64,000 nt of DNA from an uncultured Gemmatimonadales bacterium (GTDB taxonomy: Bacteria > Gemmatimonadota > Gemmatimonadetes > Gemmatimonadales > GWC2-71-9). The notes under the pieces were generated by a model. The model was given only the letters and a program-made list of their open reading frames with translations, did not search any database and was not told the DNA's origin. Positions 1 through 64,000 of the stretch are shown piece after piece (positions within the stretch are counted from its first letter, which is position 1; the number at the start of each line of letters is the position of its first letter). The stretch spans positions 32,001 to 96,000 of the forward strand of contig CAWJIM010000003.1 in assembly GCA_963842945.1 (NCBI GenBank). Direction: 5' to 3'. A program made the position numbers and the translations under genes.

Positions 1-382
1 TGCACCGGGTCACCGCATTGAGCAACGTGGTGATGTCGGAAAAACCGATGAGCGCCTTGGGGCGACGGGCTATCGCCGCGAAGTCCACCCGGTCGAGCAG
101 CCGGAGGCTGCCATAGCCTCCCCGTATGCACCAAACTGCATCAATGGCGGGATCCTGGAACGCCGCGTTAAGATCGGAGAGGCGTTCATCGTCAGTGCCG
201 GCCAGGTAGCCATAGTGCTTATCGGCATTTCGTCCCAGGACGGGTTCGTAATCCAGCGCACGGCAGAGTTCTTGAGCCCGTGTTAGATCGTCTCTCTCCA
301 GCACCGGGCCAGCAGGAGCAACTAAGGCAATGCGGTTGCCGGGCACGAGTCGCGGGGGCTGGACCAGCGCTTTTGACCGCAT
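1..382 (-). CDS. LD-carboxypeptidase (peptidase S66, LdcA/MccF family), runs off the window edge
   Basis: Not in the ORF track. Manual translation from ATG 382: MRSKALVQPPRLVPGNRIALVAPAG...YLAGTDDERLSDLNAAFQDPAIDAVWCIRGGYGS...LIGFSDIT, with the S66 motifs RGGYG and GFSD. Confidence 0.92.
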   Translation of the reverse strand, partial: MRSKALVQPPRLVPGNRIALVAPAGPVLERDDLTRAQELCRALDYEPVLGRNADKHYGYLAGTDDERLSDLNAAFQDPAIDAVWCIRGGYGSLRLLDRVDFAAIARRPKALIGFSDITTLLNAVTRC

Positions 383-400
383 CGATGATCCCGAAGTAGA

Positions 401-991
401 TTGACGAACCTCAACCACGGAGAACGCTCAGTGCGTGCTTCGCAGCCCGCATTGCTTGCTGCTGGTCGCGTGATCGCCGAGATGCGCGACTCGATGGTCT
501 CTCAGTGGGCCGATTGGTTGGGAGACCGGATGACTGCAGCCCCCACGATACCGCGGTCTACGGTCGAGCGGGAGTTCCGGCTCCTCTTCGATGTCCTGAC
601 CGAGATGGTTGGCCCGCTGCGGCGAGAGGTGAATACCGTCTGGTATCACGTGTGCGAGCACTACGGCCGGGTGGCGTCGGCCCGAGGACTGGCCGCTGGT
701 GAGGTAGTGGAGGAACTGCAGTTCCTGCGGGAGCTGCTCATACGAGAGCTGGCGCCGATCCTGGTGGCCATGCGCGCTCGCCAAGGCATGGCGATCATGT
801 TGCGGCTGAACCGGGTGATCGACAAAGGCGTCGCCGTTGCGGTGGTGGGGTACACCGATGCCCTGGTGGCCACCCTGTTCTCCCAGAACGGTGTGCCTCT
901 CAGCAGCACCGAGCAGGACGTTGCCGAGGTAGACCGGCAACTCGACCTCATGGAGCAAGAGCTCCAAGCCGTTTCCCAGCAGATCAAATAG
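401..991 (+). CDS. Hypothetical helical protein, RsbRD N-terminal-like
   Basis: 196 aa; the HYGRVASARGLAAGEVVEELQFLRE pattern resembles the RsbRD_N HGxxR..G..EVV.E motif. Confidence 0.55.
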   Translation: MTNLNHGERSVRASQPALLAAGRVIAEMRDSMVSQWADWLGDRMTAAPTIPRSTVEREFRLLFDVLTEMVGPLRREVNTVWYHVCEHYGRVASARGLAAGEVVEELQFLRELLIRELAPILVAMRARQGMAIMLRLNRVIDKGVAVAVVGYTDALVATLFSQNGVPLSSTEQDVAEVDRQLDLMEQELQAVSQQIK

Positions 992-1003
992 CGGCACTCA
1001 CCG

Positions 1004-2173
1004 GTGCCGCTGTCGCCTGTTTCGGAGCTGCTCCCGGCGGCTCCCTGGTTGCTGCCCTTCCTTACTCTTCCCCGGCTTGCTCGTCGTACTCCCAACCTGA
1101 GTGATGCACCTCGGAGCTCCGGGCCGCTGGTGTCGATCATCATCCCAGCTCGGAATGAGTCCAGGACCATCCCCACGGTCATACAATCCGTGCTGGAATC
1201 GACCTATCAGCCATTCGAGGTGTTGGTGGTGGACGATCGGTCGACGGACGACACAGCCAGCGTAGTCCGCGGATTTGCTTCGGACGCCCGACTCCGACTC
1301 CTCGGCGGCGAGGAGTTACCGCCAGGGTGGTACGGAAAGCCCTGGGCCTGCATGCAGGGATATCGCGCATCGCAAGGCGAACTGCTCCTGTTTACTGACG
1401 CCGATACCCGGCACTATCCCGAGCTCCTGGAGCGGGCCGTCGGCGCGCTGCTCACCCAGCGGGCTGACCTGGTGACCGTCTCCCCCCTGCAACGCTGCAT
1501 CAGCTTCTGGGAGCGGATAGTCATGCCCCAGATCTGGTATCTGCTGGCACTCCGATACACTCCGCGGAGTGTCAACCGGGCACGGCGCGCTCGCGATGTC
1601 ATTGCCAACGGACAGTTCATTCTGACCAGCCGCACGGCATACGAAACCGCCGGCACGCACGCCGCTGTTCGCCACGAGGTGGCTGAAGACCTGGCTCTGG
1701 CCCAGACGTATGTGGGCAAGGGCCTCAAGCTCCACTTTGCCTTCGCCGACCGGTTGATGGAGACCAGGATGTATGAAGGACTTTCTTCATTGATCGAGGG
1801 ATGGTCCAAGAACGTCTACCTGGGCGGACGCCGCTCATTCCCTAACGAGCCATTCCAGAGAGCCCTGGTTCCAGTGATGCTGATCAGCGCAATGGTGTTC
1901 TGGCTGGTTCCACCCACGCTGTTGGTGTGGAGTGCCGCTGAAGGCTCATCGCTGATTTCGGCCGCAGCCCTGGCTGTGGGATTGTCCTCGGTATTCTGGA
2001 TGCTGATCTGCTATGGGATGCAGATCCCCCCACTCCACGGCCTGGGCTACCCTCTTGGCACGCTCATGGCACTCTACATCGTTCTTCGGTCGACCTGGCG
2101 GGGGAGTCGGAGAGTCGAGTGGAGAGGACGGGTATACAGCCAAAGCAAGAGGGACAACGTGGGAGAGCAGTAA
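1004..2173 (+). CDS. Family 2 glycosyltransferase (CrtQ/CruC-like, lipid or carotenoid acceptor)
   Basis: SIIIPARNE, VDDRSTD, GWYGKPWAC, FTDAD and AEDLALA motifs; C-terminal TM helices and an EWRGR tail. Confidence 0.88.
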   Translation: MPLSPVSELLPAAPWLLPFLTLPRLARRTPNLSDAPRSSGPLVSIIIPARNESRTIPTVIQSVLESTYQPFEVLVVDDRSTDDTASVVRGFASDARLRLLGGEELPPGWYGKPWACMQGYRASQGELLLFTDADTRHYPELLERAVGALLTQRADLVTVSPLQRCISFWERIVMPQIWYLLALRYTPRSVNRARRARDVIANGQFILTSRTAYETAGTHAAVRHEVAEDLALAQTYVGKGLKLHFAFADRLMETRMYEGLSSLIEGWSKNVYLGGRRSFPNEPFQRALVPVMLISAMVFWLVPPTLLVWSAAEGSSLISAAALAVGLSSVFWMLICYGMQIPPLHGLGYPLGTLMALYIVLRSTWRGSRRVEWRGRVYSQSKRDNVGEQ

Positions 2174-2190
2174 ACACCGGACGGGCCGGC

Positions 2191-2844
2191 CTACTGCCGG
2201 TCTACCACTACGTTCTGGGTGGGAATTCTGGCGCCGAGAAGACGTCCCTCACCATTGAGCCTCAGATCGTAGCGGGTGTCACCGATATCCATGCGCACCG
2301 AGTCGGCATTCGGGGGAGAGAGCTTGGCAAGCAATGTCTGTCCCCCTCCCAGATTGAAAAAGGGAACGGAGGATCCCTGGTTGGCGGCTCGCGCTCGACG
2401 CACGGCCTGCTCGATCAACGCGAACGAGAGGTTGAGGTAAGGAATAGCCCCCGACTCGGTTCCCATGACCCGTGTCACCAGCCCGCTGCTGCCGATCTCG
2501 TCCACCGCGGCACTGTCTTCCTTGAAGATCACCCGAGCCCGCTGAACAATCCTCGGACGGGTCGACCCACTGTCAGTGCCTTCCTGTACGGTCACTTCGA
2601 TTAAAGGGACGCTGCCGTCGGGCGCGAGGACGGCGGCGTAGCGCTCTGAGGTAGCCTTGGCGTTCCGGATGCTAAGGGTGCCTTCCAGCTTGGTTGCAGT
2701 TCGGACAAACCGCTCGGTGGCGACCGTGTCGCGCCCGCGACGAACCAAAAACGACCCACTGTCAGTGGCGGTCTGCGCCAATAGCGGGCCAGCCCAGCCG
2801 AACAGCGCGGCGGATGTGATTGCAAGCAGAGATAGTGTCTTCAT
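2191..2844 (-). CDS. Hypothetical secreted protein
   Basis: Likely start ATG 2844 gives signal peptide MKTLSLLAITSAALFGWAGPLLA-Q; beta-rich mature region. Confidence 0.65.
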   Translation of the reverse strand: MKTLSLLAITSAALFGWAGPLLAQTATDSGSFLVRRGRDTVATERFVRTATKLEGTLSIRNAKATSERYAAVLAPDGSVPLIEVTVQEGTDSGSTRPRIVQRARVIFKEDSAAVDEIGSSGLVTRVMGTESGAIPYLNLSFALIEQAVRRARAANQGSSVPFFNLGGGQTLLAKLSPPNADSVRMDIGDTRYDLRLNGEGRLLGARIPTQNVVVDRQ

Positions 2845-2965
2845 GGTTGGAAATGTTCCCGCCCGTGTTCCGGGAGTCAATTCGACCCCACCCGCAGGAT
2901 TCCGATAACGTCCCCACTCCTGGCCGCAGCTACCGTGGGCATCCGCTTTCGGCGATGGGCCACGG

Positions 2966-5900
2966 ATGGAGCTACAGCAAGCACTGCGGTCGATCGGCTC
3001 CATCGCCGATTTGCCGGGACTCATCACAACGCTGGGCCATTCCGCCAAGTGGGAGCCGGTTCCACGCTCGGCCTGGAACAAACCGGGATCTCGTACCTTC
3101 GATCTGACCCTGGTCGGCCAGACTGCTGGTCTTCCCTGGTTCGCCATACCCAGCTCGCGGGCTGAGCGGGATGCAATCTTGCTGGCCCGGCGGATCGCGC
3201 GTCGAGGCAAGGCGGCAATGGTGTTAGCGCTGGACAGCCAAACTCACCAGCTCGGGGTATCGGTGGCGTTTGGAAGCGCTCCCGGCCTGCAGGTCAACCT
3301 CGGCAGCCCTGACGCAGAGTCGGTAGTGTCTCTGGCTCGTCTGGCGGGCACGGTGGAAGGGGGCACACTCGCCTTCGCGGCTCGAGCGGCCGATGCACTC
3401 TCAACCGAGCCGGTCGGCAGGCGCTTCTTCCGGGAGTTCAAAGGAACGCTCGACCGGATGGCCGCCGCACTGCCCGAGCGTATGCCGAGAGCAGACCGGC
3501 ACGCGACTTGTCCTACTCCAACTGACCCGCGTCCTCTTTCTCTACTTCATCCAGAGTAAAGGCTGGCTGGGGCAGCGAAACCGCTTCCTGGCCGAGGAAG
3601 TGGACCGCTGTCTCAGCAGGGGGCGCCGAATCCACCGCGACTTCCTTCGGCCACTCTTTTTCGGAACCCTGAATCAACCCCGGTCTGAACGAGGCCGTAC
3701 AGCTCGGCAATTTGGCGCCATACCCTTTCTCAACGGCGGCCTCTTCGAGCCTCACTCGCTCGAGCGGCGCTATCGGGCGGATATCCCGAACCCCCTGTGG
3801 TGTGATGCCTTCGACCGGCTGTTCGAGCGCTTCCACTTTACGGTCTCGGAGGGCGACAAACCTGGCAGCGTCGCCCCTGACATGCTCGGCCGCGTCTTCG
3901 AGGGCGTCATGGACCCCGAAGATCGGCGGGCGTCGGGCACGTTCTATACTCCCGCCGCTCTGGTGGAGCGGTTGGTCGATGCGGCGTTAGCCGTGGTCCT
4001 CGCCATTCCGAATGGGATGCACGGAGCAGGAGGCCGAGCGCCGGTTGATCGAGCAAGATCCTGTTGCTGCTGGCGTGCTCGACGGGATAACAGTGCTCGA
4101 TCCGGCGGTAGGTTCGGGAGCATTCCTCCTGGGCACGCTGAACCGGCTCGCCGTCACCGCCGAACCCTCCGGCCACGCCGAGCGCAAGCGCCGCGTTCTG
4201 CAGCAAAGCCTGTTTGGCGTCGATCGAAATGCGGCGGCAGTGCGTCTGGCGGAGTTACGCCTTTGGCTCTCCGTCATCGCCGATGACCCCAGTGGTTCTG
4301 CCCATGCCGTGCGCCCCCTGCCCAACCTTGACTGTCTGATCCGTCAGGGAGACAGCCTGTTCGATCCCGGAGGTCTCGACCTGCTCTCTGCCGCCTCGCG
4401 CCAGGATCGGGCCCTGATAACCGAGATGTCCCAGGTGCGGAAACTGGTCATTGGCGCAACCGGATCACAGAAGAGGAGCTGGGTTCGCCGGCTGCGCCAG
4501 CTCGAAGCGCAAGCACTGGGCAACTCTCTTCGGAGGCCGAGGAGCAACGTCGTGGTGCCATTGCAGGCTATTTGCAGCTCGCCCGGGCTCCGGATCTGTT
4601 CGGCGGGCAGCGAGGGCTGGATCGGGAGTTGCGCGCCGGTCTGAACCAGGAACGCACCGCTCTCCGCCGGCTGCGTCAGGCGCGCCGGCAACTGTCCCGC
4701 CATGACGAAATGCCCTGGTTTCACTATCACAGCGCATTCGCCGACGTCTTCGCCCAGGGAGGCTTCGATCTGGTGATTGGCAATCCACCCTGGCTGCGCT
4801 CCGAAGCAATCCCGCCCAGCACGCGGAGGCAGATCGCTGCCCGGTATCGCTGGTGGAGAAGCCGCACCGGCTCGCTACGCCAACTCTCCCGATCTGGCAA
4901 TCGCCTTCCTCGAGCGGGCCTTCGAGCTGGCTCGGCCCCAAGGCATGGTGGCCATGCTGGTACCCGCCAAGATCGCTACTGCCGGCTATGGCGCGGGCGC
5001 CCGGCATGCGCTCGCCAGCTCCACGACACTTCATCTGGTGGCGAACGTCACCGGCACTCCTGAGGCAGCATTCGATGCCACCGTATATCCGCTGGCGCTG
5101 GTTGCCGGCAACTCCACTCCACCTTCCAATCAGCTGATTCGCACAGATCTGTCTTCCGATAGGGGACATTGCGTCGAGCAAACTCAACTTCGCGGCGGTG
5201 CACCGTGGATCCTGAAGCACGCCGGTGTCCACGCGGTCTTAGCCGAGCTGGAGCAGCAGCATCCTCGCCTGGCCGAGAACCTCACTTGTCATCTGGGCGT
5301 CAAAACCGGGCTGAACCAGGTGTTTCTCGATCCACCCGGCGATATCGAACCGGAGCTCACCCGTTGGGCGCTTCGAGGGCGCGACGTCAGGCCGTTTCGT
5401 TGCAGTCCGAAATTGCGGCTGCTCTGGACTCATGATATCCGGGGGAATCCGCTGTCCCAGCCTTCCGCCCAAGGCTCTGGCCTTCTTGAATCCGTACGCT
5501 GATGCTCTTCGGCGTCGGCAGGATTTTCGACGGGGCCCGTTTTGGACCGTGTTCCGGGCGATGCCCGCCGTGGCACGGCATCGCGTCATTTGGCCTGATC
5601 TGTCCCGGCAGCTCAAGGCAGCCGCGCTGACCGGCCGAGCCACAGCCTGAGTGGATCCCGCTCAACACCTGTTATGTGACACCGGTTGCAAGTGTCCTGC
5701 AGGCGCACGCGCTGGCCGCCTGGTTGAATTCCACCTGGATCCGCGCGGTAGCGATGCTGGGGGCGGTACCGGCAGCCGGTGGGTTCTTTCGATTCAATGC
5801 CGGGGTGGTCAGGGCTCTCCCACTTCCGCCTGCGGCACTGCGAGATCGGGACCTGGCTCAACTCGCGCTCGATGGGCGAGCCGGCAAATCGGTTGCGGGA

Positions 5901-5999
5901 GAGCTCGACGCGCGGGTGGCACATCATCTCACTCTCTCGGAACGCGCGCAAAAGGCGCTTCGTGCTGCGCTGCACAGCTGCTCCATCGATCATCGCTGA
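2966..5999 (+). CDS. Large gamma-class N6-adenine DNA methyltransferase (Eco57I/type IIG/DrmMI-like), split by several frameshifts
   Basis: Ordered motifs across frames: [25 protein letters not shown], motif [35 protein letters not shown], motif [14 protein letters not shown], and a TRD-like C-terminus. Confidence 0.88.
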
Positions 6000-6012
6000 A
6001 GCGCTGGTCGAG

Positions 6013-8259
6013 GTGCCGGACGCCCTCCTTACTGTGCTGCGCCCCGGACCATTGGTCCCGGCTGCGCAGATTGCGGCTCACCTGGCACGGACTCTCGGCC
6101 CGGCTGAATCTCCCGCTCAGCCCCCCTCCTGGCTGCTGCAGTGCCAGCAACGGAGCTTTCGCCGCGTGTTAGCCGCCATCCAGCGTTACCGGGGTGCACT
6201 CCTGGCAGACCCGGTGGGAAGCGGCAAGACATTCATTGCCCTGGCTGTAGCGGCCGAGCTCAACCGTGGAACAACCGCGTGCCTGGTTCCGGCCTCGTTG
6301 CTGTCCCAGTGGCACGCCACCGCAGAACGGCTCGAGGTTCCCGTTGAGCTCTGCTCCCACGAGCAGGTCAGCCGGGGACGGCTGCCGCGCGGCACCCGTG
6401 GACTTGTCATAGTCGATGAAAGCCATCACTTCCGAAACCCCACACCAGACGCTATCGCCACCTCGCTCCCTGGCTGATTGGCCGCTCCGCACTGCTGCTG
6501 ACCGCTACGCCGATCGTCAACCGAGCGGCAGACCTCGCGGTTCAGTTGCTGCTGTCCATTCGAGATGATGCCCTGATACTGGAAGGGGTGGGCTCACTTC
6601 GGGAGCTGCTCAAGCAAGGCTGCTCGGCTCCAGCGTTGGGCGAGCTGGTGTTCGAGAGCGACGCAGTGATTGAGTCCAGGCCCCAGCGGGTGGTCCTGCG
6701 CCGAGCGGCTGATCCAAGAGAGTCCTTGGCTGGGAACGCGGTGCTCGCGAGAGTGGACAGGCTCAAGCTTTCCCGATGTCAGACCATAGCGGAGTTGATT
6801 CGGGGCGTGTTCTTCCGGGCTGCGGCCTCGAGCCCGGCGGCACTTCACGAGAGCCTCTGTCGTTACCGCCGTCTGCTGCTGCACGCGCGCGACGCGCTGA
6901 AGGCGGGACAGATGTTGGACAGGACGGAACTGAGACGCTTCACCCGCGAACTCGACGACCAGCTGGTCTGGTGGGAGCTGCTGCCTATAGGCCGGCGCCA
7001 TCGGAGATCGAGACTCAGCGATCTGGAGCAGCTGGAGCTGATGATCCATGAGATTGAAGATCAAACTTCAAGAGAAGATCCGAAGCTGGAACGCCTCTGA
7101 GGACGCTTCTGAACGAGGGCACGCCAACGCTGGTGTTTGCCACCAGCCGCGCAACGGTGCGCTACCTGCGGGACGCACTATCCGATCTACGCGTCGCCTG
7201 GTGCACCGGCGAACGGGCCGGCATAGGATCCGCCCTATTGCCCCGAGAAAATGTGCTCGGCTGGTTTCGTGAACCTACGTCATTGCCTCAGGCGCCGAGG
7301 CACCTGGTCGTGACTGATGTGGCGGCCGAAGGACTGGATCTGCAGCGCGTAGCCCGAGTGGTGCATTACGACCTTCCCTGGACCCCCATGCGGGTAGAAC
7401 AAAGAGAAGGACGAGCTGTGCGTTACGGCTCGAGACACGCCCAGGTGGAGGTGGTCACGCTGGCCTTACCCCCGCCGCTGGAGCGGCGGATCCGCCTCAA
7501 CGCCACACTGGCTCGGAAAAACAGACTGCCCGCCGCAGTGGGACTCGGTCCCTCGGGCAAGCATGTCTGGCGCTGGCGAAGCGAGCTGGCAAGCCGGTTC
7601 GATGGATTACCCTCGGCCACAGGACTGGCTCATGTAGTCGACCCATCGAGCGGACTTCTTGCGGGCTTTGTGTGCCTCCCCTTCGGCCGCACTGACGGCC
7701 TGAGCAGCACAGTCCTCTGGATCGATGACCAGGCAAACTGGACCGAGTCACCCGAAGTTCTGGGGGCCCGGCTCGACTCGGCCGCCGCTCAATCAGGAAC
7801 TTGTGAGCCCGACCCTTCCCAGCTGCAGCACTATCTGGCCCTCTTGGCCAAACCGATCCGGGAGCGCCTCAATTCCGCCACCGGACGTCGCTGGATCGTT
7901 CCTGATCCGAAGCCCCGCAGCCCGAGTAGTTTTGGCCCAGCTCCACGTGCTGGTGGGACAGGCTGTGCGTCGCCACGACCCGGCGGCTCTGGCTCAGCTG
8001 GAGCGGGCCATCGGGTTTGCCACCCGAGGTCACACCGCGGGTGAGGCTGCCCTGATGGAGCGGCTGGCGAAGGCCACGGCAGCGCGAACTCAAGGCTCTT
8101 ATCCGGACACTGCCGCGGGAGGCGCCGAAGCCGGATCAACTCGAGGTCAAACTCACCGGCCTGGTGCTCTTCGGGCCTGCGAAAAACGAGACGAGCGCGG
8201 TAGCTTCTCCGTCATGTCTCAGCTGCAAACCGCTCTCTTCGATCTCGACGGCACCCTGA
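6013..8259 (+). CDS. SNF2-like SF2 helicase, split by frameshifts (start approximate)
   Basis: Walker A LLADPVGSGKT, DESHHFRN, LLLTATPIVN, TDVAAEGLDLQ, HYDLPWTPMRVEQREGR; the last frame ends TGA 8259, overlapping the next gene. Confidence 0.85.
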
Positions 8260-8868
8260 TCGACTCGATCAGGCTCATTCTCGACAGCTATCACCATACG
8301 CTCACCCATCACAATCTTCCGGCCCGATCAGACGAAGAGTGGCTTCGGGGAGTAGGAACCCCGCTGCACGTCCAGTTCTCCCAGTGGCGTGACACGCCGG
8401 AGATGCTGGAGGCCATGATCGCCACCTATCGGGAATTCAATCTCAAGCACCACGATCGAATGGTGACCGTGTACCCCGGCGTGGTGGAGGCGGTGAGAGA
8501 GATCAAATCGGCGGGGATACAAACCGGTCTGGTCACCAGCAAGAACCGGCAGGGCGCTCTCCGCGGGCTGACGCTGGTTGGTCTGGAAGCGCTGATGGAC
8601 GTAATGGTCTGCGCCGACGAAGTGAGCAACCCCAAGCCACATCCGGAGCCGGTCGAGAAGGCAGTGGCGCTATTGGGGGCAGATCCGGCACGCACCGTTT
8701 ACGTGGGCGATAGCACTCACGACATGCACTCGGGCCGAGCAGCCGGAGTCAAGACGGCCGCAGCGCTCTGGGGGCCCTTCGGGAGGTCGCATCTGGAAAG
8801 TGCCGCGTCCGGACTACTGGTTGGAGAAACCGAAGGATCTGGTCAGCCTGATGATCAAGAAAGCGTGA
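8214..8868 (+). CDS. HAD-IA hydrolase (PpaX/phosphoglycolate phosphatase-like), frameshift near 8805
   Basis: LFDLDGTLIDS, VTSK, KPHPEP and YVGDSTHD motifs; the corrected tail reads PDYWLEKPKDL...KKA*. Confidence 0.9.
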
Positions 8869-8902
8869 GGGGGAAGCAAAAGCTGAGCGGTGAGGGGGTA
8901 AA

Positions 8903-11690
<2,788 letters not shown>

Positions 11691-11904
11691 TACTGGCGAG
11701 ACCTATCCCCCGACACTTCAGCAGGTTGTGTTGTACCGGCTCAGGTGCTTGCTAGTTCGGTTGCTTCAGTTGTGGACCGATGTAATGCCCAGCGTGGAAG
11801 GTACTTGGCGGGCTGCTCTCCGCTAGAACTATGCCGCTTGCCAACCCCACCTCCCCGGCTATTTTACCGCCGCTTCTGCCCCTCGACACCCAAGGGTTTT
11901 TTTC

Positions 11905-12525
11905 ATGCGCCTTCTTCCCCGCGACGAGAAGTTCTTCGACCTCTTCAGCAACGTCGCCAACATCAGCGTCGAGGCCGCCCAGCTTCAGGTGGACCTGCTA
12001 AAGTCCGAACCGATGCGCCGGCGGGCCATCGTGGACGCCATCAAGCGACTCGAGCACCAGGCCGATGAGGTCACCCATGAAGTGGTGAGCCGGCTCGATC
12101 GGGTATTCATCACCCCGCTCGACCGGGAAGACATTCACCTGCTGGCGTCAAGGCTGGATGACGTCATGGACCTGATCGACGGAACCGCCAGCCGGGTCCA
12201 GATGTATCAGGCCGGCGAAGCCCCGCCCGGCGCCATTCTCATGGCTGATGTCGTGCTCCGGGCCACGCAACAGCTCCGGGTAGCGGTTATGGCGCTGGAA
12301 AAGAACAAGGACCGCGTGGTGCTCGATGCCTGCGCCCAGGTGAAGCGGCTGGAAGAGGAGGGTGACTCGGTTTATCACGAATGGGTCGCCCGGCTGTTCG
12401 ACGGCTCGCCCGACGCGCTCATCGTGATCAAGTGGAAAGAGATCTACGACACGCTGGAGAAGACGCTGGACCACATGGAAGATGCCGGGAACGTGCTGGA
12501 GTCCATCTCGATCAAGCACGGCTGA
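11905..12525 (+). CDS. DUF47 / PhoU-like phosphate transport regulator
   Basis: EHQADEV..FITPLDREDI..LDDVMD and KWKEIY motifs; directly upstream of Pit. Confidence 0.92.
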   Translation: MRLLPRDEKFFDLFSNVANISVEAAQLQVDLLKSEPMRRRAIVDAIKRLEHQADEVTHEVVSRLDRVFITPLDREDIHLLASRLDDVMDLIDGTASRVQMYQAGEAPPGAILMADVVLRATQQLRVAVMALEKNKDRVVLDACAQVKRLEEEGDSVYHEWVARLFDGSPDALIVIKWKEIYDTLEKTLDHMEDAGNVLESISIKHG

Positions 12526-12527
12526 GC

Positions 12528-13565
12528 ATGGATCACGACGTCCTCTATGTCCTGGTCATCATCGGCGTTGCGCTGACCTTCGATTTCATCAACGGCTTCC
12601 ACGACAGTGCCAACTCGATCGCAACGGTAGTTTCGACCCGGGTGCTGAGCCCGGGAGTAGCGGTGGTGTGGGCGGCGTTCTTCAACTTCATGGCGGCATT
12701 CGTGGTGGGAACGGCGGTTGCCAGGACTGTGGGCAAGGGGCTGATCGACCCCATGGTAGTGGATCCCAGTGTGGTGCTGGGCGGACTGTTGGGCGCCATT
12801 CTCTGGGATTTGATCACCTGGTTTCTGGGACTTCCTACCTCATCCTCCCACGCCCTGCTGGGAGGCTACGGTGGGGCCGCCATCGCCAAAGCCGGATTCG
12901 GAGCTCTGATTCTCTCAGGCTGGGTCCTGCCGGTCGTCTTCATCGTGCTCTCACCGTTGCTCGGTATGGCGATCGCACTGGGGCTCACCGTAGGATTATC
13001 GTGGCTCTTGCGGAGCAAGCGTCCGGGGCCGCTGGACAAGGCTTTCCGAAGGTTGCAGCTCGTCTCCGCCGCTCTCTACTCTTTGAGTCACGGGGCCAAC
13101 GACGCGCAGAAGACGATGGGCATCATCGTCGGCCTGCTGGTCTCCACCCAGCATCTTTTCCTGAATCAGCAGGGCTGGCTCGGCTTTTTCTACGTGGCAA
13201 CCGCTGATCGAATTCCGCTGTGGGTCGAGCTCGCTGCCTACACCGCCATTGCCTGCGGGACCGCGCTCGGCGGCTGGCGCATCGTGAAGACCATGGGAAC
13301 CAGGATCACCCGCCTTCGGCCGTTCGGCGGATTCTGTGCGGAGACTGCAGGCGGGATCACGGTATTGATCGCCTCCCGGCTGGGTGTGCCGGTCAGTACG
13401 ACGCACACCATCACCGGCGCCATCGTGGGCGTGGGGGCGGCGCAACGGCTCTCCGCTGTCCGGTGGGGAGTTGCCCGGCGGATCGTGTGGGCCTGGATCC
13501 TGACCATGCCCATGAGCGCCGCGATTGCTGCGGTGGCGTATTTGGTGTTGAGTAAGAGGGTCTGA
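12528..13565 (+). CDS. pit: Inorganic phosphate transporter, PiT family
   Basis: NGFHDSANSIAT, GLPTSSSHAL, HGANDAQKTMG and PVSTTH signatures; start ATG 12528. Confidence 0.95.
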   Translation: MDHDVLYVLVIIGVALTFDFINGFHDSANSIATVVSTRVLSPGVAVVWAAFFNFMAAFVVGTAVARTVGKGLIDPMVVDPSVVLGGLLGAILWDLITWFLGLPTSSSHALLGGYGGAAIAKAGFGALILSGWVLPVVFIVLSPLLGMAIALGLTVGLSWLLRSKRPGPLDKAFRRLQLVSAALYSLSHGANDAQKTMGIIVGLLVSTQHLFLNQQGWLGFFYVATADRIPLWVELAAYTAIACGTALGGWRIVKTMGTRITRLRPFGGFCAETAGGITVLIASRLGVPVSTTHTITGAIVGVGAAQRLSAVRWGVARRIVWAWILTMPMSAAIAAVAYLVLSKRV

Positions 13566-13583
13566 CGGCTCTGGCGTCTGCGG

Positions 13584-14732
13584 TCACGCAGCCTGAATCA
13601 TGCCCCGATTCTCGATAGCCTCCCGATAGTCTTCCAGAAGACGATCATACACTTGATCCCAGTTCCGTTCGGCTGCGGTGGCCAGGCCTCCCTGGGCCAG
13701 GCGGTGTCTCAGATCGGGGTCGTGCAGCAAGCGCCGAATTCCCTGCCCGATGGCGGCTGAGCTGTTGGGCGGTACCAACCACGCGTTCTGGCCGTGACGG
13801 GCATACTCCAGCACTCCCGCCGCGTTGGCGGCCACACAGGGAAGCCCGGATCCCATGGCCTCCAGCAGAGAGTTGCCGAAGGTTTCGGTGGGGGAAGGGA
13901 AAACGAACAGGTCTGCGGAGGCATAGGCTTCGGCAAGCCTCTGCTCATGCATCAGGCCGAGCACATGAACCCCGGGTATCTGCCGCCGCCGAATGCTGTC
14001 CTCCAGCGGACCCCGTCCTACCAGGGCCAGCTGAGCCGATCCCCGCTCAGCACCGAGTGAGCTCCAGGCAGTCATGAGCTGCCTCAAATTTTTTTCTCGG
14101 GCTATGCGACCGATGTAGGTGACCAGGAGATCGTCCGGGCCAAGCCCGAGAGCCTTGCGGTAAGCCTCACTGCGAAACCGGGGGTGGAACTCGTCGGGGT
14201 CGACCCCTCGGCTCCAGATGCCGGTATGCATTACCCCGCGGCTCCGGAGGTGCTGCTGATACATGTGGGAGGGACAAAGCACCCGGTAGGCCTGGCCGTA
14301 GAACCAACGCAGATAATGCCACCCCAGCCGTACCGCCCATTCCACCCCATACCGAGCCGCGTACTTGTCGTAATCGGTGTGAGCCGACGCGATCACCGGC
14401 AGCCGGAGCTGGCGAGAGGCCTTGAGACCGGCCAGGCCCACCGCGAACTCGGTGGCTACATGAGCCACATCCGGTTGAAAGGCCCGGAGGTCTTCCACGA
14501 TGTCGCGCTGACGGGGAAATGCCCACTGGACATCAGGATAGAGGAAGAGCGGCACGCTGGGAGAGCGGTGCACCTCAGGGCGATCCGGCTGGCCGGGTGG
14601 GAGTGCGTAACTGGCGGAGTACACCCGGACGACGTGGCCCCGTTGCTGCAGTGCCTTGGTCAGGCGGAGCAGGGTGACGCCGACCCCGCTCACCATGGGC
14701 CAGTAAACCTCGGAAAACAGGGCGATCCGCAT
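13584..14732 (-). CDS. Family 4 glycosyltransferase (MgtA-like)
   Basis: MRIALFSEVYWPMVSGV, GRIAREKN, FVFPSPTETFGNSLLEAMGSGLP. Confidence 0.9.
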   Translation of the reverse strand: MRIALFSEVYWPMVSGVGVTLLRLTKALQQRGHVVRVYSASYALPPGQPDRPEVHRSPSVPLFLYPDVQWAFPRQRDIVEDLRAFQPDVAHVATEFAVGLAGLKASRQLRLPVIASAHTDYDKYAARYGVEWAVRLGWHYLRWFYGQAYRVLCPSHMYQQHLRSRGVMHTGIWSRGVDPDEFHPRFRSEAYRKALGLGPDDLLVTYIGRIAREKNLRQLMTAWSSLGAERGSAQLALVGRGPLEDSIRRRQIPGVHVLGLMHEQRLAEAYASADLFVFPSPTETFGNSLLEAMGSGLPCVAANAAGVLEYARHGQNAWLVPPNSSAAIGQGIRRLLHDPDLRHRLAQGGLATAAERNWDQVYDRLLEDYREAIENRGMIQAA

Positions 14733-14832
14733 GGGAGAAGGCTATGGCACGGCCCGATAAGCGACAAGGTGGCCGGCGACCCGGCCCATACCGCCAATAC
14801 CAAGAGCCCATTGCCTTTTCTAAATTGCGCGC

Positions 14833-15459
14833 ATGAAGATCCGGGAGCCCATCAACGGAGCATCTCATCTCGTGGGCCTTCTGCTCGCGGGGGCCGGCAC
14901 CGTCCTCCTGCTTCGGATGGCACGCGGCCCGGAGCAGCTCGCCGCATTCGCGATCTACGGCGGCACCCTGGTTCTGTTGTACGGGGCCAGCAGTCTGTAT
15001 CACTCACTTCCTCTGTCAGAGCCTCGTCTCCGGGCGCTCCGAACTCTCGACCACATTGCCATCTATTTCCTGATAGCGGGCACCTACACCCCGATTGCGC
15101 TGCTCACCCTGAACAGTCGTTTGGGCTGGGCTCTGCTGGGGGTCGTTTGGCTGATTGCGATGGCGGGGATTCCGTTCAAGCTCTTCTTTCTCGACGCGCC
15201 GGTCTGGGTCTCCACCGCGACGTACCTCGCGATGGGATATCTCGCCCTCGTGGCCGTGATTCCGCTGGCGCGGGCGGTGTCCCTGGGAGGTCTCCTCTGG
15301 CTCGTGGCCGGCGGAGCCGCCTATACTGTCGGCGCCGTCATTTTCAGCTGTCGCCGTCCCGACCCGCTCCCATGGTTCGGGCATCACGAGATCTGGCACA
15401 TCCTGGTACTCATCGGCAGCGCGTGTCACTTCGCCTTCATGCTTTACCACGTGGCCTGA
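14833..15459 (+). CDS. Hemolysin III / PAQR family membrane protein
   Basis: [36 protein letters not shown]. Confidence 0.93.
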
Positions 15460-15460
15460 G

Positions 15461-17035
15461 ATGAAAGGACTACAGATTCGCGCGCCGGAGCTTCCCGAGG
15501 CGCGCCAGATCATCACCCCGGAGTCACTGGCTTTTGTCGAGCTACTCGCCCGGCATTTCGGGCCTCGTCGCCTGGCGCTGCTCCACCGCCGGCGGGAGGT
15601 CCAGCGGTGCCTTAGAGGGGGCGAGCTGCCCAACTTCCTGGAAGAGACTCGGGAAATCCGCGAGCGCAGCTGGCAGGTGGCGCCCGCACCAGCGGATCTG
15701 AACGATCGGCGGGTGGAGATCACCGGACCGGTGGAGCGGAAGATGATGATCAACGCGCTCAACTCCGGGGCCAAGGTCTTCATGGCGGATTTCGAGGATG
15801 CGCTCTCTCCGCCGTGGACCAACGTGATTGCCGGCCAGCTCAACTGCATGCAAGCGGTCCGCCGAACCCTGGAATACGCGAGTCCGGAGGGCAAACGGTA
15901 CCATCTGAACGACCAGCTCGCGACGCTGGTGGTGCGGCCGCGCGGCTGGCACCTCGAGGAAAAGCACGCGCTGCTGGACGGCGAGCCCATCTCGGCCAGC
16001 CTGTTCGACTTTGGGCTCTACTTCTTTCACAACGCGCGGGAGCTGCTGGCCCGCGGCAGCGGGCCGTACTTCTACCTGCCCAAGCTGGAGAACCATCTCG
16101 AGGCGCGGCTGTGGAACGAGGTGTTCGATCTGGCGCAGGATGCGCTGGGCATTCCCCGCGGGACAGTGCGAGCGACGGTCCTCATCGAGACGATCCTCGC
16201 GGCCTACGAGATGGATGAGATCCTGTACGAGCTACGGGACCACGCGGCCGGCCTCAACGCGGGCCGGTGGGATTATCTGTTCAGCATCATCAAAAACTTT
16301 CGGGACCGGGCGGACTTCCTGCTGCCCGACCGTTCCCAGCTGACCATGACGATTCCGTTCATGCAGGCGTACACCGAGCTGCTGGTGAAGACCTGTCACC
16401 ACCGGGGAGCTCACGCGATCGGCGGAATGGCAGCGTTCATTCCGAGCCGCCGCGACCCACAGGTGAATGAGACAGCGTTAGCCAAGGTTCGCGAAGACAA
16501 GCTGCGGGAAGCCCGGGCGGGCTACGACGGAGCCTGGGTGGCACATCCCGACCTGGTCCCGGTGGTGGCAGATGTGTTCGAGTCAGTGCTGCAGGGCAAG
16601 CCCCACCAGAAAGAGCGTGAGCGGGATGATGTGGAGGTCACCCGGGAGCAGCTGATCGATGTTCGGATTCCCGGAGGTCGCATTACGGAGTCCGGCCTAC
16701 GCGGAAACCTCAGCGTAGCACTGCAATACCTCGCGGCCTGGCTGGGGGGCTCGGGTGCCGTTGCCATCAACAACCTGATGGAAGACGCGGCAACGGCCGA
16801 GATCTCTCGGTCACAGCTGTGGCAGTGGATTCGCCATGGTGCCACCACCGATGCCGGAGACCGGATCACGCTGGAGTGGTGCCGGACGATCCTGGCCGAG
16901 GAGCGGCAGCGCTTGGAGGCGGAGGGAGGAGATCAGCAGCGGCTCGCCGCGGCGGCCGACCTGCTGGACACGATGTTTTCCGCGCGGGAGTTCCCCGAGT
17001 TTCTCACGCTGGCGGCGTACCAGAGACTGAGCTAA
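15461..17035 (+). CDS. aceB: Malate synthase A
   Basis: [51 protein letters not shown]. Confidence 0.96.
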
Positions 17036-17070
17036 GAGCTGGGAGCTACGAGCTTCCAGCTCCTAGCTCT
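17029..17070. repeat. Inverted heptamer tandem array (GAGCTnn), potential hairpin between aceB and tRNA-Asn
   Basis: GAGCTAA GAGCTGG GAGCTAC GAGCT followed by the complementary AGCTCCT AGCTCT. Confidence 0.55.
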
Positions 17071-17071
17071 A

Positions 17072-17144
17072 CTGGGGCGGCTGGGGTCGAACCAGCAACC
17101 TCCCGGTTAACAGCCGGGCGCTCTGCCAATTGAGCTACACCCCA
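17072..17144 (-). tRNA. tRNA-Asn (GTT), CCA not encoded
   Basis: Reverse complement TGGGGTGTAGCTCAATTGGCAGAGCGCCCGGCTGTTAACCGGGAGGTTGCTGGTTCGACCCCAGCCGCCCCAG folds as a cloverleaf with anticodon GTT and T-loop GTTCGA. Confidence 0.97.
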
Positions 17145-17226
17145 AAGTGGTCAAGGCAACGGGGCTGTGACTCTACTTGGGTCGGGCCCACAAGGTCAAG
17201 TGATTCCGGGCCCTGCGTGTAGTCCG

Positions 17227-19507
17227 TCAGCGGATTGGCTGCTCCTCTAGACCCACCCGCAGATCGAAGTCTTCACGAGCAAGACCTCGCGTGACTGGGC
17301 CCCCCTGTCGCTCGGGGATGGGCGCCTCACTCCACCCAGCGGCTTCCAGTACCTCCGCGGTTAGCCGGTTCACGGTATCGGCCTGATCCGGCGTTGTCGC
17401 GTTCGCCGCGGCCAGGTCGAGCCAGGCCAGGCGCTTCCGCAAAGGCATACCGTTCCACCGCGGCATCTCCGGCGATTCGGGCAAAGCGATAGGCGAGCGC
17501 CGGCTCGCCTCCCCGGTCGGCATGCCGGGCGATCTCTCGCGCCATCTCGCCACTGCCGGATGAGGCTGTAAGCCGCTCGAGCGCAAGCGCCAGGCTTCGA
17601 TGAACCTCGCCCCTGCGGGCGTCGCTCAGTCCATCGCGCACCACATGGGCAATGACCGGGTGAGCGCAGCGGTAAGAGCCTCCTTCCTCAACCAGAAGGC
17701 GCCGATCAACCAGGGCGTCGGCCACTCCCGCTGCGTGCAGTCGCGAGATGCCGTGCACGTGCGAGAGCACCTCCGAGCGGCACCCCAAACCGGCCACCGC
17801 GACGGTCATGAGGATTTCCCGCAGCTCGTCAGGGAGTCGTTCGATCCGCTCCGCAATGACATCGTGCACGGTCTGAGAGACGGGAAACTCCCTTCCCTGC
17901 TGGCTCATGGCTTGAGGGGAGACAGTCCACTCGCCGGTCTCATCGTCCACCGCGAGCAGGCCCTGGGCGAACATGGTCTTCAGTAGCTCGATGACGTAGA
18001 ACGGGTTACCAGCGGTCACTCCATAGATCCGATTGGCGAACCGCCTGGCACCCGTCGGCGTGCTCACATGCCCCATCTCATGGATCATCCGCCAGAGCTC
18101 TTCCTCCCTCAGTGGCTGAACCGAAATGACAGTGGCGTGAGATTTGGCCCGCAGGACCCGACACAATCGCACCGAGGGTGCATCTCGTTCTACTTCTCCC
18201 GAGTTCAGGGTACCCAGCCAGAGCACCGGGGCTTCTTCGGTCCGCCGAACCAGGTACCGCAGCAGGTCGCAGCTCTCGCCGTCACACCACTGCATGTCAT
18301 CAATCGAAACAACCAGCGGACGCTCCGCTGCCAGGGCGAGAATTACCTGCGCCACGCCCTCGAACAGCCGCCACGCGGAGGAGCTGTCCACCGGCGGCGA
18401 TAGCTCAGGCAGCGAGGGGAACCGCTGCCGCATTTCCGGCTGCAGGCGAGCCACTTCGGCCAGCCACTCGGGGGGCGCACCGGCCAGTCCCGGCGTGCTG
18501 AGCGCATCGCGCAGCATCTCCATGACCGGCTCGTAGGGAATGCCGGGTTTGGCGTCGTAGCCGTGGCCTCGCAAGACACTGCCGGCATTGGCCACGGCCC
18601 AACGGAGAAACTCTTCGGCCAGACGCGATTTGCCGACGCCGGCCTCCCCCTCGAGCAGCACGATCCTGCTCTGGCCTCGTTTCACTTCTTTCCAGGTTTC
18701 CAGCAGCGATCCCCACTCGTTTTCCCGCCCGATCAGCCTGGCTTCGAAGCTGGGTGCCCGGGCATACCACTCATCCGACATGGGACGAGCATTGATGGGA
18801 GAGACATCGGCTTCGACCCGACGAATAAGGTTGAGCAACCCCCGGCTGGGCTCGCACCCGGTCTCCTGGAGCAGAGTTGCTCGGTACTGCTGGTAGCGTC
18901 CGAGCGCGGCGCCCCGGTCGCCGGCCAGATAGCGCGCCTCGATGGCCAGCCGGACCGCGTCGTCGGAGAGCGGATCACCCGCGAGCCAGCGGTCGGCGAT
19001 CGCGATGGCATCGCGCCAGCGCCACTGGCCCATTGCTTCCCGGGTCAGTGTGCTCAGGGCCTCCTGGTATTGATGCATGAGGCCGCGCCGAGTCTCGGCG
19101 GCCCACTCTTCGAATCGTGGAGAATGACGAATGGAAAAACCCGAGAGGAAGCGCGGAATCTCCGTGGTGAGCGCAAGGGCCGGCTCCTGGGCCGCTCGGC
19201 GGCGAAATTCGCACACCTCGCAATCCAGGGGGCCTTCCAGACCTACACTCGCGCGGCTGATGCGGAGCAGCTCGCCGATCTGACCCCGGAGATGTTTCAG
19301 CGCCTGCCGGAGGGACGCCCGCGCCTCGTCATCGGACGACTCTCCCCAGAGGAGTCCGGCCAATTCCTCGCGGGTGTGAAGTCCGGATTCCAGAGCGAGA
19401 TAGGTGAGAAGGGCGAGCGCCTTGGCGCTGGGCTGCGGCACCAGGCGGCCCGTATCGGCGCGGGCGAGTATCGGTGGACCGAGCAGAGTCAGGCAGACGT
19501 CTGCCAC
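17227..19507 (-). CDS. AfsR/SARP-like transcriptional regulator: winged HTH + BTAD + STAND-type ATPase + short TPR tail (frameshift near 17430)
   Basis: LTLLGPP..KALALLTYLAL..TREELAGLLWGE..ARASLRQAL; BTAD DPLSD..GDRGAAL..Y..L..ETGCEPS; Walker A GEAGVGKS; Walker B IDDMQWCD; TAGNPFY. Confidence 0.9.
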
Positions 19508-19569
19508 CGTAATGGTCCTGTGGGGGATGTTACAACCTGGAGAGGAAAACCCGGACCGGCAAGGGGCCT

Positions 19570-19614
19570 TTCACGATCAATTCACGATCGGTCGTCAAAT
19601 TGTGCTACGATTTC
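19570..19614 (+). promoter_or_regulatory. Putative SARP-type operator/promoter of peptide gene 1
   Basis: TTCACGATC at 19570-19578 and 19581-19589 (11-bp period), then TTGTGC-TACGAT-TTC (extended -10-like); RBS AAGGAGG at 19627-19633. Confidence 0.7.
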
Positions 19615-19640
19615 AACACCCGACCCAAGGAGGTCACATC

Positions 19641-19804
19641 ATGTCAGGCAGCGACACCTTCCGGATCACCCTTACCCCGGAGCAGAAGGAACAGGTGCGT
19701 AAGGCTACCGGGAAAGAGGCGAACACCATCGAGTTGACCGTCGAAGAGTTGGAAGAGCGCATCGCGCCGATGACCCTGGGAAGCGGAGAGCGTACCCCAG
19801 CTGA
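19641..19804 (+). CDS. Small putative precursor peptide 1 (about 54 aa; needs one inserted base in the tail to reach TGA 19802-19804)
   Basis: Strong RBS; MSGSDTFRITLTPEQKEQVRKATGKEANTIELTVEELEERIAP followed by MTLG...PS*; 28/37 residues identical to peptide 2 over the leader. Confidence 0.8.
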
Positions 19805-19806
19805 AA

Positions 19807-19851
19807 TTCACGGAACTTTCACGGAAGCCGTGAAGATTGTGCCATCGTTTC
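19807..19851 (+). promoter_or_regulatory. Putative SARP-type operator/promoter of peptide gene 2
   Basis: TTCACGGAA at 19807-19815 and 19818-19826, then TTGTGC-CATCGT-TTC at exactly the same spacing as in front of peptide 1. Confidence 0.7.
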
Positions 19852-19896
19852 GCCACACCAGTCACATCACGCATAAACACCTTGCCGGAGGACATC

Positions 19897-20037
19897 ATGA
19901 AAGACCAGAAGAATCAGTTCCGCATCGAGCTGACCCCGGACCAGAAGAATCAGGTTCGCCACGCAACCGGCAAGGATGCAGAGGCAGTGGAGCTCTCGGT
20001 TGAAGAGTTGGAGGAGAGGATCGCCCCTGCCAGCTGA
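19897..20037 (+). CDS. Small putative precursor peptide 2 (46 aa)
   Basis: RBS GGAGGA; MKDQKNQFRIELTPDQKNQVRHATGKDAEAVELSVEELEERIAPAS*. Confidence 0.85.
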   Translation: MKDQKNQFRIELTPDQKNQVRHATGKDAEAVELSVEELEERIAPAS

Positions 20038-20067
20038 AGCCGCAAGCCGAGTAGCGGTAATCTGGGT

Positions 20068-20136
20068 GGCCCAAGCCAAGGTATCGGCTTGGGCCCCCGC
20101 CGCCGACCGGTCCGGACCTCAACGGGTCCGGACCGG
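20068..20136 (+). terminator. Two GC-rich hairpins after the peptide genes (stabiliser/attenuator; no U-tract)
   Basis: Perfect stems GGCCCAAGCC/GGCTTGGGCC (20068-20095) and CCGGTCCGGACC/GGTCCGGACCGG (20107-20136). Confidence 0.6.
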
Positions 20137-20196
20137 CCGTCTGGTGCATATGGTTTTCACGCTACAGCTTAGAACGTCCTCACAAGTCCCGATCCC

Positions 20197-22137
20197 ATGC
20201 CGGACATCATCAGCTCCCCCGAAAGCTCCATTGAAGAGCTCCGGGATGAGGTAGCCCGCCTTCGGCTGATCCACGCGATCGGCCTCGAGTTCAGCACGTC
20301 GCTGGACTTCGACGAGCTGCTTCCCCGGATCTTCCATCGCGTGCTGGAGGCGCTCGGCGCCGAGGGTGGGTCCCTCTGGATCGCGGAGGATGAAGAGCTC
20401 TGTTGCCGACTGGCCGAGGGGAGAGCGGGCAAGAAGCTGGTCGGCGCCCGGGTGCCGATCGGCACCGGGTTCGTGGGTGACGTGGCCCAGCGGCCCAGGA
20501 CCACGATCGTGACCCGCGCCGTGGAAGACCCGCGCTACCAGCCGGCCCTCGACTCGGGAGAAGCTCTCGCCACTACCGTCATGGCCACGGCCATGGTATC
20601 CGGCGGGGTCACCGTCGGATCGATTCAGGTAGCCAACAAGGTGACCGGCGATGGCATCTTCGATCAGCGCGACCGGGAGCTGCTCGAGGGACTTGCCGCC
20701 AGTGCAGCCGCTGCCCTCCGCAACGCGCAGCTCCACAGCGTCGAAAGCCGGGCTCGGGACCTGGCGGTCCTGCTGGAGATCAGCCGTGAGATCACCGCCA
20801 CGCTCGACCTCGACCGGGTGCTCCGCTCGGTAGTGAATCTCGCGTCTCAGGCGCTGCCGTTCGACCGCGGAGCAGTGGGTCTATATCAGAAGGGTCAGTG
20901 CGAGATCCGCGCGGTGGCAGGACAGGAGAAAGTCGACCAGGATGACCCCAAGCTGCAGGACCTGATAGCCCGGGCGGCGTGGGCGGCAGGTCATGGAGAG
21001 CAGCTCTATCTCTCCGATCGGACCAACACCGCCTCGGATGCCGAGCGGATGTTCGTCTCGATATTCGGCCCAGACCTGGAGTCGGACGGAGTCGAGAGCG
21101 GGCTCTACCTGCCGCTCAAGGATGAAGAGGGAGTCGTCGGGGTTCTGGTCTTCGAGTCGGGCAAGCCTGACCTCGCCACCGAGAGCCAGCTCGAAGTCGC
21201 GGCCATCCTGGCCAACCAGACCACGGTCGCCCTTCGCAACGCCCAGCTCTACCACGAGGTCCCCATGGTGGACGCGCTGGGAGCGCTCGCCGCCAAGAAG
21301 AAGGCACTGTCTTTCCCTGCCCCGCCGCAAACTGCAGCTGTACCTCGCCGTTGCCCTCGCCGTCCTGGCCGCATTGACCCTGTTCCGCTGGCCCCTTCGG
21401 GTGTCCGGCAGCGGGGCCAGTTTCCGGCCGGTCGCCTATGCTCCGGTCCGAGCGCAGGTAGCCGGCGTGGTCGAGCGGCTGCTGGTTAACGAGGGATCCA
21501 CGGTCTCCCGCGGTGCGCCACTCGCGACGCTGCGCGCCACCGACCTCATGGCCGAGCGCGCGACCACGGCCGCAGACCTGGAAGCGGCGGAGCGCTCCGC
21601 CGCGCTGGCAGCGAGCCGGGGCGATCCGGCAGAGCAGCGGATGCAGCAGATCCGCGGTGAATCGCTGCGCCAGGAGCTGGCGTTGCTGGACGAGGAGGTG
21701 GCGCTCACCACGGTTCGAGCACCAACAGCGGGTATGGTACTCACTCCTCATGTCGGCGAGCAGGTCGGCAGCTCGCTCGAGGAAGGTGATCTGCTGCTGA
21801 CGCTTGGGCCGGACCGACACGCTGGAGCTCGAGTTCGGGATCGATCAAAGAGACATCGCCCGGGTGACGCCGGGACAGACGACCCTGCTGCGGGTGGACG
21901 CGCTGCCGCAGCGCACATTCGACGCACGGGTGACCTCGGTCGGCCTGGTTCCACTCGACAGCGGTTCCACGGTGCACTACCCGGTCCGGGCCGTGGTGGC
22001 CAATCCTCAGGGTCTCTTGAAGCCCCAGATGGCGGCATACGCCAGAGTGCTCACCTCACCGCGAGAGCGCGCTCGATCGAGTGCTCCGAGGGCCGAGCCG
22101 GTGGCTCAGGGTAGCGTGGTGGAAGGTGCGTCCATGA
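20197..22137 (+). CDS. GAF-GAF-TM-HlyD membrane fusion protein (frameshifts near 21320, 21808, 22060)
   Basis: Two GAF domains (SLDFDELL...LRNAQLH; TLDLDRVL...LRNAQLY), TM LYLAVALAVLAALTLF, lipoyl halves VRAQVAGVVERLLVNEGSTV and VRAPTAGMV, coiled hairpin, LLKPQMAAYARV; TGA 22137 overlaps the next ATG. Confidence 0.85.
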
Positions 22138-23113
22138 GATATCTCCCTCTCGCTCGCCGGCCTCGTGGCCTGTGGTCAGCAGCCTGCCGCCCGTCCTCCA
22201 GCACAGGGGACGGAAACTGCGTCACTCACCGCGCAGGCGCCGAATGTCGTCTCGGTGGACACGGTAACGCTTCAGGTCCCGCTCAGACTGCCATCGCAAC
22301 TCTACGTGGAGCACGATGCGGCGGTTTTCGCCCGATCCTCGGGCGTGGTCCAGTCCATTCTGGCCGATCTCGGTAGCCGGGTTCGAGCCGGGCAGTTGCT
22401 GGCGCAACTGGAGACCACGGACCAGGAGATTGCGCTGTCTCAGGCGCGGGAAAAGTTCACCAGCGCCCAACAGACAGTCGAGCGGCAGCGGGCATTGAAG
22501 GTGGCGGGCGTCGTCACCCAGGCCGACTCCGAACGGATCGAGAGCGAATATCGCGAGGCAGTCCTGGATCTGCGGAAGGCCGAACGCGATCTCGATCTGA
22601 CTCACATCACCGCACCATTTGCCGGGATGGATCACCGCCCGCTCGGCGCGGATCCACCGGATGGTCAATTCAGGCGACTCGCTGTTTCGGATTACGGCAA
22701 TGAGTCCGTTACTCGCCGCTATTCGGGTACCCGAGGCTTCCGCAGGGGGAATCCGCATCGGAACCTCGGCTGAGGTGGTGGGCCCGAACGGGGTAACCGT
22801 CTCTGCCCGGGTCATTCGAGCGTCGCCCGTGCTGGACGCGGGGAGCGGCACCCGTGAAATCATCCTGCAACTCGGCGAACAGGCCGCCGGCCTCACCCCG
22901 GGGAACAACGTCACCATTCAGCTGGGGGCAACCCGCCGGCAGGTCGTGGTAGTGCCCCGAACGGCGGTCGCGCAGGACGGCTATGCCCTGATCTGGGATA
23001 ATGAGAAGACGATCCTTCGCCCGGTGACCATCGGCGCCGAGCTGGGCGACGGGAGGGTTGAGGTGCTGAGCGGGCTCGCTGCCGGAGAGAAGGTCGTCCG
23101 GAGCGCGCAATGA
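22134..23113 (+). CDS. RND-type periplasmic adaptor (MFP) lipoprotein (frameshifts near 22155 and 22627)
   Basis: Lipobox LVAC; VFARSSGVV..DLGSRVRAGQLLAQL, ITAPFAG, VEVLSGLAAGEKVV. Confidence 0.88.
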
Positions 23114-25162
23114 GCAGCGGCCCCAAGCTTCGCGAAGATCTCGTGCTGGTGGAGCAGACCTACCGCGGGGAGCAGAGCTTCATCGTAAAGGATCCGGAGA
23201 GCCGCAAGTACTTTCGGTTCCGCCCGCTGGAGATCCGGGTGATGCAAGCTCTGGACGGCCAGCACACACCGGCAGCCGCGGCGGACCTGCTCCGGGCCAA
23301 CGGCGTCCCGGTATCCGCAGCCGCGGTGGAGAAGTTCGCCGCCAAGCTGACCGGGATGGGACTCTGCCAGAGGACGCTGGCCGAGCAATCGGTGTTGTTG
23401 ATGGAACGGCTCCGCGCCGAACGTCGCCGGCGGCTGAGTCCGCGAGTGTTTCAGGGCGATCTCTTCCGGATCAGGTGGTCGGTCGGTGATCCGGATGAGT
23501 TGCTGAACCGCTGGTTGCCGCGTCTGCGGTTCTGCTTCTCCCGCACATTCCTCGGCCTCTCGGTTGCGCTGTTCCTGGTCTATTTCGTAATCGTGGGTCT
23601 CAGGTGGTCGGAATTTTCCAGCGCACTGGCTGACCTCTACACGCTCAGAGTGGGCTTCGGGGATCTGGTGGTGCTGTGGGTGACCGGCACCGTCATTATC
23701 GCGATCCACGAGCTGGGTCATGGCTTCACCTGCAAGTATTTCGGCGGCGAAGTGCACGAGATCGGTGCAATGCTGATCTATTTCGAGCCTGCGTTCTTCT
23801 GCAACGTAAATGACGCCTGGACCTTTCCGGAGCTGCGCGCCCGGCTCTGGGTTACCGCCGCCGGTTCCTGGATTCAACTGGTACTCGCCAGCGTCGCGGC
23901 CATCATCTGGTGGGCCGCCAACCCGGGTACCCTGGTGTCGCAGGTGGCGTTTGCCGCGGTTCTCATCGGCGGGCTCACCACGGTCCTGATGAACCTGAAT
24001 CCGCTGATCCCGCTGGATGGCTACTATGCGCTGAGCGACTATCTCGAGGTTCCCAACCTGCGGCAACGCGCCGGACGCCATGTCTCCTGGCTGATCAAAA
24101 CCCGGGTGTTCCGTCTGGATCTGCCGGAACCTCCGGCCGACGAGCGGGAACGGCGCATCTTCCTGATCTATGGCACCCTGGCGGCCGGATACATCACCCT
24201 GATCCTGGCCTTCTGTGCCGTCAACACCTATGGCTGGCTCAGCCGCACACTCGGCAGCATCGGAACCCTGATCTTTGCGGGTATGGTCTTGCTTGCCCTC
24301 CGGCGGCAACTCCTGGCTGTGGAAGGATTCGTTGGCAGCCGTATTTCACAAGCTGACTACCCGGCTGAGATCCGCCCGGGTTCGGTCGCGGCTGCTGGCC
24401 GGTGCCGCCGTGGTGCTCATCCTTGGATGTCTGATCCCCTGGCCAATCACGGTCTCGGGCCCGTTCACGGTCTGGGCTGGGGCATCGCTCCCCCTGACAG
24501 CACCGGACAGTGGGATGGTCGGTCAGGTCAATGTTCGGGAGGGAAGCTGGGTGGAGACAGGGAGCCCGCTGCTTCGGCTTCGCAGCTTCGGCCTGGAGCG
24601 GGAGGCGGTTGTGCTTCGTCGGACGGTCGATTCGCTGTCTCTGGCGATTGCCCGGGCCAGGGCTGCCGACCGGTCCTCGGACGTGGCCCAGATGGAGGCT
24701 CTCCTGTCCGTCGACGCAGCCAGGCTGGGAGGACTCGACGATCAAATCCGCGCTTTCAGCATACGGGCGGTAAGTTCCGGCAGAGTCCTCACCCCGCGGC
24801 CGGAAGAGCTGGCGGGCCGCGGAGTCTCCCGGGGAGAGGTTCTGCTCCGCCTGGGACGAGTGGACAGTCTCGAAGTGCGGATCTCGCTCAGGGGAGCCGG
24901 GGCGAGCTCGGTTGTGTCGGGCCAGCCAGTCAGCCTCCTCCCCAACACCATGGCGGCAGAGGCGCTGACCAGCAGAATCCTTCAGGTATCCACCACCGCC
25001 GAGCCGACCCACTCGCTGGAAGGAAGGGTGCGGTTGGCGGCGCTCGACCCCTGGCGCCCGGGGATGAGCGGCCGGGCCAGAGTCACGCTGCGCCAGTCCA
25101 ACCTCTGGGGCGCCCTCTGGTGGTCCATTCGGCGGGAGATTCGGAGCGATATCCTCCTCTGA
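23110..25162 (+). CDS. PqqD/RRE-like domain + M50 (site-2) zinc metallopeptidase + HlyD fusion (frameshift near 24317)
   Basis: N-terminal PKLREDL..FIVKDPESRKYFRF..ALDGQHT..FAAKLTGMGL (RRE-like winged helix); HELGH, AAGSW, NLNPLIPLDGYY; C-terminal LTAPDSG..VREGSWVETG and WRPGMSGRARV. Confidence 0.88.
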
Positions 25163-25242
25163 GCTGACCGCTTGCGCAGATCATGCCCGTGTTACAACCA
25201 TATAGCATCTCGTTTTCAGGAGCTTGCACCATTCGCCGTGAC

Positions 25243-26072
25243 ATGCTGGCCCTGGTGCGTCAAGCCTTTGATGGGCGCTACCAAGTCGAAAGTGAGATCG
25301 GCCGGGGGGAAACGCGCGCATCTTTCTCGCTCGTGACGCCGAGGGGCGCCCTGTCGCGCTCAAGATCCTGCATCCCGAGCTCCTGGTCAGCGTCGCCGCC
25401 GACCGATTTCTCCGGGAGATCAAGCTCGCTTCTCAGCTCAGCCACCCTCATATCGCGCGGCTGCTGGATTCAGGAGAACGCGACTGGCTGATCTACTACG
25501 TGATGGAGTTCGTGGACGGCCAAACCCTGCGGGAGCGGCTCGACAGCTCGCGGCAACTCTCGATCGTGGAGACCCTCCGGATCGCATCCGATCTGCTGGA
25601 TGCGCTGGATCATGCCCACCGGCAGGGCATCATTCACCGCGACGTCAAACCCGCCAACGTGGTGCTGTCGGCGCGCGGCGCAATACTGCTGGACTTCGGC
25701 ATTGCCCGGGCGGTCATTGCTTCGGGAACCGACCAGCTGACCCGGTCGGGAATTGCCGTCGGGACATCGACCTACATGAGCCCGGAGCAGATCACGGCGG
25801 TGACCGACATCGATCACCGCAGCGACCTGTACTCGGTGGGCTGCGTGCTCTACGAGTGCCTGGCGGGCCAGGCGCCATTCGTCCACCGCAACGAGGCCGT
25901 GGTGCTGCAGCTCCACCTCACTCAGCCGGCTCCGGACGTCCGCACCCTCCGCGGCGACACACCCCCGGAGCTTGCCACCGCAATCGCCAAGGCTATGGCC
26001 AAGGCGCCCAACGATCGCTGGCGCTCGGCGGCCGAGATGCGAGAGACCTTGGCGGCGGTGCCCGTCCCGTAA
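25243..26072 (+). CDS. Stand-alone cytoplasmic Hanks-type Ser/Thr protein kinase (frameshift near 25308)
   Basis: IGRGG, VALK, RFLREI, HRDVKPAN, DFG, YMSPEQ, SDLYSVG; ends right after the kinase domain with no TM. Confidence 0.9.
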
Positions 26073-26157
26073 TCTCGAATCGCAGGTTCCCTCTGCTGGC
26101 CCGCTCCAGTACCCATCTCTATCTTGTAAAGACACTCCCGATTTCCGAGGCATCCCC

Positions 26158-28720
26158 TTGGCCGACTCTGCTCGAACCCTTACGTGCGGCACTCGAAGGG
26201 CGTTATGCCGTTGAGCGGCTGCTCGGGCAGGGTGGGATGGCCACGGTGTACCTGGCCAGAGACTGCCGCCACGATCGCCCGGTGGCCATCAAGGTGCTCC
26301 GTCCGGAGCTCGCGGCCTCCTTAGGGGCAGACCGATTCCTCCGCGAGATCAAGCTCGCCGCCAATCTCCAGCACCCGAACATTCTTGCACTGTACGACTC
26401 GGGGGATGCCGGGGGATTCCTTTATTACGTCATGCCGTTGGTGGAGGGTGAGTCTCTGCGTGCCCGGCTCGACCGGGAAAGCCAGCTCTCGGTCCCGGAT
26501 GCCATTCAACTCACCTGCGAGGTGGCCGAGGCGCTACACTGCGCCCACAGCCGGGGCATCATTCACCGAGATATCAAGCCGGAAAACATCCTGATCCAGG
26601 AAGGGCACGCTCTGGTGGCCGACTTCGGGATCGCCCGGGCGGTGACGGAGGCGGGGGGCGACAAGCTCACCGAGACCGGCATGGCCGTCGGCACACCCCA
26701 CTACATGAGTCCGGAACAGGCGCTCGGCTCGCGCTCACGTGGATGGGCGCAGCGACGAGTACAGTCTGGGTTGCGTGACCTACGAAATGCTGGTAGGCCA
26801 GCCTCCCTTTGACGGGCCCAACGCCATGGCAATTCTGGCCCGCCACTCGATGGAGGGGGTGCCGAGCCTGCGGGTCGTCCGGCATTCCGTTCCCGACGAG
26901 GTCGAGACTGCAATCGGGCGGGCTCTGGAGAAGACGCCGGCCGACCGCTTTCCCACGGTTCGGGAGTTCTCCGATGCTCTGCTGCAGGCGGATCTCGGCC
27001 CGACCGCACGGCGGACCTCACCGCAGGCATTACGGGCAAACCGGAGAAGTACTCCAGTCAAGTCGCCGGCGCTCTCGGCCAAGAGTCCGCGACTCTGGGC
27101 ACTCGCGGCTGCGGTACTGGTGGCGTTGACAGGCACCGGTTGGGGGATCTGGCGCTTCTCGCACCGACCGGTCGCACCGGCATCAGCAACCGGATCCGGC
27201 GGTCTCGACCCTCACCGCATCGCGGTCCTCTATTTCCAGGCGGAAGGCGGTAAGGACTCGCTCGGGTACTTGGCGGATGGTCTCACCGAGGGTCTGATCC
27301 GCCAGCTGGACCAGGTTCCAGGATTGGATGTCATATCCAAGGGAGGAGTTGCGGCCGTACCGAGGCGACAGCGTGTCGCGGGATAGCGTCGCGCGCGCCC
27401 TGCGATGCCGGGACGCTGGTGGCCGGGGGAATCGAGCGGGAGGGTGGCCAGCTCAGGGTGACCGTGCGACTGGTCGACGGATCCAGTGGAGCCGAGTTTG
27501 GCCGGGCTAGCTTTGCCGAGCCCGCTGGTAAGCTGCTGGCAGTTCAGGATTCAGTCAGTCAGAAGGTGGCCGGCCTGATTCGCGAGCGTCTAGGCGAGGA
27601 GATCCGGCTCCGGGAGCAGCGCAATCGAACTCGCAGCGTGGCAGCATGGGCATTGGTCCAAAGAGCCGAGCAGGCGAGAAAGCAGGCCGAAGCCCTGGTG
27701 GAGAAGAATGACACGACCGGAGCCAGCGCCGGCACATTCGAGCGAGCGGATTCGCTTTACGCCCAAGCGCATTTGGCGGATCCGAGCTGGACCGAGCCTC
27801 TGACAGACCGGGCCGGGGTTGCCTACCGGCGCTCGCGCCTGGTCGGGCTGAACGGTGTGGCCGCCAAGCCATGGATCGAAAAGGGCCTGAAGCTCGCCGA
27901 CAGCGCGCTGGCACTCGCGCCGGAGGACCCCGACGGCCTGGAGGTGCGGGGTACACTCCGCTACTGGAAATGGCTGCTCAGGATCGAGGCCGACCCCCAG
28001 GCCGTCGATCAGCTGCTCAACGGTGCGCAGAACGATCTGGAGACCGCCGTCAGAGTGAATCCATCACAGGCGGGCGCCTGGGCGATCCTCAGCCATATGT
28101 ACAGCAACACCAAGAGTGAGACCGACGCGAAGCTGGCTGGCCTGCGCGCCTACGAGGCGGACGCGTATCTCCGAGATGCCCCCCAGGTCCTTAACCGGCT
28201 GTTCACCACCTCCTACGACCTGACTCAGTTCGCGGATGCAGCCCGGTGGTGCGATGAGGGCGCGCGCCGCTTTCCCAGCGATTTCAACTTCACCGGGTGC
28301 AAGCTCTGGATAATGACCACCAGGATCCGAGACCCCGATGTGGCGCTCGCGTGGAAGCTGGCTGATAGCCTCAGGAAGCTAGCCCCCGCGAGCCGGCGGG
28401 AATACGACACCCGGGACGCGAGGATGGCCGTCGCCATGGTGCTTGCCCGGGCCGGGCTAAAGGACAGCGCGCGAGCAGTGGCACTCCGAGCCCGCGGCGG
28501 AACCGACGTGGACCCCAATCAAGATCTCGCATATAGCGAGGTCTATGTACATCTCCTGCGCGGTGATAAGGACCAGGCACTGGAAGCGCTCAAGCGCTAC
28601 CTGGCCGCAAACCCGGAGCGAAGGATTTCTTTGGCGGATACAACCCATACCACCACTAGCTGGTGGTTCCGGGGTCTGGAGGATGATCCGCGGTACAAAG
28701 CGCTGGTCTTCAGTAAGTAA
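26158..28720 (+). CDS. Receptor-like Ser/Thr kinase: kinase-TM-TolB_N-like-TPR (several frameshifts)
   Basis: [67 protein letters not shown]-like helices; ends WWFRGLEDDPRYKALV. Confidence 0.9.
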
Positions 28721-28857
28721 AGGTTGGGGCTAGACAACTCTGGTACTTGTTGCAAATTGGTGTTGGTACACTGACACAAATGACGGATTTGTAACCTGCC
28801 TCCTGTCCTGCCGGCCATGGCCGTTCGGGCGCTGGCTTAAATCGGAGGAACGCCAGG

Positions 28858-30243
28858 ATGCGCCGACTCACCTTTGCTGCCGCCGTCTGCGGCACGCTCG
28901 TCTTTGCCGCCTGTAACGACCAGGCCCCGACCGAGCCAACCCTACCTCGACCCTCGGAAAACTTTGGCTCCTGCCGGGCGACCCCGTTTCCCCTCGCCGG
29001 GGCCAATGGCATCGCACAGCAGATCGTGAACATCTATACCGGAACGTCGAAGGCCCAGTCACTGTTGCGGGCGGAGGCACTGCTGCGGGCCGGGGCAATC
29101 AAACTGTTATGGGATACCTGCCATCCCGATGCCGCCAGGAAGGCCGCCTTTGCCTTCATCGACTGGTTGAATCGCCACACCCCGGCAGGCAAACAAACTC
29201 AGGTTCAAACCCTTATTCTTGCGATACTCAGGGGCATCGGTGAGGTGACTGGTGCACCAGCGGACGGCGACTTCGGAGTAGGATTCTTCGACCCCGCCAA
29301 CACCCAACAACACAGTGATCACAACCGTGAATCACCATGCCCTGCTCGAGCTGGAGCCGGGCTCCTTCCTCGTGCCCACGGAGATCGTGATCAGCCGCAA
29401 GGCAGGTGACCCTGATCTCACCAACTTCGACGGGAACCAGTTTCCACCCACATACGACTACAACGCCATCAATAGCACGAACACCCATGTTCTCCAGCCG
29501 GGCAAGACGGCTAACATAGCGTTCTGTCTCGTGATCATAGGGGGGCCGGAGACGCCGGGTAACGGATATCCTGATCCCGCGAATCTGGCGCATCGGGCAC
29601 AATCCGGTTGTGGGCGCGCCGGGCTTCCCCTTCGAGATCCTCGAGCCGTTCGACCTGGAAGGGACGGAGCTTCGGAACAGCTTGACCTGCCCGGGGATCG
29701 ACGACGTGATCGGTAGCGCCGGCGGCGGGCTGCAGAACTTTGTCAACGCGGCTTTGCATACGGCCGGCCGCTTCCTGCCTACCTCAGCCGCTCTGGGCCG
29801 CCACGCTGGGGACGCTTCCGCCTCCGCCACCCCGGAGTGGTAAGGCAGGTAGCTTGAGCCCGTTCAAGCCGGTGGAGACGAGCTCCAACTCTATCGAGAG
29901 CTTCGGCAGCGACCTAGGCCCAGAAGACGGGAACGTTGTGGATCAGCCGCTCGATGCCTGCGGAGATGGATGCGAACCTACGTACAGGATCGCGGACGGC
30001 GAGGTAGGGATCCCAGGGCCGACCGACTTGACGGCGACGCTGATCCCAGGGGAAGGCTCGACCGGAACACTCAGCGGCACGACGATCCAGTCGACCTCGG
30101 AGACAGCACCCTACACCGCTGTTTTCGATGACCTGACCATATCAGCGCCTGGTACTTATCAGCTTAGGATTAGCTCGCCGGGCGTGGCGTCACACACCAC
30201 AGGAGTCTTCACCGTTAGCCCGGCTCCGCCACCAATCCCCTAG
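28858..30243 (+). CDS. Surface lipoprotein with Ig-like C-terminus (frameshifted)
   Basis: RBS GGAGG; MRRLTFAAAVCGTLVFAAC lipobox; C-terminal AVFDDLTISAPGTYQLRISSPG beta-sandwich pattern. Confidence 0.7.
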
Positions 30244-30263
30244 GTCCCACGGGAGAGCCGTAC

Positions 30264-30305
30264 GCAGCAGGTGGTCGGCATCCGCCGGCCACCTGTTGCT
30301 TTTGT
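30264..30305 (+). terminator. Intrinsic terminator after lipoprotein 1
   Basis: GCAGCAGGTGGTCGGC-ATCC-GCCGGCCACCTGTTGC followed by TTTTGT. Confidence 0.75.
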
Positions 30306-30505
30306 GCGTAATGGCCTAGGTGGTTGTGAGCTTCCAGGCGCAGTCCTGCCTCGGGTAGCGGTGATGGAGTGCTAAGTTCGACGATGGTGCTCACCGCGAC
30401 GTCCCAATTGTGCGGTGTAGATTGAACCGACAAGCTTCTAGTTTCCCGCACCCCGGCGTCGTATTTTTGGGAATAGTTTTCCCCCCGCCATCCTGAGGCA
30501 CTCCC

Positions 30506-33071
30506 GTGGCCGATGTGCTCGAACTGTTGCGTACCGCGCTCGAAGAGCGCTATGCCGTCGAGCGTCTGATCGGCGAAGGTGGCATGGCCACCGTATACCT
30601 CGCCAACGACATCCGGCACGACCGTAAGGTCGCCATCAAGGTCCTCCGCCCGGAGCTTGCCGCCTCCATCGGGGCCGACCGGTTCCTCCGCGAGATCAAG
30701 GTCGCCGCCAAGCTCCAGCACCCCAACATCCTGCCCCTGTACGACTCCGGCGAGGCCTCGGATTTCCTCTATTACGTCATGCCGTTCGTGGAAGGCGAGT
30801 CGCTCCGGGCCCTGATGGAGCGGGAGCAGCAGCTCTCCTTGCCCGACTCCATCCAGCTCACCTGCGACATCGCCGAAGCGCTCCATTACGCCCACACCAC
30901 AAGGTCGTCCACCGCGATATCAAGCCGGAGAACATCCTGCTCCGGGACGGACGACCCTTGGTGGCGGACTTCGGCATCGCGCGGGCAGTGAGCGCAGCAG
31001 GCGAGAAGCTGACCGAAACCGGAATGGCGGTGGGAACCCCGCACTACATGAGCCCGGAGCAGGGCCTCGGCCAGCGAGCACATCGACGGACGCACCGACC
31101 AGTACAGCCTGGCGTGCATGCTCTACGAGATGCTGGTGGGCCAGCCGCCGTTCCACGGGCCTAATGCCATGGCCATCCTGGCGCGGCACTCACTGGAGGC
31201 GGTGCCCAGCCTGCAGGTGGTGCGCAATTCGATTCCCGATGAGGTGGAAGACGCGATCATGCGGGCGCTGGAGAAGACCCCGGCCGATCGATTTCCCACC
31301 GTCCGGGATTTCGCCGATGCGCTCGCCGAGGTGGATCTCGGAAGTGCTGCACGCCGTACCTCCTCCCGCTCGATGCGAGCACGGCGCACTGCTCCCCAAG
31401 GCGTCCGGCGCACCACCGGCAGTGTACGCGCGGAGCCGAAGGGGCTTCCAGCCAAGGTCCTGGCGTTTGCCCGATCTCGGGGCAGGGTGTTCTGGTCAAT
31501 CGTGACCGTCGCGATTCTGGCCGCCCTGGGGCTCTCGGCCTGGTGGGTGTGGCTGCGACCCGGCACGGCCTCGGGCGCGGCTTCCGGTTTCAGTCCCAAT
31601 CGGATCGCGGTGATGTACTTCGACAGCCGCGGCCGCCAGACTCGATCGGGTACCTGGCCGACGGTCTGACTGAGGCGTTGATCCACGAGCTGAGCGAGGT
31701 CAAACCGCTTCAGGTGATTTCCAGAACGGCGTTGCCCCATATCCAATGCCGCTGTCGCACCGGACAGCATCGGGCGGGCGCTTAAAGTCGGAACGTTGGT
31801 CAAGGAAGTGACGCGGTTCGGTGACAGGCTTCGGGTCAGCGTCTCGCTCATCAATGCCGCAACCGGCGAGGAGATCGGCAGCAAGACCCTGGAGCGGCCC
31901 AGGGAAGATCTTCGCACCTGCAGGACGACGTGGCGCGGGAGGTCTCGCTCTTTCTTCGCCAACGCCTGGGAGAGGAGATCAACCTCCAGGAGATCCGGAC
32001 TGGTACCAGAAATCCCAAGGCGTGGGAACTGGTCCAGCAGGCCGGCAAACTGAGCAAGGATCTGACGACACTCCTGATGTCAGGAGAGACCGCTACAGCG
32101 GCGCGGCAACTGGAAGCGGCCGACTCACTGCTGGCCCAAGCCTGGCCGCCGATCCCAAAGGGTGGCGCCGATCGTCATGCGGCCGGGCCGGCCTATCAAC
32201 ACCGCGCCCTGGCGCCCCCTTGACAAGACCTATGTTAAGGCCTGGCTTGAAAAGGCGCTGAACTATGGCGCGCAGGCTCTGGCACTCAAGCCGAACGACG
32301 CGGATGCGCTGGACCTCCGTGGGACTACCCGATATACCCAGTGGTTTCTGAACCTGGCCCCAGGTACTACCGCGGCTGCTAAGCTGGTCGCGGATGCCGA
32401 GCAGGATCTGCGTGCGTCGGTAGCATCGAATCCGAGCCAGGCGCACAGTTGGGCCGTGCTCAGCCACATGCTGATGCAAAAGTCGAACCCGCGGAGGGGA
32501 AGCTCGCAGCGCTTCGGGCCTACGGGCAGACCCGTACCTGACCGAGGCACCGGCGATCTTGTATCGCCTGTTCACCAGTTCGCTGGATCTCCAGACGGAG
32601 TCGAGGCCAATCACTGGTGCGAGGAGGGTCAGCAGCGCTTTCCGACGGACCCGGTTCTCGAGTGTCAGCTTCTCGTTCTGCGCTGCCGGGACAGAAGCCG
32701 GATATCGAGAAGGCTTGGCGGATCGTGGACAAGGATGCAGACTGTATTCGCCCACTGAACGCGACTTTCGCCGACGTGAAGCTCAGCTGTTTGTCGCGAT
32801 GGCATTGGTAAGGGCGGGCCTGCCAGATAGTGCTCGAGCCGTCGCGTTGCGCGCACGGCAGACGCAACGGTTGATCCCGGTCAGAGCTGCTTTACTTCGA
32901 GGCCATGCTCCGCAACATGCTCGGCGATAAAGATGAGGCATTGCGCTTGGTTGGCGTGTATCTCGCCGCGAACCCTCAAGACCGGGCTTCCATGGCCAAA
33001 GACCAAACCTGGTGGTCGGAAGGTTTGCGGACGATCCTCGCTTCAAAGCGCTGGTCGGCAGCGCCAGCTAA
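30506..33071 (+). CDS. Receptor-like Ser/Thr kinase, paralog of 26158-28720 (many frameshifts)
   Basis: [63 protein letters not shown]; ends [13 protein letters not shown] at TAA 33071. Confidence 0.88.
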
Positions 33072-33136
33072 ATCGAGGTCGAAGATATCGGCCGCGGTGG
33101 CAATTCCGTGACCCATTAGTCGGGGTTTTAGCGGTT

Positions 33137-33168
33137 TTCACGCTGGGTTCACGGTAAAGTCCTAGAGT
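33137..33168 (+). promoter_or_regulatory. Third TTCACG-N5-TTCACG direct repeat, upstream of lipoprotein 2
   Basis: TTCACG at 33137-33142 and 33148-33153; TAGAGT 9 nt downstream is -10-like. Confidence 0.55.
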
Positions 33169-33284
33169 TCCGATCGCTTAAGAGTGAACAGCTGATTTGC
33201 GCCTGACGCGCTGTAGGTAGGCTAGGCTTGGCTTGACCTGCTACTTTCCGGGAATCCCGGACCCCCTTAGGACTGGAGAATGAA

Positions 33285-34647
33285 ATGGGTTGGCCCCTGA
33301 GGTATTTGGCGATCGGTGCTGTTGGATTCTTCGTGATCGGCTGTAGCGAGAAAGCTGAGGGTCCTCCCACGGGGCCAAATTTCCATACCGGCATCAGCAT
33401 AACATCGGGCTGCGACGTTGGACACATCAGTCAACTGGCTAACTCTTTCTTCGCACAGCCGCGGCAAGGGGTCGTTAAGAACCTGGTCGATTTATTGGGC
33501 GGCCAGGCCTGATAGTTCGGCCGCCAAGAATACGGGCTTCAACATCATGGCCCAGATCGAGGGAGCTGTGAACGATGCCACGTCTGGCGATCCGGCAGTG
33601 GGATCGAATCTGATGAACCGTCTGCTGCTCTGCATGTACAACCCGGCCCCAGACAAAGAACTGTCGAGCTATCCTGAGTCGTTCCCGGGAGGCTCACCGT
33701 CTCACTTACACCAACGACGGCGGCCCACGGCGCATTCGGACAAAGATCCGGTGGGTCAGTATCTCCGGTCTTCGCGCCCTGTGTCGGCCCCATATACGGC
33801 AATCGCCCCGCCGGCTAACTCGACCTGGCAGAGCATCTCCCAGCTAGTGTACTTCCCCGAAACGACCCTCAACGCGTGGTCTTCTACGGGAGTCCGGCGA
33901 CACCGGCAGACGGCCAGACCTATGACTGGAGAAGCATTCCCACAACGCCAACTTTAATCCGAACATCATCATAGGATTTTGTGTGGACCCGGGGACGCAC
34001 CCAACGAGTATGGTCCTCGAGAAAGACGTAGGGGTTCTGGCGTTTGCGGAGGCGTATTTCTTGACGCCAGGGACCTGCACTGCCGACCTCGCGGCGCTGG
34101 ACGCCAGGAACCCATTCAACTGGCTCATCGCCTGCTTCGTTTCGGAACGGGCCTTCTCGCTCCGCGCCCGCTCATGGCCGCGGTACTGCTGACCGGATCG
34201 GGAGGCACAAAGAGTAAGTGCTGCAGCAAGGTTGGGCCACAGGATGTGCCGAGTGCACCACTGAAGTTCGTGCCCGACCCGCCGTTCGCCAATGTGCAGG
34301 CGGGTAAGTACTTCGCCGTGCAAGTCCAGGCAACAGCCGGAGCCGGAGGAGTGGGAGTCAACGGCGACTGCATCACTCTCAGTGCCGTGAACAATAACGG
34401 GACAAATACAGCCATTATTGGAGCGCACAATTGCAATACGGACCCAACGGCCGGCCCATCTTCGAGAACGACGACCGTGAACAACATCGCCGGGATCGCG
34501 CAATTCTGCGTACAAAATCCAAAGACCGGCACTATCATCCTGGTGGCTACTGGCAACATCGACAATCGACCTGACCAGCTGAGCACCGCCAAGTCGAAGA
34601 AGCTGAACGTGAAGCCCTCGGTGAATGTTGCGAGTTGCACTCCATAG
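33285..34647 (+). CDS. Surface lipoprotein, Cys-rich, distant paralog of 28858-30243 (frameshifted)
   Basis: RBS GGAG; lipobox FVIGC; shares an LxPxPLxAA segment with lipoprotein 1; Ig-like C-terminus. Confidence 0.68.
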
Positions 34648-34664
34648 GGATCGGTGAATTTGTG

Positions 34665-34699
34665 AAAAAGGGCGGCTCTTCCTGGAGCCGCCCTTTTTT
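34665..34699. terminator. Bidirectional intrinsic terminator
   Basis: AAAAAGGGCGGCTC-TTCCTG-GAGCCGCCCTTTTTT between convergent genes. Confidence 0.9.
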
Positions 34700-34766
34700 A
34701 TTACGGCTGTACGGCGAATGGGAGGAGCGGTAACCACTCAAGGGAACCGCCAGAGCATCGCCGGTG

Positions 34767-35735
34767 TCAGGGAGAGCTGGATGTGCCCATGAGCTCGAGC
34801 AGGATGGCCCGCTCGGCATGAAGTCGGTTCTCCGCCTGCTCGACCACCACCGCATTGGCGCTCTCCAGAACCTTGTCGTCGATCTCCACATCCCTCAAAT
34901 AGGGGAAGGCGTGCATCACGATCCCCTTGCCACCCCGGGTGGAGCGGAGCCGCGACGGGGTGAGCCGCCAATCTCGCAGGCCTGAGCGCGTCTCCTGCTC
35001 CTGCTCCGTTTTTCCGAACAGCTTGACCGATCCCCATGACGCCACGTAGACCGCGTCGGCGCCGACCAGCGCGTCGTCCGGATCATCGCTGATATGAACG
35101 AACTCGCCGCCCTTTTCCTGTGCTGTCTTGCGGATCAGGGCGGTGTCTTCGGGATCGAGCTCGTAACCCTCCGGTCTCGCGATCACGATCTCCATGCCGA
35201 GACCGGCTGCCGCCAGTGCTGCACTTGCCGGCACGGCCGTAGGCAGCGCTCGAGGGTGCCAAGCCCAGGTGAGCACGAACCGTTTTCCCTCCACCCGGCC
35301 AAGCCGCTCCTGCAGGGTCAGGCTGTCGCCCAGCGCCTGACAGGGATCTCTGCGGGCGGAACCGACGTTGATCACCGGCTTGGGACAATGGCGGGCGAAG
35401 CTATTGAGCAGAGAGTCTTCCCGAGCCGCAGCCCAGCTTCCGCTGGTTTCGAAGGCACGCACGGCAACAGCGTCGGTCATCCGTCCCAGCACCCGGGCGG
35501 TGTCGACGATCTGCTGCTCGGCCTCAGCCTCCACGGCCTGCCCGCCGTGAAGCGACATCGCCGTTTCCAGACTGAGCCTGATGTGGGAGTCAGGCTGGAG
35601 GAGGACCAATCCCAGGATCCTACGCTCCAGGCCACCGGAGAGCTCGCCCTGTTTGATTCGTCGGGCGAGTTTCAGCACCGTCTCAACGTCAGCGGGAGAC
35701 CAATCCTCCAGGGCCAGGAGATCACGCTTGGTCAC
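34767..35735 (-). CDS. N-acetylornithine carbamoyltransferase-like protein with degenerate active-site motifs
   Basis: AOTCase-type TWAWHPRALPTAV, AVRAF and QAENRLH are present, but SxRT, HPxQ and HCLP are replaced. Confidence 0.8.
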   Translation of the reverse strand: MTKRDLLALEDWSPADVETVLKLARRIKQGELSGGLERRILGLVLLQPDSHIRLSLETAMSLHGGQAVEAEAEQQIVDTARVLGRMTDAVAVRAFETSGSWAAAREDSLLNSFARHCPKPVINVGSARRDPCQALGDSLTLQERLGRVEGKRFVLTWAWHPRALPTAVPASAALAAAGLGMEIVIARPEGYELDPEDTALIRKTAQEKGGEFVHISDDPDDALVGADAVYVASWGSVKLFGKTEQEQETRSGLRDWRLTPSRLRSTRGGKGIVMHAFPYLRDVEIDDKVLESANAVVVEQAENRLHAERAILLELMGTSSSP

Positions 35736-35884
35736 GGAACCTTCGGAGAGCTATTGGGAGCGAACGCGGCCGGCCGGGCCGGCGGAGTGAACCAGGGGAG
35801 CGGCCGCCAGAAGAGTGAGGGCCGGGACGCGCGAGCGTCGTCCGCCCGGGGCCAGAGTCCTCACTGCTCCAGGACGAGATGCAA

Positions 35885-36238
35885 TCAGGTTTGCGACTGG
35901 TTGCCCGCTGCGGTCGTTTCGACGATAGCGGGGCCTCCATTGCTGGTGTCAAGGTCGTGGATGTACAACGCGGCACCAAAGCCGGTGCCGGTCTCACGTA
36001 CTACCCCTCGCGCCAGGTTCAACGCCTCGCCCAGGCTAGGCGAGAAGGCAAACTCGAGCGCGGATGGCGCCCGTTGGCCGTCTCTCGTCTCCGGGAGGTA
36101 GGCGGTAAGAAAGCGATCGACGATGACAGGATGAACTTCTCGGTTTGCTGGGTGGGGAAGGCCGTGGCGACGTTCGATCTCGAACAGGAGGCGCTCCGCC
36201 ACGAAAAGGCGCTCCTGTTCAATCGCTGCAGGAAGCAT
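35885..36238 (-). CDS. Hypothetical protein
   Basis: About 117 aa ORF co-oriented with its neighbours; no recognisable motif. Confidence 0.45.
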   Translation of the reverse strand: MLPAAIEQERLFVAERLLFEIERRHGLPHPANREVHPVIVDRFLTAYLPETRDGQRAPSALEFAFSPSLGEALNLARGVVRETGTGFGAALYIHDLDTSNGGPAIVETTAAGNQSQT

Positions 36239-36333
36239 CACATAGTTCCTCACGGGAGTTACCGGCGACCTTGGCGTATGGCCGGCAAGTGGTGGGATCG
36301 GGCGACGCCAGACGCCCATCGGACCTCCATAGC

Positions 36334-36969
36334 TTAACTCGCCATGGTGACCGCCGCCATCCATCGCTCGCCTACCTCGAGGTCCTCCCGGGTCAGGCTG
36401 TGGCCGCCGACGGTCCAGTGCAGGGTAACCTCAGCCCCGGCCTGCGTCAGCAGGTCGGCGAGCGCCTGGCTTTGATCCGGCCGCACGATAGGGTCGAGGC
36501 GCCCGGCAGCTATGAGAACCCGCGTCTGTGATAGTTGCGGCAGCGGCTCGGGCACTAAGGGCACCATGGAGCGGAGCAGAAACCCGCCGCTCAGAGTGCC
36601 GGGGTGAAGCAGCAGCAGGGCGGCTGCGATGTTGGCCCCGTTGGAAAAACCCACCGCAATGGGCGGAACGTCGCCCAGCTGATAGCGAGTGCGAGCCTGG
36701 CTGACGAAGCGGGACAACTGCCCCGCACGAAGCTTGATGTCTTCGACGTCGAAAAGTCCCTCGGCGTAGCGCCGAAAGAACCTGGGCATCCCGTTCTCCA
36801 GAACCTGACCCCGCGGGCTCAGGAGCGGAGACCCCGGCGCCAGAGCCCGGCCCAGCGAGAGCAGGTCGTCCTCGTTTCCTCCCGTGCCGTGCAGCAGCAG
36901 CAGAGGCACGGCACCAGGGCGCTGGCCGGGCACGAACCGGTGCACGAAATCGAGCTCAGTGGTCGTCAG
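36334..36969 (-). CDS. Alpha/beta hydrolase (MhqD-like phospholipase/carboxylesterase)
   Basis: LLLLHGTGGNEDDL, LSPRG.V.ENGMPRFFRR, GFSNGA, GGHSLT; the start is ambiguous because of an indel at the junction. Confidence 0.88.
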   Translation of the reverse strand: MTTTELDFVHRFVPGQRPGAVPLLLLHGTGGNEDDLLSLGRALAPGSPLLSPRGQVLENGMPRFFRRYAEGLFDVEDIKLRAGQLSRFVSQARTRYQLGDVPPIAVGFSNGANIAAALLLLHPGTLSGGFLLRSMVPLVPEPLPQLSQTRVLIAAGRLDPIVRPDQSQALADLLTQAGAEVTLHWTVGGHSLTREDLEVGERWMAAVTMAS

Positions 36970-37917
36970 CTTCCCTGCCCCGCAACGACAGGGGACAACC
37001 GAAGCGGCCGGCAGCGCCCGCTCGATCTGCTCCCGGTACGCCTCGTATATCGGAGGCAGCTTCAGCTGAGACCCCAGCTCGGCCGGGGTTTCGTCGATAG
37101 TGAATCCGGGCCCGTCGGTGGCGATCTCGAAGAGAACCCCACCCGGCTCCTTGAAGTACACCGAGTGGAAGTACTGCCGGTCCACCACCGGAGTAATGCC
37201 GAGACCGCGGGCTTCTATCGCCGAGCGCTGCTCCAGCTGATTCGCCTCGCTGGCGGCTCGAAACGCCATGTGGTGAACCGTCCCCACCCCTCCGGCGCCG
37301 CGCCAGAAACCGGTTGCGCGTCTCAGGTTGACCACCAATCCCGATCCGCTCGCGTCGGCTTGAAAACGTAGCAGCCCCTTGTCCTCGCCATTGGGTTGGA
37401 AGCCCAACATCTCGGCCAACAGTTTTCCAGTGCCCTGGTCACCATCCTCCCAGATGGTTGCTCCGTGCAGGCCCCGGACGGCGTGCTCGGGGCTGACGGG
37501 GCCTTCGTTCCAGGGCTGCTCGCCGGTGGAGGCGTCACCCGCAACCAGCTCCAGCAGGAGACCGTCGGGATCGGTGAGACTCAGAACCTGGTCGTCGAAA
37601 CGGCGGCTGGGACCCTCGTACTGGATGCCCTGAGACAGAAGACGCTCGACCCAGAAGCCCAGCGACCCCGCTGGAATAGCCAGCGCCACGGTGGCAATCT
37701 GGCCGCTGCCCTGCCGGCCCCGGTGCGCTCCAGGCCAGGGAAAGAACGTGAGCAGAGAGCCGGGACGTCCAATCTCGTCGCCGTAGTAGAAGTGGTAGCT
37801 GCCGGGGTCGTCGAAGTTCACGGTGAGCTTTACCAGCCGGAGCCCGAGAACGCCAGCGTAGAAGTCCAGATTCCGCTGCGGGTCGCCGGCAATCGCAGTG
37901 ATGTGATGGATCGCCAC
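36966..37917 (-). CDS. Ring-cleaving dioxygenase, VOC/glyoxalase family (MhqO-like)
   Basis: IHHITAI..DFYAGVLGLRLVKLTVNFDDPGSYHFYYGD, GTVHHMAFR, DRQYFHSVYFKEPGGVLFEIATDGPGF. Confidence 0.92.
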
Positions 37918-37930
37918 AGTAAGTCCCTCG

Positions 37931-38977
37931 CTACTTGGGTAAGGCGGGCCCGGCGCCGGCGCCGCTACGGCCGATGGCCCGGGCAATTTCGTCCAGATCT
38001 TCCAGGGCGAGCTCCAGGGTCGCGGCGCCAATCCACCCGTCCACCTGCTCTGGGGATCGGGCGCCGACGATGGCGCCGGTGACGCCGGGCCAGGCGAGAA
38101 TCCAGGCAATCGCCACAGAGCTTACCGTCGTTCCATGGCGCTCCGCTACGGGCCGAAGCGCATCACGCAGGGCAAGGTTCCGCCCCAGCCGCGGCGGCTT
38201 GAAATCGGGTGATCGCCGGCGCCAGTCATCTTCCGCCATGCTTTCGACTCGCTCCTCGGAAAACCGATCGGTGAGCAGGCCCGACTGCAGTGGACTGTAT
38301 CCTATAACTCCGGTCTTGTGGGCCGCGCACCAGGGAATCTCGGATTCTGCCACCTGCCGGCGAATGAGCGACAGAGGCGGTTGCAGCGAATCGACGTGCC
38401 GGAGGGCCTCGCAGCGCTCCAACAACGCCACATCGAAATTGGAGACTCCCGCCGCCCTGACCTTCCCCTCCTCTACCAGGCGGGTCATCGCTTCCCACGA
38501 GTCTTCAATCGAAGTCCCGGTCTGGTCGGGCCAGTGAAACTGATACAGATCGATCCGCTCCACGCCCAGGCGACGCAGTGAAGCCTCGCATTCACGCCGG
38601 ATCGATGCCGGCTCCAGAACCTGGCGCGGAGAAGCATCGGGCCTCCGCTCGTCCCACACCATGCCGCATTTCGTGAAGACGTACGGCCGGTCGTTCGAGG
38701 GAATGCCCTCGAGGGCCTGCCGCACCACTTCTTCCGAATGGCCCAGGCCGTATACGGCAGCAGTATCGATCCAGTTCACCCCCAGGTCCAACGCGTGGCG
38801 AATGCCGGCAATGGACTGGGCGTCATCCTGCGGTCCCCAGCCAAAGGCCCAACCGCCACCGCCAACCGCCCACGCGCCAAACCCCACCGGGGTCAGTCGA
38901 AGCTCGGTGCTGCCCAATCGCCGAGTCGGCAGAGTCGCTATCATCAGTCCCATCCCATGCTCGGGCCGATCGTTCAC
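37931..38977 (-). CDS. Aldo/keto reductase
   Basis: GFGAWAVGG, IDTAAVYGLGHSEE, SLRRLGVERIDLYQFHWP, GVSNF, YSPLQSGLL; the true start may be slightly downstream. Confidence 0.93.
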   Translation of the reverse strand: MNDRPEHGMGLMIATLPTRRLGSTELRLTPVGFGAWAVGGGGWAFGWGPQDDAQSIAGIRHALDLGVNWIDTAAVYGLGHSEEVVRQALEGIPSNDRPYVFTKCGMVWDERRPDASPRQVLEPASIRRECEASLRRLGVERIDLYQFHWPDQTGTSIEDSWEAMTRLVEEGKVRAAGVSNFDVALLERCEALRHVDSLQPPLSLIRRQVAESEIPWCAAHKTGVIGYSPLQSGLLTDRFSEERVESMAEDDWRRRSPDFKPPRLGRNLALRDALRPVAERHGTTVSSVAIAWILAWPGVTGAIVGARSPEQVDGWIGAATLELALEDLDEIARAIGRSGAGAGPALPK

Positions 38978-38994
38978 CCACGGACCGTCACGCT

Positions 38995-40359
38995 ATGCCG
39001 GAAGCTACACCAAAGGAACCGAGGCCGCCGGGCACCGCATCATCAGCCGGCTACACCCCCACGCTCGGCCTGTTCTCCGCCACCATGATGGTGGTGGGCG
39101 GAATCATCGGCTCCGGAATTTTTCTGAACCCGGCCATCGTTGCCGCCCGGGTTGGGACCACCGCGCTGACCCTGCTGGCCTGGGTCATAGGCGGTGTGGT
39201 CGCCCTCATCGGTGCACTGGTTTATGCGGAGCTCGGCGCCTGGCGGCCGGTAGCCGGCGGGGGATATGTCTACCTGCGAGACGCTTATGGCCCGCTCCCC
39301 GCCTTCCTGTACGCCTGGACTCTGCTGCTGGTGATCGCCACGGGGGCGATCGCGGCGGTGGCCGTGACCTTTGCGAATTACGCGACTGCTTTGCTGGGCT
39401 GGAATGCCGAAGCGAGGATACCTCTGGCCGTCGCGGCCATCGTCCTACTGTCGGGAGTGAATTACGTAGGAGTCAGGCCTGGCGCGCTGACGCAGAACGT
39501 GCTCACCGTGCTCAAGCTCGCGGCGCTGGTACTGCTGATCGTGGCCGGTCTCACCGCAACCGGCGCCGCGGTAGGAGCCAACCCGCAGCCGGTAATACAG
39601 TCGAGGAATACCGTGCTGTTGCTGGGAGCGGCCCTGGTTCCAGTGTTGTTCGCCTTTGGAGGCTGGCAACAGACCAACTTCATCGCGGAAGAGCTGATCG
39701 AGCCGAAACGGAATCTGCCACGGGCCTTGATCGCGGGCGTAAGCATCGTGGTCGCAGTGTATCTGCTGGCGAACCTGGCTTATCTCCGAACTCTGGGCAT
39801 CGCAGGTCTGGCCCAGAGTAGCGCGCCGGCAGCCGATGCGATGACCGCCCGGTTCGGCTCGCTCGGCGGGACCCTCATCGCCGCCGGCATCGCAATCTCC
39901 AGCTTCGGCTTTCTCAACCTGGTCATTCTGGTGTCGCCCCGAGTCTACCGAGCCATGGCGAGCGACGGACTGTTCTTCCCCAGCCTGGCGCATCTCCATC
40001 CCCAATACCGCACACCAGGCGCGGCCATCCTCTTCCAGGGGGTCTGGGCCATTCTCCTGACCCTGACCGGCCGGTACGGCGACCTGCTCGATTATGTGGT
40101 CTTTGGTGACTGGATTTTCTTTGGCTCGACCGCGGCGACGCTCTTTGTTTTTCGAGCCCGGGCCCGAAACGGGATGGAGCCCAAGGAGATCCGATTCAGG
40201 ATGCCGGGCTACCCCGTAGCACCTGTGGTCTTCGTCCTCGCCGCGGCTTATGTCGTGGTCGGCTCGGTCGCCTCGAACCCGGCGAATGCGGTGCGAGGAG
40301 CTACGCTCATCGCCCTGGGGATTCCGGTATATCTGTTCTGGAAGGGAAAGGCCCGCTAG
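38995..40359 (+). CDS. APC family amino acid permease
   Basis: GGIIGSGIF, YAELG..P.AGGGYVY, FAFGGW, HPQYRTP; about 12 TM segments. Confidence 0.93.
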   Translation: MPEATPKEPRPPGTASSAGYTPTLGLFSATMMVVGGIIGSGIFLNPAIVAARVGTTALTLLAWVIGGVVALIGALVYAELGAWRPVAGGGYVYLRDAYGPLPAFLYAWTLLLVIATGAIAAVAVTFANYATALLGWNAEARIPLAVAAIVLLSGVNYVGVRPGALTQNVLTVLKLAALVLLIVAGLTATGAAVGANPQPVIQSRNTVLLLGAALVPVLFAFGGWQQTNFIAEELIEPKRNLPRALIAGVSIVVAVYLLANLAYLRTLGIAGLAQSSAPAADAMTARFGSLGGTLIAAGIAISSFGFLNLVILVSPRVYRAMASDGLFFPSLAHLHPQYRTPGAAILFQGVWAILLTLTGRYGDLLDYVVFGDWIFFGSTAATLFVFRARARNGMEPKEIRFRMPGYPVAPVVFVLAAAYVVVGSVASNPANAVRGATLIALGIPVYLFWKGKAR

Positions 40360-41377
40360 AGGCGGCGATCTCTTCGGCGGCTTCGTCGTCATCGAGGTAC
40401 TCCGCCCGGTACATCCGGATGAGCTCGAAGAAGTAGGAGATCGCCAGGGGTCCGATGATCAGCCCCAGCAGGCCGAAGTACTGGATGCCGGCAAAAGCGC
40501 CGATGATGGTGATGAACGGGTGGATCCGGGCCCAGCGCTGGAACACCATGGGCCGGATGACATTGTCGACATTCCCCACCACCAGAACGCCCCAAAGCGC
40601 AAGGGCAATAGCCCGGCCATAGCTCCCCTCCAGTGCCAGCGCGAGGACCCCAGGGCCCCATACCAGTCCGCTTCCAACCACCGGGAGAATCGCAAGCACC
40701 ACCGTGACCACCGCCCAGAACAAGGCATTGGGAATGCCGGCGGCCCAGAAGGCGAGCCCCACCAGAACCCCCTGTACCGTAGCGGTCAGCCCGGTCCCGA
40801 TCAGCGTCGATATGGTTACGTCGCGAAAGCGGTCCCGCAGGATCTCGGTGTTCCTCCGGGAGAACGGTATGAACGGCTGGACCTGCTTCCAGGCGGTGTG
40901 GGGTTCCAGCAGGAGATAGTACAGGCCGAAAAACGTGATGGTCAGCTGGATCCCCAGCCGGGTTGCGGTGCCGACCAGGCCGAGCGCGCTGGTGCCGATG
41001 AAGGACACCAGCCGTGACCCCAGGGTCTCGATCTGGGCTCCTACGTCGTACGGCCCGATCCGGAGCTCCCGAATCCGGGCCACCAGTGGACTGCGGATGA
41101 CGCCCGATGCCATGTCTTGCGCTTCGCCGGCGATGATTCCGAGGAATGAAAGCCCCGGCCCCAGCACCAGAATCACTCCGAGTAGTACCACCAGCGCCGC
41201 CGCGATCCGGGGTCTGGTCCGCAGGGCCAGCCAGCGATGTACTGGAGCGAACACCACATACAGCACTGGCGCGCCGAGTAGCCCGGTGATGAACGGCCAC
41301 AGGGTCCAGACCAGCCCCAATCCCAGGACGAAGATCAGGAGCGCAGCCCGCTCGCGCTTGCTGTCCAGAAACGCCAT
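40307..41377 (-). CDS. AI-2E family transporter (true stop may be near 40356)
   Basis: Start MAFLDSKRER at 41377; LPVVGSGLVW, VDNVIRP, FGLLGLIIGP. Confidence 0.88.
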   Translation of the reverse strand: MAFLDSKRERAALLIFVLGLGLVWTLWPFITGLLGAPVLYVVFAPVHRWLALRTRPRIAAALVVLLGVILVLGPGLSFLGIIAGEAQDMASGVIRSPLVARIRELRIGPYDVGAQIETLGSRLVSFIGTSALGLVGTATRLGIQLTITFFGLYYLLLEPHTAWKQVQPFIPFSRRNTEILRDRFRDVTISTLIGTGLTATVQGVLVGLAFWAAGIPNALFWAVVTVVLAILPVVGSGLVWGPGVLALALEGSYGRAIALALWGVLVVGNVDNVIRPMVFQRWARIHPFITIIGAFAGIQYFGLLGLIIGPLAISYFFELIRMYRAEYLDDDEAAEEIAASSGPFPSRTDIPESPGR

Positions 41378-41459
41378 CGCGGAAGAGTAGGGACACGGGG
41401 TACCCTCCGCCAGCAGGGCCATAGGCGATTTTGCGGTCCTCGACCGGGCTCCGCCCGAA

Positions 41460-44198
41460 GTGTATCTTCGAACTTGCGGACTCAACCCTGCAGGACTCGT
41501 GGTCTCGATCATCCAGCTACTTAACCGACCTTCCCTGATCAGCGCCGTGGCCCTGGCCGCGGTGGTGGTCCTACTGTTCTTGCTCTGGCGTGAGGCCCGC
41601 AAGCGGCGGCGGGCCCAGCGTTTGAGTGACGAGCTGCGGAGTCAGCTGCAGACGGTGACCGCCACCATGCGGGAAGGGGTGATTGCCTACGACATGGACC
41701 GGAAGCTTCGGTTCGTGAACCCCGCCTTCGAGCGGCTCGCCGGATATTCGGATGAAGAGCTGAGGGACCAGGAGTTCCTCCAGTACATCCACCCCGAGGA
41801 CCGCTCCGCCATCATCGCGGAATGGGATCGGCTGTCCCAGGGTGGAGCGCTGAGAGACCAGGAGTACCGAGTGGTGACCCGGACCGGGCAAATTCGCTGG
41901 TGCGCCAGTAGCTGGGAGCCGATGCGAGACGAGACCGGGCGCCAGATCGGATACCTCGGCACCGAATTCGATATCACCGAGCGGAAGGTGGCGGAGGAGG
42001 AGATGCGACTCGACACCGAGCTGTTCCAGGCGGTGCTCGAGGTCGAGCAGGCAGTCACCGCGGCGGGACTCAATTCCGAGACGGTGATGCGAGTGATCGC
42101 GGAGCGCAGCAAGACGCTCACCGGCGCGAGCGGCGCGGTAATCGAGGCGGTGGAAGGTGACGAGGTGGTGCCGATGCTGCACATCGGCACCGAGGCGCCC
42201 AGGCTCAAGCTGAAGGGGAGCCTGTCCGGGCTGGGTGTTCAAACCGGCGAGCTGCAGCGCAGTGACGACACCTATAATGATCCCCGAATTCAGCACCAGG
42301 CCTATCGGGATCTTCGGATTCGCTCGCTGCTCGTGGTTCCGCTGCGGGATGAACAACGCATTCTCGGGCTTCTGAAGGTCGTTTCACCCGAGCCCAATGC
42401 CTTCAACGATCGCGACGCCAAGGCGCTGCGTTTGCTGGGGGGGTTGATGGGAGCGGCGCTGGGACACGCCGAGGCCTACGAGGGAAGGCGGACCCGGTTG
42501 GAGGAGCGCACCCGCGCCTTGCAAGAGAGCGAGCAGAGGTTCAAGCAGCTGATCGACGTGGCCCAGGAAGGGATTTGGGTCGCCGATGACCGCGGTATCC
42601 TCACCTATGTCAATCAGCGGATGGCCGACCTCCTGGGCTACTCCAACGGCAGCATGCTGGGCCGGCAGGTCTACGATTTCATCGAAGCCGATTCTCGCTC
42701 CGGTGCCAAGCATACGCTAAGCCGACGGGGAGCTCGTCCCGGGACCAGTCAGGACCTGAGGTTCCTCAAGCGCGACGGCACCCAGCTCTGGGGACTGGTG
42801 TCATCCAGCCCGATCCTGGGCAAGGACGGGGCCCTGGTGGGTACTGTCGGCATGGTCACCGACATCACGGAACGGAAGCGCGCGGAGGAGCAGCTCCGCC
42901 GGACAGCAGATCGTCTGGCCATGCTGCACGACATGGATCAGGCGATCGTATCGGCGCAGTCTCTTCCCGAGATCGGCCGAGCCGCGCTGGGCCGGATGCG
43001 CCGGATGATTCCCTGCCAGCAGTGCCTGGTCGCCCTATTCGACTTTCCCAGCAGAGAAGCTCAGATGATCGCCGGATTCTCGGCCGGCTCCCAGCTCCAG
43101 CCAGCTCCGGTGCCGCTGGCTGATTTCGCCTCGAGCGATACCCTGCGCAGCGGATCAGTTCGCTATGTGGAAGACCTCTCGACGGTGAACGACAATCCTC
43201 CGTTCCACCGCCAGCTCCTGGCCGGCGGCATGCGGTCTGTGCTCTCGGTCCCGCTGCTGGTCGAAGGGGAGGCTATAGGCGAGATCACCATGGCGTCGGG
43301 TACCCCGGGCGCGTTTAACGCGGAGCACCGCGACATCGCGCTGGAGGTGGCTGCCCCGCTGGCCATCGCCATCCGGCACGCCAGCCTGCGAGACGAGTTG
43401 GCGCGGCAAACCGGAGAGCTGGAGCGGAGAGTAGCCGAACGGAGCGCCGCGGTTCGCGCGGCGACAGCGGAGCTGGAGACCGTGCTCTACTCGGTCTCGC
43501 ACGATCTGCGAGGGCCGCTCCGCCAGCTGCTGGGCTTCTCGAAGCTGCTGATCGAGGAGTCCGCCCCGGAGCTGGAACCGTCGGCGTTGCACTACGCCCA
43601 ACGAATCCATCAGGCCGCGAATAGCATGTCGAGCCTGGTGGACGATCTGGTCAATGTTTCCCGAATCGGCCGCCAGGATCTGCTTCGCCGACAGGTCAAC
43701 TTGACTCCGCTGGTCGAGGACGTGGTCGGACAGCTTCGGGCCCAGACCAACGGCAGGGTCATCGAGTGGCAGATCGAGGAGTTGCCGAGTGTGGAGGGTG
43801 ACAGCGGCCTGATCAAGCTGGCGCTGAACAACCTGCTCTCCAATGCCGTCAAGTTCACCCGGCCCCGACAGAAGGCCGTCATCCGAATCAGACCGGTCGA
43901 GTTCGACGGCCAGGTGGGCTTGGCCATCGAGGACAATGGAGTGGGGTTCAAGATGGCGTACGCCGGGAAACTATTCGGGATGTTTCAGCGGCTTCATCGA
44001 GCGGATGAGTTTGAGGGCAACGGAGCGGGCCTGGCCCTGGTGCAGCGCATCGCCCATAAGCACGGCGGTCGAGTCTGGGCCGAGGCGGAGCCCGAGCGCG
44101 GAGCGACATTTTATTTGACGCTCGGCAGCGGGGCCGTGGGGCAGCGAGGCGGGGAAAATTTAGAGGAGCTTCGGCCTGACTCTCATTCCGGCTCATGA
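41460..44198 (+). CDS. Sensor histidine kinase TM-PAS-GAF-PAS-GAF-HisKA-HATPase (Cph1-like transmitter)
   Basis: YSVSHDLRGPL, NLLSNAVKFT, DNGVGF, LFGMFQRLH..EFEGNGAGLA. Confidence 0.93.
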   Translation: MYLRTCGLNPAGLVVSIIQLLNRPSLISAVALAAVVVLLFLLWREARKRRRAQRLSDELRSQLQTVTATMREGVIAYDMDRKLRFVNPAFERLAGYSDEELRDQEFLQYIHPEDRSAIIAEWDRLSQGGALRDQEYRVVTRTGQIRWCASSWEPMRDETGRQIGYLGTEFDITERKVAEEEMRLDTELFQAVLEVEQAVTAAGLNSETVMRVIAERSKTLTGASGAVIEAVEGDEVVPMLHIGTEAPRLKLKGSLSGLGVQTGELQRSDDTYNDPRIQHQAYRDLRIRSLLVVPLRDEQRILGLLKVVSPEPNAFNDRDAKALRLLGGLMGAALGHAEAYEGRRTRLEERTRALQESEQRFKQLIDVAQEGIWVADDRGILTYVNQRMADLLGYSNGSMLGRQVYDFIEADSRSGAKHTLSRRGARPGTSQDLRFLKRDGTQLWGLVSSSPILGKDGALVGTVGMVTDITERKRAEEQLRRTADRLAMLHDMDQAIVSAQSLPEIGRAALGRMRRMIPCQQCLVALFDFPSREAQMIAGFSAGSQLQPAPVPLADFASSDTLRSGSVRYVEDLSTVNDNPPFHRQLLAGGMRSVLSVPLLVEGEAIGEITMASGTPGAFNAEHRDIALEVAAPLAIAIRHASLRDELARQTGELERRVAERSAAVRAATAELETVLYSVSHDLRGPLRQLLGFSKLLIEESAPELEPSALHYAQRIHQAANSMSSLVDDLVNVSRIGRQDLLRRQVNLTPLVEDVVGQLRAQTNGRVIEWQIEELPSVEGDSGLIKLALNNLLSNAVKFTRPRQKAVIRIRPVEFDGQVGLAIEDNGVGFKMAYAGKLFGMFQRLHRADEFEGNGAGLALVQRIAHKHGGRVWAEAEPERGATFYLTLGSGAVGQRGGENLEELRPDSHSGS

Positions 44199-44232
44199 CT
44201 GCCCCGCTGCCCCGCCGCCCCGCTGCCCCGCT
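44124..44232. repeat. Inverted octamer tandem arrays (GGCAGCGG / CTGCCCCG)
   Basis: About 3-4 G-rich units at 44124-44155 and four CYGCCCCG units at 44199-44230. Confidence 0.7.
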
Positions 44233-44683
44233 TACAGCCGACATTCTGGTCGTCGAAGACAGCCCGCTCGAGGTGGAGCTCACCGTGCTTCCCCTGCGGG
44301 AGCTGGAGAGTGCTGCGGAAATCGCGGTGGCCCGTGACGGCGAAGAAGCGCTCGACTTCCTTTTCGGCCGAGGCGGGTACCGCAGCCGCAGTGGCGCGGC
44401 GCCTCCCCGACTGATCCTGCTCAGTCTGAAGCTGCCCAAGCTGGACGGTCTGGAAGTGCTGCGAGCCATTCGCACCAACAGCCGGACCAGCACGGCTCCA
44501 GTCGTTGTCCTGACCTCAGCGGACGATCCCCGCGAGCTGGCCCAGTGTTATCAGCTTGGCGCCAACAGCTGCGTCCAGAAGCCGGTCCACTTCGAGGACC
44601 TGCGCTCAGTGCTCCAGGCCATCGCCCGGTATTGGCTGGGGCTGAATCAGTCGCCTCCCGGACCCGCTTTGCCCCTGGTGTAA
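44195..44683 (+). CDS. Single-domain response regulator (Rcp-like) with Ser at the phospho-Asp position
   Basis: ILVVEDS, RDGEEALDFL, LILLSLKLPKLDG, VVVLTS, CVQKP. Confidence 0.9.
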   Translation: MTAPLPRRPAAPLTADILVVEDSPLEVELTVLPLRELESAAEIAVARDGEEALDFLFGRGGYRSRSGAAPPRLILLSLKLPKLDGLEVLRAIRTNSRTSTAPVVVLTSADDPRELAQCYQLGANSCVQKPVHFEDLRSVLQAIARYWLGLNQSPPGPALPLV

Positions 44684-44765
44684 CCCGCCTGCAACTTTCG
44701 AGAGAGTTCCGGCGTCTGTTCACACGACCCGCCTTTCAACCGTTGCCTTGCTTTGAGGAATTTTC

Positions 44766-47523
44766 GTGCTGCCACTACTTCTCCGCGCCGCGCTTCTCCT
44801 GGGCTCGATCGCGCTGATCGAGCTGCCGCATCCGCTGGCGGCCCAGAAAACCGCACCCGCTACCCTCGACATACCCTTTCACCGGTTCGTGCTTCCCAAC
44901 GGGCTGACCTTGATCGTTCATGAGGATCACAAGGCGCCAATCGTAGCGGTGAACGTCTGGTATCATGTCGGTTCCAAGAACGAGCGCCCGGGCCGCACCG
45001 GCTTTGCTCACCTGTTCGAGCACCTGATGTTCAACGGCAGCGAGAATTACGACAAGGATTTCTTCGGTCCGCTGGAGCAGGCCGGCGCCACCGACATGAA
45101 CGGGACCACCAACGAGGACCGGACCAACTATTTCGAGAACGTCCCCACCAATGCACTGGACCTCGTCCTCTGGATGGAGTCCGACCGGATGGGACATCTC
45201 ACCGGGGCTATCAGCTCAACCCAAGCTGGACGAGCAGCGTGGAGTGGTTCAGAACGAGAAGCGTCAGGGAGAAAATGAACCCTACGGCAAGGTCTGGGAC
45301 TTTCTTACTCCCAAGCTGTACCCCGCCAATCATCCCTATTCCTGGATGACCATCGGCTCTATGGAGGACCTCGATGCCGCCAAGCTGCCCGACGTGAAAG
45401 ACTGGTTCACCACCTACTATGGCGCAGCCAACGCGGTGGTGGTGGTAGCGGGAGACATCGACCTGCAAACCGCCAGACAGAAAGTCGAGCAGTACTTCGG
45501 CGACATACCGGCCGGCCCTCCGGTGGCTCGGCAGCAGGCCTGGATCGCCAAGCGGACCGGCAGTCAACGGGGCGTGATGCAGGATCGGGTGCCCCAAGCG
45601 CGCGTCTACAAGGTGTGGAACGTCCCAGGGTGGGGCACTCCCGAAGCCGATTATCTCAACCTGCTGAGCGACGTATTGAGCAGCGGCAAGTCATCCCGGC
45701 TCTACAAGCGTTTGGTCTATGACGATCAGACTGCGACCGACGTGTCGGCCTATGTCGATATGCGGGAGATCGGGGGGCTGTTCGTGGTCGAGGCAACCGC
45801 TCGCCCCGGCGTCGACCTGGCGCGGGTGGAGAAGGCGGTGGACGAAGAACTACGCCGCCTGCTGGCGGGCGGACCTACGGCAGCCGAGCTCCGCCGGATC
45901 AAGACCCAATACCGGGCCGGCTTCATCCGGGGGGTGGAGCGGATCGGCGGCTTCGGCGGCAAGTCTGACGTCCTGGCGCAGGGTGAGGTGTTTGCCGGTC
46001 GTCCTGACTTCTACAAGGTGAGGCTGAACCGGGTGCGTCAGGCCACCACCACCCAACTCAGCAGCGCAGCACGGCAGTGGCTCACCGATGGAGTCTACAC
46101 CCTCGAGGTTCGTCCCTACCCCGAGTTTCAGACGGCATCCGCTGGAGCCGACCGCTCCAAGCTCCCGGAGCCAGGCACGCCGGCAGAGGCGAAGTTTCCC
46201 GAGCTGGAGAGAGCCACGCTTTCCAACGGACTCAAAGTTGTTCTCGCTCGGCGACCTTCGATTCCGCAGGTCCGCCTCGACCTGGTGCTCGACGCCGGCT
46301 TTGCCGCGGATAAGTCGGTTATTCCGGGTACCGCCAGCATGACGCTGGCCATGATGGATGAAGGCACCACCGGGCGGAACGCCATTCAGATCAGCGATGA
46401 GCTGGCGCAACTGGGCGCCAACCTGAGTACCGGTTCCCGGCTGGATGTCTCCAGCGTTTCCCTGGAGGCGCTCAAGGAGAATCTGGATCCTTCACTGGCT
46501 GTCTATGCCGACGTGATCCTGCATCCGTCGTTTCCACGACAGGATTTCGAGCGGCTGAAGAAACAGAGATTGGCTCAGATCCAGCAAGAAAAAGCAGATC
46601 CGGTAGGATTGGCGCTCCGGGTTTTCCCCGGGCTTCTGTATGGGCCGGGCCACGCCTACGCCAATCCCTGGACCGGTTCGGGCACCGAGGAATCCACCAG
46701 CCGTCTCAAGCGGGAGGATTTGATCCGCTTCCACGACACCTGGTTCAAACCGAATCATGCGACGATGGTCGTGGTCGGCGCCACCACGATGGAGGAGATC
46801 CGGCCCCGGCTGGAGCGCCTGTTCGCCGGCTGGAAACCGGGCGATGTTCCGGCCAAGTCTATTGCGACGGTGGAACAGCAGCCTCGGCCGGTGGTCTACC
46901 TGATGGACCGGCCCGGCTCGCTTCAGTCGGTAATCATCGCCGGCAACCTCGCGCCGCCCAAGGCCAACCCGAATGAGGTCGCCATTCAGACCATGAACGG
47001 CGTGCTGGGCAGCGACTTCAGCTCGCGAGTCAACATGAATCTGCGGGAGGACAAGCACTGGGCCTACGGCGCTTTTACCTTCTTTCGGGATGCCCGTGGC
47101 CAGCGGCCATTCATTGCCTACGCCCCGGTTCAGACCGACAAGACCAAGGAGGCCGTCGTCGAGCTCGACAAGGAGCTTCGGGGCATCGTGAAGGATCGAC
47201 CGATCGAGCCGGCCGAGCTCTCCCGGGCCCAGGCCTCGCTCACCCTGACCCTGCCCGGTTCATGGGAAACGATGGGGGCCTTGTCGGGCGCGATCACCGA
47301 CATTCTGAGCTACGGGCTGGACGATCGCTACTATGATACCTTTGCTCAGAAGGTGCGGTCCCAGACGATCCAGAGTCTCACGCAAGTGGCGGCCGATGTG
47401 GTCCACCCCAACCAGCTGATCTGGGTCATCGTGGGCGACCGGTCCAAAATCGAGACTGGAATTCGAGACCTGAAGCTGGGGGAGATTCGGCTGATCGACA
47501 GCAACGGGAAGCCCCTGACCTGA
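44766..47523 (+). CDS. M16 family zinc peptidase (PqqL/insulinase-like), secreted; frameshift near 45215
   Basis: Signal peptide; WYHVGSKNE..GFAHLFEHLMF (HxxEH); NLREDKHWAYG. Confidence 0.93.
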
Positions 47524-47552
47524 TGGCTTCCCATATTCCAACGGAGTAGACC

Positions 47553-47982
47553 ATGACAACCAGCAGTGCCAGCGCGGTGTGGGAGGGTGTTTTGCGCAGC
47601 GGGCGGGGCCACTTCAAGGCGGCCTCCGGCGCGTTCGAGGGTGACTACTCGTTTGCCACCAGATTCGAGGGTGCCCGGGGGACCAACCCCGAAGAGCTGA
47701 TTGCCGCGGCACATGCCGCCTGCCTCAGCATGGCCCTTTCTGCCGGGCTCGAGAAGGGCGGCACCCCCGCTACCCGAATCAGTACCAAGGCGTCGTGTAC
47801 CGTCGAGAAGGCGGGAGAAGGATTCAAGATTACGCAAGATGCGCTTGGAGGTCCGGGGCAAAGTTTCGGGCTTGGACCAAGCCGGCTTTGCCAAGGCAGC
47901 GGAAGCCGCCAAGAACGGCTGCCCCGTATCTACCGCATTGCAGGGCAACGTTCAGATGGAGCTGGACGCCAAGCTGGAATAG
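47553..47982 (+). CDS. osmC: OsmC family peroxiredoxin (frameshift near 47835)
   Basis: YSFATRFE..GTNPEELIAAAHAACLSMAL and AKNGCPVS. Confidence 0.92.
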
Positions 47983-48037
47983 CAAGTCCGAGTAAGCGCT
48001 TAGTATTCTGTATATTGTATACAAAATACTTAATTCA

Positions 48038-48682
48038 ATGAGCCAAGTGATCGGTCGTAAACCCCTCAGAGATCAGGCCTATCAGGAGATCCTCGATCGC
48101 GTTCACCGCGGCGACCTGGCTCCGGGCACCCGCGTAAGGGACACCTCGCTCGCCGGTCAGCTCGGGATCAGCCGTACCCCGATTCGCGAAGCGCTGCTCC
48201 GGCTATCCCGAGAGGGAATCCTGGCAGCCGATATAGGCCGGGGTTTCAGCGTCTGCCGGCTCGATTCGACGGAAATGCGGGAGAGTGGCGCCATCCTCAG
48301 CGCCCTCGAGGTGCTGGCGCTGCAGACCTCCGCCGACATCCCTCCGGAGCGGCTCGGCCGGCTCAGCGAGATCGATAGAGAGCTGGCGTCGATTCGAAGC
48401 GACGTGGACCGGACCGTCGGACTGGAAGAGGAGTGGCACCAAACCCTGCTGCTTGGCTGCCCCAACCGCCGGCTTCGCGATATGATCGACAATCTCTGGC
48501 AGGTGCCGAGACGATATATCCGGGTTTACCTCCGGGAGGCAGGCCGGGTCAGCCTTTCTACTCAGCATCATGCCCGCATCATCGAAGCGTTGAGGCGTAA
48601 CGATCGTACCGCCGCCGCCGACCGGCTGGCCCACCATTGGGAAAGAGGAATCGAGGAGCTGGGCTCATGGCTGGAACGATAG
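48038..48682 (+). CDS. GntR family regulator (FCD domain)
   Basis: LAGQLGISRTPIREALLRL HTH; HARIIEAL. Confidence 0.92.
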   Translation: MSQVIGRKPLRDQAYQEILDRVHRGDLAPGTRVRDTSLAGQLGISRTPIREALLRLSREGILAADIGRGFSVCRLDSTEMRESGAILSALEVLALQTSADIPPERLGRLSEIDRELASIRSDVDRTVGLEEEWHQTLLLGCPNRRLRDMIDNLWQVPRRYIRVYLREAGRVSLSTQHHARIIEALRRNDRTAAADRLAHHWERGIEELGSWLER

Positions 48683-49897
48683 CGGCCGACCTGGCTCGAG
48701 ACCTACTGCGCTGGCGCCAGGACACTCCCGGGTGCTCCCGAGTAGCCCACCTGAACAACGCCGGAGCGGCGCTGGTGCCTCGTGTCGTCCGGGAGGCCAT
48801 CGACGCGCATCTCGACCTGGAGAGTGAGATCGGCGCCTATGAAGCGGCCGAGGCCCGCGCGGGAGAGTTGCGGGAGGTATACGCGACCCTGGGCAGGCTG
48901 TTGGGGACGCGAGCCGAGAACGTGGCGCTGGTCCAGAACTCGACAGTTGCGTTTGCTCAGGCAATCAGTGCGTTCGACCTCGGGCCGGAGGACAGCATCC
49001 TTACCAGCCAGGATGATTACGCCTCCAACCAGATCATGTACCTGTCACTGGCGCAAAGAAGGGGTGTGCGCATCGTTCGAGCGCCCGACACCCCCGAAGG
49101 AGGAATAGATCCCGATGAGGTGCGCCGCCTGGTAGCACGCCAACGGCCAACGCTTGTCGCCCTTACCTGGATCCCAACCAACTCTGGTCTGGTTCAGCCG
49201 GCGGAGCTCATCGGGCAGATCTGCCGGGCCTCCGAGGTTCCCTACCTCGTTGACGCCTGCCAGGCTGTGGGTCAAATGCCGATCGACGTCACCCGCCTGG
49301 GCTGCGACTTCCTCTCAGGCACGGCCCGCAAGTTTGTCAGGGGACCGCGGGGTCTGGGCTTCCTCTATATATCCGACCGCATGCTGGGGCGGGGCGCCCA
49401 TCCCCTGCTGATCGATATGCACGGAGCCACCTGGACCGATCGCGACAGATTCGAGCTCACTCCTGACGCCCGGCGCTTCGAGACCTGGGAATTCGCCTAT
49501 GCCCTCATGTTCGGGCTCGGCGCCGCCGCCCAATACGCCCTGGATGTGGGACTGGAGACGGCTCGTGACCGCAGCCGCGGGCTGGCAGCCTACGTTCGAG
49601 ACCGCCTTGCCCGGCTTCCCGGTGTTCGGGTGCTCGATCGAGGGACCGAACTATGTGCCATTGCCACGGCCGAGATCGAGGGGCGGCACGCGGCGGGACG
49701 TGAAACTGGCGCTCCGGCGCCGCGGCATAAATACCAGCTCGCCGGAACGGGAGGACGCGGTCATCGATATGGACTCGAAGCACGCCACCTCGGCACTGCG
49801 GATCTCGCCGCACTACTACAACACCAAGGAAGAGATCGACACGGCGGTTGAGGCCCTCAGTGAAGTGCTGGCCGAGAGGCCATCAGTCTTAGCCTGA
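48667..49897 (+). CDS. Class V PLP-dependent aminotransferase / cysteine desulfurase-like enzyme (frameshift near 49690)
   Basis: HLNNAGAAL, VDACQAVGQ, GTARKFVRGPRG, RISPHYYNT. Confidence 0.9.
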
Positions 49898-50590
49898 GGC
49901 CTTCTCCGTCCTGTCAGGCTTCGCAGGCTCCTTCAGAACCTGCTCCAGCACCCGCCACATCGTCTCCGCCATCCTCCGCTGCACCCTCGGCGGTGGGATG
50001 GACTCCATCCGCCTGAGTCAGGGCACTGACTCCGCCCACTCCTTCGAGCAGGAAGGGAACCAGTGTGGCGCTATGGGCCCGGGCCAGCTGGGGGTAGATC
50101 GACTCGAACTGCTGGCTGTAGGCGCGGCCATAGTTGGGAGGGATCTTCATCCCCACCAGCACCAGCCTTGCGCGGGGCTGCAGCTGGTGAGCCCGGCGCA
50201 GAATCGCATCAACGTTGGACCGCAGCGAATCGAGCTGGTAATCCCCGCAGTCCGTCGTTTGCCCCGGTTTCAACCACCAGCTACCGAGACAGGTTGCTGC
50301 AGGAGCCAGTCCACACGCCTCACCGCACCGGCGGAGGTTTCACCGCTCACCCCGGCATTGATCACCCGGTAAGGCAGTCCCGCTGCATCGATCTTCTGCT
50401 GGATCAGCGCGGGATAGGCTTTGGCTGGATCGATGCCGTAACCTGCGGTGAGGCTGGTTCCCAGAAAGAGAACCGCCGGGCGCTCGGAGCTTTTATCTGG
50501 CGGGTTCGTGGCTGGTTCGTCCTTGACCTGCTGCTCGCAACTCACGATGGCGGCGAGCACGCCGGAGAGGAGTAAGTGTCTGAGTATCAT
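49889..50590 (-). CDS. SGNH/GDSL arylesterase lipoprotein (TesA-like), frameshifted
   Basis: FLGTSLTAGYG, NAGVSGETS, ETGANDGLRG, QADGVHP; divergent from YbbAP-like genes. Confidence 0.88.
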
Positions 50591-50596
50591 TCGTGA

Positions 50597-51281
50597 ATGT
50601 CTGATGCCATTCTGCGCTGCCAATCTCTGAGCCGAACCTACCGCTCGGGCAGCCGCGATCTCACTGTGCTGAAGGATATCACCTTCGATGTGTCGCCGGG
50701 CGAATTTCTGGCGATTCTCGGGCCCTCGGGCAGCGGGAAGACGACGCTGCTCGGGCTGCTGGCCGGATTGGACCTGCCCAGCAGCGGCACGGTACATCTC
50801 GACGGGCAGCATCTGGGCTCGATGACCGAGGATGAGCGAGCCAGACTCCGGGTGGAGAAGATCGGTTTTGTCTTTCAGTCCTTTCAGCTGATGCCCACCC
50901 TCACCGCGCAGGAAAACGTGCAGGTCCCGCTCGAGCTAAGGGGTGAATCCGAGGCCCGCAACCGAGCACGCGACCTGTTGAACCGAGTGGGACTGGGTGG
51001 CCGGGAACACCACTATCCGGTCCAGCTATCCGGTGGCGAGCAGCAGAGAGTGGCTCTGGCAAGAGCGTTCAGCACCCGGCCCGAAAATTCTGTTTGCCGA
51101 TGAGCCGACCGGCAACCTGGACGCCAGTACCGGCGCCACCATCATCGAGCTCATGGCCGGGCTGAACAACGATCAGGGGACGACGCTAATCCTGGTCACT
51201 CACGATCTCGAGCTCGCGGCCAGGGCTCGCCGGACCATTCGCCTGGCGGATGGCCGGCTCAGCGGAGACACCGCGGCATGA
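50597..51281 (+). CDS. ABC transporter ATP-binding protein (YbbA-like), frameshift near 51085
   Basis: GPSGSGKT, LSGGEQQR, FADEPTGNLD, VTHD. Confidence 0.93.
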
Positions 51282-53819
51282 CCGAACTGGCCTTTCTCTT
51301 TCGCATGGCAGGCCGGGAGCTGAGAGCAGCCCGTGGGCGGGCCGCGTTGCTGGTTGGGACCGTTGCCGTTGGCGTCTCTGCGCTGGTGGCGATCGCTTCC
51401 TTCACCGAGAACCTGCGGAACTCGGTTGACCAGCAGGCGCGCACCCTGCTCGGCGCCGACCTCGCGTTCTCCAGCCGACAGCCATTTTCTCGCCGGGCTG
51501 AAGCCGCGCTGGACACCCTCGGCCGGCAGGGCGCCGAGCTGGCGCGGCTCACCAGTTTCGCCGCGATGGCCTATGCGCCGAAGGGAAAGAGCACCCGATT
51601 GGTGCAGGTCGCTGCTGTCTCAGGCAACTATCCGTTTTACGGTGAGATCGCGACCCAACCTTCGGCGGCGTGGCGCGCGCTGCAGACGGGACGGAACGTC
51701 ATCGTTGACCCGTCCTTGTTGCCGGCACTGGAGACCGAAGTGGGCGACACGCTGGCGCTGGGTGAAGCCCGCTTTCTGATCAGCGGCACCATTCGCAGTG
51801 CTCCCAATCAGGTCGGATTTCCGCTTCGCGCTCGGGCCGCGAATCTATATCCCGGCAGCGTCCCTCCAGGCGACCGCCCTGTTGGGGTTTGGCGCCCGGG
51901 TTCAATACGAGGTCTACGCCAAGCTTCCGCGGGGCATCTCGGCCCAGGCGTGGGCCAGCCACCACCGATCGCAGCTTACCGCCGAGCGAGTGCGGGTACG
52001 CACCGTGGCAGAGGACCAGCGCAACCTCGACGAGGTGCTCTCCCGGCTGGCCGGCTATCTCGGACTGGTGGCTCTGATGGCCTTGCTGCTGGCCGGTATT
52101 GGAGCGGCCAGTGCCGCAGTGGTCCAGGTTCGGCAGCGCACTGAATCCATTGCTGTACTCAGGTGCCTGGGCGCCACCGGCGGACGGGTGTTCCGGCTCT
52201 ACCTGCTCGAATCGGCGCTCATGGGTTTGGCTGGGAGCCTGCTGGGGACGCTGATGGGCATTGCTCTACAACAGCTCCTTCCCCGGCTGCTCGGAAGCCT
52301 GCTGCCGGTTGAGGTGGTGCCTGGCATTTCCTGGAATGCCATTGCTCTCGGGATCGGGGTTGGCTTCTGGATCACCTTGATCTTCACCAGCTTTCCTCTC
52401 CTCGCTGTGCGAGCCATTTCACCGCTCAGGGCGCTGCGCCGGGCGTATGAGGGTGAGCGTCCCGTCCATGACCTGTGGTGGGGCGTGGCGACCGTGGCGC
52501 TGGCCGGAAGCATCCTCCTGCTCGCCGTCCATCAAGTCGGCAGCTGGCGACAGGGAGTCATCTTTGCCGGAGGCGCCGGACTCACCCTTCTGGTGCTGTG
52601 GGCCTCCGCCTGGGGTCTTACCCATACCCTGCGGCGCCGTTTCCCTCAGGGAATGCCGTATGTCTGGCGGCAGGGACTGGCGAACCTGTACCGGCCTGCC
52701 AATCAGACCACGATCCTGATTCTGGGTATCGGGTTTGGAGCGTTCCTGTTGGGGACTCTCTATCTGACGCAGCACAACCTGCTGCAGCAGCTGAGGACAA
52801 CCGGAGGGTCGGGGCGCCCCAATCTGGTGCTCTTCGACATCCAGCCCGATCAAATGACGACGGTGCGTCAGGAGCTGCAGAGAGCGGGACTTCCGCTCTT
52901 CGGACCAACCTCGATCGTGCCGATGCGGATAGCCGCGATCAACGGCCGCCCGATCACTACCCTGCTCAACCGCCGGGCGAATGATGAAGAGCCGGAGGAT
53001 GCCTGGGCCCTCCGTCGCGAGTACCGCTCGACCTATCGCGACACCCTGGTAGCCTCTGAACGGGTGGTCGAGGGAACCTGGCAGCGCGCCAGGTCGGGAC
53101 CTCCCGCGGGCATATCGGTGGAGCAGGATCTCGCCCGGGAGCTGGGAGTTGGAATCGGCGATCAGATCATCTGGGATGTGCAGGGAGTCTCACTTCCCTC
53201 CCGGATCACCAGCTTACGTGCGGTGGATTGGGCCCGGTTCGAGCCCAACTTTTTTGTGGTGTTCGCCCCGGGAGCGCTGGAACGAGCACCTCAGACACTG
53301 GTGGCGCTTACCCGGATCCCTGAGCCCCTGGCGCTAGGCCAGTTCCAGCGACGAATTGCTGAGCGGCTACCCAACGTCTCGACCCTGGATCTGTCGGTAC
53401 TGCAGGAGGCCCTGGAGCGTCTGGTCGAACGCGTGGCGTTGGCCATCAGGTTCATGGCTCTCTTCAGCGTCGCGGTGGGCGTGCTGGTCCTGGTCGGCGC
53501 GTTGGCCACCAGCCGGTTCCAGCGCATCCGGGAGGCCGCCCTGCTCCGAACTCTGGGAGCAACGCGGTCGCAGATTTTTGGCGTGGTGCTGGCCGAATAT
53601 CTCTCGCTCGGGCTCCTTGCCACCGTGGTGGCGCTGGTGCTCGCCGGACTGGCCGCCTGGGCGCTTGCGCGCTTCGTCTTCGAGGGTAGCTTCACGATCC
53701 CAGTCCCAGCGATGAGCGCATTGGCTGCGGGCATCGTGGCACTCACCGTGGCAGTGGGCCTGGCCAACAGCCTCGACGTCGTTCGCCGCACTCCGCTCGA
53801 AATCTTGCGCGAGGAATAG
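51278..53819 (+). CDS. ABC transporter permease (YbbP/FtsX-like), frameshift near 51820
   Basis: LLGADL, YPFYG, IAVLRCLGAT, PNLVLFDIQPDQ, LLRTLGAT. Confidence 0.9.
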
Positions 53820-53841
53820 AACAGCTCCCCGAGGATTCCCC

Positions 53842-54741
53842 ATGCTGGCAATCGACCTGACCGGTAAGCGCGCGCTGATCGCGGGAGTCTCCGACGATGG
53901 CGGCTTTGGTTTTGCCATCGCCAAGGCATTGGCCGAAGCCGGGGCGAGTATTTGCGTGGGAAGCTGGCCTCCTGCCCTGGGCATCTTCACCAAGATGCTG
54001 GAGCGCGGGAAGATGGAGGAATCGATGCGGCTGGCCGGCGGCCGGAAGCTCGAGTTCGAGCGGATCTTTCCGCTGGACGCCGCCTACGACAGCCTGGCCG
54101 ATGCGCCCCCGGAGATCAGGGAAAACAAGCGTTACAAGGACGTGGGTGATTTCAGCATTCAGGGAATGACCGAGCGAATCCGGCAGGACTTCGGCGACCC
54201 TGCCCTGGACATCGTGGTCCACAGCCTGGCCAATGCGCCGGAAGTGAAGTCTCCGCTGGTCGACACCAGCCGACAGGGATACCTCTCCGCCCTCAGCGTC
54301 AGCGCATACAGCAACATTTCGCTGGTGAAGCACCTCTCACCGGTGATGCGCAGCGGCGGGTCCTTTCTTTCCCTGACTTATATGGCGGGTGAGCGGGTGA
54401 TCCCGGGCTACGGCGGGGGAATGTCGTCAGCCAAGGCAGCTCTGGAAGCCGACACCAGAACCCTGGCCTTCGAGGGTGGTCGCCGCTGGGGCGTGCGGGT
54501 AAATGCGATCTCTGCCGGACCGTGGGCGTCTCGGGCCGCCAGCGCGATTGGATTCATCGACACCATGATTCGCTACACCGCCAGCAACTCTCCCCTGCCC
54601 CGGCCCATCGACGCGGCCGATGTGGGAGCCACAGCGGCATTCCTTTCCAGCCCGCTGGCCCGCGCCATCACCGGAAGCGTGGTGTACGTGGACAACGGCT
54701 TCCATGCCATGGGCATGGCCGTGGTTGACGGAGAGAAGTAG
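53842..54741 (+). CDS. fabI: Enoyl-ACP reductase, plant/chlamydial-type FabI
   Basis: AGVSDDGGFGFAIAK, VHSLANAPEV, PGYGGGMSSAKAALE, SRAASAIGFI, YVDNG. Confidence 0.92.
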   Translation: MLAIDLTGKRALIAGVSDDGGFGFAIAKALAEAGASICVGSWPPALGIFTKMLERGKMEESMRLAGGRKLEFERIFPLDAAYDSLADAPPEIRENKRYKDVGDFSIQGMTERIRQDFGDPALDIVVHSLANAPEVKSPLVDTSRQGYLSALSVSAYSNISLVKHLSPVMRSGGSFLSLTYMAGERVIPGYGGGMSSAKAALEADTRTLAFEGGRRWGVRVNAISAGPWASRAASAIGFIDTMIRYTASNSPLPRPIDAADVGATAAFLSSPLARAITGSVVYVDNGFHAMGMAVVDGEK

Positions 54742-54744
54742 CCG

Positions 54745-55130
54745 CTAGCGCCCCCGGGCCACCGCCTCGATCAGCTGAGCCAGAACGGTAAGATCGAACG
54801 GCTTCTCGATCAGCGGGCGTGGGGTCCGGGAAATGAAGTTGCTCCAGGCTGGAGAGGCCAGATCGCCGGTAGTAATGATCAGGCACCCGAACAGATCTGG
54901 CCGGTGCTCAGCCAGCCAGTCGTGCAGCTCGACGCCGGAGCAGTTCGGCATTCTGAGGTCGGACACCACGATCTGATACCCGTGCGGGCCGCTACGCCGG
55001 ATCTTACCCAGCGCCACCCTGCCGTCTTCGGCTTCTTCCGCCTCCCACCCCCGCCGCCGGAGATAGCGAGTCAACGCGCTACGGATGGTGGGCTCATCGT
55101 CTACGACGAGCGCACGCCGCTTCAGCCCGG
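54745..55130 (-). CDS. Single-domain response regulator (start uncertain)
   Basis: The frame extends upstream of the tracked ORF: RALVVDDEPTIR..VVSDLRMP..ITTG..EKPF. Confidence 0.85.
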
Positions 55131-55309
55131 CAACGGAGATAGTGCGCGAGATGAGAATCAGCTTGGGGCACTGCTGTCGGATGAAGCCGAGGCGGGGTGG
55201 ACCGGCCAGGGGAGCCGCGGGTGTGAGCTCAGGCTTCTTCGTATAATACTAGCCTGATTTTGCCCGCCGGGCACGAGCCCGCAAGGCCACCCCCACCAGC
55301 GAGCCCACC

Positions 55310-56095
55310 GTGATCGAACTGTCGTCTGAATTCGATGGATCAATCCATCGACTGATACTCAACCGCCCGGCACGCCGAAACGCCCTCACTCCCGATTTGG
55401 CTCGAGCCCTGGCCCAGGAGATCGAGCAGATCGAGGAGGCCGGTGAAGCCCGGGTCATTCTGCTTTCGGGCGCGGGCGGCCACTTCTGCGCCGGCCTCGA
55501 CCTCCGTTGGCTGGATTCTCTGGGCTCCGCGCCGAGAATCGCGGACCTTCAGCATGGGCTGAGCGACTTTCAATCCGCCATCATTGCGGTCGTGCGCTCC
55601 CCCATTCCGGTGCTGGCTGTGGTCCAGGGAACCGTGGCCGGGTTCGGATTCGATCTCGCCCTTGCCTGCGACATGCGCCTTGCCGGAAGCAGCGCCACGT
55701 TCACCTCGGCCTTCGCCCGGATGGGACTGGTACCCGACGGAGGCTCGACCTTCACCCTTCCCCGTCTGGTCGGGGTGGGACGCGCGCTGCGACTCCTGAT
55801 GACCGATCAGTCGATCGACGCTCAGGCGGCTCTGTCGATCGGGCTGGTGGAAGAAGTCTTCGACGATCGCGAGCTCGACGCCGGCGTCGCCCGGGTTACC
55901 GGGGCCCTTATCTCCGGCGCGCACTCGAGCGTCCGAGCCATCAAACGACTCTCGCGGGCCCAGGAGGTTGGCGCGCTGGAGCAGGCGCTCTCCACCGAAG
56001 GCGCGGCACAGTTGCAGGCCCTGCAGAGCGCCGAGTTCCGGACCCGCCTCCAGGCATTCACCGCCAAGGCCACGGCCAAACGAGCGGGATCGTGA
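55310..56095 (+). CDS. Enoyl-CoA hydratase/isomerase
   Basis: LNRPARRNAL, FCAGLDL, LACDMR, GLVPDGG. Confidence 0.92.
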   Translation: MIELSSEFDGSIHRLILNRPARRNALTPDLARALAQEIEQIEEAGEARVILLSGAGGHFCAGLDLRWLDSLGSAPRIADLQHGLSDFQSAIIAVVRSPIPVLAVVQGTVAGFGFDLALACDMRLAGSSATFTSAFARMGLVPDGGSTFTLPRLVGVGRALRLLMTDQSIDAQAALSIGLVEEVFDDRELDAGVARVTGALISGAHSSVRAIKRLSRAQEVGALEQALSTEGAAQLQALQSAEFRTRLQAFTAKATAKRAGS

Positions 56096-56952
56096 GCCCG
56101 CGGTCCGGAATCTTTCAGCCCGATATGCTCGCCGGGAAAGTGGCCCTGGTCACTGGCGGCGGTACCGGAATCGGTCTGGGGATCGCGGCCGCGCTGGTGT
56201 CGGCCGGCGCCGACGTGGCCATTGCGAGCCGCAAGCCGGAGCACCTGGAACCCGCGGCCGAGCGATTGCGCGCCTCCGGCGCCAAGGTGACCGCTGTTGA
56301 AGCCAATGTGCGCGAGCCTGAGGCGGTGGCACGCATGGTCGAGCGGGTGTCGCAGCAGCACGGGAGACTGGACATTCTGGTCAACAATGCCGCGGGGAAC
56401 TTCTATGCCCCCAGCGCTACGCTGTCTCCCAACGGCTGGCGGGCGGTAGTGGAGACCGACCTCTACGGGACGTTCTACTGCTGTCAGGCGGTCTACCCGC
56501 TGATGAAAGCGCAGGGAGGTGGTCGGATCGTTTCCATCTCCATGACCCTCCACTACCGGGGCTGGCCCCTGATGGCCCATGCCACCGCGGCCAAGGCCGG
56601 CGTGGACGCGCTGACCCGAACCCTGGCTCTGGAGTGGGCCCGCGACCGGATCACGGTGAACGCCGTGGCCCCGGGCCCTATTCCGACCGAAGGCGTGAAA
56701 AAAGCTTTCACTCCGCCGGGAGCGGAGGCGCCCGATCTGTTCGGGATGGAGCAGTATGCCAGCAAGACGATTCCGCTGGGGCGCTGGGGCACCCCGGAGG
56801 ATATCGGCCAGATGGTCACCTACCTCGCCAGTCCCGCGGGTGACTGGATCACCGGCGCGATTATGGTAGTGGATGGTGGGGCTTGGCTGGGCGGCGGGGC
56901 AGCAGGGGCGATGGACAGCGGGGAAGCGGGGCAGCGGGGCGGGCGCGGCTAA
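56092..56952 (+). CDS. SDR oxidoreductase (2,4-dienoyl-CoA reductase-like)
   Basis: TGGGTGIG, NNAAGNF, HATAAKAGV, VNAVAPGPI; GTG start at 56092. Confidence 0.9.
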   Translation: MSPRSGIFQPDMLAGKVALVTGGGTGIGLGIAAALVSAGADVAIASRKPEHLEPAAERLRASGAKVTAVEANVREPEAVARMVERVSQQHGRLDILVNNAAGNFYAPSATLSPNGWRAVVETDLYGTFYCCQAVYPLMKAQGGGRIVSISMTLHYRGWPLMAHATAAKAGVDALTRTLALEWARDRITVNAVAPGPIPTEGVKKAFTPPGAEAPDLFGMEQYASKTIPLGRWGTPEDIGQMVTYLASPAGDWITGAIMVVDGGAWLGGGAAGAMDSGEAGQRGGRG

Positions 56953-57055
56953 TCAGGCCTGGCCCCGTACAAACGATTTCAACTCATATCTTGAAGGTAT
57001 GAACGGTATTCTGAGCTTTGCTGCCATGCTGCCCCGCTGCCTCGCTGCCCCGCCG
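56893..57055. repeat. Inverted octamer tandem arrays (AGCGGGGC / CTGCCCCG), same family as 44124-44232
   Basis: G-rich units at 56893-56949 and CTGCCnnG x4 at 57021-57052, around an AT-richer spacer. Confidence 0.7.
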
Positions 57056-57759
57056 TGTTCCTAGGCCACTACGGGCTCGCGCTTGCGTTGAAACGCGCCG
57101 AGCCAAAGCTGTCCCTGGGTACGCTATTCCTGGCGGTGCAGCTGTGCGACCTGCTCTGGGGAGCGTTCCTCCTGCTGGGTTGGGAGCACGTGAGGATCGT
57201 GACTGACGGTTCCTCCCCCATCCCGTTCGAGTTCTACGATTATCCCATCTCGCACAGTCTGGTGGGCACCATGGTATGGAGTGTGGTGGCCGCTGCGTTG
57301 TATTACTCCTGGCCCACCCGCGACACCACCCGGCATTGGCAGGCGGCTGCCATGGTCGGCTTGGCAGTCTTCTCCCACTTCCTGCTCGACGTCCTGGTTC
57401 ACCTGCCTGATCTTCCACTATCGGGCAACGATTCTCTCAAGCTGGGTTTGGGGCTCTGGAATCACCCGCTCGCCGCAAGGGTGATGGAACTGGTGTTTCT
57501 CGGCCTCGGTCTTACCCTCTACGTGGCTCTTCGCTCCCACCGTCATCCGGTGCGCCCGGTCAGACTATCCATCCTCGTGCTGGTGCTGGTGGGAACCTAT
57601 CTGGCGAGCGAATACGGACCGCCGCCGCCCAACGTCACCATCGTTGCCGTCAGCGACATCCTGTTTCTGCTGGCTGTGGCTGCTCTGGCCGCCTGGGCCG
57701 ACCGGCGGCCCACACCGGCGGAGCTGGAGCACCGGCGAACGGCGGCCCGGGCGGGCTGA
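57055..57759 (+). CDS. Membrane-bound metal-dependent hydrolase-like protein
   Basis: MFLGH, QLCDLLW, SHSL, SHFLLD motifs; multiple TMs. Confidence 0.75.
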   Translation: MFLGHYGLALALKRAEPKLSLGTLFLAVQLCDLLWGAFLLLGWEHVRIVTDGSSPIPFEFYDYPISHSLVGTMVWSVVAAALYYSWPTRDTTRHWQAAAMVGLAVFSHFLLDVLVHLPDLPLSGNDSLKLGLGLWNHPLAARVMELVFLGLGLTLYVALRSHRHPVRPVRLSILVLVLVGTYLASEYGPPPPNVTIVAVSDILFLLAVAALAAWADRRPTPAELEHRRTAARAG

Positions 57760-58124
57760 TGGAGCGCGTCTTCTTCAGTTTGGGTGCGGTGTCTGCCATG
57801 CTCTCTGTAGCGGCCGGCGCCTTCGGCGCCCACGCTCTCCGGAGCCGGCTCGGTCCCGACAGCCTGGCCGTCTTCGAGACCGCCGCGCGATATCAGATGT
57901 TTCATGCGCTGGGATTGTTCGCCGCGGCCTGGGCGGCAAGCCGCTGGCCGGGTGCCTGGCCCAATCGAGCGGGATGGCTCTTCGTGGTGGGGACGGTACT
58001 GTTTTCGGGAAGTCTCTATGCTCTCGCGCTCACCGGTATCCGGTGGCTCGGTGCGATAACGCCCCTTGGCGGGGTGGCCTTTCTGCTGGGCTGGCTGAGT
58101 CTGGCCTTATCGCCCCGCAGCTAG
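57759..58124 (+). CDS. DUF423 (YgdD/TMEM256) membrane protein
   Basis: GAFGAH, YQMFHAL, LFSGSLY, GAITPLGG. Confidence 0.93.
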   Translation: MERVFFSLGAVSAMLSVAAGAFGAHALRSRLGPDSLAVFETAARYQMFHALGLFAAAWAASRWPGAWPNRAGWLFVVGTVLFSGSLYALALTGIRWLGAITPLGGVAFLLGWLSLALSPRS

Positions 58125-58148
58125 CTCCCGCTCTCCCAGCTCCTCTTC

Positions 58149-58952
58149 TCACGCATCCTCCTTGGACCAGCGGAAGAAGAGGATGGCAATGGCACCGAAG
58201 ATCCACAGGTTTCCCGGAATCCACATCAGCAATCCGCCCAGCCGCTGATCGTCCAGCGGCGACAACCCCCACGTTCTCGGCGCTGCGACGTACCAGGGGT
58301 AGAGCACGTTATCGGCAAAGGTGATGAACGCGCCAACCACCTGCATCGGAAGACAGATCAGAAACAGGTACAGAATCCCCGCCAGCGGGGACAATCGTGG
58401 GAGCTCGGGGATGGAGCTCATCACCGGCCACCACATGATGGTCGCCGTCACCATGAACATGAGGTGGGTGCCGATGTGCACCTCGTGGCTTCGCATCATC
58501 AGGTCGTACAATGGCTGCAGATGCCAGACCAGAATGGACGCGCTGAAGAGCAGCGCCGCCACCCAGGGGCGGCTCAGAGTTCGGGCCAGAGGATACACGC
58601 CGGGGCGCAACGCGATCGGGCGGATCAGCCATCCGGGAATTCCATAGAGCAGCAGGGGCGGAAATATCAGGGTAAGGACCAGGTGCTGCACCATATGGAT
58701 GGAGAACAGGTAGTAGTCGCTGAGATCGTGTACCGGTCCGTTCAGGGAAACCAGCAGCAGAACCAGCGCGGTGCAGAACGAGAGGATCTGGGCAGGTGAA
58801 GCCGGTGGTCCCCAGCCGTACCGGCGGCGGAGAGGGCCAATCCCATAAAAATACAAGGCACCGAGAAGGCCGGTGCCGATGAGGACGCTGGGATGAAGCG
58901 ACCAGCTCGGGTCGAAGGGGCCGGTCGGTCGAGGTCGATCGTCGACGATCAC
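58149..58952 (-). CDS. ctaG: Cytochrome c oxidase assembly protein (Caa3 CtaG family)
   Basis: LFSIHMVQHL, WH..PLYD, DQRLGGLLMW; GTG 58952 overlaps the upstream stop. Confidence 0.88.
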   Translation of the reverse strand: MIVDDRPRPTGPFDPSWSLHPSVLIGTGLLGALYFYGIGPLRRRYGWGPPASPAQILSFCTALVLLLVSLNGPVHDLSDYYLFSIHMVQHLVLTLIFPPLLLYGIPGWLIRPIALRPGVYPLARTLSRPWVAALLFSASILVWHLQPLYDLMMRSHEVHIGTHLMFMVTATIMWWPVMSSIPELPRLSPLAGILYLFLICLPMQVVGAFITFADNVLYPWYVAAPRTWGLSPLDDQRLGGLLMWIPGNLWIFGAIAILFFRWSKEDA

Positions 58953-59308
58953 CCTGTCCGGGAAAACCACATGTGGTAGGCCATGAGGAGCATGAGTCCT
59001 ACGATGATCACAGCGGCGATGGTCAGGGGAAACACAAAGATCCCGGTGAACAGTTTGCTGTCCTGCTTGAGGTGCATGTAAAACATGGCCACCAGGGCAA
59101 ACTTGGCAGCCGACATCAGAAGCAGCAGGGGAACGAAGAACGGCTGGATGGCGGAGGCGGTTGGGCCGGCGTGCTCGCCGTAGGTGATCTCATAGAGCCC
59201 CACCTCGAGCGCGGTGAGCACGAAGAGGATCAGCCCGACCTTGGCATACACCGCTGCCCGGGGGTGCGCATGTTCTTCCTGGTGCGGGGTCGTAGCGTGG
59301 GCTTCCAT
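58949..59308 (-). CDS. ctaF: Cytochrome c oxidase subunit IV
   Basis: LTALEV, KFALVAMFYMHLK; start MEAHATT at 59308. Confidence 0.85.
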   Translation of the reverse strand: MEAHATTPHQEEHAHPRAAVYAKVGLILFVLTALEVGLYEITYGEHAGPTASAIQPFFVPLLLLMSAAKFALVAMFYMHLKQDSKLFTGIFVFPLTIAAVIIVGLMLLMAYHMWFSRTG

Positions 59309-59316
59309 AGTGCGCC

Positions 59317-59955
59317 TTACTTGATGAGGTAGACCACGGGAAAGATGACGATCCAGACCACGTCCACGAAATGCCAGTACAGCGCCGCCATCTCGAGATT
59401 CAGCGACTTCGAGGGCGGAATTTTTCCCCTGAGACCAAGGATCCAGAGCGTCAGCAGCCAGATGACCCCGATGGTCACGTGGGTGCCGTGGAATCCGGTC
59501 AGCGTGTAGAAGCTCGCGCCGAACAGGTTGGTCTTGAGGGTGAGCCCCTCGTGCACAAAGTGGGTGAACTCGTATACCTGCATTCCCACGAAGAAGATGC
59601 CGCAGAAAATGGTGGCCCCGAGCCACCCGACCAGCGCCTTCCGGCTGCCCCGTTGCGCGCCACTCAGGGCCAGTACCACGAAGAGCGAGCTGAACAACAG
59701 CAGCGCGGTACCCAGGGTGACCAGCGGAATCTCGAGAATCGGCTTGAAGTGCTCGCCCGACGGCGAGGTCCACGGCTCGTGGGGGAAGGGGCCGACCAGG
59801 CTGCGGCCCTTCTGCACCAGGTAGTTGGAGATCAGGCTGGCAAAGAACATGCATTCGGACCCGATAAAGGTCCAAATGGCCAGCTTGCGGCTGTCCAACC
59901 CGGTTGCGGTGGCGTGCTCGAGCCCATGGGGAACGTCGTGCGCGACTGCGGTCAC
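59317..59955 (-). CDS. ctaE: Cytochrome c oxidase subunit III
   Basis: FIGSECMFF, FYTLTGFHGTHV, LYWHFVDVVW. Confidence 0.95.
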   Translation of the reverse strand: MTAVAHDVPHGLEHATATGLDSRKLAIWTFIGSECMFFASLISNYLVQKGRSLVGPFPHEPWTSPSGEHFKPILEIPLVTLGTALLLFSSLFVVLALSGAQRGSRKALVGWLGATIFCGIFFVGMQVYEFTHFVHEGLTLKTNLFGASFYTLTGFHGTHVTIGVIWLLTLWILGLRGKIPPSKSLNLEMAALYWHFVDVVWIVIFPVVYLIK

Positions 59956-59974
59956 GATTACTCCTACTAAAAAA

Positions 59975-60051
59975 CGTGAACAGTAAACAGTGAACAGTGA
60001 CCCGGTGGCGAAGGGATGTTCCCGTTCACCGTTAACCGTTCACTGTTTACG
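59975..60051. repeat. Inverted heptamer tandem arrays (GTGAACA)n inside the oxidase operon
   Basis: GTGAACA GTAAACA GTGAACA GTGA on the left; the reverse complement of the right arm reads GTAAACA GTGAACG GTTAACG GTGAACG. Confidence 0.75.
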
Positions 60052-60055
60052 GGTG

Positions 60056-61906
60056 TCATCCGGCGGGCTCGAAGGCCCATCGATACACCCCGAAGAACAG
60101 GAGCGCCACCGAAACCACCACCAGCCAGGCCCCGGCCTTGTCGTGTCCCAGCGCCATCAGCGACGCAAAGACTGCAGTCACGCCGACGGCGCTGACGAGA
60201 GGCCAGTACGAGGGATTGGGAAGGTGGATCCCGGCGCCGCTCACCGGGGCCGGCTCCGGAAGAGCCGTTCTGCCCTGCTCTCGCTTGGCCTCCCACAAGG
60301 CATCGCGCCCGTGCACCACCGGGATCTCAGCGAAGTTCCACTCCTGGGGTGGAGACGAGATCGACCACTCCAATGTCGCTCCGTTCCAGGGATCGGCCGG
60401 AGCGTTCCTCGGCTTGCGCCAGGTCTGAATGATGTTGATCAGGAAGACGCCGAGGGCCAGCGCTAACACAAAGGAACCGGCCGTCTCGATCTGATTGAGG
60501 GTCTCGAAGCCCAGACCTGCGGGATAGGTGTACACCCGCCGGGGCATGCCGTTGAGCCCGACGAAGTGCATCGGGAAGAAGGTCAGATTGAAGCCGATCA
60601 GCATCAGCCAGAAGTGCAGCTTGCCCAGCCGCTCGTCGAGCATTCGGCCGAACATCTTGGGCCACCAATAGTAACCGCCGGCGGTGAGGCCAAAGATGCT
60701 GCCGCCGAACAGTACATAGTGGAAGTGGGCCACGATAAAGTAGGTATCGGTCTGCTGCAGGTCGGCCGGGGGAGACGCGTGCATAACGCCGGAGAGCCCG
60801 CCGATGATGAACATGGCGATGAAGCCCACGGCAAAGAGCATCGGGGTGCGAAACTGGAGCGAGCCGCCCCACATGGTGCCGATCCAGTTGAAGATCTTCA
60901 CCCCGGTGGGCACCGCGATCAGCATGGTGGTCAGCGAGAAGAACGTGTCCGCGATCGGGCCCATGGCGGTGGAGAACATGTGGTGGCTCCACACACCGAA
61001 TCCGAGGAAGGCGATGAAGACACCGGAGAACACCATGGCGGCATAGCCGAACAGCGGCTTGCGGGAGAACACCGGCAGCACCTCGGAGACGATACCGAAG
61101 GCCGGCAGGATCAAGATGTAGACCTCGGGATGCCCGAAGATCCAGAAAAGATGCTGCCACAGAATCGGATCACCGCCGCCGGACGGCACGAAAAAGTGGG
61201 TGCCGAAGAAGCGGTCGAACATCAGCAGAATGAGCGCCACCGTGATGACCGGGAAGGCCAGCAGCAGCAGCACCTGGGTAATGAAGCTCATCCAGACGAA
61301 CATCGGCATCCGCATCAGCTTCATGCCGGGAGCGCGCAGGTTGATGACGGTGACGAAGAAGTTGACCGCAGCGGCCAGCGACGCGATGCCCAGGATCTGA
61401 AGTCCCAGCATCCAGAAGTCCACGTTCATGCCCGGCGAGTACTGCCGCGAGGTCAGGTTGGCGTAGCCAAACCAGCCCTGGTCGGGCGCCGCGTTGAAGA
61501 GCCAGCTGACGTTGAGGAACAGCCCGCCCAGGAGGAACACCCAGTAGCTGAAAGCATTCAGCCGGGGGAAGGCCACGTCCCGGGCCCCGATCTGCAGCGG
61601 GATCATGTAATTGAAGAACATGGCCGACAACGGCATGATCGCGAGGAAGATCATGGTCGTGCCATGCATGGTGAACAGCTCGTTGTACCGCTCGGGCGAC
61701 AGGAAGGTGTTGTCCGGACTGCCCAGCTGGACCCGAAGCAACAGCGCCTCGACTCCGCCCAGCAGAAAGAACAGGAAGGCCGTGGCGCCGTACAGGATCC
61801 CGATCCGCTTGTGATCGACGGTGGTGATCCAGCTCCAGAGTCCGGTTTTCTCTCCGTGACTTGCCGCGGCGTGTACCTGATGCTGATCTAGAACCCTGGT
61901 TGCCAT
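60056..61906 (-). CDS. ctaD: Cytochrome c oxidase subunit I (A1 type)
   Basis: DHKRIG, HGTTMIF, FGHPEVY, WSHHMF, AHFHYV. Confidence 0.97.
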   Translation of the reverse strand: MATRVLDQHQVHAAASHGEKTGLWSWITTVDHKRIGILYGATAFLFFLLGGVEALLLRVQLGSPDNTFLSPERYNELFTMHGTTMIFLAIMPLSAMFFNYMIPLQIGARDVAFPRLNAFSYWVFLLGGLFLNVSWLFNAAPDQGWFGYANLTSRQYSPGMNVDFWMLGLQILGIASLAAAVNFFVTVINLRAPGMKLMRMPMFVWMSFITQVLLLLAFPVITVALILLMFDRFFGTHFFVPSGGGDPILWQHLFWIFGHPEVYILILPAFGIVSEVLPVFSRKPLFGYAAMVFSGVFIAFLGFGVWSHHMFSTAMGPIADTFFSLTTMLIAVPTGVKIFNWIGTMWGGSLQFRTPMLFAVGFIAMFIIGGLSGVMHASPPADLQQTDTYFIVAHFHYVLFGGSIFGLTAGGYYWWPKMFGRMLDERLGKLHFWLMLIGFNLTFFPMHFVGLNGMPRRVYTYPAGLGFETLNQIETAGSFVLALALGVFLINIIQTWRKPRNAPADPWNGATLEWSISSPPQEWNFAEIPVVHGRDALWEAKREQGRTALPEPAPVSGAGIHLPNPSYWPLVSAVGVTAVFASLMALGHDKAGAWLVVVSVALLFFGVYRWAFEPAG

Positions 61907-61938
61907 ACGAACCTTGTCATCAATGTGGTCAGATGGAT

Positions 61939-63075
61939 CTATTGATGCGCCCGGAGATACGCGGCCAGAGCCCGCGATTCGGGCTCACTCACGCCCAGAT
62001 TGGGCATGAGAACCCCCTTCTTGATCGCCTGCGGGTTCCGGATCCAGCGAGCCAGATTCTCATCCGTGTTCTTCAGCGTGCCGGCCGCGATATAGGTGCG
62101 GGCGCCGACGTTGGCCAGATTGGGTCCCACCATGCCCTTGGGAGCGTTCACCGCCTGCAGCGAATGGCAACCCACGCACCCCTTGGTCATGAACAGCTGC
62201 TCGCCAGTGGCAAACTCGGAGCCCTGCGGCTTCTGAGCAGCGCCCGGCTGCTGAACCGTCGCTCCCGCGCTGGCGGTCTGGACTGCGCCGGGGGATGATG
62301 ACGCAGCCGGCTTGCTTCCCGCGGCCGGTTTGGCCCCGGCCGGCGGCTTCGGGCCCAGCGTCTGCATGTGGGCAACCCAGGCCTGGAACTCCTCGGCGTT
62401 CTGTGCCCGGATCCGGTAGGCCATACGCCCGTGTTGGATCCCGCAGAATTCAGCGCATTGGGCCGGATATTCTCCCGCTGTCTCCGCCTTGAACCAGAGC
62501 CGGCTTTCCCGGTTGGGGAACACATCCCGCTTGCCGGAGAATTGGGGCACCCAGAAGCTGTGAATCACGTCGGCGCTGCCCATCCGGAGCGAGACGGTGC
62601 GACCCACCGGGATATGCAGCTCGTTGGCCGTGGTCAGGTTGTATTCCGGATAGCGGAACTCCCACCACCACTGATGGCCGACGACCTCGATGGTGAGGGC
62701 GTCCTTCCCGGGAGTAGCGTTGGTCTGGAAGATGGCTCGAACGGTGGGCACCGCGATGGCGGCGAGAATCAGCGCGGGAATGACGGTCCAGATGATCTCG
62801 ACCGTGGTGTTGCCGTGGGTCTGGTGCGGCTCCGGATCTCCCGGCTTACCCCGGAAGCGGAAGATGGCATAGACCAGCACTCCTTCCACCAGCACGAACA
62901 CGAGCAACGCCCACTTTACGGTCGTGTCGAGCAGGTGGTCGGCAATGCGGGCAAAGTCGCCGCGGGGGAGGAGTGTGGTCTGGGGGTAGTGCTCCGGGCT
63001 ACAGCCGACCAACCCAACAGTGAGCAGGCAGAGCGCGGTGACCAACCGGGAGCGCCAGGCAGCGGTCCTCAACAT
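61939..63075 (-). CDS. ctaC: Cytochrome c oxidase subunit II with fused cytochrome c (caa3 type)
   Basis: Lipobox LVGC; GHQWWWEF, DVIHSFW, CAEFCGIQHGRM (CuA); C-terminal CVGCH. Confidence 0.96.
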   Translation of the reverse strand: MLRTAAWRSRLVTALCLLTVGLVGCSPEHYPQTTLLPRGDFARIADHLLDTTVKWALLVFVLVEGVLVYAIFRFRGKPGDPEPHQTHGNTTVEIIWTVIPALILAAIAVPTVRAIFQTNATPGKDALTIEVVGHQWWWEFRYPEYNLTTANELHIPVGRTVSLRMGSADVIHSFWVPQFSGKRDVFPNRESRLWFKAETAGEYPAQCAEFCGIQHGRMAYRIRAQNAEEFQAWVAHMQTLGPKPPAGAKPAAGSKPAASSSPGAVQTASAGATVQQPGAAQKPQGSEFATGEQLFMTKGCVGCHSLQAVNAPKGMVGPNLANVGARTYIAAGTLKNTDENLARWIRNPQAIKKGVLMPNLGVSEPESRALAAYLRAHQ

Positions 63076-63280
63076 TTACGCGTTCATCCTGTTCGTAAGA
63101 AGCCACCAAAGTCGAGTGGAAAAGCCTGAGCCAGCAGCACTTTAGCCTTGGCCCCCAAAGGTGTCAAGGAAACGCGTGGCATTCCGCCGTGCTGCTGCCG
63201 ATGGTATCTTTTGACCGGAGTTTCCTCAAGCCTGGAGATCTCATCTCCGGGCCAATTCCTTTTTACGCCTGGTTGCACCA

Positions 63281-63790
63281 ATGATCCGTGAAATGCGAGA
63301 GAAGCTTGGCCGTGAAATCGACCAGCTCAGCCATGAACTCAATATCCTGCTGCCCCAGGCCATCGCTCAGGCGGTGGAGCTCGGAGACCTGCGCGAAAAC
63401 TCCGAGTACAAAGCCGCCCTGGAGAGACAGCAGTTCGTGCAGGCCCGTCTGGGGCAGCTGCACCAGCGGTTGAATCAGCTCGGTCAGCTCGCCAACACCG
63501 AAGCCCCGACCGACCGCGTGGGTCTGGGGTCCCGGGTCACCGTTCTGGACCTGGAGACCAACGAAACCGATACGTACGTCGTGGTGCTGGCCGAGATGAT
63601 GGACATCGATGCTGGGGACATCTCGCTGGCCTCACCTCTGGGCCGTGCCCTGGGCGGGGGAAAAGTAGGCGAGGAGGTAACGCTCCGGCTCCCCACCGCC
63701 ATCCGGAAGCTGCGCATCATCGATCTGGTCACCGTGCATCAGGCAGAAGCCGGAGCCAATGCGGCTAAGGGCAACGGAACCAACGGTTGA
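63281..63790 (+). CDS. greA: Transcription elongation factor GreA/GreB family
   Basis: GDLRENSEY, ISLASPLGRAL. Confidence 0.9.
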   Translation: MIREMREKLGREIDQLSHELNILLPQAIAQAVELGDLRENSEYKAALERQQFVQARLGQLHQRLNQLGQLANTEAPTDRVGLGSRVTVLDLETNETDTYVVVLAEMMDIDAGDISLASPLGRALGGGKVGEEVTLRLPTAIRKLRIIDLVTVHQAEAGANAAKGNGTNG

Positions 63791-64000
63791 TGGAATTTCC
63801 CAAGAAGCAGCTGCTGGTGGTGGGCGATCGGGTCCTCATTACTCCTGAGGATGGCGATGAGCGCACCCGGGTGGGTCTGTACCTCCCCGCCACCGCAATC
63901 GATGCCCAGCAGGTGCAGACCGGGCTGATCGTCGCCACCGGTCCGGGAACCCCGGTGGCCGACCTCAGCAGCCTGGACGATGAGCCCTGGAAGATCGATG
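63790..64000 (+). CDS. Co-chaperone GroES family protein, truncated by the window edge
   Basis: Manual translation: MEFPKKQLLVVGDRVLITPEDGDERTRVGLYLP...GLIVATGPG. Confidence 0.8.
   Translation, partial: MEFPKKQLLVVGDRVLITPEDGDERTRVGLYLPATAIDAQQVQTGLIVATGPGTPVADLSSLDDEPWKID

Follow-up and report, generated by a model that had tools for sequence, protein, structure and literature searches.

A predicted short-peptide processing and export module with a SARP-type regulator and separable kinase neighbours in a Gemmatimonadales bacterium

The window analysed here, a 64,000-nucleotide stretch from the 4.3-Mb genome of a soil Gemmatimonadales bacterium, carries a regulator gene facing two small peptide genes, followed by genes for adaptors, a protease, kinases, and lipoproteins. 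Every part of the region listed in an initial annotation was recovered where it had been placed, using Pfam, NCBIfam, ORF translations, and an exact box search. The regulator gene (REG; 17227 to 19507, minus strand) is divergent from the peptide genes and encodes a protein of ~755 residues that Pfam and profile searches identify as a SARP-type (wHTH-BTAD) regulator with a STAND ATPase; it has a frameshift near 17430, and its orthologues in relatives are intact (753 residues). The BTAD (43.2 bits, cut-off 22.1; 6.5e-11) and AAA_16 (96.6 bits; 3e-27) domains proposed earlier are confirmed by Pfam, and the wHTH match is weak. A profile of 13 REG orthologues matches EmbR (2fez) at 5.4e-7 over query residues 7 to 237 and AfsR (8hvr) at 1.6e-5. 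These matches, together with conserved direct-repeat boxes marking the peptide genes and one lipoprotein gene, support the reading of REG as an AfsR-like, SARP-type activator.

The window has three exact copies of the box, TTCACG-N5-TTCACG, each on the plus strand: box 1 (TTCACGATCAATTCACG, 19570 to 19586) and box 2 (TTCACGGAACTTTCACG, 19807 to 19823) precede the two peptide genes, and box 3 (TTCACGCTGGGTTCACG, 33137 to 33153) precedes lipoprotein 2, as first described. Box 1 is separated by 54 nt from the ATG of peptide 1 downstream and by 63 nt from the oppositely oriented REG start, with a –10-like CAAATT 9 nt past its 3′ repeat; box 3 is followed after 9 nt by a –10-like TAGAGT, and the lipoprotein 2 ATG is 128 nt downstream of it. 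When up to two mismatches are allowed, the window has 7 matches versus a shuffle mean of 4.0, which is not significant. Genome-wide, the exact box is significantly enriched, with 8 copies versus 0.29 expected from base composition; four precede EELEERIAP peptides, three precede lipobox ORFs, and one is unclear. The intergenic box of the peptide genes is exact in 43 of 58 related loci and has at most one mismatch in 57; its repeats have an 11-bp spacing, and 9 nt beyond the 3′ one comes a conserved cAgaTTg. Outside this intergenic region, related loci have boxes ahead of orphan peptide genes (L103, L121) and of lipoproteins (L050, L079, L104), and at G000:C21:57709 a box is followed by a small lipoprotein gene and then by a kinase-1 paralogue.

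The first precursor gene (19641 to 19804, plus strand), delineated by translation and comparison with relatives, encodes a 43-residue leader ending in EELEERIAP. Its tail is unreadable as assembled, with a frame open to 20003 and a probable stop at 19802 to 19804 in the adjacent frame. Three public DNA runs, which represent relatives mostly 90 to 95% alike and not the same strain, were compared here; one contig, in run X4 alone, has four extra letters behind 19775, with which the tail becomes MTIAGKRRAYPS, the tail also found in relative L079 (that of L104 is MTIAGKRSAYPK). The second precursor (19897 to 20054, plus strand; leader MKDQKNQFRIELTPDQKNQVRHATGKDAEAVELSVEELEERIAP), defined by translation and the relatives' contigs, ends in APAS* as assembled, with a stop at 20037 and the tail AS; with an extra letter behind 20033, present in all three runs, the tail is ASLKPQAE. 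Of the two paralogous genes of ~50 codons proposed earlier, both leaders are thus present, but peptide 1 has no stop near 50 residues. Two more precursor genes are located elsewhere in the genome. Thirteen leader positions are invariant across 73 peptides, and the leader is conserved far beyond its apparent docking need. The tails are variable, 3 to 14 residues long, and rich in basic residues and proline; the shortest have 3 to 4 residues (e.g., MKF and MKI), very short compared with any known secreted signal, which counts against the explanation favored below. Class-B and L144 precursors share only the last ~15 leader residues; in distant members such as L144, the motif follows a 17-residue leader and precedes cores of 30 to 45 residues rich in Gly, Ser, and Asn. 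Between the precursor and processing genes, RNA folding places two GC-rich hairpins without a U tract (20068 to 20137, plus strand); the segment from 20036 to 20160 folds at –72.7 kcal/mol (z = –5.8; none of 200 shuffles is as stable), and a consensus scan gave no terminator-like site.

Downstream, on the plus strand, Pfam, NCBIfam, and comparison with relatives identify a GAF-GAF-TM-HlyD adaptor (20197 to 22150; 646 residues in relatives; frameshifts near 21312, 21803, and 22063), whose GAF domains face the cytoplasm according to membrane-segment prediction. It is followed by an HlyD/RND-type adaptor lipoprotein of ~333 residues (22132 to 23113; frameshifts near 22151 and 22633), both pieces of which match TIGR01730. 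MexJ and MacA are the closest solved chains to the adaptors in the PDB. The next gene (23110 to 25162; frameshift near 24318) encodes a fusion of ~684 residues, in which a PqqD-like RRE precedes an M50 site-2 protease with several membrane segments and then an HlyD domain; its translation carries HELGH and NLNPLIPLDG, and it matches the daptide peptidase family NF041824 (daptide_HExxH) over profile positions 13 to 362 at 2e-62, its 211.5 bits being below the family cut-off of 300. A predicted complex of M50 residues 1 to 410 with the peptide scored 0.58 (best of three controls, 0.00), and at least 78% of contacts are shared between runs, with a partner pLDDT of at least 58. Among 157 solved complexes, 116 reach the calibration mark, as do 2 among 215 mismatched pairs, and scores of at most 0.60 comprise just 18 of the 157 solved complexes and both passing mismatches, counts that hold roughly for the alignments of our own used here; the prediction hints weakly at such a complex.

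The remaining genes, also on the plus strand, begin with kinase 1 (25200 to 26072; Pkinase, 1.7e-30; indels near 25185 to 25308), which is 74% identical to a 287-residue reference and has 287 residues and no membrane segment in intact relatives. Kinase 2 (26150 to 28720; ~855 residues by Pfam and relatives; frameshifts near 26731 and ~27390) consists of a kinase domain, a membrane segment, and a periplasmic TPR-like domain, and its frameshifted paralogue kinase 3 (30506 to 33071), recognized from Pkinase fragments, is 39% identical to the reference over residues 1 to 730. Extracytoplasmic TPR domains had been assigned to all three kinases; a single membrane segment with a large TPR-like outer part is found in kinases 2 and 3, but kinase 1 is a soluble kinase domain only. 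Two frameshifted lipoprotein genes were assigned by translation: lipoprotein 1 (MRRLTFAAAVCGTLVFAAC..., lipobox FAAC; 28858 to 30243), a member of a fast-evolving family located after kinase 2 in relatives, and lipoprotein 2 (MKWVGPLRYLAIGAVGFFVIGC..., lipobox VIGC; 33281 to 34647), which is marked by box 3. The lipoproteins are multidomain proteins of 290 to 625 residues.

As assembled, single-base indels break nearly all of these genes, with at least 10 uncompensated ones within cluster genes, and the genome is just 86.9% complete; both would fit a decaying pseudogene array with real frameshifts in the source organism. We consider this very improbable. Compared with the closest relative, net frame-shifting indel clusters number 15 in 8,754 bp inside the cluster and 35 in 32,511 bp over five flanking stretches, mostly of +1 sign in the window, and indels outside the cluster also split housekeeping genes; an M16 peptidase gene is interrupted near 45216, and that of a MacB-type transporter near 51078 and 51821. 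Substitutions and internal stop codons are not in excess, other long-contig MAG loci (L079, L102, L111) are equally fragmented, and the extra letter at 21803 is absent from the relatives' contigs in all three DNA runs, those at 22061 and 22151 in two of three. Because the indel rate is similar across the whole window and the orthologous genes are intact in relatives, the frameshifts are most likely assembly errors.

Co-inheritance was followed across 80 related species-level loci, most from one genus and family, so that the counts are not independent. REG, the peptides, GAF-HlyD, HlyD, and M50-HlyD behave as an invariant unit: wherever enough sequence is available (61/61 loci), both adaptor genes are upstream of M50-HlyD; in 52/52 a divergently oriented REG is present, and 52/58 intergenic regions contain the peptide motif. 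The association of the regulator with the peptide-M50 genes is thus conserved. Peptide-tail distance also correlates with that of the export genes (r = 0.47 to 0.50; 18 loci).

The closest counterpart of the protease is in daptide maturation, where, according to Ren et al. (2023; PMC10036551), the precursor MpaA is processed by an intramembrane site-2 protease (MpaP/DapP) with an N-terminal RRE, and the leader motif is ELExMEAP, with Pro at –1. Both systems place an RRE at the N terminus of an M50 protease, have leaders ending in ELExxxAP (ELEERIAP here), and keep several precursor genes beside the protease. Against the daptide system as presented there, the module lacks the oxidative decarboxylase, aminotransferase, methyltransferase, DUF-RRE protein, and invariant C-terminal Thr; its cores have 3 to 14 residues instead of ~20 to 30 hydrophobic ones; its protease has a C-terminal HlyD domain with two further adaptors alongside; and its host is Gram-negative. 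Because of the shared leader end and the daptide-peptidase homology, the peptides are supported as leader-bearing substrates of the RRE-M50 protease, as originally suggested, and cleavage after AP, freeing unmodified tails of 3 to 14 residues, is the best reading; since the protease is below the family cut-off and daptide-modifying enzymes are absent, the cleavage site is transferred by analogy.

The regulatory part resembles the AfsK-AfsR-AfsS system and other SARPs as outlined in PMC10936776: a large SARP with wHTH-BTAD and a NOD/STAND ATPase, 11-bp-spaced direct repeats, the 3′ one lying ~8 bp from the –10 element, a very small target gene, and Ser/Thr kinase genes nearby. AfsR is, however, from actinomycetes (Streptomyces) and not Gemmatimonadota, the targets here encode precursors with a leader, next to protease and adaptor genes, rather than a sigma-like modulator, and in relatives the adjacent kinases can occur apart from the regulator. 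Tripartite efflux and type I secretion systems (HlyB-HlyD-TolC, MacAB-TolC) share HlyD/RND-type periplasmic adaptor domains, whereas here domain searches found no pump, ABC/RND/MFS transporter, or outer-membrane channel or factor in the cluster or window, and a protease with three different adaptors stands in the pump's place. In Gram-positive pheromone systems (SHP/Rgg, enterococcal sex pheromones), the M50 intramembrane protease Eep likewise yields very short unmodified signalling peptides, which are reimported and bind cytoplasmic receptors; unlike the module, the Eep system is not known to have an RRE, adaptor fusion, or conserved 43-residue leader. Alphaproteobacterial pairs of GAF-like-HlyD and PqqD-M50-HlyD genes (Azospirillum, Methylosinus), located on plasmids and chromids, share the two-gene core at 24 to 30% identity, and the Methylosinus pair has a further adaptor and TolC downstream; however, these pairs adjoin giant VCBS/cadherin/LamG proteins, with no EELEERIAP peptide, SARP regulator, or kinase alongside. 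In line with the initial annotation, no published account of the module was found in the literature searched.

The region is best explained, with a probability of roughly 55%, as two units: a self-contained module making short peptides and predicted to export them (unit 1, 17227 to 25162) and a neighbouring block (unit 2, 25200 to 34647) holding kinase 1, two kinase-lipoprotein pairs, and box 3 ahead of lipoprotein 2. REG most likely binds the 11-bp-spaced TTCACG repeats, which would stand in place of a –35 element 9 nt upstream of the –10-like hexamer, and would activate four precursor and three lipoprotein genes. The PqqD-like domain of the membrane M50 protease would dock the conserved leader, and the protease would cut after AP, as its daptide counterpart does; the unmodified tail so released would then exit through three HlyD-type adaptors assembled in the periplasm (the protease-fused one, the one with cytoplasmic GAF domains, and the lipoprotein), reaching an outer-membrane channel encoded elsewhere. 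Export is only predicted because the window has no pump or outer-membrane channel, and the cut tail might remain in the cell or membrane. In this lineage, unit 2 may act on REG as a modulator or share regulation with it.

The circuit first envisaged goes further: exported tails would act as autoinducers that kinases 2 and 3 sense through their periplasmic TPR-like domains, possibly together with the lipoproteins, and REG, once phosphorylated by the kinases, would raise precursor transcription. A kinase gene does start <500 bp downstream of M50-HlyD in 54/63 loci, a kinase-1-like gene abuts REG instead in 8 divergent loci, box 3 brings lipoprotein 2, beside kinase 3, into the peptide regulon, the box at G000:C21:57709 precedes a lipoprotein and a kinase-1 paralogue, and kinases 2 and 3 each combine a single membrane segment with a large outer domain. 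REG also resembles EmbR, a substrate of PknH, and AfsR. According to PMC10936776, AfsK phosphorylates AfsR, but this phosphorylation has little effect on activation. Closure of the loop through the kinases is nevertheless unlikely. A directly downstream kinase is missing from 9 of 63 loci. Kinase 1 is found in three genus members that have no module: G008 has it alone among these genes, and G261 and G152 have kinase 2 and the lipoprotein as well, in G152 next to a 150-residue REG remnant, without peptides or adaptors; module-free genomes of family f3 have kinase-1-like genes at 56 to 62% identity. Among five module copies from other families, the stretch fetched is free of kinases in three (G166, G251, G205), and two have one ~5 kb away; L118 and L122 have none in the fetched stretch, and L125 has none within the 10 kb fetched on its downstream side. 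The genome holds ~70 kinase loci, and peptide tails track the export genes and not the kinase-2 sensor domain (r = –0.05; partial Mantel r = –0.13, p = 0.95; 18 loci, low power). Unit 2 thus appears to be an older block of neighbours, retained where unit 1 is missing, rather than a fixed receptor arm; of the proposed circuit, the leader-bearing substrates, the SARP-type activator, and the co-travelling module are supported by comparison, but the return of the signal through the kinases as a fixed circuit is not.

A bacteriocin-like weapon, with tails or longer cores hitting competitors and co-regulated lipoproteins giving immunity, rates no higher. A conserved leader, hypervariable core, several precursor paralogues per genome, and a strong hairpin behind the precursor genes are typical of bacteriocin/RiPP loci, distant members have the long Gly/Ser/Asn-rich cores, and lipoprotein and precursor genes share a promoter box; lantibiotic immunity proteins such as NisI are lipoproteins. 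However, the unmodified tails in the genus are shorter than known peptide toxins, and the lipoproteins are large and multidomain, persist without the module, and are boxed in few lineages (3 verified among the 80 loci). Because leader conservation exceeds the docking need, the leader itself could be the active product, a 43-residue acidic cytoplasmic peptide freed by M50 to act on the STAND sensor of REG or the GAF domains, with the tail as a cap. Its invariant positions beside a variable tail and the cytoplasm-facing GAF domains agree with this, and STAND regulators are commonly ligand-switched. The AfsR inducer is given as unknown in PMC10936776. This reading is quite improbable, since class-B and L144 precursors share just the end of the leader, as a docking motif would, and a purely cytoplasmic product would hardly call for three periplasmic adaptor domains.

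Taken together, these comparisons suggest that the gene set probably releases very short peptides from conserved precursors by cleavage and sends them outward under its own activator, and that the kinases proposed as peptide sensors are separable neighbours with no fixed part in the module.

Domain searches of the window confirmed every part that the initial annotation had listed for the cluster at 17227-34699. The regulator gene REG lies on the minus strand and encodes BTAD and AAA_16 domains; two small peptide genes encode products ending in EELEERIAP, before a GAF-GAF-HlyD gene (GAF-HlyD), a HlyD/RND-type adaptor whose start resembles that of a lipoprotein (HlyD), and a PqqD-like-M50-HlyD fusion with HELGH and NLNPLIPLDG in its translation (M50-HlyD). 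Three Pkinase genes and two lipobox ORFs were recognized by domain searches and ORF inspection. The TTCACG-N5-TTCACG repeat was likewise found three times in exact form in the window, 5' of both peptide genes (boxes 1 and 2) and of lipoprotein 2 (box 3). Malate synthase and ornithine carbamoyltransferase flank the cluster, one at each end. The window corresponds to G000:C3:32001-96000, and the source genome (G000) comprises 4.3 Mb in 24 contigs, with a completeness of 86.9%. Contigs from one public RNA run (X19) are 90 to 95% like parts of GAF-HlyD and M50-HlyD; they are a relative's sequence and no proof of transcription here.

Nearly every cluster gene is split between reading frames in the assembly, and intact lengths were taken from relatives: 753 aa for REG, 646 aa for GAF-HlyD, 333 aa for HlyD, 684 aa for M50-HlyD, 287 aa for kinase 1, 855 aa for kinase 2, and 619 aa for the lipoprotein. 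In a comparison with G011, the closest relative (identity 90% across 8.7 kb), they are isolated single-base insertions in the window. There are 15 net frame-shifting indel clusters per 8,754 bp in the cluster versus 35 per 32,511 bp in five flanking stretches, and an additional stretch at the REG 3' end has 4 in 1,445 bp. The same fragmentation is present in several other long-contig MAG loci (L079, L102, and L111). The extra letter at 21803 is absent from contigs of close relatives in three DNA runs from three studies, and those at 22061 and 22151 are absent in two of these runs. Because similar breaks occur outside the cluster and in other fragmented MAG loci, and because relatives' contigs do not have the extra letters, the cluster indels are likely assembly errors; the compared contigs come from relatives and not from the same strain. 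In all three DNA runs an added letter behind 20033 gives peptide 2 the tail (the residues after IAP) ASLKPQAE, and in one run four letters behind 19775 give peptide 1 the tail MTIAGKRRAYPS, with the stop just 5' of box 2. Long-ORF coverage and GC3 proved too coarse as a gauge of frameshifts. Elsewhere in the window, an M16 peptidase gene (44766-47520) is split near 45216 by a single-base insertion of the same type, and a MacB-type ABC transporter gene (50597-53816) is split by such insertions near 51078 and 51821; the whole assembly seemingly has about one frame-shifting indel per kb relative to the closest relative.

Species-representative genomes were scanned for relatives; 157 came up, and the 80 best loci were retained. 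All related loci with a named organism are Gemmatimonadales MAGs. Among these best 80 of 157, GAF-HlyD and HlyD stand upstream of M50-HlyD in 61/61 loci with at least 3.1 kb of upstream sequence, and a divergent REG is present in all 52 loci with at least 6 kb. In 52 of 58 loci a motif-bearing peptide is encoded between REG and GAF-HlyD, and the box in this intergenic region is exact in 43/58 and within one mismatch in 57/58. The proposed conservation of the neighborhood thus holds for peptides, regulator, and adaptors; the kinases, adjacent in most loci, proved separable from them. As the loci come mostly from one genus and family, these counts are non-independent events. Presence tallies of the M50-HlyD gene include three unpublished genomes (G003, G089, and G208), on which alone no conclusion depends. 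The gene is present in 21 of 41 sampled relatives and, within the genus, in 18 of 24 other members; phylum-wide, 39 of 301 sampled genomes have it (15/18 in the genus, 30/125 in the family, and 5/69 in a second family). No genome of two further families (23 and 47 genomes of the phylum-wide sample) has it. Absences in fragmented genomes are unreliable, since one genome scored as a miss (G005) has an end of the gene at a contig edge.

The precursors were compared in an alignment of 73 non-identical class-A sequences, with 16 others, mostly class B, left out. Thirteen leader positions, including ELE-RIAP, are invariant, whereas the tail is variable with a loose x-x-hydrophobic-x-P pattern. In class B only ...VELGVEELEEKIAP is kept, followed by tails such as MKF, MKI, or MKLA. 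No peptide family in Pfam or NCBIfam was matched. The motif recurs in other families: one genome (G166) has three precursors, and two (G083 and G205) have a precursor downstream of the protease. Genome G184 (locus L144, G184:C165, 11400-12200) has three genes with a 17-residue leader, MKxLxLxxEELEQRIAP, before cores of 30 to 45 residues rich in Gly, Ser, Asn, and Pro; this is a plain leader-core architecture, which argues that the section after AP is cargo. A second distant locus, L143 (G087:C22, about 10277), also has a short leader and then a long core. The leaders of L144 and L143 take two forms, the one quoted or MRFLRPELEQLEPRVAP, their cores are Gly/Ser/Asn/Pro- or His-rich, and in both the neighboring M50 gene has its adaptor part split off or missing. 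In the window, two strong hairpins without a U tract lie between the precursor genes and GAF-HlyD. A lone TTCACG hexamer at 20156-20161 is located 3' of both, 36 nt 5' of the GAF-HlyD start codon; a half-site is one possibility, a separate weak promoter serving the processing genes another.

The N-terminal 397 residues of M50-HlyD (window 23110-24300) match the daptide intramembrane metalloprotease family NF041824 (E 2e-62) over profile positions 13 to 362 of 379, and the architecture of a daptide peptidase is present, with an N-terminal RRE and an M50 core bearing HExxH and NxxPxxxLDG. The PqqD-related match itself is weak (TIGR04248, E 0.004). The score of 211.5 bits is below the curated whole-protein cut-off of this equivalog, 300 bits, so that by its sequence M50-HlyD is a relative of the daptide leader peptidase and not a member of the family. 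In contrast to daptide loci, no daptide biosynthetic cluster domains were found among the cluster ORFs with Pfam and NCBIfam, and the tails end in varied residues. The available text of the daptide paper gives a precursor logo "ELExMEAP" with Pro numbered -1 (PMC10036551), and ELEERIAP has the same E-L-E-x-x-x-A-P frame; from this analogy we infer, as the best inference for the site, that the precursors would be cut after AP. A predicted complex of M50 residues 1 to 410 with a precursor scored 0.58 and the best of three controls 0.00, on a benchmark whose counts apply only roughly to the custom alignments used: of 157 solved complexes 116 reach the score mark, as do 2 of 215 mismatched pairs, and those that reach it with 0.60 or less are just 18 of the 157 plus both passing mismatches. 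With at least 78% contact agreement between runs and a partner pLDDT of at least 58, the prediction weakly suggests an M50-precursor complex.

The C-terminal part of M50-HlyD and the two other proteins are HlyD/RND-type adaptors, their nearest solved chains being MexJ and MacA; by hydropathy, the GAF domains and the RRE are cytoplasmic and the adaptor domains lie on the outer side of the membrane. Tripartite efflux and type I secretion systems combine an adaptor with a pump and an outer-membrane factor, and the domain search found no ABC, RND, or MFS transporter and no outer-membrane factor in 17227-34699 or adjoining it. The sole ABC/MacB genes of the window lie at 50.6 to 53.8 kb; an unlinked channel is possible. 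For a RiPP, a modifying enzyme would act on the core. Only the protease and adaptors are conserved with the precursors in related loci, with no core-modifying enzyme among them, and an unlinked one is possible. Daptides, epipeptides, and pearlins are known to involve leader-guided M50 peptidases. In this cluster, such a peptidase is fused to an efflux-type adaptor and probably works with two more adaptors and no pump, on substrates with tiny unmodified cores.

The fused architecture is widespread: look-alike clusters are present in Pseudomonadota, Acidobacteriota, and Planctomycetota, where the proteins are named just "hypothetical" or "HlyD family adaptor" and 11 to 28% of the cluster members carry PqqD. 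The architecture also occurs in 49 plasmid records at 24 to 30% identity. Two that were opened, a plasmid of Azospirillum thermophilum (L126) and plasmid pMSC49a of Methylosinus sp. C49 (L127), have a GAF-like HlyD and PqqD-M50-HlyD pair beside giant VCBS/cadherin/LamG proteins; in Methylosinus a prepilin-peptidase-like gene, a further adaptor, and TolC come after the pair. The annotated N termini of the giant proteins at these two alphaproteobacterial loci have no LE-x-R-type motif.

REG scores 43.2 bits for BTAD (cut-off 22.1) and 16.6 bits for Trans_reg_C (cut-off 26.2). A single-sequence search of the PDB returned no match for REG. A profile of 13 orthologues matched EmbR (5.4e-7, over query residues 7 to 237, the wHTH-BTAD part) and AfsR (1.6e-5). 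REG accordingly has an OmpR-type wHTH followed by BTAD, the order of SARPs of the EmbR/AfsR type. Large SARPs such as AfsR have a NOD/STAND ATPase behind the SARP domain and a TPR sensor at the C terminus. Beyond the wHTH-BTAD part, REG has AAA_16 (96.6 bits) and the TOMM_kin_cyc region 463-909, and the C-terminal 300 residues match no TPR family. According to the available text of a published account, SARP promoters have direct repeats 11 or 22 bp apart, and about 8 bp separate the 3' repeat from the -10 element (PMC10936776). In 75 box sequences aligned in fixed register, the TTCACG hexamers recur at 11 bp, and 9 nt beyond the 3' hexamer there is a conserved cAgaTTg; its counterparts in the window are CAAATT, AAGATT, and TAGAGT. 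This is the geometry of a SARP promoter as read from sequence, and REG would be the protein that binds the boxes. Consensus scans of 19400-20300 gave neither a sigma-70-type promoter nor an intrinsic terminator. About 20 nt 5' of box 1 (19550-19569), and in REG-proximal promoters of related loci, there is a conserved (T)CACGG-A-GGGCAA element; it could represent a third, degenerate repeat at a distance of two helical turns or belong to the divergent promoter of REG.

Eight exact boxes occur in the genome versus 0.29 expected. Two precede the cluster peptides, two precede orphan EELEERIAP peptides, three precede lipobox ORFs, and one is unclear. At G000:C19:9873-16500 there is a second mini-locus, where an exact box is accompanied by an orphan precursor (…EELEERIAPSKQSVTPRIGPRGGL) and a lipoprotein gene; a REG paralogue stands about 4 kb farther along, and the stretch has no adaptor or protease genes. 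On contig C21, the box at 57709 precedes a small lipobox ORF whose immediate downstream neighbor is a kinase-1 paralogue (65% identity; C21:57709-59000), an exact box at 109600 precedes an orphan precursor ending in EELEERIAPVKAW, and another at 285504 precedes a lipobox ORF with Ig-like repeats. In related loci, exact boxes outside the intergenic region precede orphan peptides (L103 and L121) or post-kinase lipoproteins (L050, L079, and L104), and one more is at a locus end (L087). From this placement, a regulon of peptides plus lipoproteins is, at the sequence level, a real and conserved feature, with REG as its putative binding protein. At up to two mismatches, a box search of the window gave 7 hits against a mean of 4.0, not above chance; the exact and one-mismatch form alone is informative. 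A recurring minus-strand TCCACGCGTCGTTCACG inside M50-HlyD reflects coding conservation and is no box.

In the initial annotation, the kinases were proposed to sense the exported peptides and phosphorylate REG, closing an autoinducer loop. On the side of such a role, a kinase gene starts within 500 bp downstream of M50-HlyD in 54 of 63 loci (among the best 80 of 157), in eight divergent loci the kinase-1-like gene is instead the immediate neighbor of REG, no gene of the region is better conserved than kinase 1 (72 to 90% identity), and box 3 links lipoprotein 2 to the regulon. Against a fixed circuit stand the abundance of kinases in the genome, with about 70 loci, and three genomes that keep kinase genes without the module. 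G152 (95% complete) has, in sequence, malate synthase, MobA/XdhC genes, a REG remnant, kinase 1, kinase 2, lipoprotein, and arg genes; the remnant, 150 C-terminal residues at 10808-11257 of locus L145 (G152:C11), lies directly beside kinase 1 as a deletion scar, which shows that the module was deleted and the kinases and lipoprotein were left intact. G261 (93% complete) has malate synthase, MobA, XdhC, kinase 1, kinase 2, and lipoprotein, and G008 (96% complete) has malate synthase, a HAD hydrolase, kinase 1, and arg genes. No box or peptide was found in these three stretches. Module-less genomes of family f3, in a tally that includes unpublished genomes, have kinase-1-like genes at 56 to 62% identity.

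Conversely, module copies occur with no adjacent kinase. The fetched stretches of loci L118 and L122 contain none, nor do the 10 kb downstream at L125, and housekeeping genes come next at L122, L124, and L125. Among five copies in other families, the fetched stretch is free of kinases in three (G166, G251, and G205), and in the other two (G083 and G161) a kinase lies about 5 kb away. Tail distances correlate with those of M50-HlyD (0.50), HlyD (0.50), GAF-HlyD (0.47), and REG (0.39), and not with those of the kinase-2 sensor domain (-0.05), and partial Mantel tests gave no positive signal; the test is low-powered, because all parts are intact in just 18 of 80 loci and the tails are short. In the available text on AfsR, AfsK phosphorylation has little effect on activation (PMC10936776). 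In control of the AfsK-AfsR type, the neighboring kinase phosphorylates the regulator; the kinase genes here are mostly adjacent yet separable. The loop therefore does not stand as a fixed circuit: it is possible as a lineage-specific add-on, and as a mechanism it is unsupported by the comparative evidence.

The lipoproteins belong to a fast-evolving family whose genes come after kinase 2 in relatives. Against relatives, lipoprotein 2 gave no more than weak, patchy tblastx matches, and it is distinct from the lipoproteins preceded by a box in the closest relatives (L079 and L104). An AlphaFold model of the lipoprotein of locus L067, from a 9-row alignment (mean pLDDT 49.7), has a helical bundle at residues 41 to 126 by VIA-align, a β-sandwich that aligns with ZU5/GAIN over 126 residues (Z 10.5, rmsd 3.2), and an Ig-like domain resembling macroglobulin or invasin domains (Z about 9). 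These folds are common and the model is poor, so no function is drawn from them.

REG, the boxes, the precursors, the three adaptors, and the protease form a coherent module that most likely cuts and releases very short unmodified peptides. Searches of the literature on M50/PqqD with HlyD and a leader peptide, on daptides, and on Gemmatimonadota RiPPs found no description of it; the TMcin papers, in their available text, concern Gram-positive membrane bacteriocins and are unrelated. New here are the genome-wide regulon of peptides plus lipoproteins with its SARP promoter geometry, and the demonstration that loss and retention of the kinase/lipoprotein block are independent of those of the peptide module. 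The fullest reading joins pump-less release, by Gram-negative soil bacteria, of species-specific peptide signals of 3 to 14 residues to a small STAND-type SARP regulon of precursors and surface lipoproteins, in which, where adjacent, eukaryote-like kinases with periplasmic TPR domains and lipoprotein partners would read the peptides and tune the regulator; we give it a probability of roughly 13%. If true, it would be a kinase-based peptide quorum circuit outside Gram-positive bacteria. The negative kinase result shows which neighboring genes are dispensable when the system is rebuilt in a host, and the conserved box offers a directly testable regulon of a SARP regulator outside actinomycetes. 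If the tails are exported, the module would be a new way for short peptides to cross the Gram-negative envelope, and its products possibly a new class of peptide signals, very short ones, from a soil phylum of which few members are in culture.
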